Notes under the pieces: generated by a model | Database searches by the model: none | Seen by the model: the letters and a program-made list of their open reading frames with translations, nothing else | Told to the model about the DNA's origin: nothing | In this document: positions 1-64,000 of the stretch, piece by piece | How positions within the stretch are numbered: position 1 is the first letter of the stretch | Layout: the number at the start of each line of letters is the position of its first letter | Program-made: the position numbers and the translations under genes | Assembly: GCA_043228905.1 (NCBI GenBank) | Contig: JBHGNT010000022.1 | Span: 8,680,001 to 8,744,000 of the forward strand | Source of the DNA: Azolla caroliniana | Taxonomy: Eukaryota; Plantae; Polypodiophyta | DNA length: 64,000 bases | Direction: 5' to 3'

Positions 1-3000
1 GATAGGGTTCGAGGAGAGAACTATGGAACACCGGATGAATCCGAAGGTGCGGAGGGAGTTCGAGCCGAAAAGCAACATCATTAATCTTCCCGATAATACG
101 GAAAGGACCTAACCGCCGATAGTCCAACTTCTCACATGGGCGAGTAGTCTTGACGTGTCGTCGAAGCAGCCATACCCGATCGCCAATGTCAAAACTGGAT
201 GGAAGTCGATGACGATCCGTATAAACCTTGTGTGCTTGTTGAGCTTGCTGGAGCTGAGTAGATAGATCCGCTTGTATCTTGTGTAATCGCTCCAAACGAT
301 CCTCTGCGCAAGGATTCGTGGGCAATTCTGGGGTTTCAACTACACACCATCGGGGATGACAACCTGTGTAAGCATAAAATGGGGTAACCTTTGTTGAGGA
401 GTGGACGGAGTTGTTATATGCAAACTCGGCGAAATGGAGAATATCTGCCCAATCATCTTGATGGTAACTTAGAAAACACCGAAGATACTGCTCCAACGTT
501 TGATTTGTTCGTTCTGCCTGGCCGTCTGTTTGCGGGTGGTAGCCGGAGGAAAGGTTACAAGTCACTTGAAGCATTTTAAAGAAGTGCTTCCAAAACTTCG
601 AAACGAATTGGGGTCCACGATCGCTGATGATGCTATCAGGGAGGCCGTGATGCCGACATACTTCGCGCATAACAATCTCGGCGGTTCCTTCACTGGATAT
701 TTCTTTAGTACATGGTAGGAAATGAGCCATCTTCGTATAGCGATCTACGACTGTTAAGATCGCATCGAATCCCTTAGACATCGGGAGGTCCGTGATGAAA
801 TCTAGAGCAATGGATTGCCACGGCTTACTCGGAATTGGTAATGGTTCTAACAAACCATATGGATGATGCCTTGGCATTTTTGCCCTGCAACATGTATCAC
901 AAGTCCGAACAAAATCTTCGACAAATTGTCGCATGTGGGGCCACCAGAATGAGCGTTGTACTAAATCTAATGTTTTAGTACTACCAAAATGCCCAGCAGT
1001 ATATGTATCATGACAGCTTTGGACTACTTGAAGGCGACCAGTACCATTAGGAACATACAAGAGTGTCTTAAAAAATAGTAATCCATCATGGTATTGGAAT
1101 TGCCGATAATCCGTACCTGGTTGTTGCGATTCCGAACAAGATGCTTGAGAGGGATCGATTTGTTTTAGAATGGCTTGGGCGAATGCATCCGTCTTCAAGT
1201 CCTCCCGTATGGTATCGATAACGCGAGAATCCATGGGCATGTCGAAGATCTGTGCTGCTTGTAGTCGTGCCGGTCCCAAGATGACTTGCTTTTGGTTATC
1301 GAAGGCTGGCTCGCCGGGACGCGGTGCTAGATATGAACGTCGTGATAATGCATCCGCCTTCCCTTGGTGCTTCCCCGGTCGATAAGTAATTTTGAAGTCG
1401 AAACGTGTGAGGAAGTGGGCCCACCGGGCTTGACGTCGATTCAGCACACGAGCATCCTGAAAGTAGGCAAGGTTCTTGTGGTCACTGAATACAGTGACTG
1501 GGTGAGGGGATCCCTCTAGGAAATGCCTCCATTGCATAAATGAATCCACTATTGCCAAGAGTTCCTTATCATGTATCTCGTAGTTGATTTCGGCGGCGTC
1601 AAACTTTCGTGAATGAAAAGCCACAGGATGTAGCTTCTCGTCATTACCATGTTGTGACAGAATGCTCCCCAATGCGAAATCCGATGCGTCAGCTTCGATA
1701 ATGAATGGTTTTTCTGGATCGACATGACCCAGAATTGGAGCTGATGTAAACGCCTTTTTCAGATTCTCGAAAGCCAAGTCTGTTTCTTCAGACCAAATGA
1801 ACGCTTGCCCCTTTCTGGTAAGCTGTGTGAGAGGCAGAACGATCCTTGAGTAATCTTGTATGAACTTCCGGTAAAAATTGGCAAAGCCTAGAAAACACTG
1901 CACATCCCGCACCGAACGCGGAGTCTGCCAATCCACCACCGTTTTGACTTTAGCTGGGTCCATGGAGATGCCTTCTGAGGAGATGACATAGCCGAGAAAT
2001 TCCACCTGGTTGCACCCGAAACTACATTTTTCTAGTTTTGCATACAGACCATGTTCTCGAAGTCGTTTTAGTACTGATAGTACATGAGAATCATGCTCTT
2101 CCTGGGTCTTCGAATAAACCAATAGATCATCCAAGTAGATGATCAAAAAATTATCCAACAGGTCTCGGAATATATCGTTTGCCATGTGCTGGAAGACTGC
2201 CGGCGCATTAGTGAGACCGAACGGCATGACTGTATACTCGAAGTGCCCGTATCTAGTACGAAACGCCGTCTTCCATTCGTCTCCTGGTCGAATTCGTACG
2301 AGGTTATATGCTCCTCGTAAGTCGATCTTCGTGAAGAACCTGGCACCATTGATCCGTTCTAAAAGACTTGAGATAAGGGGCAGTGCATACCTATTCCTGA
2401 TGGTGACTTTATTTAAGCCACGATAGTCGACAACAAGGCGAAGAGATCCGTCCTTCTTCTTGACGAAGAAAATAGGTGCGCCTGCGGGAGATTTTGAATG
2501 CCGAATGAAACCATTAGCCAAATTCTCCTCTATGTAGGCTCGAAGGACTTCTAGCTCCGTAGGTGACAAATTGTAGATTGGCCCCCATGGCGGCTCCTTT
2601 CCTGGTTGTAGATCGATGGGGCAATCGTACGGTCGATGATGAGGAAGTGTGTTGGCTTGTATTTTATCGAACACATCAGCATACTGACGATACTTCTCGG
2701 GAAGTTGAACGATGGACTCCTCTTTGGTGGTGCTGGAGGGTTGTACTGATATTGCGAAGAGAAACATGTCCTCCTTGTGCCCTTCCTCACGCAACTGATG
2801 TAGTGAAATGGTTGCAATCTTCTGGGTAGATCCTTGGGTTTGTCGAAACTGAATTTTCCTTGTCCTCCAATCTATGTCTGGGTTATGTAACTCAAACCAT
2901 GGTAATCCTAAAACTATGGGATGTTCTGGAATACTAATTATATTAAATGATATTACACATGCTAGATTATCTAGGACAACATTAACGGGCTCTGATTCTT

Positions 3001-3297
3001 CTATGATATTTCCGGAAGCAATGGGACGACCATCAATGACTACTACGGAGGCTGGACACGAGAGTTTTCTAAGAGATATCTGATGAGCTTGGGCAAAATT
3101 CTTATCCATAAAGCAAGAGTTTGCTCCGGAATCTAGGAGTGCTAAGACATGTACTGGAGGGGTACTTTTAGTACTAACGGCTACTTGGGCTACGAACACA
3201 TTGCTAACTTGCTTAGAGGAAATGGAACCACTAGTGGGCTGCACAGATCTAGGGCTGTCCAACCAAACGGCTCCTATTTTGGCTGGACTTAGTCGTT
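1..3297 (-). CDS. pol: pol (PR-RT-RNaseH-INT) of element C, partial, entered by -1 frameshift
   Basis: The -1 frame after gag reads RLSPAKIGAVWLDSPR...LLDSGANSCFMD, followed by RT, RH and INT motifs. It is missing from the ORF track, probably because it runs off the window edge. Intactness was spot-checked only. Confidence 0.8.
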
Positions 3298-4488
3298 TAA
3301 CTCTTCTTCTAACTGACTAAGGACATCAAATTTGTTTGCTAGGTTCGGACTGTAAGTACTATTAGGACTATCATGCACACTTAGGGAAATAGACTCGGTT
3401 TTAGTACTGTTAAAACTATCATGCGTAGCTAAGGCAATAGACTCAGGTTTAGTACTATTAGTACTAGCAGTAATTTGGTTTACCTGCCTTTTTGGCCTAT
3501 GGGGACAATTTATTGCAATGTGTCCTGGTCCACCGCAGTAAAGACATAGTCGATTTGTACGACGTCGCTGCTTTTCCTCTTCGGATAATGGCCCTCGACG
3601 ACGTGTTGTGTCAATCTCCATCGGAGTCGGAGTATTCGCTGGAGGTGCAAGGTATGACTCCCTCGGAAAAGGTCTTGATGTCACTGAGGCGTAGGTGGGC
3701 TCCGATCTTGCCCTCGGCATCTGTAGTTGTCGTTCCGAACGACGCTCAAATAGACGGTTGTCGCATCTTACCGCGCGACTAATTGCTTCTGTTAAGGACT
3801 TCGGCTCTTCGGGGAAGGTCAAGAGTAAATCCTTGACATCGTTGCGTAAACCGTAACGGAATTGCTCCATTAACGCTTGATCATCCCAAGGAATATCGGC
3901 GGCGAGTAGGCGAAAATCTGCAGCGTATGCGGAGGCTGGACGATCACCTTGACGTAATCGCCGAATTTTGTTGATTGCGGTTCTGATGCTGTCAGTATCT
4001 CCGAAACATGCTTTAAACTCACCGATAAATTCTTCAAAATTATTGAGCAACGGGGATTCCTTTTCTAATAGGGGAGCGAACCACGCCAACGCTGAGCCAC
4101 TTAATAAAGTTCCTACTAAACCCACTCGTGATGCATCGGTGGGATATCGACAAGGATGCATTTGAATAACTAGTCGTACCTGATTAAGGAACCCTCTAAA
4201 CTGCGATCGCGTTCCATCAAACTTCGTGGGAAGGCCAATCTTGGGTTCTTTATGAGTTCCTTGTGTTGCGGGCCCGTGTTGTTGCATCGCCACGATGGTT
4301 GCTTCGAGTTGTTGTACGCGTAACGCAAGTTCCCCATGCTGTTGCTGCGTTTGCTGTTTTTCTAAGGAGATTTGTTGAAGATCCCCCAGCAACCGTTGGT
4401 TTTCTTGTTCCAAAGCATGAAATTTCTCCTTCAAACATTGAAACTCCGAAAAAACGGATTGATATTCTTCAGCGCTAACAGTGGCCAT
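3289..4488 (-). CDS. gag: Gag with retrotransposon-gag domain, PTPMEID motif and CCHC zinc knuckle
   Basis: Intact 399-aa ORF; PTKFDGTRSQFRGF, TPTPMEID, CLYCGGPGHIAINC. Confidence 0.93.
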   Translation of the reverse strand: MATVSAEEYQSVFSEFQCLKEKFHALEQENQRLLGDLQQISLEKQQTQQQHGELALRVQQLEATIVAMQQHGPATQGTHKEPKIGLPTKFDGTRSQFRGFLNQVRLVIQMHPCRYPTDASRVGLVGTLLSGSALAWFAPLLEKESPLLNNFEEFIGEFKACFGDTDSIRTAINKIRRLRQGDRPASAYAADFRLLAADIPWDDQALMEQFRYGLRNDVKDLLLTFPEEPKSLTEAISRAVRCDNRLFERRSERQLQMPRARSEPTYASVTSRPFPRESYLAPPANTPTPMEIDTTRRRGPLSEEEKQRRRTNRLCLYCGGPGHIAINCPHRPKRQVNQITASTNSTKPESIALATHDSFNSTKTESISLSVHDSPNSTYSPNLANKFDVLSQLEEELND

Positions 4489-4879
4489 GGGATGAAAGAG
4501 AAGAGGAATTAAGAGACTAGTAGGAAAGGGGAGAGATAAGAGGGAGAGGAAGGGAAAATTGGTTCAAACTGTCAGGAATCAGTAGTAAGACGGAGACGGA
4601 ATTAGTACTAAACGAAGGATTAGTACTACAGAGAAGGGATTAGTACTAAACGAAGGATTAGTACTATGAGGGGTGTAGAACTTCTTGAGAGAGAAGGAAG
4701 AAGTGAGCGAGACAGAGAGATAGAGAGAGAGAGAGAGAGAGAGTAATGATGAGAGAAATATATGTATTACGTGAAGAGAATGTACAACTGTGGCTAGAAG
4801 GCTTAAGACTGGCGTTGAACCAATTTGGTTCAACATAACGCCTAGTGCCCTCTTTTATAGTATTTCTAAGAGTAATCCT

Positions 4880-4897
4880 GAAGCTTCTAGAATGTTC
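4880..4897. promoter_or_regulatory. Heat-shock element (4 alternating nGAAn/nTTCn units) upstream of the LTR TATA box
   Basis: GAAgcTTCtaGAAtgTTC, about 20 bp upstream of TATA on the element strand. Confidence 0.6.
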
Positions 4898-4972
4898 CAG
4901 AGAAATCTGGAATATACATCAATTTCTAAAATAAAACATAAATGAAAATAATATCCTACAACTTATAATGTA

Positions 4973-5030
4973 TAGTCTAATGGTAAGACCTCGACCCATG
5001 TAGCATAAGGTCATGGGTTCGAGTCTTGCC
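4973..5030 (+). other. tRNA-like Pol III A/B-box module, antisense within LTR C
   Basis: TAGTCTAATGGTAAGAC (A box, D-arm GTCT/AGAC) ... GGTTCGAGTCT (B box). No intact acceptor or anticodon arm. Confidence 0.55.
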
Positions 5031-5036
5031 ATGACA

Positions 5037-5680
5037 ATCGGCCATGTCGTTGACAAGATTCTCATCTTCCTCTCATCATGTCTCCGGCATACCCTTTGGA
5101 CTTCGGCCCAATCTTCAGTAAGACCATTCGTACCGTCATCGTCTTCGAGTTCGATCCCGATGTCCATCCTTTCTTTTCGATCGATCGATTTTACGAACAT
5201 TAGGACTTTATCCTCTCCCACCAATCGTTGTTCCCGCTTCGAAAGTTGAGCAAGACGATGCTCGAACTCTAGGAATGCTTGTGTTGCACTTCGGTGGGTC
5301 TTCTCCGATGCCACCCATTCGTCGAATTTTCGCCGATCTTGTCCCTTTGATCTCTTGTAATCATATGACTCTCGTAAAGCTTCTTCGAATGATCCCCATG
5401 TCGAGTTTTGTTGCCGTATCTTGTGGATTCTCTCTTGTAGCTCATCCGTGGCCACCCGATTGAAGGATGTCACTTGCAATCCTTCCGGTATCCCACATCG
5501 TATCATCTCCGCCTTGTAGTCACGTAGATAGCGTGACACATCGTTTCCGTTGAATTGTCCGTTTCGTTGTACGAGCCGCTTTACTGCCCCCGTGATCTCC
5601 GACATCACTCGTTGTTCTTGTAGCATCCGCTCGAACATCATCATCATTGTTATACTCATTGCCTCTTGTTGATTCTCCAT
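5037..5680 (-). pseudogene. gag: N-terminal Gag of element B, interrupted
   Basis: MENQQEAM...GQFNGNDVSRYLRDYKAEM...GLTEDWAEV; the frame reads into LTR C after TTWP. Confidence 0.85.
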
Positions 5681-6587
5681 CTCCTTGCCACCCGCCTTCA
5701 CGTCGGGTTCACCAACTGTGTCGTGCCTTTCGGCTCCGGATCGTTTGCGTGAGTCGGGTGGGAACCACCGGGGTTTTGGACTAGGAGGAGGAAGAATTTG
5801 AGGCTAATCTAGTTATGAATATGAATAGATTATAAGAAAGAGATATAGAAACTTGTGAATCCCACAAGTATAATTGTTTTAGTTTATCTAAATCGTAGTA
5901 ATAAATTGAAATAATTTAGAATAGATTAGAGTAGATTGAGAAAAGAGATCAAACCTTGTGAATCCCACAAGTATTACATTAATCAATATTTATGTAAGAA
6001 TATGAATTTAGATTGAAAGAGATAGATTATCTTAAACTTCGTGAATCCCACGAGTATATTTTATTGATTGTTGGTGTTTTAGGAAATATATCCAATTTCC
6101 CAAATATTTTTCACACACAATTACATTGTGCTCCCCATCCTTATGTAGTGATGGGAGAGATTAAGCATAGCTACATGCTTTCTTTTCTAATATGTTCATG
6201 CACACTAAATGTGCATGTGATGCTTTTTTAATCCTTGCTTTTATTTGCTAAATATAGTGCTCATGCACGCTACATGTGCATGAGTCACTTTTTAGTTGCT
6301 TGCGTTTTTCTATAAAATATTCACGCACTCTAAAAATGCATGGTTTACCTTTTAATAAAGGTAGGCGCAAATAAAGCACTTATAGTTATTAAATCTATTT
6401 GTAGAACACTAAAGATAAGGTAGCATAATGGTAAAGTTGAGGTTTGGCTACGTGGAGGTATAGGGTTCAAATCCTGCCCTATGCATGTGATAAATATTTT
6501 GATATTCTTATTTTATTTATTTATATGTAATTAAATCGTTTATATTATTTTTACTTTTTCACGTAGTGTACGAAATACACTACGACA
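5037..6587 (-). mobile_element. TGTCG-family Gypsy element B (relative of gag-only element F), truncated by insertion of C
   Basis: LTR 5719-6587; PBS TGGTGAACCCGACGTGAA at 5697-5714; gag from ATG 5680 closely similar to the 13988-16009 ORF; outer flank ACGT at 6588-6591. Confidence 0.88.
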
Positions 6588-8322
6588 ACGTGCTTGGCAT
6601 TCGAAGATAACGCAATATCTTCATCAAATCGGCTTCCGTATGTCAAAATCGGACAACTCCCTCTACATACGAAGCGATTCCACAAGTCCGATTGTCATCA
6701 TCTTATATGTGGATGACCTAGTCATTGGAGGTGAGCATCTCGTCAAAATCACTAAGGTCAAATCACTAAGTTTGAGATGACGGACATGAAGGAGCTCCAC
6801 TACTTCCTCGACATCGAGGTAATTCGGACTCCAGCCGGAATCATGATCTCTCAACGACACTACATCCTCAACTTGTTATACAAGTTCGGGATGGTTGAGT
6901 GCAAATCCGTGGCAACCCCGCTCGATCGTAATCTCAAACTAGATGCGAACTCCGGCACCAAAGCGTGTGAGCCGACTCAATATCGACAACTCATTGGGAG
7001 TCTCATCTACCTCACGATCACACGACTTGATCTCAGTTATCCGGTCGGTCTCCTTAGCCAATTCATGCAAACACCGCGTGATACTCACTTGGATTGCGCT
7101 AAGTGAGTTCTACGATATGTGAGCGGCACAATGGATTGAGGCATCCTCTACAAGACCGCAATGCCAATACGACTCAAGGGGTACACAGACCCCGATTGGG
7201 CCGGCTACAAAGCCGATAGAAGATCAACCTCCGGATTTGTTTTCTCCCTCGGCAGTTGAGCAATATCCTGGAGTAGCAAGAAGCAGCCCACCGTCGCTCT
7301 TTCGAGTACGGAGGCGGAATACAAGGGCGCCGCCGTAGCTGCGTGTGAAGCCGTATGGCTCAAGAGGATTTTGAAGGATCTGGGCGTACCCATCAAGGAT
7401 CCAACTTCCCTTTACTGTGACAACATGAGCAACATCTATCTAGCTCGGAACCCAGTGTTCCACGCGCGGACAAAGCACATCAAAGTGCACTATCACTTCA
7501 TTCGAGAGCGCGTTCTAGCTAGCGATGTCGACCTACAACACATTAACACCAATCTTCAAACGACCGACATCTTCACTAAAGCCTTAGGTGCTGACAAGAT
7601 ATGGCAATTCATGACTGATCTCGGATAGACGATCCCTGACCTGCCAAGCTTGAGGGGGAGTACTGAAGACACTACGCACTAACGCGTAGATTCCGCAACC
7701 ACGCAACAAAGCCGCGAAGAAAGACGCAAGCCGAAGCACAGACTTCGCAACTACGCATGCAAGCCGAAGCATAGACTTCGTAATTACGCACAACACAAGC
7801 TGGAGCACAGATCCCGTAACTCCGCAGAAACGCGAGTCGACGCGGACTCCAGAATGCAAGTTGAAGCAGATTTCGGATACCATCTGAAACCGATCCAACT
7901 TGAGCTTGAGGGGGCGTGTTGTGAATCAAGCTCAACTTGGTCTAGTGTGTGAACTCACCTTGAGAGTGAAGAGACACCTCAACGGTCAAGAGTCACCGTT
8001 ATGTCACCACTTTGTATTCTAGCATTTAGTATGAGTCATAGAATCATATTCTATGACACATAACTTATGAGCTTTCACATTCCCCATGCTCCATGAGCCT
8101 AGTAGTTAATGAAGAGAGAGGGTGACTACATAAAGCACCCTCCTCCCACCTTGTAAAATGTTGGGTCTTTCTCCTTTGCTAATAGAACTTTATCTTGCGT
8201 ATTCTTTGTGTATTACTCCTTGTCTCTCTCATTCTCTCTCTCTCTCTCTCATACACACACAATTCACACCTATTTCCGCTTCACAAGAATCCATCTCTTG
8301 ATTTTTTACATGGTATTAGAGC
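6588..8322 (+). mobile_element. Ty1/Copia fragment A: degenerate RT-RNaseH, PPT, LTR 7917-8310, then PBS-Met
   Basis: [40 protein letters not shown] with stops and frameshifts; PPT GAGGGGGCG; LTR TGTTG...TACA; TGGTATTAGAGC at 8311-8322. Confidence 0.88.
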
Positions 8323-11300
8323 ATTGCCAGGTCCGGCGTCGCGCATCCGGAAACCATGCCGAGTATCGGCAGGCAGTCCGTCTCGATTGTTACCTCCGTC
8401 CCGATCAGGTAGTCCCTGTCGGCCTTGACTGTTGAAACAATACCCCATAGTTCGCGTTTGACTTGGGCGTATCCTCGCTATCGCTCGCTCAATACCTTCA
8501 CCCCGAACCGGATCGGGAACCATGCGCCGTCCTCATCCTTCTGGTTGATCACCCACTCGATCCCGGTCGAGCTCGTGTCCACCGTTACGTAGATGGGGAC
8601 CCCCTTACCGGAAACCACTTTACGGAGAGCTGGCGCTACCGTAAGCGCCTCCTTTAGTCTTCGGACTGACTCTGTGTGCTCCGTCCTCCACTCAAAGCTA
8701 CGCCCCTTTTTCAATAGTCCGTAGAGGGGTTCCGCGACATGTGTGTAGTGCAGGATCCAGATGTGGTAGAACGCGCATGCTCCCAAGAATCTGCGGACCT
8801 CCGTGACCGACCCGCAATCGTTCCTCATCGCAGAGATGGCCTCTACCTTTGCCGGAGACGGTCTCCTACCGTAAGGCCCACACAGGTGTCCGACCACCAA
8901 GATCTCCGACTGCCCGAACGCCAATTTTTCTCCGGAGAAGGTGAGTCGTGCGTTTTCCAACCTCTGCAGCACCTTCTCGCAGTCGTTGATGTGGTTCACG
9001 ATGAACCTCTGTCATCCATCCCGCCCAACAGTCTCGTCCGTATTATCCACCGGACACCCCTTTATTGGGATGTCGTCCAAGAATGGCATGGTGATGTCCG
9101 GGATGTAGTCCCTCAGCACCTTGTTCATTGCGTTCACCATATGCGCCACCAAATTCGTCCCGCCTTGTGGTAGGGTACACATCTGTTACGGGCATGACCA
9201 TATAATATCCCGTGGTAAGAATTTACCGTAGTATTCTATACACGTGGATAAGTGTGAGGGTTAAATGAGAGTGTAAAGAAGGGGAGGATTACTTTTAATC
9301 CTCGGGATTGAGACAACCCATTAGGTCAAGTGTGAACTTGCCTGGGGGCCTTGGGTTTTGCTATAAATAAGAGGCCTAGCTACCCTCGTTTGATCATCTT
9401 TTGACTACATCGAGACTCTGCTCGTGTGGTGGGTCAACTCTTGTAGCGAGCGCGCCAGCACCAGGTACGACTCGACGCCACGGCGGTGGTATGGGACGCC
9501 GATCGAGGCTCGAGTCCGTCTCGATCCCTTCGCTCGGGGGTGGTCGGGTGGATCGGCACCCTTCTTTCTCTTTCTCCTTTCTATCTATCTTTTCATTATC
9601 CTTATCTTAAGCTTACGTTAGTACCAAGATCTATAATATTTGGTATCAGATTTTTGTACTAATGTTTCTTTGTTTTTCATTTGTCTTTTGATTGATGCTG
9701 ATCGATCGTTGTGCGGTTGGCCTTGATCCAGACAACGATCAACAAAGAACTTCGGTAACTCTTTCCATAATTTTTCTTTCTATTCTCTCTTCTCCCATCT
9801 AATCATGTGTTTAGTTTATATGTAATTTTTTTCATTAAGTCAATGATGTTGTAGTGGTCTTTAATTGATTATCTAAAACGTTTACATATGTGCACGAGGT
9901 CAATACCTCGTTTGACATATTAATAATATGTGATGAGTGTCGTATGCGTACGAGGTTAATACCTCAATTACGTATTACGTTCACGAACATATGTTACGTT
10001 TGCGTATGAGTTTAATACCTTGATTTGTTGTAAACGATATGCGTTTGGTCTCGTATGCGTAAGAGGTCAATACCTCCATTGCGTATTACGATGATCTCTT
10101 ATTTGTGGATGTTTCGTGTGCGTAGAGGTATATACCTCGATTACGTATCTCGATCACATCATTTGTGGCTATTTACTATAACGATATGTTTAATATAGGC
10201 ATATGTGGTCACATATATACGTATTTGATCGTATATATGTGATAAGTAAACATATGTGTATATTCGTTATTACGTGATTATATCGAAAGTTGTCATGGTC
10301 GGGAAAAGGATGTTGGTGGCCGTCCTCACATTTTTGTGAGAATGGCGTTGTCACCATCCCTTTTTCAACATTTTTTTATTGTTGATAACCCCGTTGACGA
10401 CCTCGATTTCGTTACGTAAAGAAACGCCAATAGCCATAATGATGTTGAGTACGTAGGGCTTGACCCACTTCAAGTGAGGTCGCTCCAATGACGCACGTAT
10501 CCAACATCCCTCCCTCGTTACATGGATACGATGCCACCATGAGCTCGTTCTTACGAGAGGCATTCGTAATGACGTGACCATGTGATGGCCCACGTGAGCC
10601 TACTACGAAACAAGGGCTCATTTGGCTTGACCATTAGGTTGCACTTTGGCGTATGCCATCGTAATTACGAGACTTGAGGTTAGGTAACGTACCAACATAG
10701 TTTTGGTAAATGAGGGCGAAATAAGGACCCTTGACATATATGTTCTTTTAAAAAAACATATATGATCAATTGCCTCGCATATCTCTTATACGCACCAAAC
10801 ATTAAGCATTCGAGAAGAGCAACTTACTTGGTTGGCTCAAGTGTTTAATGTATTTGTTCTCGAGGTCTCGAGTTCAAATATGACCAAGACCATACAACAT
10901 CCTTGATACATATGACTATAACACATGTTTAGACTTAAGGTCTAAGTGCACCTCGGGGTCCTCGTAATAGGACTTAAAGAGCCGAAACCACTTATGTGGG
11001 CACCGAAACATAGTTTATTGTTAACATTTTTTTCGTGTATAAACTATTCATGACGCGAACATACATGGTTGAGCCTCGGGGAGCCACCATGAAAAAATCG
11101 ATATAGAGATCAGGGAAAGACATTTATTTGTCAGCCCCATGGTTTTTAAAACACCTTTGTGTTACCATAGTAACCTGATCTTGAACCTCATCTCATACGT
11201 CTACAGGGGTATTGACGTGAGATAATGATATCGATTAATGCTCGCCCATGATATGTTTACATCACGACATGATGTTATGACTATATCTCTGACCTTATCC

Positions 11301-11326
11301 TATTTCTTTTCCAGAAATAATCTTTA

Positions 11327-13222
11327 ATGGCTCAAATTAACGACCCGATGTCATCCGCTCAAGCGGAAGGAACTCAAGGGAATCCTCCTGGACAAATGTC
11401 CACTGAGATGTATTTGGCACAAATAACCCAATACCTTAGTTTCACCGCTCAACAGATGACCGAACTTCGGCAATCTCAGAGTGCTCTTGAGGCACGTGTC
11501 ATTAGTCTACAACGTGAGACTAATAGACCTGATGAGCGACAAGGTGAACCATCATTTGTCGTTAAGCCATTTACGGGAGACAAAAAGGAAAGAACCGAAG
11601 AAGCAATCTGCACATGGTTGGGACGATGGGAGTCTCATTTTGAGCTCTATCCCACGCCAGATAGTACGAAGATTGCATATGTCGGCCGAGAACTTGGGGG
11701 TAAGGCCGCCGCCTGGTGGCGTGGCCTCCGTACTATGGGGAAATTGCCTGATACCTGGACAGATTTTGTCACGGTTTTTAAGGGCCAATTTCTGCAACCT
11801 CCCTCTCGAACCGAGGCAGCACAAGCTTTAATGAACCTCTCTAGCAGGAAATTTTCCTCGCTAGAAGACTATGTTCACCATGCTAGAACCCAAATCCAAA
11901 AATCGGGTCTAGAAGGGGACAATTGGTTGATAGCTTGTTTTGTCAATGGCATCCCCAATTCGGACTATCACTGGATAGTGCACGATAAGGATCCAAAATC
12001 CTTCGAAGAGGCAGTTGAAATAGTTCTTCGCTATCAACGCACTTCGAAGAAGGACCATAACAAACCCAACGAAGCGCCCGGGACTAAGCAGTCGCAATTT
12101 GTTGGGAAACGCAAGACACCCAACGAATTCCTGGATCGCGATTGTAAGCGACAACATCCTTTTTGTGTATTCTGCAAAAAGAAGGGTCATACAAAAGATC
12201 AATGTCGAAAGCTCCAACGGAAAGAGCACGACAACAAAGCTAAAGCTGCAGAACATAAAGGTCAGATTCCTAATGTCCTTCAGGTCTATACACATCATTT
12301 AAGTAATTGTCAATGTTCTTTCCCTCACTATGTATTGGGTCCCAATGATTTACTACGTGCAAACGGGTATATCAATGGATCTCCCGTACAGTTTTTATTT
12401 GATTCGGGAAGCTCACACAATTTTGTGAATGATCGTTTGGTTCAGATATGGGGAATCCAACCCACCGTAAGTGATCACACCTACACGGTGCACTTGGCTG
12501 ATGGAAGAGTACAATACATCAACGGGGCGATTCATTCATTAGGAATTTCTATTGATACTTATATAGAGGAAGTAGACTTCCATGTAATGAATCTTTGTAC
12601 CACCGATGTAATACTGGGTTATCCCTGGTTTTATAATAAAAACTCTTCTTTATTTATTGATTGGGTTCGTCATTCCATTTCTTTTGTACTGAACGATTGT
12701 ACGCATTTTATTCAATGTGTAAAAAAACAATCCCTCTCGATTGTTTCCTCGTGTCCATCAATATCCGAGTTGTCTTGTTCTACGTTATTTTATTGTGTAC
12801 TTGATCCGGACATTCACGTTTACAATATCGATAATGTCCCGATTCAATTAACATATTTTGAACAACAACAACTTGATGAAATCTTAAATGATTTTCATGA
12901 TGTTTTTCCAAGTGAACTACCTGATGGGTTACCTCCTAAACGTAATATAGACCATCGTATAGATATTGTACCTGGTGTTGCACCAATAAGTATACCTCCG
13001 TATCGCTTAAGTCGATCCGAAAAAGATGAGGTATCTAAGCAACTCAAGGACTATTTACGAATGGGTTATATACGTTATAGTAAATCTCCATGGGGTGCAC
13101 CAGTTCTCTTGGTTAAAAAGAAAGAGGGCACATGGCGTATGTGTATTAATTACCGACGCTTGAATAAAGTGACGATCAAGAATTCGTATCCATTGCCCCG
13201 GGCTGACGATCTAATTGACCGT
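11327..13222 (+). CDS. gag-pol: Gag-PR-RT(N-terminal) of element E, 5' part of a single gag-pol ORF
   Basis: [14 protein letters not shown] knuckle, [10 protein letters not shown] protease, [13 protein letters not shown]...[12 protein letters not shown]; rejoins 16742 in frame (LIDR|LQG) once F is removed. Confidence 0.92.
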
Positions 13223-16200
13223 TGTCGTAGTGTATTTTGTACACTACGTGAAAAACGTATATAGTATTAGATTCAATAAAAAATGAAGAAATAGAAGAAA
13301 ATAGCAAAATAAATGGAACATGCATAGGGCAAGATTCAAACCTTGCACCTCCATGTTAATAATGTAATGTCTTACCATTACACTAGCATTTCATTAGTGT
13401 TAAAGCATAGATGTCCCACATAGAAAGGTAAATTCACGCTAGGATAAACATTAGAAAAACGCATAACAAAAGAAAAAGCTACACATACACATCTAGCGTG
13501 CATGATAAAAAACGCACAAGTTAGAAAAAAGCATGATCACTTTAGATAAAGCATATAGTCTATCTATAGGAAAAGCATGGGGTCTATAGTTAGAGAAAAA
13601 GCATGGATTACTAAGACTTCCTCATCACTACATAAGGATGGGGAGCACAATGTAATTGTGTGTGAAATACTTGGAAACTGGATATGTTTCTAAAAAACAC
13701 CAATTAATAAACTATACTCGTGGGATTCACGAGGATTCTATATCATTCTCTTTCAACCCAAATTTATATTCTTATATTCATATTGATTAATCTAATACAA
13801 TATACTCGTGGGATTCACGAGTTTGCTATAACTCTTTCTTACAACATATTTATATTCTTATTAGCCTTAAAACTCTCCTCTTCCTAGTCCAAAACCCCAG
13901 TGGTTCCCACCCGACTCACGCAAACGATCCGGAGCCGAAAGGCACGACACAGTTGGTGAACCCGACGTGAAGGCGGGTGGCAAGGAGATGGAGAATCAAC
14001 AAGAGGCGATGAACATGATGATGATAATGTTTGAGCGGATGCAACAAGAACAACGTGCGATGTCGGAGATGAAGGCGGCAGTAGAGCGGCTTCTGCGACG
14101 AAACGGGGAATTCAACGGTAAGGGTGTGTCACGCTACCTACGTGAATATAAGGCGGAGATGATGCAATATCGGATACCGGAAGGATTGCAAGTGATATCC
14201 TTTAGTCGGGTGGCCTCGGACGAACTACAAGAGAGAATCCACAAGATACAACAACAAAACTCGACATGGGAGTCCTTTGAAGAAGCTTTACGGGAGGCAT
14301 ATGACTATGAGAGATGGACGGGACGAGATCGACGAGAATTCGACGAATGGGTGGCGTCGGAGAAGACTCACCGAAGTGCAACGCAAGCGTTCCTAGAGTT
14401 CGAGCATCGTTTTGCTCGACTCTCGGAGCGGGAACGAAGATTGGTGGGAGGAGATAAAGTCTTAATGTTCGTAAGATCGATCGATCGAAAAGAAAGGATG
14501 GACATCGGGATCGAACTCGAAGACGATGATGGTACGAATGGTCTTACCGAGGATTGGGCTAAAGTCGAAAGGGTATGCCGAAGACATGATGAAAGGAAGC
14601 TGAGAATCTCGTCAACAACGACATGGCCCATGAAGGATGGTCGATTGAGGAAAAACGATGAAGCCAATATGAAGGCCGAAATACAACATGATGGTACCAC
14701 GGGAGAAAGAGTGGAACAAGACACCCACTCGTCTTGTGAAAGAACGATGGCGAAGGATAAGGCCGATAATTCAAGTGTAGAAGGAAATTTCGGGATACAA
14801 GTGCCCGAGACATCGGGTCAAAAAGGGGTAAGCATAATAGATGTTTGCATAATTGATGCAGATAAAGAGTGTGAAGCGGATGTGATTAAGGAGGTAGCCA
14901 CAAAAGACGAAATCGAATCGGAGGTGGCTATGGACGAATCAATGGCGGATTGCCATATCGAGACTTCCCCACCACTGATTCCAGAGACTCCGGCGGTTGC
15001 GATCGAAAGGCAACGTGAGACCGAAGAGACGGAAGGTGGCGGAGAGAAAACGAATGTCGAAGCCGACGAATACGATGAAGAGATAGTCGAGAAGAATGCT
15101 AAGGGTGAAACTACGAAAGAAGGTAATACCGAGGATTCATGCCAACAATATCTAGAGACTTCGGCGGTTGTGTCCGAGAACCAACGTGAGACCGGAGAGA
15201 CGGGAGATGGCGGCGAGGAAGGTAAAGTCGGAAGTCGGTTCGGATGGAAAATGATTCATCCGAAATTCCAATCTAAAAGAAAGTGCGACAATGCGGAGGT
15301 CGGGTCTACGACGGGAGAAGCGCGTAATACAGAGCACGCTCTACGGCGAATAAAGAAACGCGTGTTATGGCGAATAAAGAAGCACGCGCTACGGCGAGAA
15401 AAGAAGCATGCATTACAACCACACGAGGACCGAACAACGAGCACATATCGGAGGACCTACGTGGCGAACAACGGAAAGAAGTGCCAAAAGTCGAACCGGA
15501 CAAGGCAGGTGAAAACGAAGAAAAGAAAGCAAATCCGGACGAAAAGAAAAGAAAAGAAACCGACCCGAAAGAGCACTGAATCGGTAAAAACCGATCAACC
15601 GAGTCCGGATCGACCGAATACAAATCGGAAAGGAAGCCGAACTAAACGAAAGACGATCCGACGAGACCGAATCGGAAGTAAGCTAATCCGACTAAACCGA
15701 AAATCCGAAAAGAAGTCGAGATTGATGAAGAAAAGAAAGAGGGCAAGAAAAGATACTACCGCGGATGACAAGGACCAAGCGGGCCATGCAAAAAGCGAAC
15801 GAAGACTATGGTGGATCGGATGTCGACAATGGTTCGGGTGGAAAGAATGGATGTGCTCCAAATGGAGAGACAAAGTCAACATAACAAGAGAAGTCGAGGG
15901 TACTACGAGCCGGCAACGAAACCAATCGGGTAGAGACCGGACGGAGGAGACTAACAAACACCAACAACTTCGGCACATACCGGAGGATGTGCGGGTTTGG
16001 AGGGGGTGAGTGTCGTAGTGTATTTTGTACACTACGTGAAAAACGTATATAGTATTAGATTCAATAAAAAATGAAGAAATAGAAGAAAATAGCAAAATAA
16101 ATGGAACATGCATAGGGCAAGATTCAAACCTTGCACCTCCATGTTAATAATGTAATGTCTTACCATTACACTAGCATTTCATTAGTGTTAAAGCATAGAT

Positions 16201-16737
16201 GTCCCACATAGAAAGGTAAATTCACGCTAGGATAAACATTAGAAAAACGCATAACAAAAGAAAAAGCTACACATACACATCTAGCGTGCATGATAAAAAA
16301 TGCACAAGTTAGAAAAAAGCATGATCACTTTAGATAAAGCATATAGTCTATCTATAGGAAAAGCATGGGGTCTATAGTTAGAGAAAAAGCATGGATTACT
16401 AAGACTTCCTCATCACTACATAAGGATGGGGAGCACAATGTAATTGTGTGTGAAATACTTGGAAACTGGATATGTTTCTAAAAAACACCAATTAATAAAC
16501 TATACTCGTGGGATTCACGAGGATTCTATATCATTCTCTTTCAACCCAAATTTATATTCTTATATTCATATTGATTAATCTAATACAATATACTCGTGGG
16601 ATTCACGAGTTTGCTATAACTCTTTCTTACAACATATTTATATTCTTATTAGCCTTAAAACTCTCCTCTTCCTAGTCCAAAACCCCAGTGGTTCCCACCC
16701 GACTCACGCAAACGATCCGGAGCCGAAAGGCACGACA
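13223..16737 (+). mobile_element. Non-autonomous gag-only LTR element F (3515 bp), TGTCG family
   Basis: 727-bp LTRs 13223-13949 and 16011-16737 (one difference seen); 4-bp TSD CCGT; 18-nt PBS TGGTGAACCCGACGTGAA 13954-13971; PPT GGAGGGGG; no PR, RT or INT. Confidence 0.93.
13988..16009 (+). CDS. Gag-derived protein with acidic middle and Lys/Arg-rich C-terminus
   Basis: First ~210 aa align by eye with Gag of element G; the rest is unrelated and has no CCHC knuckle; the ORF is open from PBS to PPT. Confidence 0.8.
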   Translation: MENQQEAMNMMMIMFERMQQEQRAMSEMKAAVERLLRRNGEFNGKGVSRYLREYKAEMMQYRIPEGLQVISFSRVASDELQERIHKIQQQNSTWESFEEALREAYDYERWTGRDRREFDEWVASEKTHRSATQAFLEFEHRFARLSERERRLVGGDKVLMFVRSIDRKERMDIGIELEDDDGTNGLTEDWAKVERVCRRHDERKLRISSTTTWPMKDGRLRKNDEANMKAEIQHDGTTGERVEQDTHSSCERTMAKDKADNSSVEGNFGIQVPETSGQKGVSIIDVCIIDADKECEADVIKEVATKDEIESEVAMDESMADCHIETSPPLIPETPAVAIERQRETEETEGGGEKTNVEADEYDEEIVEKNAKGETTKEGNTEDSCQQYLETSAVVSENQRETGETGDGGEEGKVGSRFGWKMIHPKFQSKRKCDNAEVGSTTGEARNTEHALRRIKKRVLWRIKKHALRREKKHALQPHEDRTTSTYRRTYVANNGKKCQKSNRTRQVKTKKRKQIRTKRKEKKPTRKSTESVKTDQPSPDRPNTNRKGSRTKRKTIRRDRIGSKLIRLNRKSEKKSRLMKKRKRARKDTTADDKDQAGHAKSERRLWWIGCRQWFGWKEWMCSKWRDKVNITREVEGTTSRQRNQSGRDRTEETNKHQQLRHIPEDVRVWRG

Positions 16738-16741
16738 CCGT

Positions 16742-19279
16742 CTCCAAGGAGCTCGGTATTTTACGAAACTTGATCTCCGTACTGGCTACCATCAAATACG
16801 AATAAGTGAGGACGATGTTCCTAAAACGGCATTTCGTACGCGCTATGGCCATTACGAGTTTTTGGTTATGCCTTTTGGTTTGACCAATGCTCCGGCTACT
16901 TTTCAACAAGAAATGAATGACATTTTCCGAGAACAACTTGGAAAATTTGTCGTTATTTTCTTGGATGATATTTTAGTTTATAGCCGTACATTACAAGAAC
17001 ATGTTAGACATGTCCGCTTTGTTTTACAAACATTGCGTGACAAACAGTTTTATGCGAAGATCTCAAAATGTGAGTTCTTCAAGAAATCAATTACTTATCT
17101 AGGACATCTCATAACCGAACGAGGAGTTGAAATTGATCCTTCTCGCATTGAGAAAATCAAGCTTTGGCCCACTCTTCGGAATATTCGAGAAGTTCGATCA
17201 TTCCTTGGTTTTGTGGGGTTTTTGCGAAAGTCTCTTCGTAATTACTCCCAATTGACGATGTCGTTTACTGATCTTTTAAAAGGTCAAACGTGTAAGTCTA
17301 CAAAACCTATTGTGTGGAATGCTACACTAGACCTTGCATTAAAGGAACTCAAGGACCTAGTTTGCAAGGCTCCTTCACTTCTTTTACCTGATCCTTCAAA
17401 ACCTTTTGAGGTTGAAACCGATGCAAGCGATTATGCTATAGGTGTTGTCTTGTATCAAGATGGTAAACCAATAGCATTCGAGAGTAAGAAACTTGATTCT
17501 GCTCAATGTCGGTATACCGTTCAAGAAAAGGAATTATTTGCAGTTATACATGCACTCGAAACATGGCGCCATTATCTTTATGGAAATCACTTTGTGGTAA
17601 CTACGGACCACGAGTCCTTGAAATATTTTTGTGACCAACAAGACCTGAAAGGTCGTAAGGCACGATGGGCTGATCTCATCCAGGACTTTGATTTTTCCAT
17701 ACGATATCGTAAAGGTTCCATGAACATTGTCGTTGATGCACTAAGTCGCATCCGTGAAGTTAACACGCTTAGCTTCACTGAAATATCATCAGATCTTTAT
17801 GATCACCTTCGAGGAAAGTATCCTGATGACAGTTATTTCGCAAAATACTGGGCTAGAGTTGAGTCTGGAACAGACACCACCACATCCTTGAAGGAATACT
17901 TCCACATTGCTAACGGTTTGCTCTACCGTAATGGGAAGGTTTGTGTTCCAGATTTACCCGAGGTCAAAAAGAGGATTCTTTTTGAATGCCATGATGCACC
18001 CTCAACAGGGCACCCTGGAATACATCGTACACTCGTTCTCATCTCCACTCAATTTTATTGGCCTAAGATGCGTCCTGACATACATAGCTATGTGACTAAA
18101 TGTCACCAGTGTCAGGTTAACAAAGCCGAGCGACTTAAAGCCGCAGGACTTTTACATCCCTTGGACATTCCCAATAATAAGTGGGAAAGTATATCCATGG
18201 ATTTTATTGTTAGCCTTCCTCGCACCCAAAAAGGTCATGATGCCATCTGGGTTGTCGTTGATCGACTAACTAAAATGGCCAGATTTATTGCTACTAAAAC
18301 CACGGTAACAGCTCCTGAATTGGCTTATCAATTTGTTGACGAATTGTTTTGTTTTTATGGGTTACCGATGGATATCGTGAGTGATCGAGATCCAAAGTTT
18401 ACTAGTGACTTCTGGACACAAGTCTTTAAGAAGTTAGAAACTACGTTGAGCATGAGCTCCACGGATCATCCTCAATCCGATGGACAGACAGAACGAGTAA
18501 ATCAAATTATTGAGGACATGCTTCGAGCATACGTTGGTGCAAAACCAACAAAATGGGAACGTTATCTCCCAATTTTGGAGTTTGCTTATAACAGCTCCAA
18601 GCATACGTCGACGGGATATAGTCCTTTTATGTTGATGTATGGTTTTCAGCCACGAGCCCCGATTGATGTTAATATACATCATGATGAGTTGCGAAGTACG
18701 CAAAAATTTCTTCGGGATATGCAAGATATGTTGCATATTGCACGAGATAATATAAAAACAGCTCAAGATAGAGCGCGTTTTTATGCCGATCATCATAGGC
18801 AACCTCGTGTATTCAACCCTGGACAGAAGGTATTTTTACGTGTACCTCACAATTCTAAGACATTGTCTACGGGTAAGTGCGCTAAGTTAGCCCCACGGTT
18901 TTGTGGACCTTTTACAGTCCTCAAACGCATTGGGTCATCAGCCTATCGTCTCGCTCTTCCCGATGGTGTCGGAATTCATCCAGTCTTTCATGTGAGTCGT
19001 CTAAAAGAACTTCTAGGTTCTGGCGACAATACAGTTACGACTGAAACTCTGGTTACTTCTGAAGAATTATCTTCTAAACCACATGTACCAGAAAGAATTC
19101 TCGATGTTAAAACAAAAAAATTACGTACTAAAGAAATCCGAGAATTCAAAATAAAATGGATGGATAAATCAATAAAAGATGCCACATGGGAACGCGAAAA
19201 TACTCTTAGAACTAACTTCCCTAACTTTCCATTGCAAGAGTGCAATGTTTTAAAGAGGGGGAGTATGTTACGGGCATGA
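16742..19279 (+). CDS. pol: RT-RNaseH-integrase-chromodomain of element E (3' part)
   Basis: [36 protein letters not shown] integrase, GPF motif, chromodomain PERILD...KIKW...DATWE. Confidence 0.93.
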
Positions 19280-22200
19280 CCATATAATATCCCGTGGTAA
19301 GAATTTACCGTAGTATTCAATACACGTGGATAAGTGTGAGGGTTAAATGAGAGTGTAAAGAAGGGGAGGATTACTTTTAATCCTCGGGATTGAGACAACC
19401 CATTAGGTCAAGTGTGAACTTGCCTGGGGGCCTTGGGTTTCGCTATAAATAAGAGGCCTAGCTACCCTCATTTGATCATCTTTTGACTACATCGAGACTC
19501 TGCTCGTGTGGTGGGTCAACTCTTGTAGCGAGCGCGCCAGCACCAGGTACGACTCGACGCCACGGCGGTGGTATGGGACGCCGATCGAGGCTCGAGTCCG
19601 TCTCGATCCCTTCGCTCAGGGGTGGTCGGGTGGATCGGCACCCTTCTTTCTCTTTCTCCTTTCTATCTATCTTTTCATTATCCTTATCTTAAGCTTACGT
19701 TAGTACCAAGATCTATAATAACATCCATACCAGACCAAGAGGGGTTCGCATCGTTGTGATATCCCTGCTCTCCACGGCTAGCTGGAACTGGTCGTACCCC
19801 GAGTATAAGTCACCGACCGAATAGATCGACCTTCCAGCAAAGGCCTTCGCGAACTCGTCTATGGTCGGTCTGATTCTTGCATTACAGATGATCACCCTGT
19901 TGACCGATTGCAGGTCCTGAATGAAGCGCAACGTGCCGTTCTTCTTCGGCACCGTAAACCACCGATTCGAATACGGGGCACTCGACGGTTCGAGGATGCC
20001 CATCCCCACCTTTTGCTTCAGAAGCTCCATCCACTTCGGGATGTGAGCTCTCGGCACCGGAATCTGTTTGAGATTCCACATTACATGCGGTACCGTGAAG
20101 ATCACCATTGGTTCGACAATCGTCGGGTCCACGCACCCGATCTCCTCCGGCGAGAACGCGAAGGCTTTCCCATGCTTTCCAAGCATTCTCCCAAACCTGT
20201 CCTCCTCCGCCGGCAGTAGAAAGCCACCCCCACCGACCTTGGTAGCGTTATGTCGGTGAACCGGTCCCCTATGCCATCCGGATTCCGTAAACTTGGGTCC
20301 GACGCGACCCCTTTTATCTGCTCCTCGCTGCCCTCCGACAAGGGTGTTGCGACTAGCCTCACCTTCCAGTCCACAGTCTTGTACTTTGTATCCACGCGGG
20401 CCATCCAATCCAACCCGATCCTTTCCCCGAAATCCGTGATGACTTCGTACATTCCCATCAAACTAACCGGAACGGTCTGGTCTTCTCTAAGGTCTTCACC
20501 GATCACCTTTCGTAACTCGCCCAAGGTGTCATCAAAAGAGACCGCCTCCACGGCGCCACTGATTTCTTCGTCGGGGGAGAGGACTCCGCATCCCCTGAGC
20601 CGCTCCTCCGCTCGCTTCCTCTCCCAGCCGCTGATGCTGGCTATAGTACAACCTCCGTTTTCGGAGAACCAAAACTTCCTACCTACTATACATGTGTGGG
20701 GTTCTTCCGGTACGTCCGGACTACCGCGGCCCCATGCCTTGATAGCCCTCTCTAAAAATCCCCTCGTCTGTCACCACCGAGGGTCTCGCGATTCCTCTCA
20801 TGGTTCGGACGTACGGTCATGAATTGGACGGAATGCCGACCGTCTTGGCTCTTGACACGCGCGTATGCCAAACCGTTGTCCAGCACCTTTGTCTCCTTGC
20901 GTGCTACCATAATGTATGGTTCGCCGAGAATCACCGGGTGCGAGGATGTTTCCTGCACGAAGAAATGTTGATCTATCTCGACGTCAACGACCTTTACCCA
21001 TATATTCGGGCATGCACCATGCAGCTCCTCCGTAGCACACGTCGTTGCGCGTATCTTCCACCCATGCTTGGTGTTGATCGGCCATTTACCCCCTCTTGTA
21101 GAAATCCATGGACATCAGGTTGATTTCGGATCCATGGTTTACCAAGGCCACCACCGGTTTCGGAACGTCGCCGATCCACACAGGGGTTTCTGAGTTGCCA
21201 TGGCCCAATGCGGCTTCACGTAGTGGTTTTCCGCCAACTCGTCTTCTAGGGTCGCGTCTTCTAAGTGTGTAGTTCGCACCTCCACCGGCTTCTTCGGTTC
21301 TGGCTCCGTCGAGAGCCTCTTCCGCTTCACCGAGTCTACGATGGAGTCGCGGAACTCCCTCTTGCCGATTCCCAGCACCTCCCGCAATGACAGCTCCACT
21401 TTACTGTCGAGGATCCGCTCTTCAAGGACCTTCCGTAGGTCCGTTGCTCTCTCGATTTCGGTGCTCAACCGAAACCCCGCCTGCTTCATTCCGTCCAGCG
21501 CGCCTGGGTTGCCAGCACCGGTCGGTTTCGGTCTGAACCGGGTCTCGTACCTCTGCGGGGGACCGACCCCCCCGGCCTTTCTTGCCCGTTTGTCTTCCAC
21601 CAGAACCTCGTAGTTCTGGCAAGCAGCTTCTACGAAGCTCGTTTTCTCTTCGACCGGATCGTCCCATCCGGTGACCTCTTGGACCCGTTGTTCCTCGCGG
21701 TCCGCCTCTTCCTTCTTCAGCCGAACTCCGGAGAGGCCTTCTAACACTAGCGGCCAGAATCTGGAGTCCTTCACCTTCCGGGTCTCATCACCCCCGACCC
21801 AAATTCCCGCTGACACTAAGTAGTTAACGGCTTCTACAATTCGTGCCGCAGCCTCTTCCATCAACCTCTTCATTTCGCCGCGCCCTGTATTTAGTTCTAG
21901 GGCTCTCCGGGTCTCGCTTGCGTGCACCCACCCGTTCCAGAGGTACACCACGTTGGTCCTGAGCGCGTCGGCGAAATCCGCGCAATCCTTCCGAATGTGA
22001 CTGATCGCCTCACACCACATGCACCGCTGCCCAGCTGGCGGCCTCCGGTCGCGAGGTTGTTCACCGTTGTCTCTCCGTGCCTATGCGATCTGCAGGTCGC
22101 GCACCATCTGTGTCAGCTCCTCCAGAGCCGCTCCTCCGGATGGGCCTCTGACCACGTCGTTCGATGCTGACCCCAACTCCAGCCAAATTTGGGTCTCTTC

Positions 22201-22997
22201 CTTCTTACCGGTTGGCACCAATACCGGCTCCTCAAGCCTCCTCACTGGGACCGGCCCTGACCCCGACGAGCTTTCATCGCTCCAATCGCGCCGTTTGTTG
22301 AAACGGCTACAGACCCGTTTTACCATGGCCCAGTCTATCGTGAGCCCTTTGTCCGTTTCCAATAGGGGACCCACCTTTTCCCGATCGAGCGCGTCCACCG
22401 ACTTGACAAACAGTGGTACTCGACTTGTTTCGAGCACGATCCGGTCCAACGTCAACAGCCGCGTGAACCGTTTTTCGAACTCCTGGAGGAGCGCCGACGT
22501 GTTCCTCACTTTTCCAGGGCTTTCCACCCACGCCATGAAGTCCCACCTCGACAGCCAAAGCGAGTCGTCAAACCCGTACTTCTCGAAGAGCTGAAGCTCC
22601 AACTCCTCCCAAGTCTGGCATCCGGCCAGCACCTCGAGCACCTCCGCGTGGATGCTCGGCGTCACCACTTGAGGGAATCCGGACAGCCGCCTGTCCACTG
22701 GGATATCCCTCATGATCATTTCGGCCCGGTAAACCTCCAAATAACTTGTGGCGTCTTTCCCTCCGAACCGGCCTATAGTGCCGACGATCGATTCAATGGC
22801 TCTGTCGAGGGTACCCGTCCCCTCACGAGCGCTTACCAGCCAGTCGACGGCTACCACCATTGCCTCTAGTAGCTCTGATCCCCTCATCTTTCGACTCTGT
22901 TGCCGCCTTTTCACGTCGGGTTCACCAAAGATGTTGCGTTGTTACGCACGTGCATGTAGAAAGAGACAGGACCACAGGGGGCCTTGAACCGAGGAGC

Positions 22998-23028
<31 letters not shown>

Positions 23029-24198
23029 AGAGGAGAAGAGATTTGCAGATACACAAAAGGAAGAAGGAAAGAGAAAGAAATGGCAGACTTAATTACAGTA
23101 ACAGTCGATTACAATATCAAGAGATTACAAACTCTGACGATTACAACCGGCAAGGTAGCGATGGACCTGACACGGGGATCCTACTCACGCACACAGAAAG
23201 AACACATTGGACGCCAAAAAAAAAAATGTAGAAGGGAGAGCCTCTGCTGGCAGCGCACGGGCTACCCCCGAAGCAGAGGCGTCGAACTCCCAGCACCCAC
23301 AGAGAATGACGATCCGAGGAGGAGAGAGAGCTTGGCACTCGGTCCTGCAACCCTTCGTCCTCCTTAACGCGTTGTCGTAGTGTAGGTTGCACACTATGTG
23401 GAAATTATATTTTTGTCCCTCCGGATAGAGAATGGAGTGCTCGGTGAGAACCGGAAGAAAACGGCATACCGGCAAGGAGGAAAACGGCATACCGGCAAGG
23501 AAGAGCCGGATAAAGAGACATAAATGTAAAAAGAAAGGAAATACTCACTACTACGCAGGGCGTGATTCGAACTCTGCACCTCCACGTTGACAAACCCCAA
23601 CCTTACCATTACATTAACTTATCTTAAGTGTTTTAAATATAGATTTAATACGTATAAGACCTTTATTTATGCATACCTTTATTAAAAGGTAAATCGTGTA
23701 TTTTTTTTAATATATGAAAAAGAAAAACACGAGACACTAAAAATAACTCATGCACATCTAGCGTGCATGAGCCCTATACTTAGGAAATAAAAAAGCATCA
23801 CATGCACACTTAGTGGACATGAACACTTTTTGTAAAGAAAAAAAAAGCATGAAGCCATGCTTAGCTCTTCTTTCCTTATATAAGGAGGAGAGAAATATGT
23901 AAAGGGTTGTTGATTATTTGGATTAATAATTGATCAATACAAAAATTATTCGTGGGATTCACGATTTATACATCTACTTCTCTCTTAACACCCTAAGTAC
24001 CAATTAATATAGTATACTCGTGTGATTCACGAGTTTCTTATCTTTCTCTTTGCTATTTACTCATAATTAATCTCTATCTCACGAACTTCTTTCTCCTAGT
24101 CCAAGACCTTTGTGGTTCCCACCCGACTCACGCAACGATCCGGAGCCGAAAGGCACGACACAGTTGGTGAACCCGACATGAAGACGGGTGGCAAGGAG

Positions 24199-26238
24199 AT
24201 GGAGGCTCAACAAGCTAACAATATGATGGCGATGTTCGAATGGATGCTTCAAGAACAACGCACGATGTCGGAGATTTCAGCATCAGTAGAGCGGCTCGTG
24301 CAACGCAACGGGCAATTTAATGGTAAGGATGTGTCGCGATATTTGCAGGACTACAAGGCGGAGATGCTCCGGTGCCGGGCTTCGGAAGGACTGCAAGTGA
24401 CATCCTTTAACCGGGTGGCGACCGACGGGCTTCAAAGGAGTATCCACGGGTTGCAACAACAAAATCCGACGTGGGAAGCATTCGAAGAGGCGTTAAAGAC
24501 CACGTTTGCCATCGAGGACTCCTCCAAGGCAACGCGGAGGGGATTCGAGGATTGGGTGGAAATGTTAGGTAAGGGGCTGAAGGTCCTCGAAGTGTTTTCG
24601 ACATTCGAAAGTCGGTTCGGGAGGTTGTCCGCGAGAGATCAAACTATTCTTGCACCGGACAAAGTCATCATGTTTTTGCGAGCTGTGGACGTCCGGGACC
24701 GGAAAGATCTCGGAGTGCTTCTTGAGGACACGACCACCGAAAGCGGCCTCACCGAAACATGGGAAAGCGTGCGGGATATCGTCGCGCGGTACACGAAGAG
24801 GGGGCAATGGCTTGCCAACGAAGAAAAGAGGGTTTCGGAACCGATTCCGAAACCGAGAACGGGACTGGAAGACCATCAACCGAGGGCTCGGGAGATTACG
24901 GCCGAGAAGGGAGTCGACGCGTCTACGGTGGAGCAGCTGCTGAAGGAGATGGAGAATCTAAAGATCGCGATGGTGAAGAAGTCGGATGACCGCCCCACAA
25001 GCTCCAAATATACGGATCGACGGTGCATATGGTGCGATAGCGCCGAACACGATCGGAGGGATTGCGACGACCATAAGGAGGCGCTACGACGGGATCTCAT
25101 CTACTACGAGGGAAACCGGATTCATTCGATGGACTCTCGGAAGCCACTCCGACCGAACTTCCGGAAAGGCGGCATGAAGAAGGTGCTCGAGGAGGAGTTA
25201 GCGGCAAGAAGCAACTATGCGACAACCGCGGGAATATGTGTCGGGGAGTCAACGGGAGCGAAGGCGTCTTTCTGGCCGGAGGTGCTAGGAAACACCGAGA
25301 AAACCGACTCCAACGATATCCGAAACACCGCGGAAGGCGTCCGGGAAGCTACGGGATGGGAGTGCCCTGTCGACAAGAATAGCATATACGCCCTGTGTCA
25401 ATTACATGAGGTGTATGTGGACGAGAAACGACGGCGCACGGAGGATGCGGCCGGACCATCGAAGATACCGGAAAGCTGGAACTCCGGAGGTAAGGGAAAA
25501 GAAAAGGCGACTCCGGCATTCAAGCTCGCCTCGGACATAGAACAACAAACCGACTTGAAAAGAGTGTTCGAGGAAAGAATCTTGGATAGCCGGGTAGATT
25601 TTTCGCTGCGGGAACTACTCGGAATAGCGAAGAAGGAGTTTCACGATCTTCTCGTGGATCTCGTGAAAAGGAAGAGACAAAGTACGGAGGAAAATGCTCC
25701 AAGGGTGAATGCAAATACCGTTTCAATGAACGACACCGAAGTGGAAGGCGAAATTCCGAACTCCCACTATACAAGGCCACACTGGGCACGTGCGACTACG
25801 AAGACTCCGGTCCGAATCGGCAACATCAAAGAACCCGTGCTAGCATTGATTGATCACGGATCGGAGATCAACTTGATGTCCAAGGAGTTCTACCGAAAGG
25901 GGAAGTGGCCTATAAACACCAACCATGGATGGAAGATTCGGGCAGCCACGAAAACGACAGAAGACCTATTTGCGGCTTGTCCGGATGTGACGGTAAAGAT
26001 CGGGGATGTCGAAATTGACCAAAATTTCTTTGTGCAGGATGAGGTTTCACATTCTGTCATCCTCGGCCAACCCTTTATCACGGCTTCACGGATGGAGACG
26101 AAGGTGCTCGATAGTGGTGCGGCTTTTGCGCGAATTCGGAGCCAAAACGGAGGGAAATCCGTCCAATTCCTAACGGTGCCGGCAAATCACGAAAGGAACA
26201 AGAGGGAACTCTTGTCCCAAGTGAGAATGGATTTTTAA
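24199..26238 (+). CDS. gag-pro: Gag-protease ORF1 of element G
   Basis: Intact ORF; CIWCDSAEHDRRDC knuckle, ALIDHGSEINL aspartic protease, VILGQPF; ends G GAT TTT TAA. An upstream ATG at 24178 lies in the PBS. Confidence 0.88.
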   Translation: MEAQQANNMMAMFEWMLQEQRTMSEISASVERLVQRNGQFNGKDVSRYLQDYKAEMLRCRASEGLQVTSFNRVATDGLQRSIHGLQQQNPTWEAFEEALKTTFAIEDSSKATRRGFEDWVEMLGKGLKVLEVFSTFESRFGRLSARDQTILAPDKVIMFLRAVDVRDRKDLGVLLEDTTTESGLTETWESVRDIVARYTKRGQWLANEEKRVSEPIPKPRTGLEDHQPRAREITAEKGVDASTVEQLLKEMENLKIAMVKKSDDRPTSSKYTDRRCIWCDSAEHDRRDCDDHKEALRRDLIYYEGNRIHSMDSRKPLRPNFRKGGMKKVLEEELAARSNYATTAGICVGESTGAKASFWPEVLGNTEKTDSNDIRNTAEGVREATGWECPVDKNSIYALCQLHEVYVDEKRRRTEDAAGPSKIPESWNSGGKGKEKATPAFKLASDIEQQTDLKRVFEERILDSRVDFSLRELLGIAKKEFHDLLVDLVKRKRQSTEENAPRVNANTVSMNDTEVEGEIPNSHYTRPHWARATTKTPVRIGNIKEPVLALIDHGSEINLMSKEFYRKGKWPINTNHGWKIRAATKTTEDLFAACPDVTVKIGDVEIDQNFFVQDEVSHSVILGQPFITASRMETKVLDSGAAFARIRSQNGGKSVQFLTVPANHERNKRELLSQVRMDF

Positions 26239-29200
26239 AGCGGACTGTTGCGGAGTGGGGAAGTGATAGTCCGAGAAGCCCTGATACCCCACACAGGAAG
26301 AAAACTCTCGGAGCAAAACAAGTACGAATCGGCCCGGATGGGGCATCTACGTACACGGCCGTAACCGGAGGAATGAAGAAACAATACCGACAAGTGGAGG
26401 ATAAGTTACGGTCGGCATCAATAATAAAAGAAGACGAAGAAATCGTGGGAGTGATCGAGGAAGTGTTCTATGGGAATACACTACAACGGCTTGAAGAGCT
26501 TGCGGAAGATAAAAGCCAAGGGAACCGGGTAGTCCCGGTGGAATCGGTCGAGATGTACGAGATCGTTGCGAAAATGGGGCCGGATGCGCTCCGCAAAGAA
26601 GAAGCAATGGTAAGTACGAAATACAAGACCGTGGAGAAGAAGGTGAAACCGGCCGCGGGACCACTACCCGCCGATAGCGAACAAAAGAAGAAAGAAGTCT
26701 CGGGAGATCCGACACTTCGGAAGTCCGTGGATATCGGACATGCCTTCACAGATGAGACCCGGAAGAAACTTCGGATCGGTGGAGGTGGGTTCCTCTTACA
26801 AGAAGAAGAAAAACGGTTTCGAGAGATGTTGGAGCAACATGGCAAAGCATTCGCGTTCACATCGAGGGAGATCGGATGCATTGATCCAAAGATAGTGGAG
26901 CCGATGGTGATTTTCACGATTGATCATGTACCGTGGAACCTGAAGCCGATTCCGGTGCCACGGGCGCATATTCCGAAAGTCATCGACTTGCTCAAGGAGA
27001 AGGTGGCGATGGGGATTCTAGAGCCATCAAGTGCTCCGTACTCAAATCGATGGTTTACGGTTCCGAAGAAGAATGGGTCACTCCGATTCATCCAAGACTT
27101 GCAACCGGTGAACAAGGTCACGATCCGGAACTCGGGAGTCGGTCCGATAGTGGACGAATTCGCGGAAGCTTTTGTCGGACGTGCGATATACTCCATCGGG
27201 GACCTATACTCGGGGTATGACCAATTCCAACTAGCCGTGGAGAGCCGAGACATCACTACCATGCGGACACCGATAGGACTAGTTCGAATGTGCACACTAC
27301 CACAAGGAGCGACAAACTCGGTTGCACATATGATGAACGCGATGAACAAGGTGCTTCGAGATTGCATCCCGGAGATAACGATGCCGTTTCTAGATGACAT
27401 TCTGATGAAAGGATGCGCGGTGGAAGAAAAAGATGAGACTATGGATGATCGGGGATGCCGAAAGTTCGTGGTCGACCATATTCATGATTGCGAGAAAGTG
27501 TTGTGAAAGCTAGAAGATGTGCACCTAACACTTTCCGGGGAGAAATCGGCATTCGGGCAAGAAGAAATATTGGTGGTCGGACATCTATGTGGACCCTACG
27601 GCCGAAGACCGTCACCAACAAAGATCGATGCGATTCAAGCTATGAAGGAAGTATGTGAGTCAACATCGGAAGTCCGAAGGTTTCTGGGTGCGTGTGCATT
27701 CTATCACATATGGATTCCGCACTATGCACATATAGCGGACCCGCTCTATCACTTGTTGCGGAAAGGTAAGAAATTCGAATGGAAACCGGAACACACTAAA
27801 GCCATGAGGAAGCTCAAGAAGACACTATGGAGGGCGGAATCACTTAAGAAGCCAAGCTACGAGCGGCCAATCATATCGGGAAGATGCTACAAGAGGTCGA
27901 GGATTCAACCAATGATAAAGAAAGGAGAGCCGAGATCCGAAGGAAGAAGAGGCAAGTCCAAAAGTTCTTCTTGGAAAACGGTTTAATATGGAGGACGCCG
28001 AAAAGACCGGATGGGATACCACTTCGAGTAGTCGGGACGAAAGAGCAACGAAACCGGATAATGTCCGAGTTCCACGAATCCGATTGGGCTGGACATCGAG
28101 GAACATGGGCAACTTTTGTGAAAATCAAGCAAAGATATTGGTGGAAGAACATGTATAAAGATGTCGCGGAGTTCACAGAAAGCTGCGAGAAATGTCAAGT
28201 CTACTCCGGGGTCCGACACCGAGATGAGCTGCATCCGACATTCTCACCGACAATCAACTTCAAGTGGATGGTCGACATTGTAGCTATGCCGACCGGGATT
28301 GGACAAAAGAAATACTTGGTGTTAGCTCGAGAAGATCTCACAAACCAAGTTGAAGGTCGAGCGCTTCGGAGGAAAACGTGTGCCGCGGTGTGCCAATTTC
28401 TTTTGGAAGAAGTGTTTTGTAGGTACGGCTGCGTAGGACAAGTGATTGCGGACCGGGGAGAACTCGACTCGGACAAAGCTAGGGGATTCTTCGCCAAACA
28501 TGGAGTTCGGTTAACGTTGACAACGGCCTACAATCCGGAGGCCAATGGGAAGATCGAACGAGGACATAGTCCGATCGTGAAAGCACTTGCGAAGGCATGC
28601 GACGGAAGGGTGAAGGATTGGCCACAAATGCTTCCGTATGCACTATGGGCGGATCGGACGACGCATAGCTCCGTGACCGGTTACATGCCGGCAGAACTCA
28701 TGACAGGACAAGCACCGGTAATGCCAACGGAAACCGCAATCGCGACATGGACAATACTACCGTGGAAGGAAGAGATGAGCCGGGAAGAACTACTAGCGGT
28801 CCGGATACGACAACTGGAGGGAAGACCGAAAGATGTAGCGGAAGCGTCACGCCGACAACAAGAAGCACGATTCCGGAACAAAAGCCGGTTCGACACAAAG
28901 CACCGACTACGACCGAGGAGGATTGAAGAAGGAGATTGGGTGATCGTCTATGATAGTAGCTTGGACCATCAACATACAACGATGCGGAAATTCGCGAAAA
29001 GGTGGTTCGGGCCGTACGAGGTTCGAAAGGTCTTCGACAACGGGACGTACCGACTGTCCGAGTTGGATGGAACAATACTACGAGTGCCTATAGCCGGGAA
29101 GCGGGTGAAGATTTTCAAGAAGCGGACCGACGACAAACCTTATGTGATCCAAGTCGAGGCCGACAACGAGGAGCAATCGGACGAAGACCACAATGATGCG

Positions 29201-29347
29201 GGAAGCGAAGAAAGTGGATTACAACTCATAGTCGACATAAGGGGAGAATCGGAGGAAGCTTCGGATGAAGACGGATACGAAGAATCAAGAACTTCGGCAC
29301 ATACCGGAGGATGTGCGGGTTTGGAGGGGGCGAGTGTCGTAGTGTAG
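26235..29347 (+). pseudogene. pol: pol of element G (RT with in-frame TGA, RNaseH deleted, intact integrase)
   Basis: DLYSGYDQF, LPQGATNS, FLDD; TGA at 27504-27506; frameshifting deletion near 27872; integrase H-H-C-C, ADRGE, NGKIERGH, WFGPY, acidic tail and no chromodomain. Confidence 0.88.
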
Positions 29348-31150
29348 GTTGCACACTATGTGGAAATTATATTTTTGTCCCTCCGGATAGAGAATGGAGT
29401 GCTCGGTGAGAACCGGAAGAAAACGGCATACCGGCAAGGAGGAAAACGGCATACCGGCAAGGAAGAGCCGGATAAAGAGACATAAATGTAAAAAGAAAGG
29501 AAATACTCACTACTACGCAGGGCGTGATTCGAACTCTGCACCTCCACGTTGACAAACCCCAACCTTACCATTACATTAACTTATCTTAAGTGTTTTAAAT
29601 ATAGATTTAATACGTATAAGACCTTTATTTATGCATACCTTTATTAAAAGGTAAATCGTGTATTTTTTTTAATATATGAAAAAGAAAAACACGAGACACT
29701 AAAAATAACTCATGCACATCTAGCGTGCATGAGCCCTATACTTAGGAAATAAAAAAGCATCACATGCACACTTAGTGGACATGAACACTTTTTGTAAAGA
29801 AAAAAAAAGCATGAAGCCATGCTTAGCTCTTCTTTCCTTATATAAGGAGGAGAGAAATATGTAAAGGGTTGTTGATTATTTGGATTAATAATTGATCAAT
29901 ACAAAAATTATTCGTGGGATTCACGATTTATACATCTACTTCTCTCTTAACACCCTAAGTACCAATTAATATAGTATACTCGTGTGATTCACGAGTTTCT
30001 TATCTTTCTCTTTGCTATTTACTCATAATTAATCTCTATCTCACGAACTTCTTTCTCCTAGTCCAAGACCTTTGTGGTTCCCACCCGACTCACGCAACGA
30101 TCCGGAGCCGAAAGGCACGACAGCGTGATCCCTATTCTTCCTTCTCTCCCTCCTTAAATAGTTCGCAAAAAGGGGGTGCCCCTTTCTCCCTAGTCAAAAC
30201 CGCTTTATTCCCTGTCCTTTTCGACAGAGATACGCACAATCCTAACTTGTGTCTTTTTCTCCGATTCCGCCTATGGCCGGTTTCCTTCACGACAGCGCGG
30301 CTTACCTTCTCAGGAGAAAAATCAGCCTTCAGACAGTCGGGGATCCTGGTAGTCGGACACCTGTGCGCCCCTTTCGGCCGAAATCCGTCCCCGGCAAAGG
30401 TAGAAGCCATCTCCGTGATGAAGGATGATTGCGGGTCGGTCACCGAGGTGCGACGGATCCTTGGAGCATGTGCGTTCTACCACATCCAGATTCCGCACTA
30501 CGCGCATGTCGCGGAACCGCTCTACGGGTTGCTGAAGAAAGGGCGTAAATTCGAGTGGAGAGACGATCACATGGAGTCCGTCCAGAGACTGAAGGAGGCG
30601 CTCGCCGGGGCATCAGCTCTCTGGAAAGCTATTTACAGTAAGAAAGTCCCCATTTACGTGACGGTGGACACGAGCCCGACCGGGATCCGGTGGGTGATCA
30701 ATCAAGAAGACGAAGACGGCGTACGGTTCCCGATCCGGTTCGAGGCAAAGGTATTGAGCGAGCGGTAGCGAGGATACGCCCAATCAAGCGCAAACTATGA
30801 GGTATCGTTTCAGCAGTTAAGGCCGACAAGGACTATCTGATCGGGACGGAAGTGATCATCGAGACAGACTGCCTACCGATTCTGGGGATGGTTTCCGGAT
30901 GCGCGACTCCAGACCTGGCGATGCTCAGGTGGATCGCATACATCAAGTCCCTAAACCCGAAGATACGACACATCTCCGGAAACGATAACGCCATGGCCGA
31001 TATGCTTTCAAGGGCGAGGTTCAACGACGAGGACGGCATGGTTTCGGATAACGAAGAAGTCGGTGAGGACTTCTTCGGGTCAGCTAACATAACAACAAGA
31101 AAGGGGAGAACTCCGGCACTTAACGAATTCGACGAGAGCAAGTACAACGG

Positions 31151-31219
31151 TGTCGCGTTGGTATGCGCGTGCGTGGAGAACAAGGCGGGACCACTGGGGT
31201 CTTGGACTGAGGAATAGGT

Positions 31220-31258
<39 letters not shown>

Positions 31259-31849
31259 CACTCACACACGTATAGACAAAGAAGCGCACGCGGACGTAGC
31301 CCAACAACACAGGAGACACGAGTTGAGAACGCTAGCGTATGTATATAAATATGTGTATGTATTTGTATGTATGCAAACGACTCGAACGGTTACAGCCGAT
31401 CAGGTCGGCGAGATGGATGTCGGCGCCTGATCACCCATGCACACAGGAGAGCAAGATGGAGATTCTGCCGGAAGCACACGGGCGTTCCACGGAGCAGGAT
31501 CAGCCTCCTGAGAACCTGCGCAAAAGAAAGCTATGGAGAACGATAGAGAAGAAGAGGTCGGTCCCAGTCCGACAGCACTTCGTCCCCTCTAGCGCGCGAT
31601 ACCTTCTCTCCCCCATCTCCCTCTCTTTTATTGCTCAAGGAGGGTGGCCATTTCACCCGTTTACATCAAATTAATTCTCTGTCCTTTCGGACAGAGATAC
31701 TCCTCAATTTCCCCTATAGAATATTGCTACCTAGGATTTGACCTTTGTGCCTACCTATCCACTATACAACAAGGGGTGTGCCGATGTGTAAGGGCCGGTT
31801 CACACACACCATACACGGTTTGCGCCTGGGGACGGTTTTCTTCACGACA
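31151..31849 (-). repeat. Solo LTR, TGTCG family (similar to LTRs of H and D)
   Basis: TGTCG...CGACA ends; 4-bp TSD ACGG at 31147-31150 and 31850-31853; reverse-complement similarity to 33357-34042. Confidence 0.88.
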
Positions 31850-32338
31850 ACGGGGAGTGGTTCCAGATCGGCGGGTTCCTGAAGACAATGACACCGGACA
31901 CGGCGTGGACGAAGGAATTTGGCCAACCGGATTCGGAAGAAAGCGTGCCAATTCTTCCTACGGGACAGGAGCATATGGAAGCACCCAAAGAAGAGAAATG
32001 GCATCCCGCTCCGAGTGGTGGCAAAGAAAGAGGAATAGGAAGAATTGCTGACTGTGTACCGCGAGAGTCCCTGGGTCAAACACCGCGGGACGTGGGCCAC
32101 ATTCGAGAAGCTAAAGGGGAAGTACTGGTGGTTGGGACTATACCGGGACGTGCATCGGTTCGTGACGACTTGCGAAAGTTGTCAGGTGCACTCCATAGTC
32201 TGACATCGGGATGAGCTTCACCTGACCTACCCTCTGACCATCCACTTCAAGTGGATGGTGGATCTGGTGACGATGCCGATGGGGGTAGAGCAAATGTGGT
32301 ATCTGGTGCTGGCTTGGGAGGACCTGACGAACCAGGTG

Positions 32339-32510
32339 GAAGGCCGAGCGGTGCAGAGCAAAACGATCGCGGTCGTGTGCCGATTTCTAATCGAAGAAGT
32401 GGTATGCCGGTATGGGTGCGTAGGGAAGGTCGAGCTTTGCAGAGCAAAATGACCGCGGTCGTGTGCCGATTTCTGATCGAAGAAGTGGTATGCCGGTATG
32501 GGTGTGTAGG
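32339..32510 (+). repeat. 86-bp tandem duplication inside the integrase of H
   Basis: GAAGGYCGAGC...GGGTGYGTAGG repeated at 32339 and 32425 with several mismatches. Confidence 0.85.
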
Positions 32511-34042
32511 TAAGATCGTGGCCGACCGCGGGGAATTGGATGCGCAAGAGGCGGAAGAGTTGTTTGACCGGCTAGGAATTAAACTCTCGCTCACCACGGC
32601 GTATAATCCGGAGGCTAACGGGAAGGTGGGGCGCGGACATGGGCCGATCGTCAAAGTGTTAGTACGGGCGTGTGGAGGCCAAGTCGGGAATTGGCCGCGA
32701 CTCTTACCCTACGCGTTGTAGGCGGACTGAACTATGCACAGTTCGGTAACCGGGTTCATGCCGACAGAGCTAATGTACGGGCAGAAGCCGATCATGCCAA
32801 TGGAGCAGACAATCTCCTCATGGGCCACGATGGACTGGAAAGACAAGATGAGCCGGGAGGAGCTATTAGTGGCACGGATTCGGCAGCTGGAGTGAAGACC
32901 GGAGGACGTGGACCGAGCCGCGGAGAAGCTGCGGAGGGCGAGGGTAAAGAACAAAGGACGGTTCAACCGGACTCACCGATTGAGACCAAAGAAGATCAAC
33001 GAAGGCGACTGGGTGCTAGTGTATGATAGCAACCTCGACAACCAACACAGAGCAATGCGGAAGTTTGCATGAAGGTGGTTCGGGCCTTATGTGCTGAAAA
33101 GCGCCAATTACAATGGGACCTACCATCTCGCGGAGCTCGACGGGACAACGATGCCAGTACCGGTGGCGGGGAAGAGGATCAAAACATTCAAAAAGCAGCA
33201 CGAGGCTGAACCGAACCCAGACGACCTGGATGGCGAAAACGACCGGCACGAAACGGATGCCGATACGGAGGACGAAGGATGAGCATGGGCCGGTCTTCTC
33301 CAACAACAGTCTAATTTTGGCGCATACCGGTGGATGCGCAGTTAGGTGGGGGCGGATGTCGTGGAGAAAACCGTCCCTAGGCGGAAATCGCGTATAACGT
33401 GCGTAAACCGGCCCTTACACGTGGGCACAAGTTTTGTTGTATAGTATGTAGATAGGTACAAGTCGGCCGAGGTGAAATCCTATGTAGCACGCATTCAGTA
33501 GGGAGAAAATCGAGGCATATCCCTGTTCGAAAGGACAGGGAATAAACATGATGTAACGGGTGGTAACAGCCTCCCTCCTTGGGCTATAAAAGAGAGGGAG
33601 AGGTATTGAAAAAGATATCGCGTTTGTGGAGGACGAAGTGCTGCCGAACTGGAACTGAGCGCTTCTCCTCTCCTCTATCGTCTCCATAATCGTTCTGTGC
33701 AGGTTTCGGGAGGCTGACTCTGCTCCGCGGGATGCCCGAGTGCTCCCGGCAGAGCCTCCATGTCGCGTTTTGTGTGTGTGTGTGTGTGTGTGTGTGCGCA
33801 GGCGTCGGAGCCCATCACTCGTCGACTTGCCGGTTGTAACACCTTGATTTATATATACATAAACATTCGTTCTGTCTGCATCTTGCGTTCTATAGCTAGT
33901 TGCAATTCCTGTGATTATGTGGGTCTGTGCGCGGGTGAATTCCATCATTAGTTTCCTTCCCCTCCCATCATTCGGTTATTTCTCGGTCCGAGGCCCCGGT
34001 GGTCCCGCCTTGTTCTCCACGCACGCACGTAACAACACGACA

Positions 34043-37000
34043 ACGTCCTTGTAAACGATTACTTGCGGAAGCGTTAGAAAAACAGAGAAATTAGGGAATA
34101 CACAGAGTACCCGGGAGAGACAGAGAGAACAGAACCTCAAAGCTATATTCAAAAATATATAAAACACTCTGTACATACAACTATGCTCAGTAGCATTATT
34201 TATACAAGTCCTCGTGGGACTGACAGAAGTACCGCGTACTTCAATCCTCACACGAGCATCTGACACTTACTACAAGACTATAATTGCCTAGTAGTCTACA
34301 TTAATACTAGGCTTCCGGTTACTGATTGGATCCGGCAAACCGGCTCCCTAGCTCACCGACTTTGTTGCTTGTCGGCTCAGTCGCTCACAGCTTACCGATC
34401 CGTCTCGCTTGCCGGCTCAGGCTTATTCAGCCGATCCTGCTCCAGTTGAGCTTGCCGCTCAACACTCCCCCTCAAGCTCAACTTGAGGTTGGATCCTGGT
34501 GTTAGTCTCTGTGGCAGTCGGTTCTTCCAACCAACTTCTCCTGGCATCACTCCGCCTTGCTCACGCTCCTCGTCCGGTCTGGTTCTGTTTGTCACGACCC
34601 CTCTTGTTCTGCGCGCCTTGACCTTCTCGGTCGGTATGTCTGCTCAATAGGCCCCTCTCAACTCCTTCGCTGCTATGACTCCGGCGCTTGCCGATCCGTC
34701 GGTTCCTCCGCAATGGCATCGACTTCCGCTGCATCCGTGTCTACTTGGCCTTGAATTGATCCAATTCTTCCGAATCTGTCTTTTGAACCGAATCGATTGT
34801 CTCTAATTCGTTCTAGCTCTTGTCCGAATCGGTTGCTCCCAATTCGTCTTTTAGTTCCAAGCCCTTCACCACATCGGACCATGTCCGGGTCTTGGCCTTC
34901 TTCCTTCGGTTGGCTCTGTCCTTCTTGACTCTACCGCCTTCTGTTCTTCCCCCACCAGCGCAATCGGCAGTCTCTTTGCCTTTGCCCGTTCCGGTGTTTT
35001 TGCCCGTTCTCACTCTCAAGTGTGGCACGTCGAGATGTTAAACACCAAGCATGTTGGTGAAGTGTTGCAACTTGTCTGATCCAAGTGGTTTGGTGAAGAT
35101 GTCGGCAACTTGCCGATCCATGTGAACATACCAAAGTTCAACCTCACCACTCAGGACACGCTTGTTGGGATTTCGGTCCCTCCGGATGGGATGTCCGGAG
35201 ATGAATGACGGCAAGCCCGGTTGCGGTTACGGAGCCGGATGATGAAGACCCCGGTTACGGAGCCGGATGATGAAGACCCCGGCTACGGAGCCGGATGATG
35301 AAGACCCCGGTTACGGAGCCGGATGACGAATGTACCCGGAGAGAGATCCGGATGCGGAGACATATTTGTGAATATGTTTGCCAAGAGCCCTTGAGGCTAT
35401 ATTTGTAAATAGCCCGAAAGTCATATGTGTATAAATATGACTTAGGGCAAACAGTTTTACTGTTGCTTCTCATTTTTTCTGTTTTTTCCACTTTAGAGGA
35501 GTGAAGAGAGAGCAGCCGTGAGAGAGAGATAGAGCGCGAGAGACGAAGAGGTAGACGCCTCTGTGTATTTCCGCCGCCTGTGGCGAGGACAGCGAGCTCA
35601 AGGTCGTCGCCTTGCAGCTCGCCATTGTATACTTCTCTGTATAGTGTTGGTTTGGAGTCTTGTACTCCCGTGGTTTTTCCCGTCTAGGGTTTTCCACGTT
35701 AATCCCTGTGTACTCGCGTTTTGTTTCTCCGTGTGGTTCCTATTTTCTGCTCCATCGATTCGCGCTTACTCGGTTGTGGCCGAGTGAAGAAGGTAAATAG
35801 AAGGGTCTATTCCTTACAACGCTCACGCACGAAGTGATAGTGCACTTCTATGTGCTTTGTGCGAGCATGGAATACGGGGTTCTTGGCGAGTTGCATGTTG
35901 CTTATGTTGTCGCAGTAGACCAGAATCGGGGTCGGTACCTCGATCCGTAGGTCTTGTAGTAGTCACCGAAGCCAAATGGCATCACAGGTGGCAACGGTAG
36001 CGCCCTGATACTCAGCCTCAGTGCTCGACAGAGCAACTGTTGGCTGCTTTTTGCTTCTCCACGCAACAACCGCGCTACCTAGGCAAAACATGTAACTAGA
36101 GGTCAATCGACGATCTGATGCATCGTTGGCCCAGTCGGCATCCATGTAACCGACGAGCTCTTCGGGTATACCGTGCCGGTACAACAGTCCCCGGTCCTTC
36201 GTGCCGCTGACATACCGCAATATCCTTTGCGCGCACTAAAGGTGCTCCACAGTCGGCTTCTGCATGAACTAACTTATCATTCCGACCGGATAGTTGATGT
36301 CGGGTCGTGTGATAGTCAAGTAAATAAGGCTTCTGACAATCTGTCGGAACCGTTGCTCGTTGCAGGCCGGTCCGGAGTTGGGACGAAGCTTCTAGTTCCG
36401 GTCCAAGGGTGTGGAGACAAGTCAGCATTCTGTCATGCCGAACTTGTACAACATATTCAAGATGTAATGCCGTTGTGAGAGCAATATGCCGACCGGGGTT
36501 CGGATCACCTCGATCCCTAGAAAATAATGAAGGTCCTCCAGATCCTTCATCTCAAATGCGTCCGACAACTGGGACTTGACGCGGTTGATTTCTGGAACTC
36601 CTGGTCCGGTGATGACTAGATCATCAACATACACCAGTATTCATACCAGACCGGCTGAGCCTTGCCGGATGAACAATGAAGAGTCCAATTTGGAGACCAC
36701 AAACCCCATCTTACGCAACCAGTGCGTGATCTTCGCATTCCAAGCTCGAGGGGCTTGCTTCAGGCCGTACAATGACTTCTTTAGCTGGCATACCGCCAAC
36801 TTGTTCATCTCTGATTCAAAGCCGGGGGGCTGAGTCATTAAGACTTCTTCTTCAAGATCACCCTAAAGAAACGCATTCTTCACATCCATCTGATGAAGAT
36901 GCCACCCCCTTGCCGCAGCAACCACCAACACCACTCGAACCGTCGTCATCTTCGCTACAGGAGCGAAGGTCTCGTCGTAGTCGATTCCGTGGGTTTGCGC

Positions 37001-40000
37001 ATATCCCTTCGTCACTAACCAGGCTTTATACCGGTTAACAGAACCGTCGGCGTTGTACTTTACGTTGTATATCCACTTGCATCCGATCGGTTTACAGTGA
37101 CGAGGAGGGTCAACCAGTTCCCATGTCTCGTTGACATCAAGTGCCCGCATTTCTTCCTCCATAGCGGCACGTCAATTTGCGTCCTTGGCTGCTTCTGCGT
37201 AGCTCTCTGGCTCACGCACTTCCGCCACCTTAGTCATGTACGCATAGTGACGCGTCATGTACTCATTGTACCCGTACCGCTTGACGGGATCCTTCTTGCG
37301 GGTGGACCGACGTAACTCACTATTACCCGGTTTGAGGCCCTTCTTGGCCGGTTCGGTCTTCGTTGCCGAAGATCCGCCTTTCTCCTTGCCAAAGTCGGAT
37401 GCACACTGATCCGACTCATCGTTGTCGGTTTCGAATTCCGACATCTTCTTCTTCCCCTTCTCTTTGCGCGTGAACCGTCGCCTCGGTTCCTTGTGCGGGG
37501 AGTGCACGGCAGAGTCTCCACTACTCGTTGGTTCCTCATCAGACTGGTCAGATTGACTCAGTCTCTCGTTTGGCCCGATCAACCGGAACGATTTCGGACT
37601 CTCATCCTGAGTCCATGCTTCATCATCCTCTACCTGGGCCGGTTCAGGCTCACTAGCCTCATCCACCGGCACCGGGTTGGATTCGGAAGTCGGAGCCGGT
37701 AAGGAGTACCACGATGCCGAGTCATCAAACTTGACATCTCAACTAACTCGGACCTACCTTGTCCAGGGGTTATAACACTTATAACCCTTCTGCTCTTGAG
37801 CATAGCCGATTAGGATGCATTTTTCCGATTTTGCATCCAGCTTCCTCTGCTTCTCTTCCGGTACATGCACATATGCAATGCTACTGAAGATCTTAAGGTT
37901 TCTCAAATTCGGCTTGTGTCTGAAATACAGCTCGTGAGCTGACACCTTGTCACCGATCCGGTTCTGGATGTAGACAGCCATTCGGACTGCCTTCGCCCAA
38001 TAGAATTTGGGCATGCTCTTCTCCTCCAGCATTGCCCTCACTGCATCAATAAGTGAGCAGTTCTTCCTCTCGGCAACACTGTTATGTTGCGGTGTATATC
38101 TGCAGCTGAACTCTCACCGAATTCCCGTTTGCTGCAGATAACTATTGAATTGGCCAGAAAAGTATTCTTTCCCGCCATCCGACCGCAGGCATTTGATCTT
38201 CCTCTCTGATTCCCGTTCCACCATGCTTTGGAGACTCCGAAAACACTCGAAGACTTCACTCTTCCGCTCAATGAGGTAGATCCATGTGTGCCGCGTATAG
38301 TCGTTGATGAAGGAGACGAAATATCGACTCCCGCCAAGACTAACATTCTGTGTTGTTCCCCACACATCCGAATGGATAAGGTCGAGCTTGTTATGGCTCT
38401 GGTTACGTTCGGTGGGGAATGGAAGCTGGTGTTGGTTCCCAAGTTGGCAGGCTTCACATACTTGGGCCTTCCGGCCGCTAAACTTCAGCAAACCAAAAAC
38501 AACTTGTTTCGTTTGTAGGTCTTGAAGCCTCCGGTAATTGACGTGGCCTATCCGCTTGTGCCACAGGTCGATGTCCGATTCGACCTTCTGTCCTTTTGCA
38601 AACAGAGCAGTGCCGACGTCATTGGTGTCGAGGATAAACATCCTCCCGTCTCTGCGCCCTAGCGCAATAATCTGGCCCTCTTCCTCGATGAAGCACCCGA
38701 GGTGCGTAAATTGCACCTGCATCCCTTGGTCAACGATCTATCCGACCGACACCAGGTTCTTCGTGATCGTCAGAACGTGTAATACGTTCATTAGCTTCCC
38801 CTTCTGTCCGACGTGGCTCAAAGGGACTTCTCCGACGTGCATAATTGGGTGAGGAGTGTCGTCTCTGGTTTCGACTACTCCTGGTTGATCCGGTTTCTCC
38901 AAAAAGGAGAACCACTCTTTGTGGTTCGTCATGTGGTTCGACGCACCGGAATCAACATACCACACTTCCTCCGATTTGGAAGTGGTCATCTTCATCGAGT
39001 TCGCCTCGTGCTTCATCACCAAGGCTGGCCCGTTACCGTTCTTGGATCCTCCCGATCCCTTCGCGCAGTGCGAGCTTTGCCGGCCATCCTTGTCGGCCTT
39101 GCCGGACCCGGATTTGTCCGAATCGGCGCGTTTTCTCCAGCACTCGTTTTCTCTGTGGCCCTTTTTTCCACAGTACCAGCATTCCGTTGCAGATTTGTCT
39201 TGCCAGCCTCCGGCACCACCTTGACTCCCCCTGCCTGTGGAAGTCCCGGAACTGTTGTCGGCACGTTCTCTGTGCCTTCGTTCTTGCTCTTGTCGGCCGC
39301 CTCCATAGCGTCCACCACGCCCACGGGACCGATCCGCCTCCGTGTACAGCATCCGGCTGTCAGTGGGTGCGCTAGTTGACGCATCGGCGTGGTTCTCCTC
39401 TACAAGGAGCATCGACTATAACTCGAAAAATGATGGCGTATTCTCCCTTGTACACACCGTCATTCAAAACGTGCATTCGATCGAGCTTTGTCAGTTCAGA
39501 CCGGAACGGAAGCTCCCCCTTCTTCTGAAGGTTCCTTGATGGCTTCCGTCTTGATGCCGAAATTGCAAGTTGTTTTCATAAATCGGGCCATCTCCGCCAC
39601 ATCCTTGGCCGAATCGGCCTCTTCTTGCACGGTCGCATCCTCTTCCTCCGTCCGAATGCGTGTAGAGCATATGGCCTTCCGAGGCGTTGTTCCTTGTTCG
39701 AACATGATCCTCTTCAACCAACAACATGGATTGAAGATTGAAGAAGGAGGGCAGATTCTCCCGTGCTAGTACGGCGGTCCGCATCGCGCCGAATCATGGT
39801 GCAAGGCCGTCGAGGCATATTTGCACCATCTCATCATCATCCACATTGATGCTTATCGAGCCGAGCGAGTCGCAAAGCTCCTTGATCTTCAAGGTGTAGC
39901 TTGTAATGGACATATCCCGTTGTTGAATGTTATTCAACTCTTGGCGGAGTTGAAGCTTTCTCGCAGTTGTGTTGGCGGCGAAAATCTTTTGTAGATTCTC

Positions 40001-40899
40001 CCATGCTTCTTTCGGTGTCTCGGCTTCTCAAATGTAGTCGAGCATGTGGTCGTGAACACATGTCGCCAAGCAATACATCACTCGGCTTGCCGCTTGCTCC
40101 CACGTTGCATAGTCGGTGTCTTTCGACTTGGGTCAGTTTTCTTGTGCTCCCTTGATATAACCCCAATAGCCTTGGCCGATAAGGTATTGGTGCATCTTCT
40201 ACTCCCAAGATGTGAAGTTGTTTCGTTCCAACTTCTCGCTAGGGAGAGCGCTCCCCATTTGAGTATTCATTGTCGATTAAGCTTCCTTTCTTCTTTTCCT
40301 TCTCTCTCGAACATGAGCTATGTAGTGGTACTACGATAGCGATGAGCCGGTTCTTCTTGAACGTCGGCGTAGAGCACAACACACGATCACGATGAGGCGA
40401 GTGGGCTAGATCAAGCTACCAAATCGCTCTGATACCATGTAAAGAATCAATGGTGATTCTTGTGTAGCGGAATAGATGTGTGTTATGTGCGTATATGTGT
40501 GAGTGAAGAAGAGTGGAGAGAAAAGAGAACTCAAGATAGATCAATGATAGGAAAATAGAATACTCAAGAAGGTGTATATTTCACAAGTAGGATGAGATTT
40601 ACAAAATGTAGCATAACAAGGAGTCACAACCGACTTAGTATGAAGTATGAGGAGGGTGCTTTATATAGAGTCACCCTCTCTCTTCATTAACTTTACACCA
40701 ACCACTCTCTCTCTTGGGGAATGTGAAGACTCATAGTCATGGGGAATATGTAACTCATTAGTTATGTGTCATAGAATATGATTCTATGACACATAGTTAA
40801 TGTGTAGAGAGTAGTGGTGTGACTCTTGACTTTTGAGTAATCATGGATTCTCAAAAGGTGTGTTCACACGTTGTGCTATGTTGAGCTTGATTCTCAACA
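34043..40899 (-). mobile_element. Ty1/Copia element J, degenerate and chimeric
   Basis: 5' LTR 40438-40899; PBS-Met 40426-40437; gag (CWYCGKKGHRENEC), WYVDSGAS, GAG-pre-integrase, INT, RT (YVDD), RH; PPT 34465-34476; 3' LTR 34464 to about 34043. Confidence 0.88.
35163..35818 (+). repeat. Solo LTR K (656 bp) inserted in the RNaseH of J, with a 28-bp minisatellite
   Basis: TG...CA ends; 5-bp TSD ACGCT; GGTTACGGAGCCGGATGATGAAGACCCC x~3.8 at 35225-35330. Confidence 0.9.
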
Positions 40900-40908
40900 A
40901 CAAAACGG

Positions 40909-41524
40909 TGTCGCGAAGATTCGCGCATGCGTGTGCTACTCGAGCGACCATCGGGGTCTTGGACTGGGGAGGACGTTCGCGGAATTATCGAAGAGATGAA
41001 AATCAATGTAAGATTGGATGAAATTTGTTCACTTGAGAAGAAGAAAGATTGTACACTTGAGAAGTAGAAAAATATGAAGAAGATAAAGACGAATATAATT
41101 ATATTGATGTTAGTGGTGTTGGTGATATCACATATTGAGCCCCCCTTTACAAAAGCTCCATTAGGGTTTTTATAGCTCTCCTCATGCACAAAACCATGGG
41201 TTTAGAACCATGGTTTTGGGGACACGGTTTTTCTTATGACATGCACAATCCATGGGTTTAGAACCATGGTTTTGTGCACATGGTTTTCTATGGTTGTTTC
41301 GTCTATAATTCGTATATGAAAAGGAAATACATAAAATCTACACTATATGATAGTTGTCCTAGTGATAAGGCAAGTGCAAGGTTCAAACCTTGCTTGCACC
41401 CCTCTATATGAACTCAAGTGCCACTAGGCCTTAGGCTTATTTGCTAAGTGTATGTGCAATGTTGTACATCCTTGGTTTATTCGTCTCACTCGGTTTCACA
41501 CCGTAGCCGAAAATCGTCACGACA
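40909..41524 (-). repeat. Solo LTR, TGTCG family (divergent)
   Basis: TGTCG...CGACA ends; flanks ACGG (40905-40908) and ATGG (41525-41528); U5 motif CCTCCCCAGTCCAAGACC on minus resembles family LTRs; internal ~56-bp repeat at 41192-41290. Confidence 0.75.
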
Positions 41525-44500
41525 ATGGCTCCCCTTGCAAACATCATCACGTATTCGGTATCTGCATCAACTGACATGTTGAAATCCGTGAACCCTTCCA
41601 ACACGGGATTACCTCAACCGAATCAGAGACATACACAAGAGGTGCCTTCTAGAATTTATTTAGCCGGACCCATATCCTTCATTGCAAAGAACTTTCCTAA
41701 AGCCTTCTTCAGGCTTGCTATCTTCTTCGTGTCCTGTCCAACTATCAACATTTCATCAACATATAATAGGAGGATGAGAAAGTCTCCTCCCTCATACTTC
41801 TTCACGAAGACATAGTGGTCAGATTGTGTTTTGTGGACCGCATGTTCCTTCATGAAGGGTGTTTTCTTTAATCCGTATAAGCTCTTCCTCAACCAACATA
41901 CTAGGTTTTCCTTGTCTTTCTTTTCAAATCCTTCTGGCTACCCCATGTAGATTTCTTGCTCTAAATCTCCATGCAGGAAAGCCATTTTGACATCCATTTG
42001 TTTGATATCTAAGTCCATGCTAGCCGCAATGCTCAGCACCATCCATATGGATGTCATCTTCACTACTGGTATTTCATTGAAATCCACACCCTTCTTTTGT
42101 TGAAATCCTTTCACCACAATTCAGGCTGTGTATCTAGGTGGATTGCCTCCTTCTCCTGGCTTCAATTTGTATACATATTCTCTTTCCAGAAATCTCCGGG
42201 GGGGCCTTTTGTCTTTCAAAGGGTATCTTCTGCCTTCATTTGTAGTAGTCGGCTCCTGTTCGACCTCTTCAACCAAGACTTCATTTGAATCAGATTTGGA
42301 TCCTTGTTTAGCCAATTGTCTTCTTCCAACTGGCTCTCCTTGTGTACCTATCGAAAATGTTGTCTCAGTTGACCCCCAATGTTCCTCAATTAGCTTTTGA
42401 CTTTGCCAGCTATCTACTTGGTTGACTAGTTCGCATCCAATTTCGGTGGGATCAACTTGAGTTCGATTAGGCTGACCAACAACTCGGCTCGAATCATCCG
42501 AGCTAGATTTGGCTGTGGTAGTTGGAGGCATGTTTTCAGTTGATTCGGAGGTTGATCCCATTTTCTCCATCTCTCAGTTGGCAATCCTCTTTTCTTCCAT
42601 AAAGAAGATATATTGGCTTTGAATCACCTTCTTGTCGATTAAGTTCCACAATCGATAGTCAAATTCGTCTTCAGAATAGCTTAGAAATCTGCACAGTCAA
42701 CTCTTGGGATCAAGTTTGCACCTTTGGTCCTTAGCTACATGTACGTACGCTAAGCAATCGAACACCTTCAGATGTCGGTATGCCACCTCTTTGCCAAACC
42801 ACACCCTTTGTGGTATATCACCTTCCAGTGGTACCAAGGGAAACCTATTTATAATATAAACCACCATTATCAATGCCTCGACGCAATACATCTTTGACAA
42901 TTTTGCATGAACCAACATGCATCGCAATTTTTCCATGATTCTCGGGTTCATTCTTGGGACCAATCCATTTAGTGAAGAGAAATGCACAGAATATCGTTCG
43001 GCCACAACCGAGTAGTAAATCACTTCTATAAGAATCAAACACAGAAATGGGAAGTGGAGAGTACACAAGAAAATGACACTGGATGTTTACATGGAAAACC
43101 CTAATTGGGAAAAACCACGGGAGCCCACAGTCTCCGAACTATCACTATGAAGAGAAGGGGTACAATTAGAGACTCAGAGGCAATGACCTCCAGCTCTGTT
43201 TCTTCACATAGTGGTGGTTACAACAGAGTATCACTCTGTATCTCTTTCCCTCTCTCTCTCTCTCTTTGTACAACAGTTACAACAATTTGACAACAACACA
43301 ATCACACTAAAGTGATTGCCCTAAGTCATATTTATAGTTATATGAACTTAGTGCTATTTACAAATATAACCTCAATGGGCTTATTGAAGACATATTTACA
43401 AATATGTCTTCTCTTTCAGTTCTCACCGGGTCCATAGGTTCAGTTTCCAGGTAGTCGACACATTTGTTCATATGCACATTTTTCATATCTAGTAGGAGAT
43501 CTTTCTCAATCAACATCTGCATCCCCTTTTGATTCATATGGCACAACCTCTTGTGCCACAACTTGCCGGTTGTGTCTGCGGCCATGTTTACCTGGTTTCA
43601 GCACAATTGTGCATGCAATACATACAATGTATTTTGCTTCTTGGCCCGTGCCACAATCAAGTTCCCCTTGCAAAATTTTCAGATTCCATTTTGGAAGCTA
43701 CCATTATAGCCCTCATCCTCTAGCCGTCTGGTTGATATTAGATTTAGCCTGATATTCGGTACATGGCATACGTCCTTGAGCACCATTCTGCAACGTGTCG
43801 ATGTCAACAAACATACATTGCCGATTCCCACAATCATGCATGCATTATCATTTCCCATCTTTACGTAGCCGTAATCGCTGGGTGTGTAGGATGAGAAGCT
43901 CTCTTTGTTGGGGGTCAAGTGAAATGAGGCACCGAAATCGACCACCCATGTTGATTCTTTGTTGGCGAGGTTTACATCATTTTGTTCACTAATCAACAAT
44001 AGTTCCTCCTCACTCGTGGTGATGGCTGAGGTGGTCTTGTTGTCCGAAATCTTTTTCGGCTCGCCACCATCAGCTCCCCCTTTGTCCTTCCCGTAATGTC
44101 GATAATGTTATGGATGTGCCTCAACTTCCCACAGTAGAAGCATGTGAGTCTTCCCTTCGACTCTGACCTCGGCCTGAACCTTTCCTTGTTCTATGGACTT
44201 CTCTATTTTCCCTTTCCTTTGTTGGAGTCACCTTCTATGACTAGGGCCTTAGGGTCAGAGATGAACTCTCTATCCTTTCAATGAGCTTCTTGATTCAGCA
44301 AGCTCGACTTCACCATCTCCAAGGATAGTCGATTCCCTTGCAGTTCCCCGTTACCCAAGGTTACCACGAGTGTCTCCTCGCTGTCCAAAAGGGATCCCAG
44401 CAACAACAATGCTAGTACCTCGTCAGACAAAGATACTTCTAGAGAGGTGGTCTGATTTATCATTCCTTGGAAGGCATTCAGGTGCTTAGCCATGCTTGAG

Positions 44501-44637
44501 CCATCCTGATATCTCAGTCTCACAATCTTCCTGAAGACGGAGACTCTTTTTACAGCGTTCTTGTTATCGAACATGAACCCAATCTTCTTCCATATCACAT
44601 CAACGTTTGTCTCTTCATTAAAGTTGTTGTATAGGCT
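41525..44637 (-). mobile_element. Ty1/Copia internal fragment L (Tnt1/Tork-like), heavily degenerate
   Basis: gag (LALLLLGSL), WVVDFGASFHLT, LWHKRLCHM, INT end, RT (MDVKMAFLHGDLE, LLYVDEM); several deletions. Confidence 0.82.
42973..43445 (-). repeat. Truncated LTR related to solo LTR K
   Basis: Reverse complement shares CGTGGTTTTTCCC..TAGGGTTTTCCA and ACTCGGTTGTGGCCGA with 35660-35785; right boundary approximate. Confidence 0.7.
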
Positions 44638-45832
44638 TGTTGAGTGAGAAGCTCAACATGGGCCGGATCAGCGGAAGAAGCGAAGAGCCGGATCAGATGA
44701 AGACCGATCGGCTAGGCCTGAATTGGTTGAAGAAACCAAGAGTCGGATCGGATCAGGTCGTTAGGGGCCTATATTCCTATTTTAATAAATAAGAATATTA
44801 TAGGTTGTTAGTGTCAGATGCTCATTTAATGAGCATTCAAGTACTTGTCAGCCCACTCATCTGGGCTTGTATAAATAGTGGTCTATGAGCACATTGTAGG
44901 TAGTTGAGCACTGAGTATTTTTCTGTAATAGAATTTGTTTTGTTCTCTACTCTCACTTAGTCTCCCTCTCCCTCTTATACTCTGTGTTCTTTGTTAACGA
45001 ACTGTTCATCTTCCGGATAACCGACCGACTATCGGTTCACAAGCTTCTGCAAATTGTAAATCTTTTCATGGTATCAAAGTGTGAGTGTTGAGAAACATCC
45101 TTTGTAGACTATGTAGCTTTTTGTCACAAGTCAATAGTAGAGTTCCGAAAAGGAGAAGAACACCACTTGCTCGGGCGTGGCTACTGGAGCTACATCCAAG
45201 GAGAAAATGAAGTAGCACTAGAATCGACACACAATGATTTTCTGGTTTGGGAGCAAGGAGCAAGTAGAGTCTTGTACTATCTTGCATCTTTTGTGCATGA
45301 TCAAATGTTGAGCTACATCCGGCATGCAAAGACCCTGAAGCAGGTATGGGAAAATCTGAAGGAGATTTTCGCCGTAAGTACCACGGCCCGGAAGTTGCTG
45401 AAGTAGACATGGGAAAATCTAAAGGAGATATGTGATGCCTTAGGGTCCATCAATGTGTCGGTGGACGAGGAAGAGATCGTATAAATCTGCCTTGAAGGTC
45501 TAGCTCCGAGGGCCGATTCGGACAGTTATTTGCACAAGGGAGAAATCATCGTCGTTCTTCAATCTGCAATCATTATGGTCGAAGAAAACCACACAAGTGC
45601 ATCAAGAAGTGCGCAGTCGGACAACCAGATGTTGTACACGGAGGCACATAGGCCTCGTGGTTGTGGAGAACGTGGTGGATTGACGCGTAATGTTGGTAGT
45701 CAACAAGAGCAGAGGCAGAGGCACAAAGGAGGTGGCGACAACAGTGGACCCTCCACAAGTAGGGGGAGTCAGGGTGGTGTCGGGGGCAAGAAAAGCAAAG
45801 TCACCAACTACTAGTACTGTGGACGGAAGGGT
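44638..45832 (+). mobile_element. Ty1/Copia 5' fragment M (LTR 44638-45068, PBS-Met, degenerate gag)
   Basis: TGTTGAG..AAGCTCAAC start like the 3' LTR of J; TGGTATCAAAG; gag similar to J; truncated at the zinc knuckle. Confidence 0.82.
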
Positions 45833-47168
45833 GACAATTTCCTCATTGCCTCTGAATGTTCTTTAATCCATTCAAATGTTTCTCCTTTTCTTAGAAGTCT
45901 ATATAAGATAAATGGGCATAACGCAGAATCCATCGTTAGTAAAAAACATATACCCCTAGAAACCTTCGTACTTCTGAGGTGTATTTCCTCATACATATTT
46001 CGAATTGCATTAACCTTGGTTGGGGATGGATTTCTCCCATATGGGCCACACACATGACCAACTATTAATATCTCTTTTGCTCCAAATATTGACTCTGCCC
46101 CTAATAAGGTCAAATGCACTTCTTCGATCCTTGATAGTATCTTCTTACAATCCTTGATATGGTCAGCCACGAACTGTCAGCAACCATTTTCGTCCAATTT
46201 CTCATTCTTCTCTTCTTCTTTGCATCCCTTAATCAGAACATCATCTAGAAAATGCATTGTAATGTGAGGAATAAATCATGAAGTACCTTGTTCATTCCAT
46301 TCATCATATGCACCACTGAGTCGGTCGCCCTTGTGGTAGGGTACACATCCGTACTAACCCTATGGGTGTCTGATAGAAGTAATATCGCGACTTTTGATAG
46401 CAAGTTGAAACTTATCATACCCGCAATAAGGGTCTCCCATTGAATATATAGCTCTTCCTACAAACATCTCTACAAACTCATCAGCCCTATTCCCGAGTTT
46501 CAGATTGTTACCTTATTCACAAGTTGCATATCTTGAATAAATCGGAATCGCCCATCCTTCTTTAACACAGTGAACCATTGGCTTGAGTAAGGAGCGTTCG
46601 ATGGTTCCAAGATACCCATCCTTACCTTTTCTTTCAAAAGCTCTAAAAGTTGAGGGATTTTAGCCCTAGGCATGGGTATTGGCTTAAATTTCCATGGAAT
46701 ATGAGGGATAGTGAATATAACCATGGGTTCCACTATTTTTGGATGCACACACCCTATTTCCTCTGGTTGGAATGCGAACACTTTTCCATGCCTTTTTAAC
46801 ATCTCCCTAAACTGCTTTTTTTCAGCATGTAATAGGAAGTCACCTCCTCCTACTTTCATCCCTTGTATTGTTTCTGGAGTAAACACATGTCCCAGCTTTT
46901 GTGGGTCTCTAATCATTGACTCTGTGGCGGCTTCTTTAATTGTCATTTCACTATCCCCTATAAGTGGAGTAGCAACAGGAAGAACTTTCTTCTCCACAGT
47001 CTTGTACTTTGTCAAGACCCGTGCCTCATGATCTTTTTGAGAAACTTCTTGACTGACCTTGTACATCTTGATTGAATGGACAGGAACTTGAATTTCTCCC
47101 TCGTCCGCCATTGCTTCCAAATGAGTTATTGTATCTTCAAAACTGAATTCGTCAAAAATATCCTGAAC

Positions 47169-50100
47169 TGTTAGATATAATCAATGACCAGACCCAAGTT
47201 GTAAATCTATCCCCATATGTGCTCTTAGAGTGCACATTTTGTGATAGCTCCCCAAATGAGGAGCGGCTAGTGTGCAACTTGACCATATGGGTCGATAAGG
47301 TGTTAATCTAGGAAACCGCAGATGCGTAGGACACAATGTATTTAGGAAAGAGAGAAATAGGTAATAGGATTGGCTAATCAAGTCAACTAGAATATTTTGT
47401 GGGCAAGTTACGACGTACTTAGTCTTGAAGTATGCGTCATTGACTTCAAGATAAGTACTATCTAGCACTAGCTTGTACCTAGGGAGTTGGTCATATTAAA
47501 TGACAAGTCAGTTGACAGAAAAGGAATATCTCCACTACTATCAACTGACTTGCACATTTAATGTTATACTTAGACCAAACATAGAAAGCAATCCACTTTC
47601 TTTTCGCAGTGGTTGGCTTGATCATCAATCCCCACTAATTTTGTAGTGAGCTGGTCCATATCCTATCTAAGCTCTAAGGTGTGAGCGCATGGGTAAACTA
47701 CCATTGTGAGCTACTCTCATATGTAATAGAAGTTTTGTTTTCATATATCCATCTCTGTAATTGTAACTCTATATACCTATCTAATCGATTCTCAATATTT
47801 CTATCATGGTATCAAAGTTGAGAGGTTGATCTAGATTAGGTATATATGGGCAGTTGCTATCTGGTAGCATAGAGAGAGAGAGAGAGAGAGTATCAATGGC
47901 CTTGTCCACGAGTGTTGTACCTGCTCCACTACGCATTCGCCCACCATTGTCTGATGGAAAGCTAGATGGAACCAACTACACTCTATGGAAGTTCAAAATG
48001 TCTGCCATTTTGGACTCCTACAAGTTGTTGGAGACAATCATGGGACCCACAGGAGGAGACCCTAAGCCCATGACGACCTTTGACCCTGCACACCCTACCA
48101 CATCAATCCCTCCAAATGTTGATCTACTTCGAGCCTGGAAGAGAAGGAATGATGATGTGTTGTGTACCATAGTCACTAGTGTATGTGACTCTGTACTAAC
48201 ATTAGTGCAACATACAACCAAGGCACATGAAGCTTGGAGCATATTGACCAACCTATACAAGGATACAAAACCTTGAAAATCAGCTTGCTGCAGAGAAGCT
48301 CGCCGATGGAGAGAAAGTAGAATCCTTTGTAAAAAGGATTAAGGATCTTCAAGATCAGCTAGCGGTTGTTGGAGTAGTCGTCCCTCAAGAGGATATGGCT
48401 CGTCGGTGCATTCGAGTACTTTCAAGTATGATGGCATTGTGACAACATTGAACACTCAGGTTTGACCCACTCTTTTAAATTTTGATGAACTAAGTGCGAT
48501 GCTGCTTGAAGAGGAGCTTCGGCTGAAGACAAGAGAAGGAAGGGAAGATTCGGCATTTGTCTCTAAGACTAAGGGTAAAGGGGCATCCAATTCAAACAAT
48601 GCGAATAGGATACCAAAGAAGAAGTTCAATGGATCGTGTTTCTATTGTGACAAGAAGGGTCACACAATCAAGGATTGTCAGAAGAAGATGGCGGACGAGA
48701 AGAATGGTTCTAGTAAGACCTCTTGGAGAGAGCCTGAGTCCGCCAACAACATCATAGATGAACTTGAGTTATGGGTCGCAACTAAAGAAGTGTGTTCTTC
48801 AGTTGACACCTAAGTTGTCGACGACACTTGGATTCGCGATAGTGGAGCATCCCGACATATGACCAGTAATTGTGACTGGTACAGCTCTTGGACACCTCTA
48901 CAAGAACCCATCAATGTTGTGGTCGGGAACAATGCTCGATGTCCAGTCAAAGGAACTGGAACCGTCTCCCTCAAAGCAACGATCGGCGGGACAAAGCATC
49001 TCTCTCAAGTGTTGTGCGTGCCAGATCTCAAGAAGAATCTATTTTCCATTTCTGCACTGATTTACAAGGGTCTTGATGTTCGATTCAAGAAGTTGGGTGC
49101 AGAAATAACAGATTATGTTGGCAAGGTTGTAGGAATAGGGGTAAGGCGCAACAATCTCTATGAGCTTAGCACACTTACCATTTCTACTGACCACAGCACA
49201 AGTACTAACACAAATCAATGGCATGAGAGATTTGGGCATCTCAATGTTGTTGTATTGAAGGAGATGAAGAAGTCGAATATGGTAGCTGGGTTGCCAACCC
49301 TATCTTACTTAAGTCATGTTTGTGATGCTTGTATGATGGGCAAGCATCAAAGCTCAGCTATTCCAAAAGAGAGTCAAAATCGGACAAAGACTCCTCTACA
49401 GCTAATACACATCGACCTCTCTGGAAAAATGGTGACTCCTGCAATGGGTGGATCTCTCTACTATATGTTGTTGGACGACGACTTCAATAGAAAGATGTGG
49501 GTTTACTTCCTTCGGGAGAAGGCTGAAGCTTTTAAAATCTTCAAAAGATGGCATAAGTTTGTTGAGCGAGAGTCCGGAAAGTTAGTGAAAGAGTTATGCT
49601 CTGATCAAGGTGGAGAATTCTTATCAATAGAATTCTGTGAGTATTGCAAAGAGCATGGAATTAAGCGCCAACTTACAACTACCTACACCCCACAACAAAA
49701 TGGTGTTGTTGAACGTCGAAACCGAAGGCACAAGCATTGCCTGACCCATTCTGGGCTGAAGCAGTGAATACAGCAGTTTACATCCTCAATCGGAGCTAAA
49801 GGAAGGCACTTCAAGGGAAACACCCCACGAAGCTTATTCGGGCAAGAAACCTTCAGTGCGCACTTCCGAACCTATGGGTGTACGTGCTACACACATGTTC
49901 CAGATGTGAGCAGAAAGAAGTTGGATGCTAAAAGCGAGAAGTGTATCTTTCTCGGATATAGTGAAGAGTCAAAGGCCTATCGACTCTACGATCCAGAGGC
50001 AAGAAAGATATTGACAAGCCGCAATGAGGTGTTTGATGAAGAACAACCACAGCTATCTGAGAACAATGATTCTCAGGTTATCTCATCAACTGAAGAGGTA

Positions 50101-52516
50101 TTTTACCCAATCCCGACACATTGTCCAGAAAAGGAAGCTGAACCATCTGATGGTAATGGATCACTAGTTTAGCCTATGCCAGTCCGACATGTAAAGAAAA
50201 TACTTAAGTGGGCTCAACAACTCTTCAATGACCGTACTCCTAAAGTTGAGTTTCCTGAAACTTCAACTGATGGATTATGAAGATCAAGAAGAATACAGGA
50301 GCAAGGGAGAACCTCTGACCACATTGTCAACATGGCTTTGATGGTGGACATCATCGGCTCAGTGAGTGAGCTGACCTCGGTGGAGGAAGCGATGGCCAAC
50401 CCGAAGTGGAAAGAGGCGGTGATATCAAAATATGATAGCATCATGAAAAATGACACATGCGAGTTGGTAGAGAGGCCAACAAAGACGAAGGTGATAGGCA
50501 CGAAGTGGGTGTGGAAAGTAAAGTATAAATCTGATGGTTCTTTGGATAAATTCAAGGCCAAGCTAGTAGCCCAAGGATACTCCCAAATTGAAGGGTTCGA
50601 TGTACAAGAAACATTTGCCCCGACAGCTCGCATGACAACAATTCGAATGGTCATAGCGTTGGCGGCTTCAAGAGGATGGCCAATTTACCAAATGGATGTC
50701 AAATCGACATTTCTGAATGGGCATCTCAAGGAGGAGGTATATGTGACGCAACCACCGGGGTTTGAGATGCCGAATTCAGAAAACAAAGTATGCAAGCTGA
50801 AGAAGGTGTTGTATGGTCTAAAGCAAGCACCAAGAGCTTGGAACAAGAGGATAGACAGCTTCTTACGATCAATCGACTTTAAGCAATGTGCTTCGGATGC
50901 AAGTATGTATGTCCAAATGAAGGACGGGAAACAAGTCATCATCATCATTTACGTGGATGATCTAGTTCTTACTGGTGACCATGAAGAGTGCATTGGCCAA
51001 ACACAAGAGTGTTTGAAAACTGAGTTTGAAATGACAAACTTGGGGATTCTACACCACTTCCTTGGAATTGAGGTTTGGCAAACTTCAGTTGGCATCTTCA
51101 TGTCACAAAGAAAGTATGCAACAGAGATCTTGAAGACCTTTGGGATGATGGACAGCAAGTCGAAGTCAACTCCAATGGAGTCAAACTGCAAACTATCCCA
51201 AGAAGACCCATCACCAATGGTTGACATAAGGAAGTATAGACAACTAGTAAGAAGTCTAATTTTCATATGCAACACTAGGCTGGATATTTGTTTCGCAGTC
51301 AGTGTGGTCAGTCGATTCAGCAACAAGCCGAAGGAGACTCATTGGAAAGTTGCCCTTCGTGTATTAAAGTACATTGTGGGTACTTTAAATTATGAAATCT
51401 TCTGCAAGCCAACAATTGACGAACTTAGTGGGTATTGCGACTTCGACTGGGCTGGAGATAGTGATTCCAGAAAATCAGTTTCTAGATATTGTTTTTCAGT
51501 AGGTTCTGGAGCTGTTTCATGGAGTAGTAAAAAACAACCAATAGTGGCACTATCTTCAACGGAGGCAGAATACAAAGCAGCATGCATAGCAGCATGCAAG
51601 GTAGTTTGGCTAAGAAGAATCCTTACGGATGTGGCATTTCCAATAAGGACGACAACGGTATTGAGGTGTGACAATCAGAGTTGCATGGCCATTGCCAAGA
51701 ACCTCGTATTTCATGCATGTACTAAACACATAGAGATTCAATATCACTATGTGCAACAGTTAATAAATTATGAGAATGTGGAGCTTGAGTATTGTTCGAC
51801 ATCAGAAAATGTTGCGGATATATTCACAAAGGCGCTTGGAGCAGAACAGTTACAACAACACCTTCGACGACTAGGAGTTGGCCCAATTCCAAGTGAACTC
51901 AATGGGTTGATTATTGAGGGGGAGTGTTAGATATATCGATGACCAGCCCGAAGTTGTAAATCTAAATGAGGAGCGGCTAGTGTGCAACTCGACCATATGG
52001 GTCGATAAGGTGTTAATCTAGGAAATCGTAGATGCATAGGACACAATGTATTTAGGAAAGAGAGAAATAGGTAATAGGATTGGCTAATCAAGTCAACTAG
52101 AATATTTTGTGGGCAAGTTACGATGTACTTAGTCTTGAAGTATGCGTCATTGACTTCAAGCTAAGTACTATCTAGCACTAGTCTATACCTAAGGAGTTGG
52201 TCATATTAAATGACAAGTCAGTTGACAGAAAAGGAATATCTCCACTACTATCAACTGACTTGCACATTTAATGTTATACTTAGACCAAACATAGAAAGCA
52301 ATCCACTTTCTTTTCGCAATGGTTGGCTTGATCATTAGTCCCCACTAATTTTGTAGTGAGCTGGTCCATATCCTATCTAAGCTCTAAGGTGTGAGCGCAT
52401 GGGTAAACTACCATTGTGAGCTACTCTCATATGTAATGGAAGTTTTGTTTTCATATATCCATCTCTGTAATCGTAACTCTATATACCTATCTAATCGATT
52501 CTCAATATTTCTAACA
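47169..52516 (+). mobile_element. Full-length Ty1/Copia element O (pseudogenised)
   Basis: LTRs 47169-47806 and 51925-52516 (3' copy has a ~46-bp deletion); TSD TGAAC; PBS TGGTATCAAAG; PPT GAGGGGGAG. Confidence 0.94.
47896..51930 (+). pseudogene. gag-pol: Copia gag-pol of O (Gag, PR, INT, RT, RNaseH) with stops and frameshifts
   Basis: KLDGTNYTLW, CFYCDKKGHTIKDC, DSGAS, WHERFGH, TPQQNGVVER, YVDD, SSTEAEY, ADIFTK. Confidence 0.92.
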
Positions 52517-52978
52517 TGAACTTCATCATCATCATCTATTAATCTAGAACACTTAAAGTATTCAATAATATTTTGTATTTTATTATTATCTACTTTTAAC
52601 ATAAAAGTAGCACCTGTTATGAATAGATACATTTTGGCCCTACAAGGATTCAAGCCCATGACATCTTGGTCTATATGTTAGACCTCTAACCATTATAATA
52701 GCATATATGATGTATAGTTATAATAAATGTATTATTAGTTATTACAAGATATTTAAAGTATTCTAGAATATTCTAGGACATTCTAGGATATTCCATGATT
52801 ATATTAAATATCATAAATATCTAAAATATTCTAGAACATTATAGAATACTCCATAAGGACCTATAAATAGGTGTATATTCATTCATCACAACTCATTCGA
52901 TTCCACACCGGTCTTTAGCCCTTAGCCTACTCTTTGTAACCTTGTTTCCTAATAATATAATCTCATTTCCATTTCTTG

Positions 52979-53025
<47 letters not shown>

Positions 53026-53132
53026 CACAAGTCTCGACAGTTTGAACCGAATATTCTTTTCTTCTTCTCCAATTTCTTCTTCTTCTTCTCTTAAACTTAT
53101 TTAAGCAAATCTAGCAAATCTCTCTCGTAACT

Positions 53133-56100
53133 ATGGAGTCCGTTAGCAAGCAAGAATATATGCATGTTCGCCCCGAACTCGAATGCTAACAACCAAATTC
53201 ATGGCCCTAGAGCAAGAAAATCAAAGATTGCTAGGTGACCTACAACAAGTGCTGAGAAGGTACAACAATTTGAAGAGTTATCTCAACGGGTGCATCAATA
53301 GGAGGCTACTTTATTGCAACGACAAGTGGTGGAAGTTCAAACTTCACCAAAAGAACCAAAGATTAGTCTACCAGCCAAGTTTGATGGTACCCAACTGATG
53401 TTGCTCACGTGGGACTAGTTGGTACCTTGTTAACGGGTACCGCATTAACATGGCTTGCACCACTCCTAGAGAAGCACTCACCATTATTAGAAGATTTTGA
53501 AGGGATAATGAGTTCCAAGCCAACTTTGGAGACACCGATAGTATGAGGACCGCAATAAACAAAATTCAGCGATTACGACAAGGAGATCGTCCTACTTCCG
53601 CTTATGCTGTAGATTTTTGCCTTCTAGCATGTGATATTCCATGGGACGAGGCGGCGTTAATGGACCAATTTCGTCAAGGTCTACGCAATGATGTGAAGGA
53701 TTTACTTCTTACCTTCCATGATGATCCATAATCTTTTACTGAAGCAGTAAGCCGAACCGTGCGATGTGACAATCGCTTATTTGAGCGGCGTTTTGAGCGC
53801 CAACAAATGTTACACTTCCGACCAATAGAAACATATGCTTCAATGATCGCAACTCCACCCCAAGTATGAAAGTCAAGTTTGGTGGAAGGCCCTACTCCAA
53901 TGGAAATCGAGACAACACAACGTCGAGGACCATTATCGGATGTTGAAAAGCAACGATGGGGAGTGAATCGTCTATGCCTCTATTGTGGTGGTCTAGGGCA
54001 TATTGTTGTGAATTGTCCACATAAACCACAACGACAAGTTAACCAAGTAAGTGCTCATGACAATCCCATCTCAATTTTTGCCCCGCCTTCTCGTAACCCA
54101 AGTAAGCCTTGTAGTCCCTGTCATAAAAATACATTTGATGTCTTGAGCCAATTAGATTATGTGTTAAACAAGTAAGTTCGGCCAAAATCAGAATCATTTG
54201 GTTGGACAACCCTAGGCATATAACGTCCATCCCTAGTTGTGGTTCCATTTCATCCGGTCAAGTTAGTCGAGTTTTCTTTGCACAAGTTGAGCTTAACACA
54301 TCTAGGTGCCATCGAATCCCAGCTTCTGCCCTCTTAGACTCTAGAGCCAACTCTTGTTTCATGGATCGTGAGTTTGCTGTAATGCATAATATTCATTTGC
54401 ATTAGCTCCCAAGCCCAGTGTCTGTTAGAGTCATTGATATAGTTGAAGAGTCTGAACCAATTCGTGTAGTCCTAGGCAATTTGGCTAGCGTCATCTCATT
54501 CAACATCATTAGTAGTCCAGAGCACTCCCTAGTTCTTGGTCTTCCATGGTTTGAGCTACATAACCCAACTATTGATTGGAGAAAAAGAACCATTGAAGAG
54601 GTCACAATACATCTGAGTCTCTTGAAACTCCAACAAAGGATACAACATTCCAAAAGATTTCGACAATCTCTATACATCAGCTACGTGATGAAGGACAGAA
54701 GGAAGACATGTTGGTGTTCGCAGTTTTAGCAACTCCCACATCGAGCTCACAAGAATTGGGGGTCCAACTACTGAAGAAATATTTAGAATTCTCTGATGTG
54801 TTTGATAAGGTGAAGGCCAATAGACTACCAGAGCATCGACCATATGATTGCCCGATTGATTTGCAGCCCGGAAAAGAGCCTCCATGGGGGCCAATTTATA
54901 ACCTTTCGCCCACAGAGCTAGAGGTTCCTCGGGAATATATCGATGAGAACTTGGTGAATGGGTTTATCCAGCATTCAAAATCTCCTACCAGCGCACCCAT
55001 ATTTTTGGTTAAGAAGAAAGATGGTTCGCTTCATCTGGTTGTGGATTATCGAGGATTAAATAAAGTAACTATTCGAAACCGATATGCTCTACCATTGATT
55101 TCGAGCCTTCTGGAACGCCTCAGTGGAGCTAAGTATTTCACAAAGTTAGATCTTCGAGGTGCTTACAACCTTGTTCGAATTCTTCCTGGGGATGAATGGA
55201 AGACTGCTTTCCGTACTCGCTATGGCCATTTTGAGTATATAGTGATGTCATTTGGTCTCACAAATGCACTAGCAGTTTTCCAACATATGGCGAATGATAT
55301 TTTTCGAGATTTCCTCGATATTTTCGTCATAGTTTACCTGGATGATATCTTGATCTACGCAAAAACTCAAGAGGATCATGATATACATGTTCGACAAGCT
55401 TTGCAACGGTTGCGTGATTATAGTCTCTATGCAAAATTGGAGAAGTGTAGTTTCGACTAGCGTTAAGTGGAATTTTTGGGGTACATAGTCTCTTCACATG
55501 GCATCTCTATGGATCCAACAAAGGTTCAAACTGTTTTGGATTGGCAAACACCACAGTCTGTGCGAGATGTACAATGTTTTTTGGGGTTCGCAAACTTTTA
55601 TCGCAAGTTCATCAAAGATTATTCAAAGATCGTATTGCCCCTCACTCAACTAACACAAAAGAATCAACCATTTGTGTGGAGTATAAATGCAAACTCTACA
55701 TTTGAAGGATTAAAGCAAGCATTTACATCCACACCAAATTTGATGCATGTTGATCCATTGAAGCGCTTTATACTCGAAGTGGATGCATCCGACTTCGCAC
55801 TAGGAAGCGTATTATCCCAGATTAGCAATGATGGCCAACTACACCCTGTGGTGTTTCATTCATGGAAATTCGAAGCTGCAGAAATCAACTATGAGATTCA
55901 CGACAAAGAGCTTCTTGCCATTGTGGATTCTTTTCAACAATGGCGTCATTTTTTGGAGGGTTCGTCTCAATAAATCATTGTCTATAATGATCACAAAAAT
56001 CTAACGTATTTCCAAAGTGCTCGAGTCTTGAGTCGTCGACAAGCTTGTTGGGCGAAGTTTTTAACTCGTTTTGATTTCGTAAATGTATATCGCCATGGGA

Positions 56101-57777
56101 CGCAACAAGGAAAAGCAGATGCTTTATCATGGCGTTCGTATATGGAACTTCAACCAGGAGAGGCCGCATTTGAAAGTTAGAAGAAAATCCTCTTGGGTCT
56201 TGACCGTCTACGGCTAATGGCATTTCATGCTATAGACACACCCGTGGATTCAAGTCTTCTGGACTCCATTTGGCAGCATACTGAGACTGATGAATTCACC
56301 CAAGACATTCTGAACCATATTATACCAGATCGTGCTTCTTGTTCACAATCTCAAAATCCTCGTCAAGACTACAACCAATTCAGTTAGCATGATGGTTTAC
56401 ATTTTTTACAAAACCTCTTATATGTGCCTGATGGTCCTCGTTGACTCCAAGTCTTGCAACAATGTCATGACACACCAATGACTGGACATTTCGGCATCCA
56501 CAAAACTTTGGTGTTAATTTCTCGAAGGTATTGGTGGCCACGACTCCGCCATTTTGTTACTGATTATGTTCGTAGTTGTGATACATGTTGTCGATCCAAA
56601 AAACCTTGACATCATCCATATGGCGTATTACAGCCAATGCCTATTCCTAAGAGTCCATGGAAATCTATTTCATTGGACTTCATTACGGATCTACCACCTT
56701 CCAAGGGTTTTGATTCTATTCTCACGGTAGTAGATCGTTTTACCAAGATGGCACATTTTCTTCCCTGCACAAAGGCCATTACGAGCCAAGAGATAGCCGA
56801 GTTACTCATGCGAGAGGTGTTTCGGCATCATGGTCTTCCCGATGATATTATCAGTGATCGGGGTCCCCCGTTCATCTCAAAATTTTGGCGGCACATGTTC
56901 AAACTCTTACATACTTCTTGCAAACTCTCTTCCGGCTACCATCCAGAAACTAACGGGCAGAGTGAGCGCACCAACCAAACACTCGAACAATATCTTCGTT
57001 GTTTTGTCAACTATCAACAAGATTATTGGGTTGATCTATTACATTTGGCGGAATTTTCTTACAACAACTCAGAACATTGTTCCACTGGATATTCCCCATT
57101 TTTCGCAAACATTGGGTACCATCCTCATTGGACTATGCTTGAACATCTCGAACTCTCGACAAACTCGGCTGCTGAAGATCGGTTCACCTGACTCCAAGAA
57201 GTTCAAGATATCCTTTTGCACCATTTATATGATGCTCAAAACACTCAAAAGAAGGTTGTCGACCATCATCGACGTGATTCATCGACTACAGTGGGAGATC
57301 GAATATGGCTTTTACAAGGTCGCATTAAAACAACCCAACCTTGCTACAAATTGGATTATCAACGTTTTGGCCCATATGTGATATCTGGTAAGATCAATGA
57401 TGTGGCATTTCACCTTGATCTCTCCCCCTCATATGCATCTCCACCCAGTCTTCCATGTTTCACTTTTGGAGCCCTACACAACTAGCTCTATTCTAGGTTA
57501 TCTTACATGTCCCCCACCTCCAATCGAAGTTTCGGATGGCTCCGAATATGAAGTTGTTGCCATTTTCGACTCCAAGATTGTTCGCAACAAACTGTATTAT
57601 TTGGTTGACTGGTTAGGTTATACACCTAATGATCGAACATTGGAACCTCTCGAGAATCTTGCTAATGCCTCCGAAATGGTTGCTGCGTTTCACAACAAAT
57701 ATCCGCATAAGCCAAGTCCGAAATCTTGTCTTCTGACTCATGGAACTCGTCGTCGAAAAGGGGGGATAATTTCATGA
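53133..57777 (+). pseudogene. gag-pol: gag and pol (PR-RT-RH-INT-chromodomain) of Q
   Basis: PTPMEI, CLYCGGLGH, LLDSRAN, YLDD, EVDASDFA, DFITDLP, chromodomain EYEVVAIFDS...YYLVDWLGY; many stops. Confidence 0.9.
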
Positions 57778-57964
57778 AGACATACATTTTGGCCTTACAA
57801 GGATTCGAGCCCACGACCTCTTGGTCTATATGTTAGACCTTTAATCATTATAATAACATATATGTTGTATAGTTATAATAAATATATTATTAGTTATTAC
57901 AAGATATTTAAAGTATTCTAGAACATTCTTGGATATTCCATGATTATATTAAATATCTAAAATA

Positions 57965-57982
57965 TTCTAGAACATTCTAGAA
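57965..57982. promoter_or_regulatory. Heat-shock element in the LTR of Q (further copies at 57916-57928 and 52761-52773)
   Basis: TTCtaGAAcaTTCtaGAA, 15 bp upstream of TATAAA at 57998. Confidence 0.6.
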
Positions 57983-58114
57983 TACTCCATAAGGACCTAT
58001 AAATAGGTGTCTATTCATTCATCACAACTCATTCGGTTCAACACCAATCTTTAGCCCTTAGCCTACTTTTTGTAACCTTGTTTCCTCATAATATAATTTC
58101 ATTTCCATTTCTTG

Positions 58115-58174
<60 letters not shown>

Positions 58175-58470
58175 CTCACAAGTCTTGACAACACCACCAA
58201 ATGAGATTGTACAAGGAATATCTTTATTTACATTATTATTTATGGGGTTTTCTTTTATGGCTGGGCTATCACAACCCCTACCTGTAAAAGCCCTATCTAA
58301 AAATCATGGGAAAACTCTTCATCCATCTCTTGAATTGGATGTTCCTTCAAGCATTCTTTGTTTCTTTCATGGGTTGGGCCTCACAGTTAAGAATTGGACA
58401 ATCTTTCTTCCATCTTGACTCGTGATCCTTGCAAAAGTCGAACCATCATCAATCACCTTTGTTTCCATCC

Positions 58471-59536
58471 TTAGTACGGTGATGTGTGGTTGACCAAGGA
58501 TGACGGGGTAGGTTGTGTTATCGATAGAGAAAACGACATGAGCAGGAGGAAAATGACAAAGAAAATGACTCTCATGCCAACATAGAGAAGAAAGATAGGA
58601 GGGTCAGAAGACAGAGAGTAGCAAAAGTGCACGAAAAGGACACGGGAAGAGAGCCAAACGCAAAGAAGAAAAAGAGAACAAAGAACAAAGAAGAAGAAAA
58701 AGAAGGGCATTATCAAGAATTTCAGAAGCTCGAGGGCAATGAAATAATTTCAAAAACTTGAAGGGCAAACAATCAAATTTCGAAAACAAGAGGGCACATG
58801 CCTAAATTTCATAAGGGCAATCAATAAAAAATTTTAAACGGAGGGGTACGACATAGAATTCTGGAAACTCACACCAATAAAGAAAAAATACGCATACACC
58901 CAAAATCATTTTAAACCTATGCGACTTTACGGCATTGGACGAGCCAATTGGTGTGTGATCCAATTGTGCGATATGCCGACCAAACGAGAAGGTTCATGTC
59001 AAGCCAGCTCCGATTGAAGTTATCGATCGTAGAGCAATGTTCCGGTCAAGGGATTTCTGACCGATGAGAGAAGAGAAGACTGATGGAGTTCCGGTCAACA
59101 CGTTTTTGGCATGGGCTTGTGGGTTCGACGTGCAATGCATTGTCCCACAAAGCATGCCAGGTGTTACCTGTATAGGTGTACGAGAGGGTTAATGTGTAAT
59201 GTATAAGGTGTAATGTGTAAACATGGAATAGAGAGAGAGAGAGAGAGTGTGTGTATGTGTGTGTACACATTTGGCTTTTTGTGTGCATGTGTACAAGAGT
59301 GGAGTAAGTAGGTGTAACTACCCCCATTCGGCTTTTTGTAATGTCTGATCAAACCTTAAAATATTTAAACCTGACCCATGGGCATGAAAGAAGGAAGGAA
59401 ATATAGTGAAGTTACCCTCAACTCGTGCCTGTCTCGATTTTCCCTCTCATTCTCTTTGTCTCTCTTTGTCTCCCTCTCTCCTCTTACATTCGAACCCCCT
59501 TGGGAGGGGGGTGGAGCCACCCCCCACCCATCAACA
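58471..59536 (-). mobile_element. Probable LTR (59162-59536) plus PBS-like site and leader of another Gypsy element, truncated
   Basis: TGTTG...TAACA ends on minus, interrupting a Copia integrase at LQSDN; followed by TGGCATGCTTTGTGGGAC, resembling a decayed Tat-type tRNA-Arg PBS. Confidence 0.5.
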
Positions 59537-61520
59537 GTTGTCGGACTGGAGTGTCTTCACTCGATGTCCTGATCGATTCTCCACTTCGGTTAACCACCGA
59601 GAGAAGATCTCAAGCGCTTCGTCTTTCGACCTAATCGAGTAGGCCCAGACCTTCTGTGTATAGTCATCTACAAATGTGACGAGGTACCGGGAACCTCCTA
59701 GTGATCGCTCAGGCATAGGCCCACATATATTTGTATGCACAAGCTCTAGGGGCTATCATACCGTCTCATAGTGGAGAGAGTGTGGACTTTGGGTCTGTTT
59801 CCCGTAACGACAATGCTCACATAAGTCCACCTTTGACTAGAGCTTCGGGATGTAGCCAATCACCATCGACCAATCTAATCCGGCTTGAAACATATGGTTG
59901 AGTCAGTCGAGCCATAGTTTTGGATCCCGCGATTCAGTTATGTTCACTTCCCCTTCTGGACTGATCGCCATCAATGGATACAAGTTATTTTACTTATATC
60001 CATTTCCGAATTTTAGATTTCCTTGGCTGATCATCCATTTCGACACACTAAGAGTCATTCGGTACCCGTCTTCGGCTAACATGTCAATGGAGACCAGACT
60101 CCTTTTGAGCTCGGGTACGTGCCGAACTTGGTGTAGGGTGATCGTATTACCGTTCGGCAATTGGATGGGGACCTCTCTGATCCCTGCGATTGTGCACTCC
60201 TGCCCATGGCCTAGTTAGATTGTGCCGTTGGCGCCGACCGCATAGTTCAAAAACCATTCGATGTTGGGGGTCACGTGAAATGTGGCACCAGAGTCCAGTA
60301 ACCACGTTTGTGCATCTTGCACACTATAAAGAACTTCTCCGATCATCAAATCCTCTAGAGAGAGAACTTGTCTTGATCGGGAGTCGGCAACATTGATTTG
60401 GTTACCAACTAGAGAATTGTTCGAGTCGGATCGTCCTGAGTTCCGCTCAAATCGTTGACCGTTCTCCTTCCTCTTCATCGACCAACAGTCGGAAATATTG
60501 TGACCAATTTTTCTGTAATGTGTGTAGAAATCACTTGACCTATTGTTCCTCGACTTCGACCACTATCGGTCTCCTCTTTCTCGGCCGATTAGAGTTTCAA
60601 CTGCTTCGTTCAGCTTGTTCTCCTGATCGACTAGATCGCTTGATTGACTCGGTCGAGTGGTGGGCTTATGCCGACTTGTCGATGGTGAGTCCCATCAATT
60701 TTCATCGAATGTCCTCTGTGAGAACTTGGCTGATTGTCTCGTCCAAGTTCAGCTTAGGACAACTGTTGGTGAAAGTCATGCAGAATACCTCCCAACTCAC
60801 TGGCAAGCTCGAAAGGAGGGAAAGGGCCTTAACTTCTTCTTCAAAGTTGATCCCTTGGGAGGAGAGTTCAGACAACACCCGACTGAAGGTGTTGATGTGG
60901 GAGGTTGTTGGATCCGTCTCTCTAATCTTTATGTTGAATAACTGTCGGATCAGTATCAACTTTGAAGAGGACTTCTTCTCATATATAACCTATAACTTCT
61001 CCCACAAAGAGAATGTTGTTGTCTCCTTAACCATGCTGGAATAAACATTTTCGGCCAGATGCATATGAATGGTGGAGCGTGCGATTTCATCCATGGATCT
61101 CCACTCTTCAGTAGACATTGAAGGAGGCTTTTCACTATGCTGGAAGGCTTCAACTTGTCTTTGGATGATTAGCACGTCTTGCATAATTTCTTTCCTTAAG
61201 GCGAAGTTCTTTCCATCGAACTTCCGAATCTCCACATTTGTGCCCAGATCGTGTCGCCATTTTTCTAGAAGATGGATGTTGTTGGCCTGGTCTTTTCTTT
61301 CAACCTTGGTTGCTTTTCGTTGCCGCGGAACAGCAAGGTTGCTCTGATACCACTTGCTGAGAAGTGTATACATATGTAGATATGCGGAAGAAGGTATGGG
61401 GTTCCGAGATTCCTTCTCAAAAGAATGAAAGAAAGAAAGAGAAGTGGAGAAGGAGAAGGAGAAAGGGCTAGTTTTGTAAATTCCTCTAACCTATATCTAA
61501 AAACCAAAACCCTGATGGAC

Positions 61521-61525
<5 letters not shown>
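59537..61525 (-). mobile_element. Ty1/Copia 5' fragment P (LTR remnant, PBS-Met, gag, PR, INT N-terminus)
   Basis: PBS TGGTATCAGAGC at 61341-61352; KFDGKNF, LLSSLPVSWE, WLLDSGATFHVT, DICGPM-like, TFVDDY; LTR extent beyond 61355 uncertain. Confidence 0.8.
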
Positions 61526-61566
<41 letters not shown>

Positions 61567-61599
61567 AATAACAAATTTCTGTGAGCTCTGCCTCCAGCT

Positions 61600-61864
61600 A
61601 TGGCGATCGATCCCGAAGCCGCAGGAGAAACACAGGCAAACGAAAGCCAAGCAGAGGAGGATTTAGAAGGAGACGATAAGTCTGAGATTAATGCAGAAGA
61701 TCTGCGCGAATTCACCGCTACTGACGATGCAGAACAGGCTACAGAAAAGAAAGAAGGAGAAAGCACAGAAGAAGGAGAAGGAGAAGGGGAAGGGGGAGAA
61801 GAAGGGGAAGGGGAAGAAGAACCAGGTGAGTGTCCCTTTTGTTTGTTCATGAAAGGAGGCCCTT

Positions 61865-61906
<42 letters not shown>

Positions 61907-61911
61907 AATAA
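61600..61911 (+). pseudogene. Partial tandem duplicate of the 5' half of the GCK-domain gene
   Basis: Near-identical to 61940-62245 at a 340-bp offset; reads into (GA)n as RERERE and stops. Confidence 0.85.
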
Positions 61912-61939
61912 CAAATTTCTGTGAGCTCTGCCTCCAGCT

Positions 61940-62659
61940 ATGGCGATCGATCCCGAAGCTGCAGGAGAAACACAGGCAAACGAAAGCCAATCAGAGGAGG
62001 ATTTAGAAGGAGATGATAAGTCTAAGATTAATGCAGAAGATCTGCGCGAATTCACCGCTACCGACAATGCAGAACAGGCTACAGAAAAGAAAGAAGGAGA
62101 AAGCACAGAAGAAGGAGAAAGCATAGAAGAAGGAGAAAGCACAGAAGAAGGAGAAAGCACAGAAGAAGGGGGAGAAGAAGGGGAAGGGGAGGAAGAACCA
62201 GGTGAGTGTCCCTTTTGCTTGTTCATGAAAGGAGGCCCTTGTAGAGATAACTTCATACAATGGGAAGAATGTGTCCAAACGGCAGAAGATGCGAAAGAAG
62301 ATATTGTAGAGAAATGTCATCAGATCACCTTCTTGTTGAAAGAATGTATGGAAGCGAACTCTGAGTATTATGAACCTGTCTTACAAGCTGAGAAAGCCAT
62401 GGGAGAGGCTATTCTTGAAGAATCATCATCATTATCTGCATCTCAAGAAGAAAATGACGGTCAAATCTCAAACCCAGCATTGCAAGATGCTGGCAATAAC
62501 AACAATAGCAATGAAAATAGAAGTTTTAATGAAGATGAAAACAGAAGTTCAGCTGTGGAAGCTCAGCCATCCGAAGAGGTAGAATCTCGAAGCTCTGAAG
62601 CTTCTTCACAAATTCTCCGAGATGGAAATGGATCATCAGAAAGTAGTGAAGGATCCTGA
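61940..62659 (+). CDS. GCK-domain protein (twin CX9C-like, putative mitochondrial intermembrane-space protein) with acidic termini
   Basis: ECPFCLFMKGGPCRDNFIQWEECV...VEKC...LKECMEANSEYYEPVL matches my recollection of the GCK family pattern; 239-aa uninterrupted ORF; probable 3'-UTR intron donor G|GTAAGT near 62681. Confidence 0.85.
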   Translation: MAIDPEAAGETQANESQSEEDLEGDDKSKINAEDLREFTATDNAEQATEKKEGESTEEGESIEEGESTEEGESTEEGGEEGEGEEEPGECPFCLFMKGGPCRDNFIQWEECVQTAEDAKEDIVEKCHQITFLLKECMEANSEYYEPVLQAEKAMGEAILEESSSLSASQEENDGQISNPALQDAGNNNNSNENRSFNEDENRSSAVEAQPSEEVESRSSEASSQILRDGNGSSESSEGS

Positions 62660-63727
62660 TAAAGAGTTAATATTCATCCAGGTAAGTGATACATATTTCA
62701 TCTCTTTTATGTATAATATAAAAATCCTAACCTAGATTCTAGTCTCTAGGGTGTAGGGCTTATTAGTAGCATCGGGGGTAAAAGAAAGTCGCATAGATAA
62801 AGTAATTGAACATTTGTCGCATCCTCACTTTAAGAAAGTTCATGATATAAAAAACAATATATACTCTTTTGAATTATATCTATATGGCTCTCCCTGTATG
62901 CAAGTAACCACATAAGTGTACATATTTCTGTAGCTGATTTCCTTTATATTACCAGGAAGAATGTAGGGCGCAAAGTTCTCAAAATGTTTTTCACAAACAT
63001 AACATCATTATCAATCCAGGGAGTGATCATGCATTCGAAAGGGAGAGGGGGTGGTTTATCATACTTGATTTATCCCACCTGATGAATCTGTTATGGAATG
63101 TTGTCTACGTCCTTAGAAGTGTGAAAAAGCTAAAATGTAAACTCCAAAATATTTGTTGTTTACCTCACTTTTGTAATGTATTTGTACGTTGTAAACTTGT
63201 TGGAAGGTTATTATATCTAGCAGTTTTCTAGTATCCAACAACACTAAGAGTTAGCAGTCATGCCAGTAATACGCAAGTGAAGACATTAAAAGTTCTTTTG
63301 CATTTTTCCTCTATTCTAGTTATATATCCACTATTTGAGATATTTGCCTTCCATGTGTCAATAATATGTAGCATAGGGTGTAAAACGTAATACTTCATAA
63401 AGGCAGATTGTGTGAATCTGCTCTGTCTTTGCATAGCCTATAGATATTATGTTACAAAGCAAGATACACTATATAATCAGCATATGGGAAATGTCCCAAT
63501 AGATGCCTTATATTCTTCTTTAATGAGTGCTCAATGTATAAGCTTGAGTTTAGACACATGACCTAGGCTAATGTAAATTGGAATATCATGATGTATTATC
63601 ATCCTCTGAGAAATTAGTGATATGACCAATGGAACCCCAAGCAAGTATTACAAGATTCTTCTCTTTTAATACAGATATTAAAACGCATGCAATTCATGCA
63701 TTTTCCTTAAATAAGGGGGCAGAGTGC

Positions 63728-63885
63728 TTGGGATGCAGAATCTTGTCACCATCTGAAATATGCTCATAGAACTGGAAAGATGGCTATGGGAATGGTGTTG
63801 GGGATGCAAAATCTCATTGCCATCTAGAATATACTGGTGGGAGTGGACAAATGGCGATGGGGATGCAAAAATCATTGCCATGTGA
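63728..63885. repeat. Degenerate tandem repeat (~60-70-bp unit, 3 copies)
   Basis: GGGATGCARAA..T..YCAT.TRRAAT core recurs near 63730, 63800 and 63860. Confidence 0.5.
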
Positions 63886-64000
63886 ATGTGTTGATGGGAG
63901 TGGTAAAACAGTTACGGGGATCGATGCCGCCATATTGTTACAGAGAATGTCAGGCTCTATCTGAGAAATTTAAATATTTTTATTTTGTTTTGGGGTGCTA

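Follow-up and report, generated by a model that had tools for sequence, protein, structure and literature searches.

Antisense tRNA-like modules in the LTRs of two Gypsy lineages of Azolla caroliniana: candidate elements for Pol III factor recruitment

LTRs of two distant Gypsy lineages in Azolla caroliniana carry a tRNA-like module, antisense to their own element, in which the A box, the B box and the distance between them are retained. From its sequence pattern we regard this module, with moderate confidence, as a lineage-selected DNA element that is predicted to recruit TFIIIC/Pol III beside the Pol II promoter. Nine such sites had been proposed in the 64,000-nt stretch of DNA analyzed here (the window), and all nine were recovered at their proposed positions, each antisense to its own element.

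Module-bearing LTRs in the window fall into two lineages, one comprising elements B, F, G and a solo LTR, the other elements C and Q. Their assignment to distant Gypsy branches, as suggested earlier, is supported by trees as well as by domain and end features. The B/F/G/solo type displays no chromodomain match, 4-bp NCGN target duplications and relatives in seed-free plants, and fits the Phygy clade, a non-chromovirus Gypsy group that occurs in seed-free plants and prefers NCGN targets. The C/Q type has a chromodomain (found in L193, a family member of C with a 1203-aa pol frame), a self-priming PBS and nearest named relatives from fungi and fish on the Tf1/Sushi side, and fits the Tcn1 clade, which combines chromodomain, self-priming and Tf1/Sushi-side relatives; both assignments are based on element features and our own trees, not on REXdb profiles. 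Phygy and Tcn1 clades, including Tcn1 self-priming, are described by Neumann 2019 (PMC6317226), where a tRNA-like U3 module goes unmentioned in those parts of the clade accounts consulted.

Phygy-type LTRs are the 5′ LTR of the truncated element B (5719..6587, minus strand), the LTR pairs of F (13223..13949 and 16011..16737, plus strand) and G (23373..24160 and 29335..30122, plus strand), and the solo LTR of a third family (40909..41524, minus strand). Element F is non-autonomous and gag-only, with a 712-aa open frame, a tRNA-Trp PBS and the 4-bp TSD CCGT, and G is a 6.75 kb element with gag, RT and integrase matches, identical LTRs and the TSD GCGT. Tcn1-type LTRs are the 5′ LTR of C (4570..5036, minus strand), whose partner lies immediately left of the window (99.8% identity within the pair, 5-bp TSD), and both LTRs of Q (52615..53039 and 57770..58190, plus strand), an older copy with a self-priming PBS and an LTR identity of ~90%. 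Inspection of the LTR ends and the PBS region of C revealed no tRNA PBS; its self-priming-type PBS (4560..4569, minus strand) is complementary to an LTR stretch ~30 nt past the TATA box.

Module C (4973..5025, plus strand) is composed of an A box at 4973-4984, the tetranucleotide AGGT at 5008-5011 and a B box at 5017-5025; it contains the claimed D-arm with a perfect D stem, and the LTR end at 5036 coincides with tRNA position 72 of the module. Module B (6421..6473, plus strand; A box 6421-6432, B box 6465-6473) represents the A57 form. The modules of F, on the minus strand, have B boxes weakened by C56T in the 5′ copy (13333..13385; A box 13385-13374, B box 13341-13333) and in the 3′ copy (16121..16173; A box 16173-16162, B box 16129-16121). 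Those of G, likewise on the minus strand, are located at 23564..23616 (5′ copy; A box 23616-23605, B box 23572-23564) and 29526..29578 (3′ copy; A box 29578-29567, B box 29534-29526). Both minus-strand modules of Q have weakened boxes: the 5′ copy (Q1, 52647..52700; A box 52700-52689, B box 52655-52647) has a degenerate B box with T54C and C56T, and the 3′ copy (Q2, 57802..57855; A box 57855-57844, B box 57810-57802) carries T54C and G19A. Box spacing agrees with the earlier description in B, C, F and G (35 nt from G18 to G53) and in Q (36 nt), and a spacing of 34-36 nt was found in 15/19 host tRNA rows. The solo-LTR module (41355..41389, plus strand; A box 41355-41366, B box 41381-41389) was wrongly offered as an example of this spacing, having an 18-nt deletion between the boxes relative to family members. 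All sites are positioned 5′ of a TATA-like box, which places them in the predicted U3; in LTR C, the putative TATA box (4852..4860, minus strand) lies 113 nt from the A-box start. A tRNA search with ARAGORN and Rfam yielded no tRNA in the whole window.

Genome-wide, the exact A-box/B-box pattern was matched 4,434 times compared with 5 matches for the reversed pattern, and a matrix trained on host tRNAs identified 49 matches with scores of at least 20 in 664 kb of contiguous DNA, all with a spacing of 34-36, compared with 5 in the reversed control. Modules hence occur far more often than chance would allow. We further sampled 50 loci via a U5 motif, of which three lacked an LTR start and one was truncated; in the resulting 46 full LTRs, module scores of at least 15 were obtained antisense in 44 and sense in one, with the exact tRNA spacing of 35 in 41 of the 44 module-bearing LTRs. 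Loci picked by A box and AGGT alone contain a B box with at most one mismatch in 97/100 cases (reversed control: 2), in a sample drawn from overlapping sources with some places entered twice. The module is also kept in all six close Tcn1-type LTRs from other samples (shuffle p=0.005), which were chosen via pol homology (RT-RNaseH identity 69-90%), and a tandem duplicate found in one family has intact boxes in both units. Nineteen distant relatives from viral contigs showed no module where an LTR was callable; LTR starts in this foreign-locus survey were set by a loose PPT rule and 54/98 loci gave no LTR call, rendering absences in distant relatives uncertain. The same nests also harbor lineages that persist although they lack the module, namely Copia elements, the E-type chromovirus and one Phygy-type branch, which counts against the proposed role. 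The tree used for these lineages has an uncertain root and an unreliable label for L032, whose integrase may belong to a neighboring element. Contigs of five sequencing runs were also compared with LTRs F and C. Contig depth in run X2, probably DNA, peaks at B-box bins and at other conserved islands; these contigs carry no strand, start or level, and are a sign only of related LTRs elsewhere.

Conserved islands are confined to three, namely the A box, AGGT at tRNA positions 44-47 and the B box. Pairwise identities among the six foreign Tcn1-type LTRs amount to 0.88 (positions 14-20), 1.00 (44-47) and 0.77 (52-61), compared with 0.33-0.39 for spacer and flanks, which confirms the earlier claim that the boxes persist while the spacer diverges and shows that conservation of the modules exceeds that of the flanking sequence. 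The most rigid part is AGGT-N5-GTTCRA, and spacing is constant at 35-36 although the flanks hold many indels. Textbook A and B boxes exclude AGGT at 44-47, which may be recognized by a different protein or by a partner RNA. Conservation among closely related Phygy-type subfamilies extends over positions 39-76, more than a B box would cover, and is matched by that of other islands in U3.

The modules lack a tRNA cloverleaf, both in stem pairing and in tertiary contacts. Pairing in the acceptor, anticodon and standard T stems of 24 representatives does not exceed that of partner-swap controls, with weak residual signals for a shifted T hairpin (p=0.03) and the D stem (p=0.08), both uncorrected. 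Tertiary contacts of tRNAs generally involve position 46 and the pairs 13-22 and 15-48; G46 is present in 24/24 representatives, C13-G22 in 0/24 and 15-48 as A-T or G-C in 5/24. These representatives were picked by the box matrix, making box conservation within the set circular, except at 44-47. The modules resemble a type-2 Pol III promoter in having both boxes at workable spacing, whereas no oligo-T terminator beyond chance was detected in them. The T4-T5 runs noted previously do follow modules, yet without excess over local composition (T4 observed vs expected: 12/15 vs 11.0 in Phygy-type and 3/9 vs 2.8 in Tcn1-type representatives). In the Tcn1 type, 12-41 nt separate the end of the module from that of the LTR, with no fixed terminator, and the module-to-end distance of Phygy-type LTRs varies from about 150 to 390 nt.

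Variants of the B box differ in their fate. By cluster, T56 is the commonest form in 1/16 and A57 in 7/16; among single copies, C56T-type and A57 changes are equally common (22 vs 21, counted by hand in the first 100 rows). A B box of the form GTTCRA with an essential C (PMC3395662) fits the finding that T56 is rarely fixed but A57 often. A C56T sub-lineage of F has nevertheless transposed: C56T is carried by 16/30 fetched loci, picked for likeness to the window copy, and occurs in both LTRs of three elements besides that copy, and T56 is also found in a four-member B cluster. The B-box CpG is altered in 12/30 copies compared with 76/678 other LTR CpGs. It is thus not protected in inserted copies, which counts against routine protection by the module, and selection presumably acts on transposing lineages, not on inserted copies.

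In the mechanism that we propose, the module would act as DNA, being a type-2 promoter that binds TFIIIC and places TFIIIB between the module and the element's own Pol II promoter. Owing to the A box at fixed distance, a full Pol III complex appears likelier than a B-box-only (ETC-type) site. With the module facing outward, the AT-rich footprint of TFIIIB would come to lie 113-273 nt 5′ of the TATA box, and Pol III would not read into the Pol II promoter. The predicted benefit is that a patch of chromatin covering U3 would be open or bounded, so that a copy would be transcribed more readily, with a barrier, a nucleosome-free region and nuclear positioning being equivalent options on these data; an antisense transcript, if any, would be a by-product. 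An insulator or barrier role, as put forward by the earlier note, is compatible with these sequence data and remains a candidate. The fission-yeast tDNA barrier works in either orientation (PMC2040200), and a barrier alone would therefore leave the constant antisense direction unexplained.

The strict antisense orientation and U3 position would also be predicted if U3 of the genomic RNA paired with host tRNA loops (D, variable, T) for packaging, priming or minus-strand transfer. The islands correspond to tRNA loop regions, 44-47 included, the fact that A57 is tolerated and T56 is not would agree with G-U wobble as well, the Phygy primer tRNA-Trp has AATGGTA, AGGT and the spacing of 35 in common with the modules, and Ty3 provides a precedent (PMC5371799). 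We consider such pairing improbable, as self-primed C and Q, lacking a primer tRNA (PMC6317226), keep the same islands, and tRNA-Trp ranks only 12th and 14th of 19 host tRNAs in Phygy-type duplex energy, in a tRNA set that is incomplete and includes organelle-type genes. Moreover, modules have a purine at position 59 in 24/24 and G52 in 21/24 cases, where tRNA-Trp has T at both, and complementarity to the element's own primer tRNA, which characterizes a bipartite PBS, was not found with this host set.

Slightly less credit is due to the short antisense RNA suggested by the earlier note, here taken as a Pol III product with a role in regulating the element or in supplying small-RNA pathways. 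Retention of both boxes, a T4 within about 50 nt in most Phygy-type modules and the precedent of foamy-virus U3 cassettes (PMC3993851) speak in its favor. Terminators at chance frequency and the lack of conserved length, stems, tertiary contacts and spacer sequence argue against it, and Tcn1-type modules close to the LTR end without terminator would, in 5′ copies, read into arbitrary host DNA. It is similarly doubtful that the islands are read by another DNA-binding factor, be it an activator of Pol II or, close to the U3 end, the integrase or Gag of the element, with a tRNA origin being incidental. The rigidity of AGGT-N5-GTTCRA and the location of Tcn1-type modules at most about 60 nt from the LTR end would suit such a factor, but the positions retained in both lineages are those of A box and B box at tRNA spacing, and the distance to the LTR end is variable in the Phygy type. 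An old tRNA or SINE insertion that survives as a neutral remnant, hitchhiking in successful LTR lineages, would accommodate transposition of the C56T sub-lineage, free decay of the B-box CpG and related lineages that lack or lost the module, yet is very unlikely in view of islands at 0.77-1.00 identity next to neighbors at background, constant spacing amid indel-rich flanks and the absence of TSD, body and tail, unlike the genome's real SINE.

These absences also argue against decaying SINE insertions, an objection foreseen in the earlier note; modules are fixed parts of LTR families, while their descent from a tRNA or SINE head is what we infer. The free SINE of this genome has TSDs of 10-20 nt (found in 10/11 head-bearing copies), displays the same three islands and reaches the top box identity of 16 host RNAs (0.82-0.83). 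Outside the boxes, no donor stands out among host tRNAs (15 types covered) and the SINE, with identities of 0.25-0.37 compared with a null of ~0.24. Unusual box details, A14-A15-T16-G18-G19-T20, AGGT at 44-47 and often T62, are common to both lineages and the free SINE. One donor or lateral exchange fits them as well as convergence, and the earlier wording that the modules arose convergently is not upheld.

The modules are a variant of known Pol III-type LTR units, including Helenus, Cassandra and foamy-virus cassettes. Helenus/TRIMp3 elements (Kojima 2024, PMC10886601) are non-coding TRIMs of 311-1263 bp with one plant family, from Selaginella; both their LTRs, like those analyzed here, contain tRNA-derived sequence with boxes A and B, which is conserved around the boxes, mostly non-functional as tRNA, attributed to a SINE head and proposed to drive the element's own transcription. 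The same paper remarks on tRNA-like parts in "not a few" LTRs, in an analysis restricted to TRIMs <1 kb. Elements here, unlike Helenus, are 5-7 kb long with gag-pol, plus gag-only derivatives, and the module, located beside a TATA box, faces outward, a placement unsuited to transcribing the element. Cassandra TRIMs (via PMC10886601) share a long-conserved Pol III-type internal promoter in plant retroelement LTRs, but theirs is 5S-type and sense, makes genomic RNA and belongs to non-autonomous elements. Foamy-virus cassettes (PMC3993851) resemble the modules in that they, too, combine A and B boxes and reside in U3, beside the Pol II promoter of an autonomous LTR element; they encode hairpin pri-miRNAs with defined terminators, whereas the modules have no conserved hairpin or terminator and, in contrast to the cassettes, keep tRNA geometry. 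For barriers of tDNA/ETC type (PMC2040200, PMC3395662) and mouse B2 SINE boundaries (PMC8136502), A/B or B boxes are likewise proposed to work at the DNA level, through TFIIIC or Pol III; these sites belong to the host or are SINEs of their own, and their occupancy and function have been measured, whereas here a predicted unit resides inside an LTR. A search of open-access papers by title and abstract start retrieved no prior paper on an antisense tRNA-like LTR module. A tRNA-Lys3-like sequence in HIV-1 U3-R was reportedly noticed by Piekna-Przybylska in 2010. The bipartite PBS of Ty3 (PMC5371799) is comparable in that a tRNA-complementary U3 of genomic RNA equals antisense tRNA-like DNA. Ty3 and HIV-1 sequences match their own primer tRNA, unlike the two lineages here, of which one has no tRNA primer and the other (Phygy-type) does not have its own primer as best match.

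To our knowledge, LTR retrotransposon activity in heterochromatin and the use of TFIIIC-bound tDNA-type sites as plant boundaries are open questions. A high-copy, lineage-selected element offers natural mutants (C56T, spacer deletion, tandem duplicate), with module-free sister lineages as built-in controls, so that both questions become testable. Pol III modules in LTRs would thereby be extended from non-coding TRIMs to coding elements, in opposite orientation. More tentatively, and with less confidence than in recruitment as such, autonomous elements on two deep Gypsy branches may share a portable Pol III chromatin module, either transferred from one lineage to the other or acquired independently from one kind of donor, that keeps the Pol II promoter of a new copy open in silenced nests; these LTRs, with >4,400 intact box pairs, might then constitute a major class of TFIIIC sites in this plant genome, and AGGT a third promoter element. 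The module as a landing pad was rejected: among 120 module copies in 10 clusters, a sample biased to intact LTRs, no breakpoint occurred within 100 nt upstream, and two were located at 122 and 139 nt upstream.

Within the 523-Mb genome, the window is a nest of LTR retrotransposons, and database comparison drew named integrase relatives from Riccia and Ceratopteris, pointing to a seed-free land plant as the probable host. Elements B, F and G belong to one lineage together with the solo LTR at 40909-41524; it has similar termini, a primer-binding site (PBS) matching the 3' end of host tRNA-Trp, 4-bp NCGN target duplications and no chromodomain match in the domain search, features that fit a Phygy-type assignment according to the section of PMC6317226 describing this clade. 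Elements C and Q make up a second lineage, with an intact pol including a chromodomain in a family member, fungal and fish sequences as nearest named relatives, and a PBS complementary to a stretch ~30 nt past the TATA box; by these characters it fits the self-primed Tcn1 clade. The two lineages lie ~6 changes per column apart in an RT-RNaseH tree. F is a young 3.5-kb gag-only element (13223-16737) with a 712-aa open frame and without pol, present in many near-identical copies and tandem arrays and here inserted inside chromovirus E. The LTRs of E (9184-9638 and 19266-19720) start with TG, finish with TA instead of CA and carry no module; its PBS is presumably of tRNA-Met type.

The nine tRNA-like sites described in the earlier note are all present and all antisense to their elements. 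In tRNA numbering, the module reads T8-R9...A14-R15-T16-G18-G19-T20, AGGT at 44-47 and G53-T-T-C-R-A-R-Y-C61, G18 and G53 being 35 or 36 nt apart. The claimed box spacing thus holds except in the solo copy, where 18 nt between the boxes are lost, and the boxes claimed for F and Q exist, albeit weakened. A-box starts lie 113-273 nt from a TATA-like box, and since every module is on its 5' side, the modules would sit in U3. For the C family, the end of the LTR falls on tRNA position 72. ARAGORN and Rfam, run on the window, found no tRNA. A conserved stretch with hairpin potential directly precedes the PPT of F and G (15962-16010 and 29286-29334).

The module is real and selected. The exact gapped A-box/B-box pattern has 4,434 matches genome-wide versus 5 for the reversed pattern, and B-box-flank patterns alone retrieve 2,734 Phygy-type and 2,775 C-type copies (controls, 0). 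Selection was judged on three samples chosen without box bias, by a U5 motif, by A box plus AGGT, and by pol homology. With a scoring matrix derived from host tRNA genes, 44/46 full LTRs of the U5-motif sample reach at least 15 in antisense and 1/46 in sense; spacing 35 is kept in 41 of the 44 scoring LTRs, though subfamilies share only 64-89% identity. Among 100 matches to A box plus AGGT, 97 have a B box with at most one mismatch (control, 2). The pol-homology sample includes six Tcn1-type relatives, from other samples, that have an LTR and an RT-RNaseH identity of 69-90%; all six carry the module. Identity across its three islands is 0.88, 1.00 and 0.77, versus 0.33-0.39 in spacer and flanks, bearing out the claim that the boxes persist while surrounding sequence diverges. 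In one clade (support 100/99) the module occurs in 10/10 members that have an LTR; the adjacent clade has one member with and four without it. Among the LTRs examined, those of Copia, of the E-type chromovirus and of one branch of Phygy type lack it. One Phygy-type family (L194:1240-1430; G000:C1 about 14643500-14643700) carries two diverged modules in tandem, ~117-136 nt apart, with A and B boxes kept in both. In individual copies, both bases of the B-box CpG decay; by hand count, T56 and A57 number 22 and 21 among the first 100 Phygy-type rows, and 10 and 5 among the first 100 of C type. Across clusters, T56 is the commonest form in 1/16 and A57 in 7/16, so selection most likely acts on lineages still transposing and spares C56, which is required in the B box according to a passage of PMC3395662.

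Several results count against this. Within the gag-only F family, a C56T sub-lineage has spread (16/30 fetched loci), and both LTRs are mutant in three further F elements. The B-box CpG is altered in 12/30 copies versus 76/678 at other LTR CpGs, so most inserted copies lack protection there. When close Phygy-type subfamilies are compared, conservation extends over positions 39-76 and is matched by other islands of U3, which makes the module, at shallow depth, one among several constrained U3 motifs. In Phygy-type LTRs (13690-13860 in F, with equivalents in B and G), other strongly conserved islands are a repeated near-palindromic motif past the TATA box and, between the module and that box, a palindrome rich in CATG.

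The most likely reading, at slightly better than even odds, is a unit that would bind TFIIIC and place TFIIIB on the side facing the element's own Pol II promoter, whereby the U3 of a copy would be kept open or bounded. Because the A box stays at a constant distance, a complete Pol III complex is probably involved. A fission-yeast tDNA barrier likewise needs the full Pol III complex and works in either orientation (PMC2040200), which leaves the constant antisense direction to be accounted for in another way; it may prevent Pol III from entering the Pol II promoter. Pairing of the genomic RNA with the primer tRNA, as PMC5371799 describes for Ty3, would account for the antisense orientation. Against this, C and Q lack a primer tRNA, and as a partner for Phygy-type modules tRNA-Trp comes 12th and 14th of 19.

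A conserved RNA product is unlikely. Across 24 subfamily representatives, base pairing in the acceptor, anticodon and standard T stems does not exceed that of partner-swap controls; weak, uncorrected signals come from the D stem (p=0.08) and from a shifted T hairpin (p=0.03). G46, C13-G22 and 15-48 form tertiary contacts in tRNA; here G46 is invariant, C13-G22 occurs in none and the 15-48 pair is canonical in 5/24, whereas most class I host tRNAs of the same comparison have these contacts. The reported T4-T5 runs exist, yet T4 runs are no more frequent than composition predicts, and Tcn1-type modules stop 12-41 nt short of the LTR end without a fixed terminator. With stems, tertiary contacts and terminators all unconserved, the short antisense RNA proposed in the earlier note finds no support.

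Fresh SINE insertion was rejected as the modules' origin, as was the earlier note's alternative of decaying SINEs with target-site duplications (TSDs). The genome has its own small tRNA-headed SINE family (68 candidates of about 350-450 nt, such as L037:1200-1580, at G000:C1:1649679-1650059, and L345-L359), with TSDs of 10-20 nt in 10/11 copies examined, a terminal stem preserved around the head, and tandem repeats inside the element. The SINE head has the same three islands (best box identity 0.82-0.83), with no clear likeness to the modules outside them. The box details that recur in the two lineages and in the SINE point to a single type of donor or to lateral exchange, although they would fit the convergent acquisition first envisaged as well. 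Elsewhere, tRNA genes form tandem arrays (Trp; Lys with Asn-anticodon variants; Ile) at G000:C8:17.80-17.82 Mb, C16:4.99-5.11 Mb, C5:17.99 Mb and C2:20.11 Mb. A tRNA-Gly(GCC) copy ~147 kb right of the window (L075:6900-6971), similar in sequence to the organelle-type gene seen elsewhere, probably stems from inserted organelle DNA.

Cassandra and Helenus TRIMs (PMC10886601) and foamy-virus U3 (PMC3993851) are precedents for Pol III-type modules inside LTRs, and Ty3 (PMC5371799) is one for antisense tRNA-like U3 sequence. A literature search judged on titles and the openings of abstracts found no description of the antisense module. HIV-1 reportedly also has antisense tRNA-like U3 sequence. Unlike Helenus, the hosts here are large and coding and their module is antisense; the modules belong neither to tRNA genes nor to primer-pairing elements of Ty3 or HIV-1 type.

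A 380-bp palindromic element (L055:1180-1565) consists of two inverted 5' ends of a C-type LTR, with one outward-pointing module per half, which gives it the look of a miniature inverted derivative. Inside a Phygy-type LTR, just beyond the module, lies a MITE-like insertion (L036:1590-1870) whose terminal inverted repeats are long. In the window, a GCK-domain open frame (61527-62659; PF07802, E 4.6e-30) overlaps a tandem duplication of 340-380 bp, which begins with a GA microsatellite.

What the first reader, a model, noticed from the sequence alone, without database searches (positions are those of the whole stretch)
6588..41528. A Gypsy family that inserts at CpG: 4-bp TSDs with a central CG in 7 of 7 insertions
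Seen: every TGTCG...CGACA-family insertion with a readable outer flank sits next to nCGn. The flanks are ACGT (6588-6591, one side), CCGT (13219-13222 / 16738-16741), GCGT (23369-23372 / 30123-30126), GCGC (30295-30298, one side), ACGG (31147-31150 / 31850-31853), ACGT (34043-34046, one side) and ACGG/ATGG (40905-40908 / 41525-41528; the second copy fits CpG deamination). Other families here have 5-bp TSDs with no shared motif (ACATC, ACGCT, TGAAC, RCACC). Even if CG occupied 1 in 10 positions, 7/7 by chance would be about 1e-7. The integrase (27884-29347) has no chromodomain, only an acidic tail. Inference: the integrase reads a palindromic CpG, possibly methylated, which steers insertions into CpG-rich or methylated transposon bodies. 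This would be a chromodomain-independent route to heterochromatin targeting.
Basis: partly seen in the sequence, partly recalled or inferred. Interest (0 to 1): 0.85.

Follow-up and report, generated by a model that had tools for sequence, protein, structure and literature searches.

The report
Phygy-type retrotransposons that insert at CG
These plant jumping genes almost always land on the letter pair CG, a habit already published for the moss lineage Phygy to which they likely belong, and their enzyme likely reads the plain DNA sequence; whether it senses methylation is untested.

Summary
All 11 flanks are as quoted. In 38 independent outer flanks from metagenome contigs, 33 have CG at positions 2-3 and the other 5 have TG or CA; background CG is 4.3%.

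It is not new. Neumann et al. 2019 report a 4-bp NCGN TSD in 100% of 186 Phygy elements of the moss Physcomitrella. The window's elements fit Phygy: no chromodomain, no extra RNase H, compact, and a primer site recalled as tRNA-Trp. No labelled Phygy sequence was available for a tree.

Corrections: these are several families of one lineage, and the 6.75-kb copy is defective.

Additions: the host is probably a fern, relatives occur in liverworts and Chara, and the motif sharpens to VCGB. That is the generic signature of 4-bp-TSD integrases narrowed to CG.

Nothing here supports methylation reading or heterochromatin targeting. Flanks are barely CpG-richer near the site (4.7% versus 3.9%), and CG-centred targets are also known for ZAM/Tirant and Ginger1. 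The scan's earlier notes hold no such finding.

The parts
5037..6587 (-). E1: 5' LTR (6587-5719), PBS at 5714 and start of gag; cut off by a Tcn1-like chromovirus; outer flank ACGT 6588-6591 (one side)
13223..16737 (+). E2: non-autonomous element, 727-bp LTRs (1 difference), PBS at 13954, gag-like ORF only; TSD CCGT 13219-13222 / 16738-16741; sits in a chromovirus pol
23373..30122 (+). E3: 6750-bp element, identical 788-bp LTRs, PBS at 24165, gag-protease ORF 24100-26238, pol 26115-29347; TSD GCGT 23369-23372 / 30123-30126; sits in the LTR of E4. Pol is broken by a stop at 27504-27506 and lacks about 164 codons (RNase H) at 27875 compared with natural relative P0335
27884..29347 (+). Integrase part of E3 pol: H2C2 zinc domain, D131-D190-E225 core (D-to-E spacing one residue shorter than in PFV), SH3-like C-terminal domain with GPY motif, disordered acidic tail (residues 421-487), no chromodomain
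28952..29005 (+). Conserved loop between strands 1 and 2 of the integrase C-terminal domain (residues 357-374; Q363, K369, F370, W374 in 89 of 89 relatives, H364 in 85 of 89); candidate target-reading loop, by analogy with PFV Arg329
   Evidence: role inferred
8319..30294 (-). E4: older element; 5' LTR 30294-30127 plus 23368-22932, PBS at 22927; split by E3 and by a chromovirus (9184-19720); 3' end lost; outer flank GCGC 30295-30298 (one side)
31151..31849 (-). E5: solo LTR, TSD ACGG 31147-31150 / 31850-31853; 75% like the LTR of E6, in whose pol it sits
30299..34042 (+). E6: decayed RNase H-integrase region and 3' LTR 33357-34042; outer flank ACGT 34043-34046 (one side)
40909..41524 (-). E7: solo LTR, flanks ACGG 40905-40908 / ATGG 41525-41528; tied to the lineage by its termini and by one contig in run X10
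45835..47168 (-). Old CpG-depleted pol fragment of the same lineage (continues at 58400-58534); no termini read, so no TSD
9184..19720 (+). Control: chromodomain-bearing Gypsy element, 5-bp TSD ACATC
35163..35818 (.). Control: solo LTR of another family, 5-bp TSD ACGCT
47169..52516 (+). Control: Copia element, 5-bp TSD TGAAC
52615..58190 (+). Control: Tcn1-like Gypsy element, 5-bp TSD GCACC/ACACC

Best explanation
These are several families of a non-chromovirus Gypsy lineage, likely Phygy, in a land plant that is probably a fern; they make 4-bp TSDs centred on CG, and the integrase likely reads that sequence directly, without needing methylation. Shown: the 4-bp duplication, the central CG, the avoidance of T before and A after the CG (VCGB, ACGT commonest), and an integrase without chromodomain. 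Inferred: like other integrases that cut with a 4-bp stagger, it must kink the target at the central pyrimidine-purine step. Lineage-specific contacts would narrow that generic preference to CG; the candidates are the invariant loop of the C-terminal domain and the shortened, acidic helix after the second catalytic Asp. Any bias towards transposon bodies would be passive: insertions follow where CG survives, which here means young elements (4-8% CG) rather than decayed elements and the gene region (1.6-2.4%). The TG/CA flanks would be later deamination or occasional use of another YR step.
For: 33 of 38 independent flanks are CG, and the other 5 are TG/CA. One further flank, of the E5-type subfamily, is ACGC. 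T beside the CG occurs at 1 of 66 positions against 21.5 expected, and A at 41 of 66 against 16.5. Serrao 2015 (section 6) reports for 4-bp-TSD retroviruses a central YR step with T and A disfavoured at positions 0 and +3; its abstract says these preferences are largely independent of chromatin. Phygy has a 4-bp NCGN TSD in 100% of elements, a tRNA-Trp PBS in 81%, and no extra domain. The nearest solved folds are PFV intasomes and Ty3. PFV Arg329 lies in the same C-terminal loop and contacts target bases. There is little CpG gradient around the sites, and the position of insertions in the window fits CpG counts (P 0.12).
Against: No labelled Phygy sequence could be compared, and REXdb describes Phygy as specific to P. 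patens. tRNA-Trp identity of the PBS is recalled; my attempts to show it failed. A full-length copy would be about 7.2 kb (6750 plus the missing 164 codons), below the Phygy range of 7656-9968. No methylation data were available, so independence from methylation is assumed by analogy. The loop is modelled at low confidence (pLDDT 59 at 361-370), and no call aligned it residue by residue to PFV Arg329. TA, also a YR step, occurs in 0 of 38 flanks, so flexibility alone does not explain the pattern.
Confidence: 0.78

Rival explanations
1. The integrase reads or prefers methylated CG, so insertions are steered into already silenced DNA without a chromodomain.
For: All 5 non-CG flanks are TG or CA (P 6e-5); T resembles 5mC (recalled). 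Solo LTR L029 has CA on both sides. All 7 window insertions are in transposons, and 17 of 38 flanks match repeats of the window. Phygy domains are reported as enriched at predicted centromeres of a liverwort. A paper on CpG methylation affecting retroviral integration in vitro is cited in PMC5408687 (title only seen).
Against: TG/CA is equally expected from deamination after insertion. The window is nearly all transposon, and the 17 of 38 has no baseline. The hosts keep CpG o/e near 1, while the depleted regions carry no insertion. ZAM/Tirant use CGCG in Drosophila, which lacks CpG methylation (recalled).
Confidence: 0.12
2. Two layers: the integrase reads plain CG locally, while the conserved acidic tail binds a chromatin or host factor that biases insertion regionally, for example to repeat-rich or centromeric chromatin.
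For: An acidic tail is kept across 89 relatives (median 29 residues, 46% D/E). Phygy nested in Tcn1 was the commonest repeated pair in P. patens. Centromere enrichment is reported in Apopellia.
Against: The tail is disordered (pLDDT under 50) and conserved in charge only. No genome-wide distribution was available. The 89 rows include close relatives.
Confidence: 0.15
3. The pattern is an artefact of boundary calling, circular family assignment or small numbers.
For: 3 of 7 window cases are one-sided; E7 was grouped by its termini; one pair has a mismatch.
Against: The 38 outside flanks were chosen by LTR sequence only. Only k=4 fits, and uninterrupted paralogues agree. One X10 contig joins the E3-type purine tract to a sequence matching the E7 LTR start at 28 of 30 letters.
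Confidence: 0.01

Closest known systems
Phygy lineage, Ty3/gypsy non-chromovirus (REXdb; Neumann et al. 2019, PMC6317226)
   Same: 4-bp TSD with NCGN, no chromodomain, no extra RNase H, coding region filling the internal part, PBS recalled as tRNA-Trp.
   Different: Described from P. patens only, at 7.7-10 kb; here the host is probably a fern and a whole copy would be about 7.2 kb. The VCGB refinement is not in the passages read.
Ginger1 DNA transposons (Bao et al. 2010, PMC2836005)
   Same: Gypsy-type integrase with GPY/F motif; 4-bp TSD CCGG (75%) or CCGT/ACGG (24%).
   Different: Cut-and-paste DNA transposons of animals with terminal inverted repeats; C preferred before the CG, whereas A is preferred here.
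Drosophila errantiviruses ZAM and Tirant (review PMC5408687)
   Same: Gypsy elements with a palindromic CG-rich target (CGCG) and partly heterochromatic distribution.
   Different: Insect lineage with env and AGT termini; regional bias is linked to 5'-UTR repeats; CGCG has GC, not CG, at its centre.
PFV and other 4-bp-TSD retroviral intasomes (PMC4422553, PMC4005685)
   Same: 4-bp stagger, central YR step, T/A disfavoured at the TSD edges, same integrase fold.
   Different: Their preference is weak; here it is 87% CG.
Selgy and TatI (REXdb)
   Same: Non-chromoviruses with 4-bp TSDs; TatI uses tRNA-Trp.
   Different: No NCGN reported; Selgy is about 5 kb with tRNA-Ala; TatI has an extra RNase H.

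Membership tests
Phygy | RT, RH and INT cluster with REXdb Phygy | not testable with these tools
   The REXdb fasta and element table are too large to read; no P. patens-labelled hit among the rows listed. The tree shows only one clade with Riccia elements, apart from the window's chromoviruses.
Phygy | 4-bp TSD | tested here: met
Phygy | NCGN target | tested here: met
   7 of 7 in the window; 33 of 38 outside
Phygy | No chromodomain | tested here: met
   No Chromo hit in the E3 integrase or in 5 relatives, while the window's chromovirus scores 7e-07; tail disordered
Phygy | No additional archaeal-type RNase H | tested here: met
   One RNase H region only in the 4 full-length relatives scanned; E3 itself lacks that region
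Phygy | PBS mostly tRNA-Trp | tested here: inconclusive
   The same PBS occurs in 4 window elements and 9 loci and is complementary to an abundant CCA-ending plant small RNA. That this is tRNA-Trp is recalled; searches found no tRNA gene.
Phygy | Short; polyprotein fills the internal part; 7.7-10 kb in P. patens | tested here: inconclusive
   ORFs fill E3 from LTR to LTR; a whole copy would be about 7.2 kb, slightly under the range
Chromovirus (Tcn1 and others) | Chromodomain; 5-bp TSD | tested here: not met
Tat (TatI) | Additional RNase H | tested here: not met
Selgy | About 5 kb, tRNA-Ala PBS, no target motif | tested here: not met
   E3 is 6750 bp even with a deletion, above the 4432-6724 range; strong target motif

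The most novel reading that the evidence does not exclude
Phygy is not a moss oddity but an old lineage across non-seed streptophytes (fern, liverworts, Chara) whose integrase reads methyl-CG through an invariant C-terminal loop: an LTR integrase that senses DNA methylation directly and so lands in silenced DNA without a chromodomain.
Probability: 0.1. Interest if true: 0.78.

Novelty: new member of a known kind. Interest (0 to 1): 0.22.

Why it matters
As it stands, this extends a published but little-followed preference from a moss to a probable fern: a search for NCGN with retrotranspos- gave 3 papers, and by their titles only Neumann 2019 concerns this subject. It sharpens the motif to VCGB and names integrase residues that could explain it. 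An integrase with 87% preference for one dinucleotide is a clean model for how target specificity evolves. Because CG decays in old and genic sequence here, reading CG may passively keep insertions in young transposons. It would matter much more if the integrase proved to sense methylation.

Tried and rejected
No genome is held for the window, so there is no genome-wide logo or baseline.

Viral contigs gave 0 matches for the LTR end.

Read laying pools the loose ends at the LTR end (59 contigs in X2 and 51 in X9 at 30122), so single flanks could not be read.

Jedlicka 2019 supplement 7 is cut before P. patens and has no Phygy rows or sequences. The Vendrell-Mir 2020 data sheet showed only figure legends at the RLG2 hits.

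Search for the primer tRNA: 0 hits in viral contigs; 37 prokaryote matches, none a tRNA.

Cluster look-ups gave no organism names.

A link to fungal Ylt1 elements was considered from recall; Novikova 2010 (passages) gave nothing on their targets, so it was not tested.

The CGACA at 58849-58853 has no CG outside it, but I saw no LTR or PBS there, so it was not counted.

The GCK gene comparison places the host only broadly.

Full report
Observation. All 11 quoted flanks are in the sequence. They belong to seven insertions, E1-E7, in a nest of LTR elements. E2, E3 and E5 have perfect two-sided duplications for which only length 4 fits, E7 has one mismatch, and E1, E4 and E6 have one readable side. 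Contigs of other copies of the LTR that E3 interrupts run from 23371 directly into sequence like that behind 30126 (5 contigs each in X2 and X3), which confirms the 4-bp duplication. Coordinate arithmetic on the ORF that E2 interrupts also fits 4 bp. E7 lies in a Copia RNase H region ending ...FARGA, and a Copia ORF of the window continues this motif with V. That fits ACGG as the original target and ATGG as the deaminated copy (inference). The four other elements with readable ends have 5-bp TSDs. CG makes up 4.8% of window positions, and 11 of 143 non-terminal TGTCG/CGACA words have CG at the same offset.

Independent test. A scan of metagenome contigs with the 24-nt LTR end shared by E1-E3 gave 52 loci. 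I dropped 9 PBS junctions, 2 further internal junctions (L004, L036) and 3 duplicates. Of the 38 outer flanks left, 33 have CG at positions 2-3, 3 have TG and 2 have CA; background CG is 4.3% (P 4e-40). Among the 33, the base beside the CG, symmetrised over both sides, is A 41, G 13, C 11 and T 1 of 66, against 21.5 T expected. The motif is therefore VCGB, and ACGT is the commonest 4-mer (14 flanks). T at +5 is weakly enriched (18 of 38, P 0.006), and none of the 7 right-hand flanks in the window shows it. One E5-type end in L015 is followed by ACGC. Caveats: the exact-match scan favours young copies of one subgroup and flanks that assemble, most contigs come from a few assemblies, and most give one side only.

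What the elements are. They are not one family. The E1-E3 LTRs share 75-87% local identity, E5 and E6 share 75%, E4 shares only short stretches, and E7 has no match. One contig of run X10 joins the E3-type purine tract to a sequence matching E7's start at 28 of 30 letters. E1-E4 carry the same PBS 4 nt behind the LTR. E3 has identical LTRs, but its pol has a stop at 27504-27506 and lacks about 164 codons, the RNase H, compared with the 98-99.6% identical natural protein P0335. E2 encodes only a gag-like ORF. Both were therefore probably mobilised in trans, unless the breaks are younger than the insertion. Named relatives of the integrase come from Riccia, Ceratopteris and Chara, and of the RT from Riccia. 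In an RT tree of 35 rows, the window's E3, E4 and old 46-kb fragments fall in one clade with them, far from the window's chromoviruses. The GCK gene at 61.9 kb scores best against ferns among the named proteins I compared (Ceratopteris 124 bits, Adiantum 109, mosses 89-90), so the host is probably a fern.

Prior art. Neumann et al. 2019 (passages, section 15 and supplement file 5 read) state that Phygy elements have an insertion preference for NCGN. Their table lists 186 elements, 4-bp TSD in 100%, 7656-9968 bp, tRNA-Trp PBS in 81%, and no extra domain. Jedlicka et al. 2019 (passages) found GC-rich centres in 4-bp plant TSDs, and Phygy nested in Tcn1 in P. patens, much like E2 in a chromovirus here. 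The window's elements meet every Phygy feature that I could test cleanly. PBS identity is recalled, the length is slightly under the range, and the defining tree could not be built because the REXdb files are too large to read. Those files may bear on membership and on whether VCGB is visible in the moss data. Of the paper searches, whole-word Phygy gave 18 papers, NCGN with retrotranspos- gave 3, and gypsy + target site + CpG + 4-bp + Physcomitr gave 0. None of the titles concerns methylation-guided Phygy insertion or fern Phygy targets, but most subscription papers are not searched. The scan's own notes gave no matching finding.

Mechanism. Shown: the integrase has H2C2, DDE and SH3-like domains, an acidic disordered tail and no chromodomain; its nearest solved structures are PFV intasomes and Ty3. 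From the literature: retroviruses with 4-bp TSDs select a flexible central YR step and disfavour T at position 0 and A at +3 (Serrao 2015, abstract and section 6). That is the VCGB pattern with the centre relaxed. PFV Ala188 and Arg329 contact target bases, and Arg329 lies in the loop between C-terminal strands 1 and 2 (Serrao 2014, passages). Inferred: this lineage narrows YR to CG by direct contacts, since TA is absent (0 of 38). Two lineage features sit at the right places. The loop at residues 357-374 has Q363, K369, F370 and W374 in 89 of 89 relatives. The residue three places after catalytic D190 is E or D in 88 of 89, with a D-to-E spacing one shorter than in PFV. These 89 rows include close relatives, the loop is modelled at low confidence, and no contact was computed.

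Methylation and heterochromatin. I could not test methylation. Indirect evidence does not call for it. CpG is 4.7% within 50 nt of the sites and 3.9-4.1% further out. In the window, the hosts of the insertions keep CpG o/e near 1 (the Copia fragment right of E7 is 0.53). The regions right of 41.5 kb are depleted (o/e 0.41-0.74) and hold no readable insertion, which CpG counts alone explain (P 0.12). Reading CG would thus favour young transposons over decayed repeats and genes by a few-fold, passively. Against uniqueness: Ginger1 transposons make CCGG or CCGT/ACGG TSDs with a Gypsy-type integrase (passages), and ZAM/Tirant target CGCG (passages).

Verdict. It is most likely the published Phygy NCGN preference, seen in a new host group and refined to VCGB. 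The methylation reading remains an untested possibility of about 10%. Interest 0.22.

Noticed in passing
window 41529-64000 versus 1-41500: A step in CpG content: o/e about 1.0-1.3 in the left nest, and 0.41-0.74 in the older elements and gene region on the right.
   Followed up: partly
window 9184-19720: Chromovirus whose LTRs end in TA rather than CA, with a clean 5-bp TSD and LTRs 99% alike.
   Followed up: no
window 61527-62659: GCK-domain gene preceded by a 340-bp partial tandem duplication of its 5' part, 88-92% alike.
   Followed up: partly
window 13954, 24165, 22927, 5714: The PBS is complementary to the abundant plant small RNA filed as miR894, which PMC5846777 maps to gypsy elements; it is probably a tRNA 3' fragment (recalled) that could silence this lineage.
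   Followed up: partly
window 13871-16009: E2 carries a 712-codon ORF: a gag-like first third, then an acidic and a lysine/arginine-rich region with no Pfam match.
   Followed up: no
P0093, P0098, P0103: Integrase relatives in Chara braunii at about 40% identity, although Neumann 2019 found no non-chromoviruses in the algae sampled.
   Followed up: no
window 32338-32518: An 86-bp tandem duplication inside the E6 integrase.
   Followed up: no
L002: A 71-bp internally deleted solo LTR with intact ends and an ACGT TSD.
   Followed up: no
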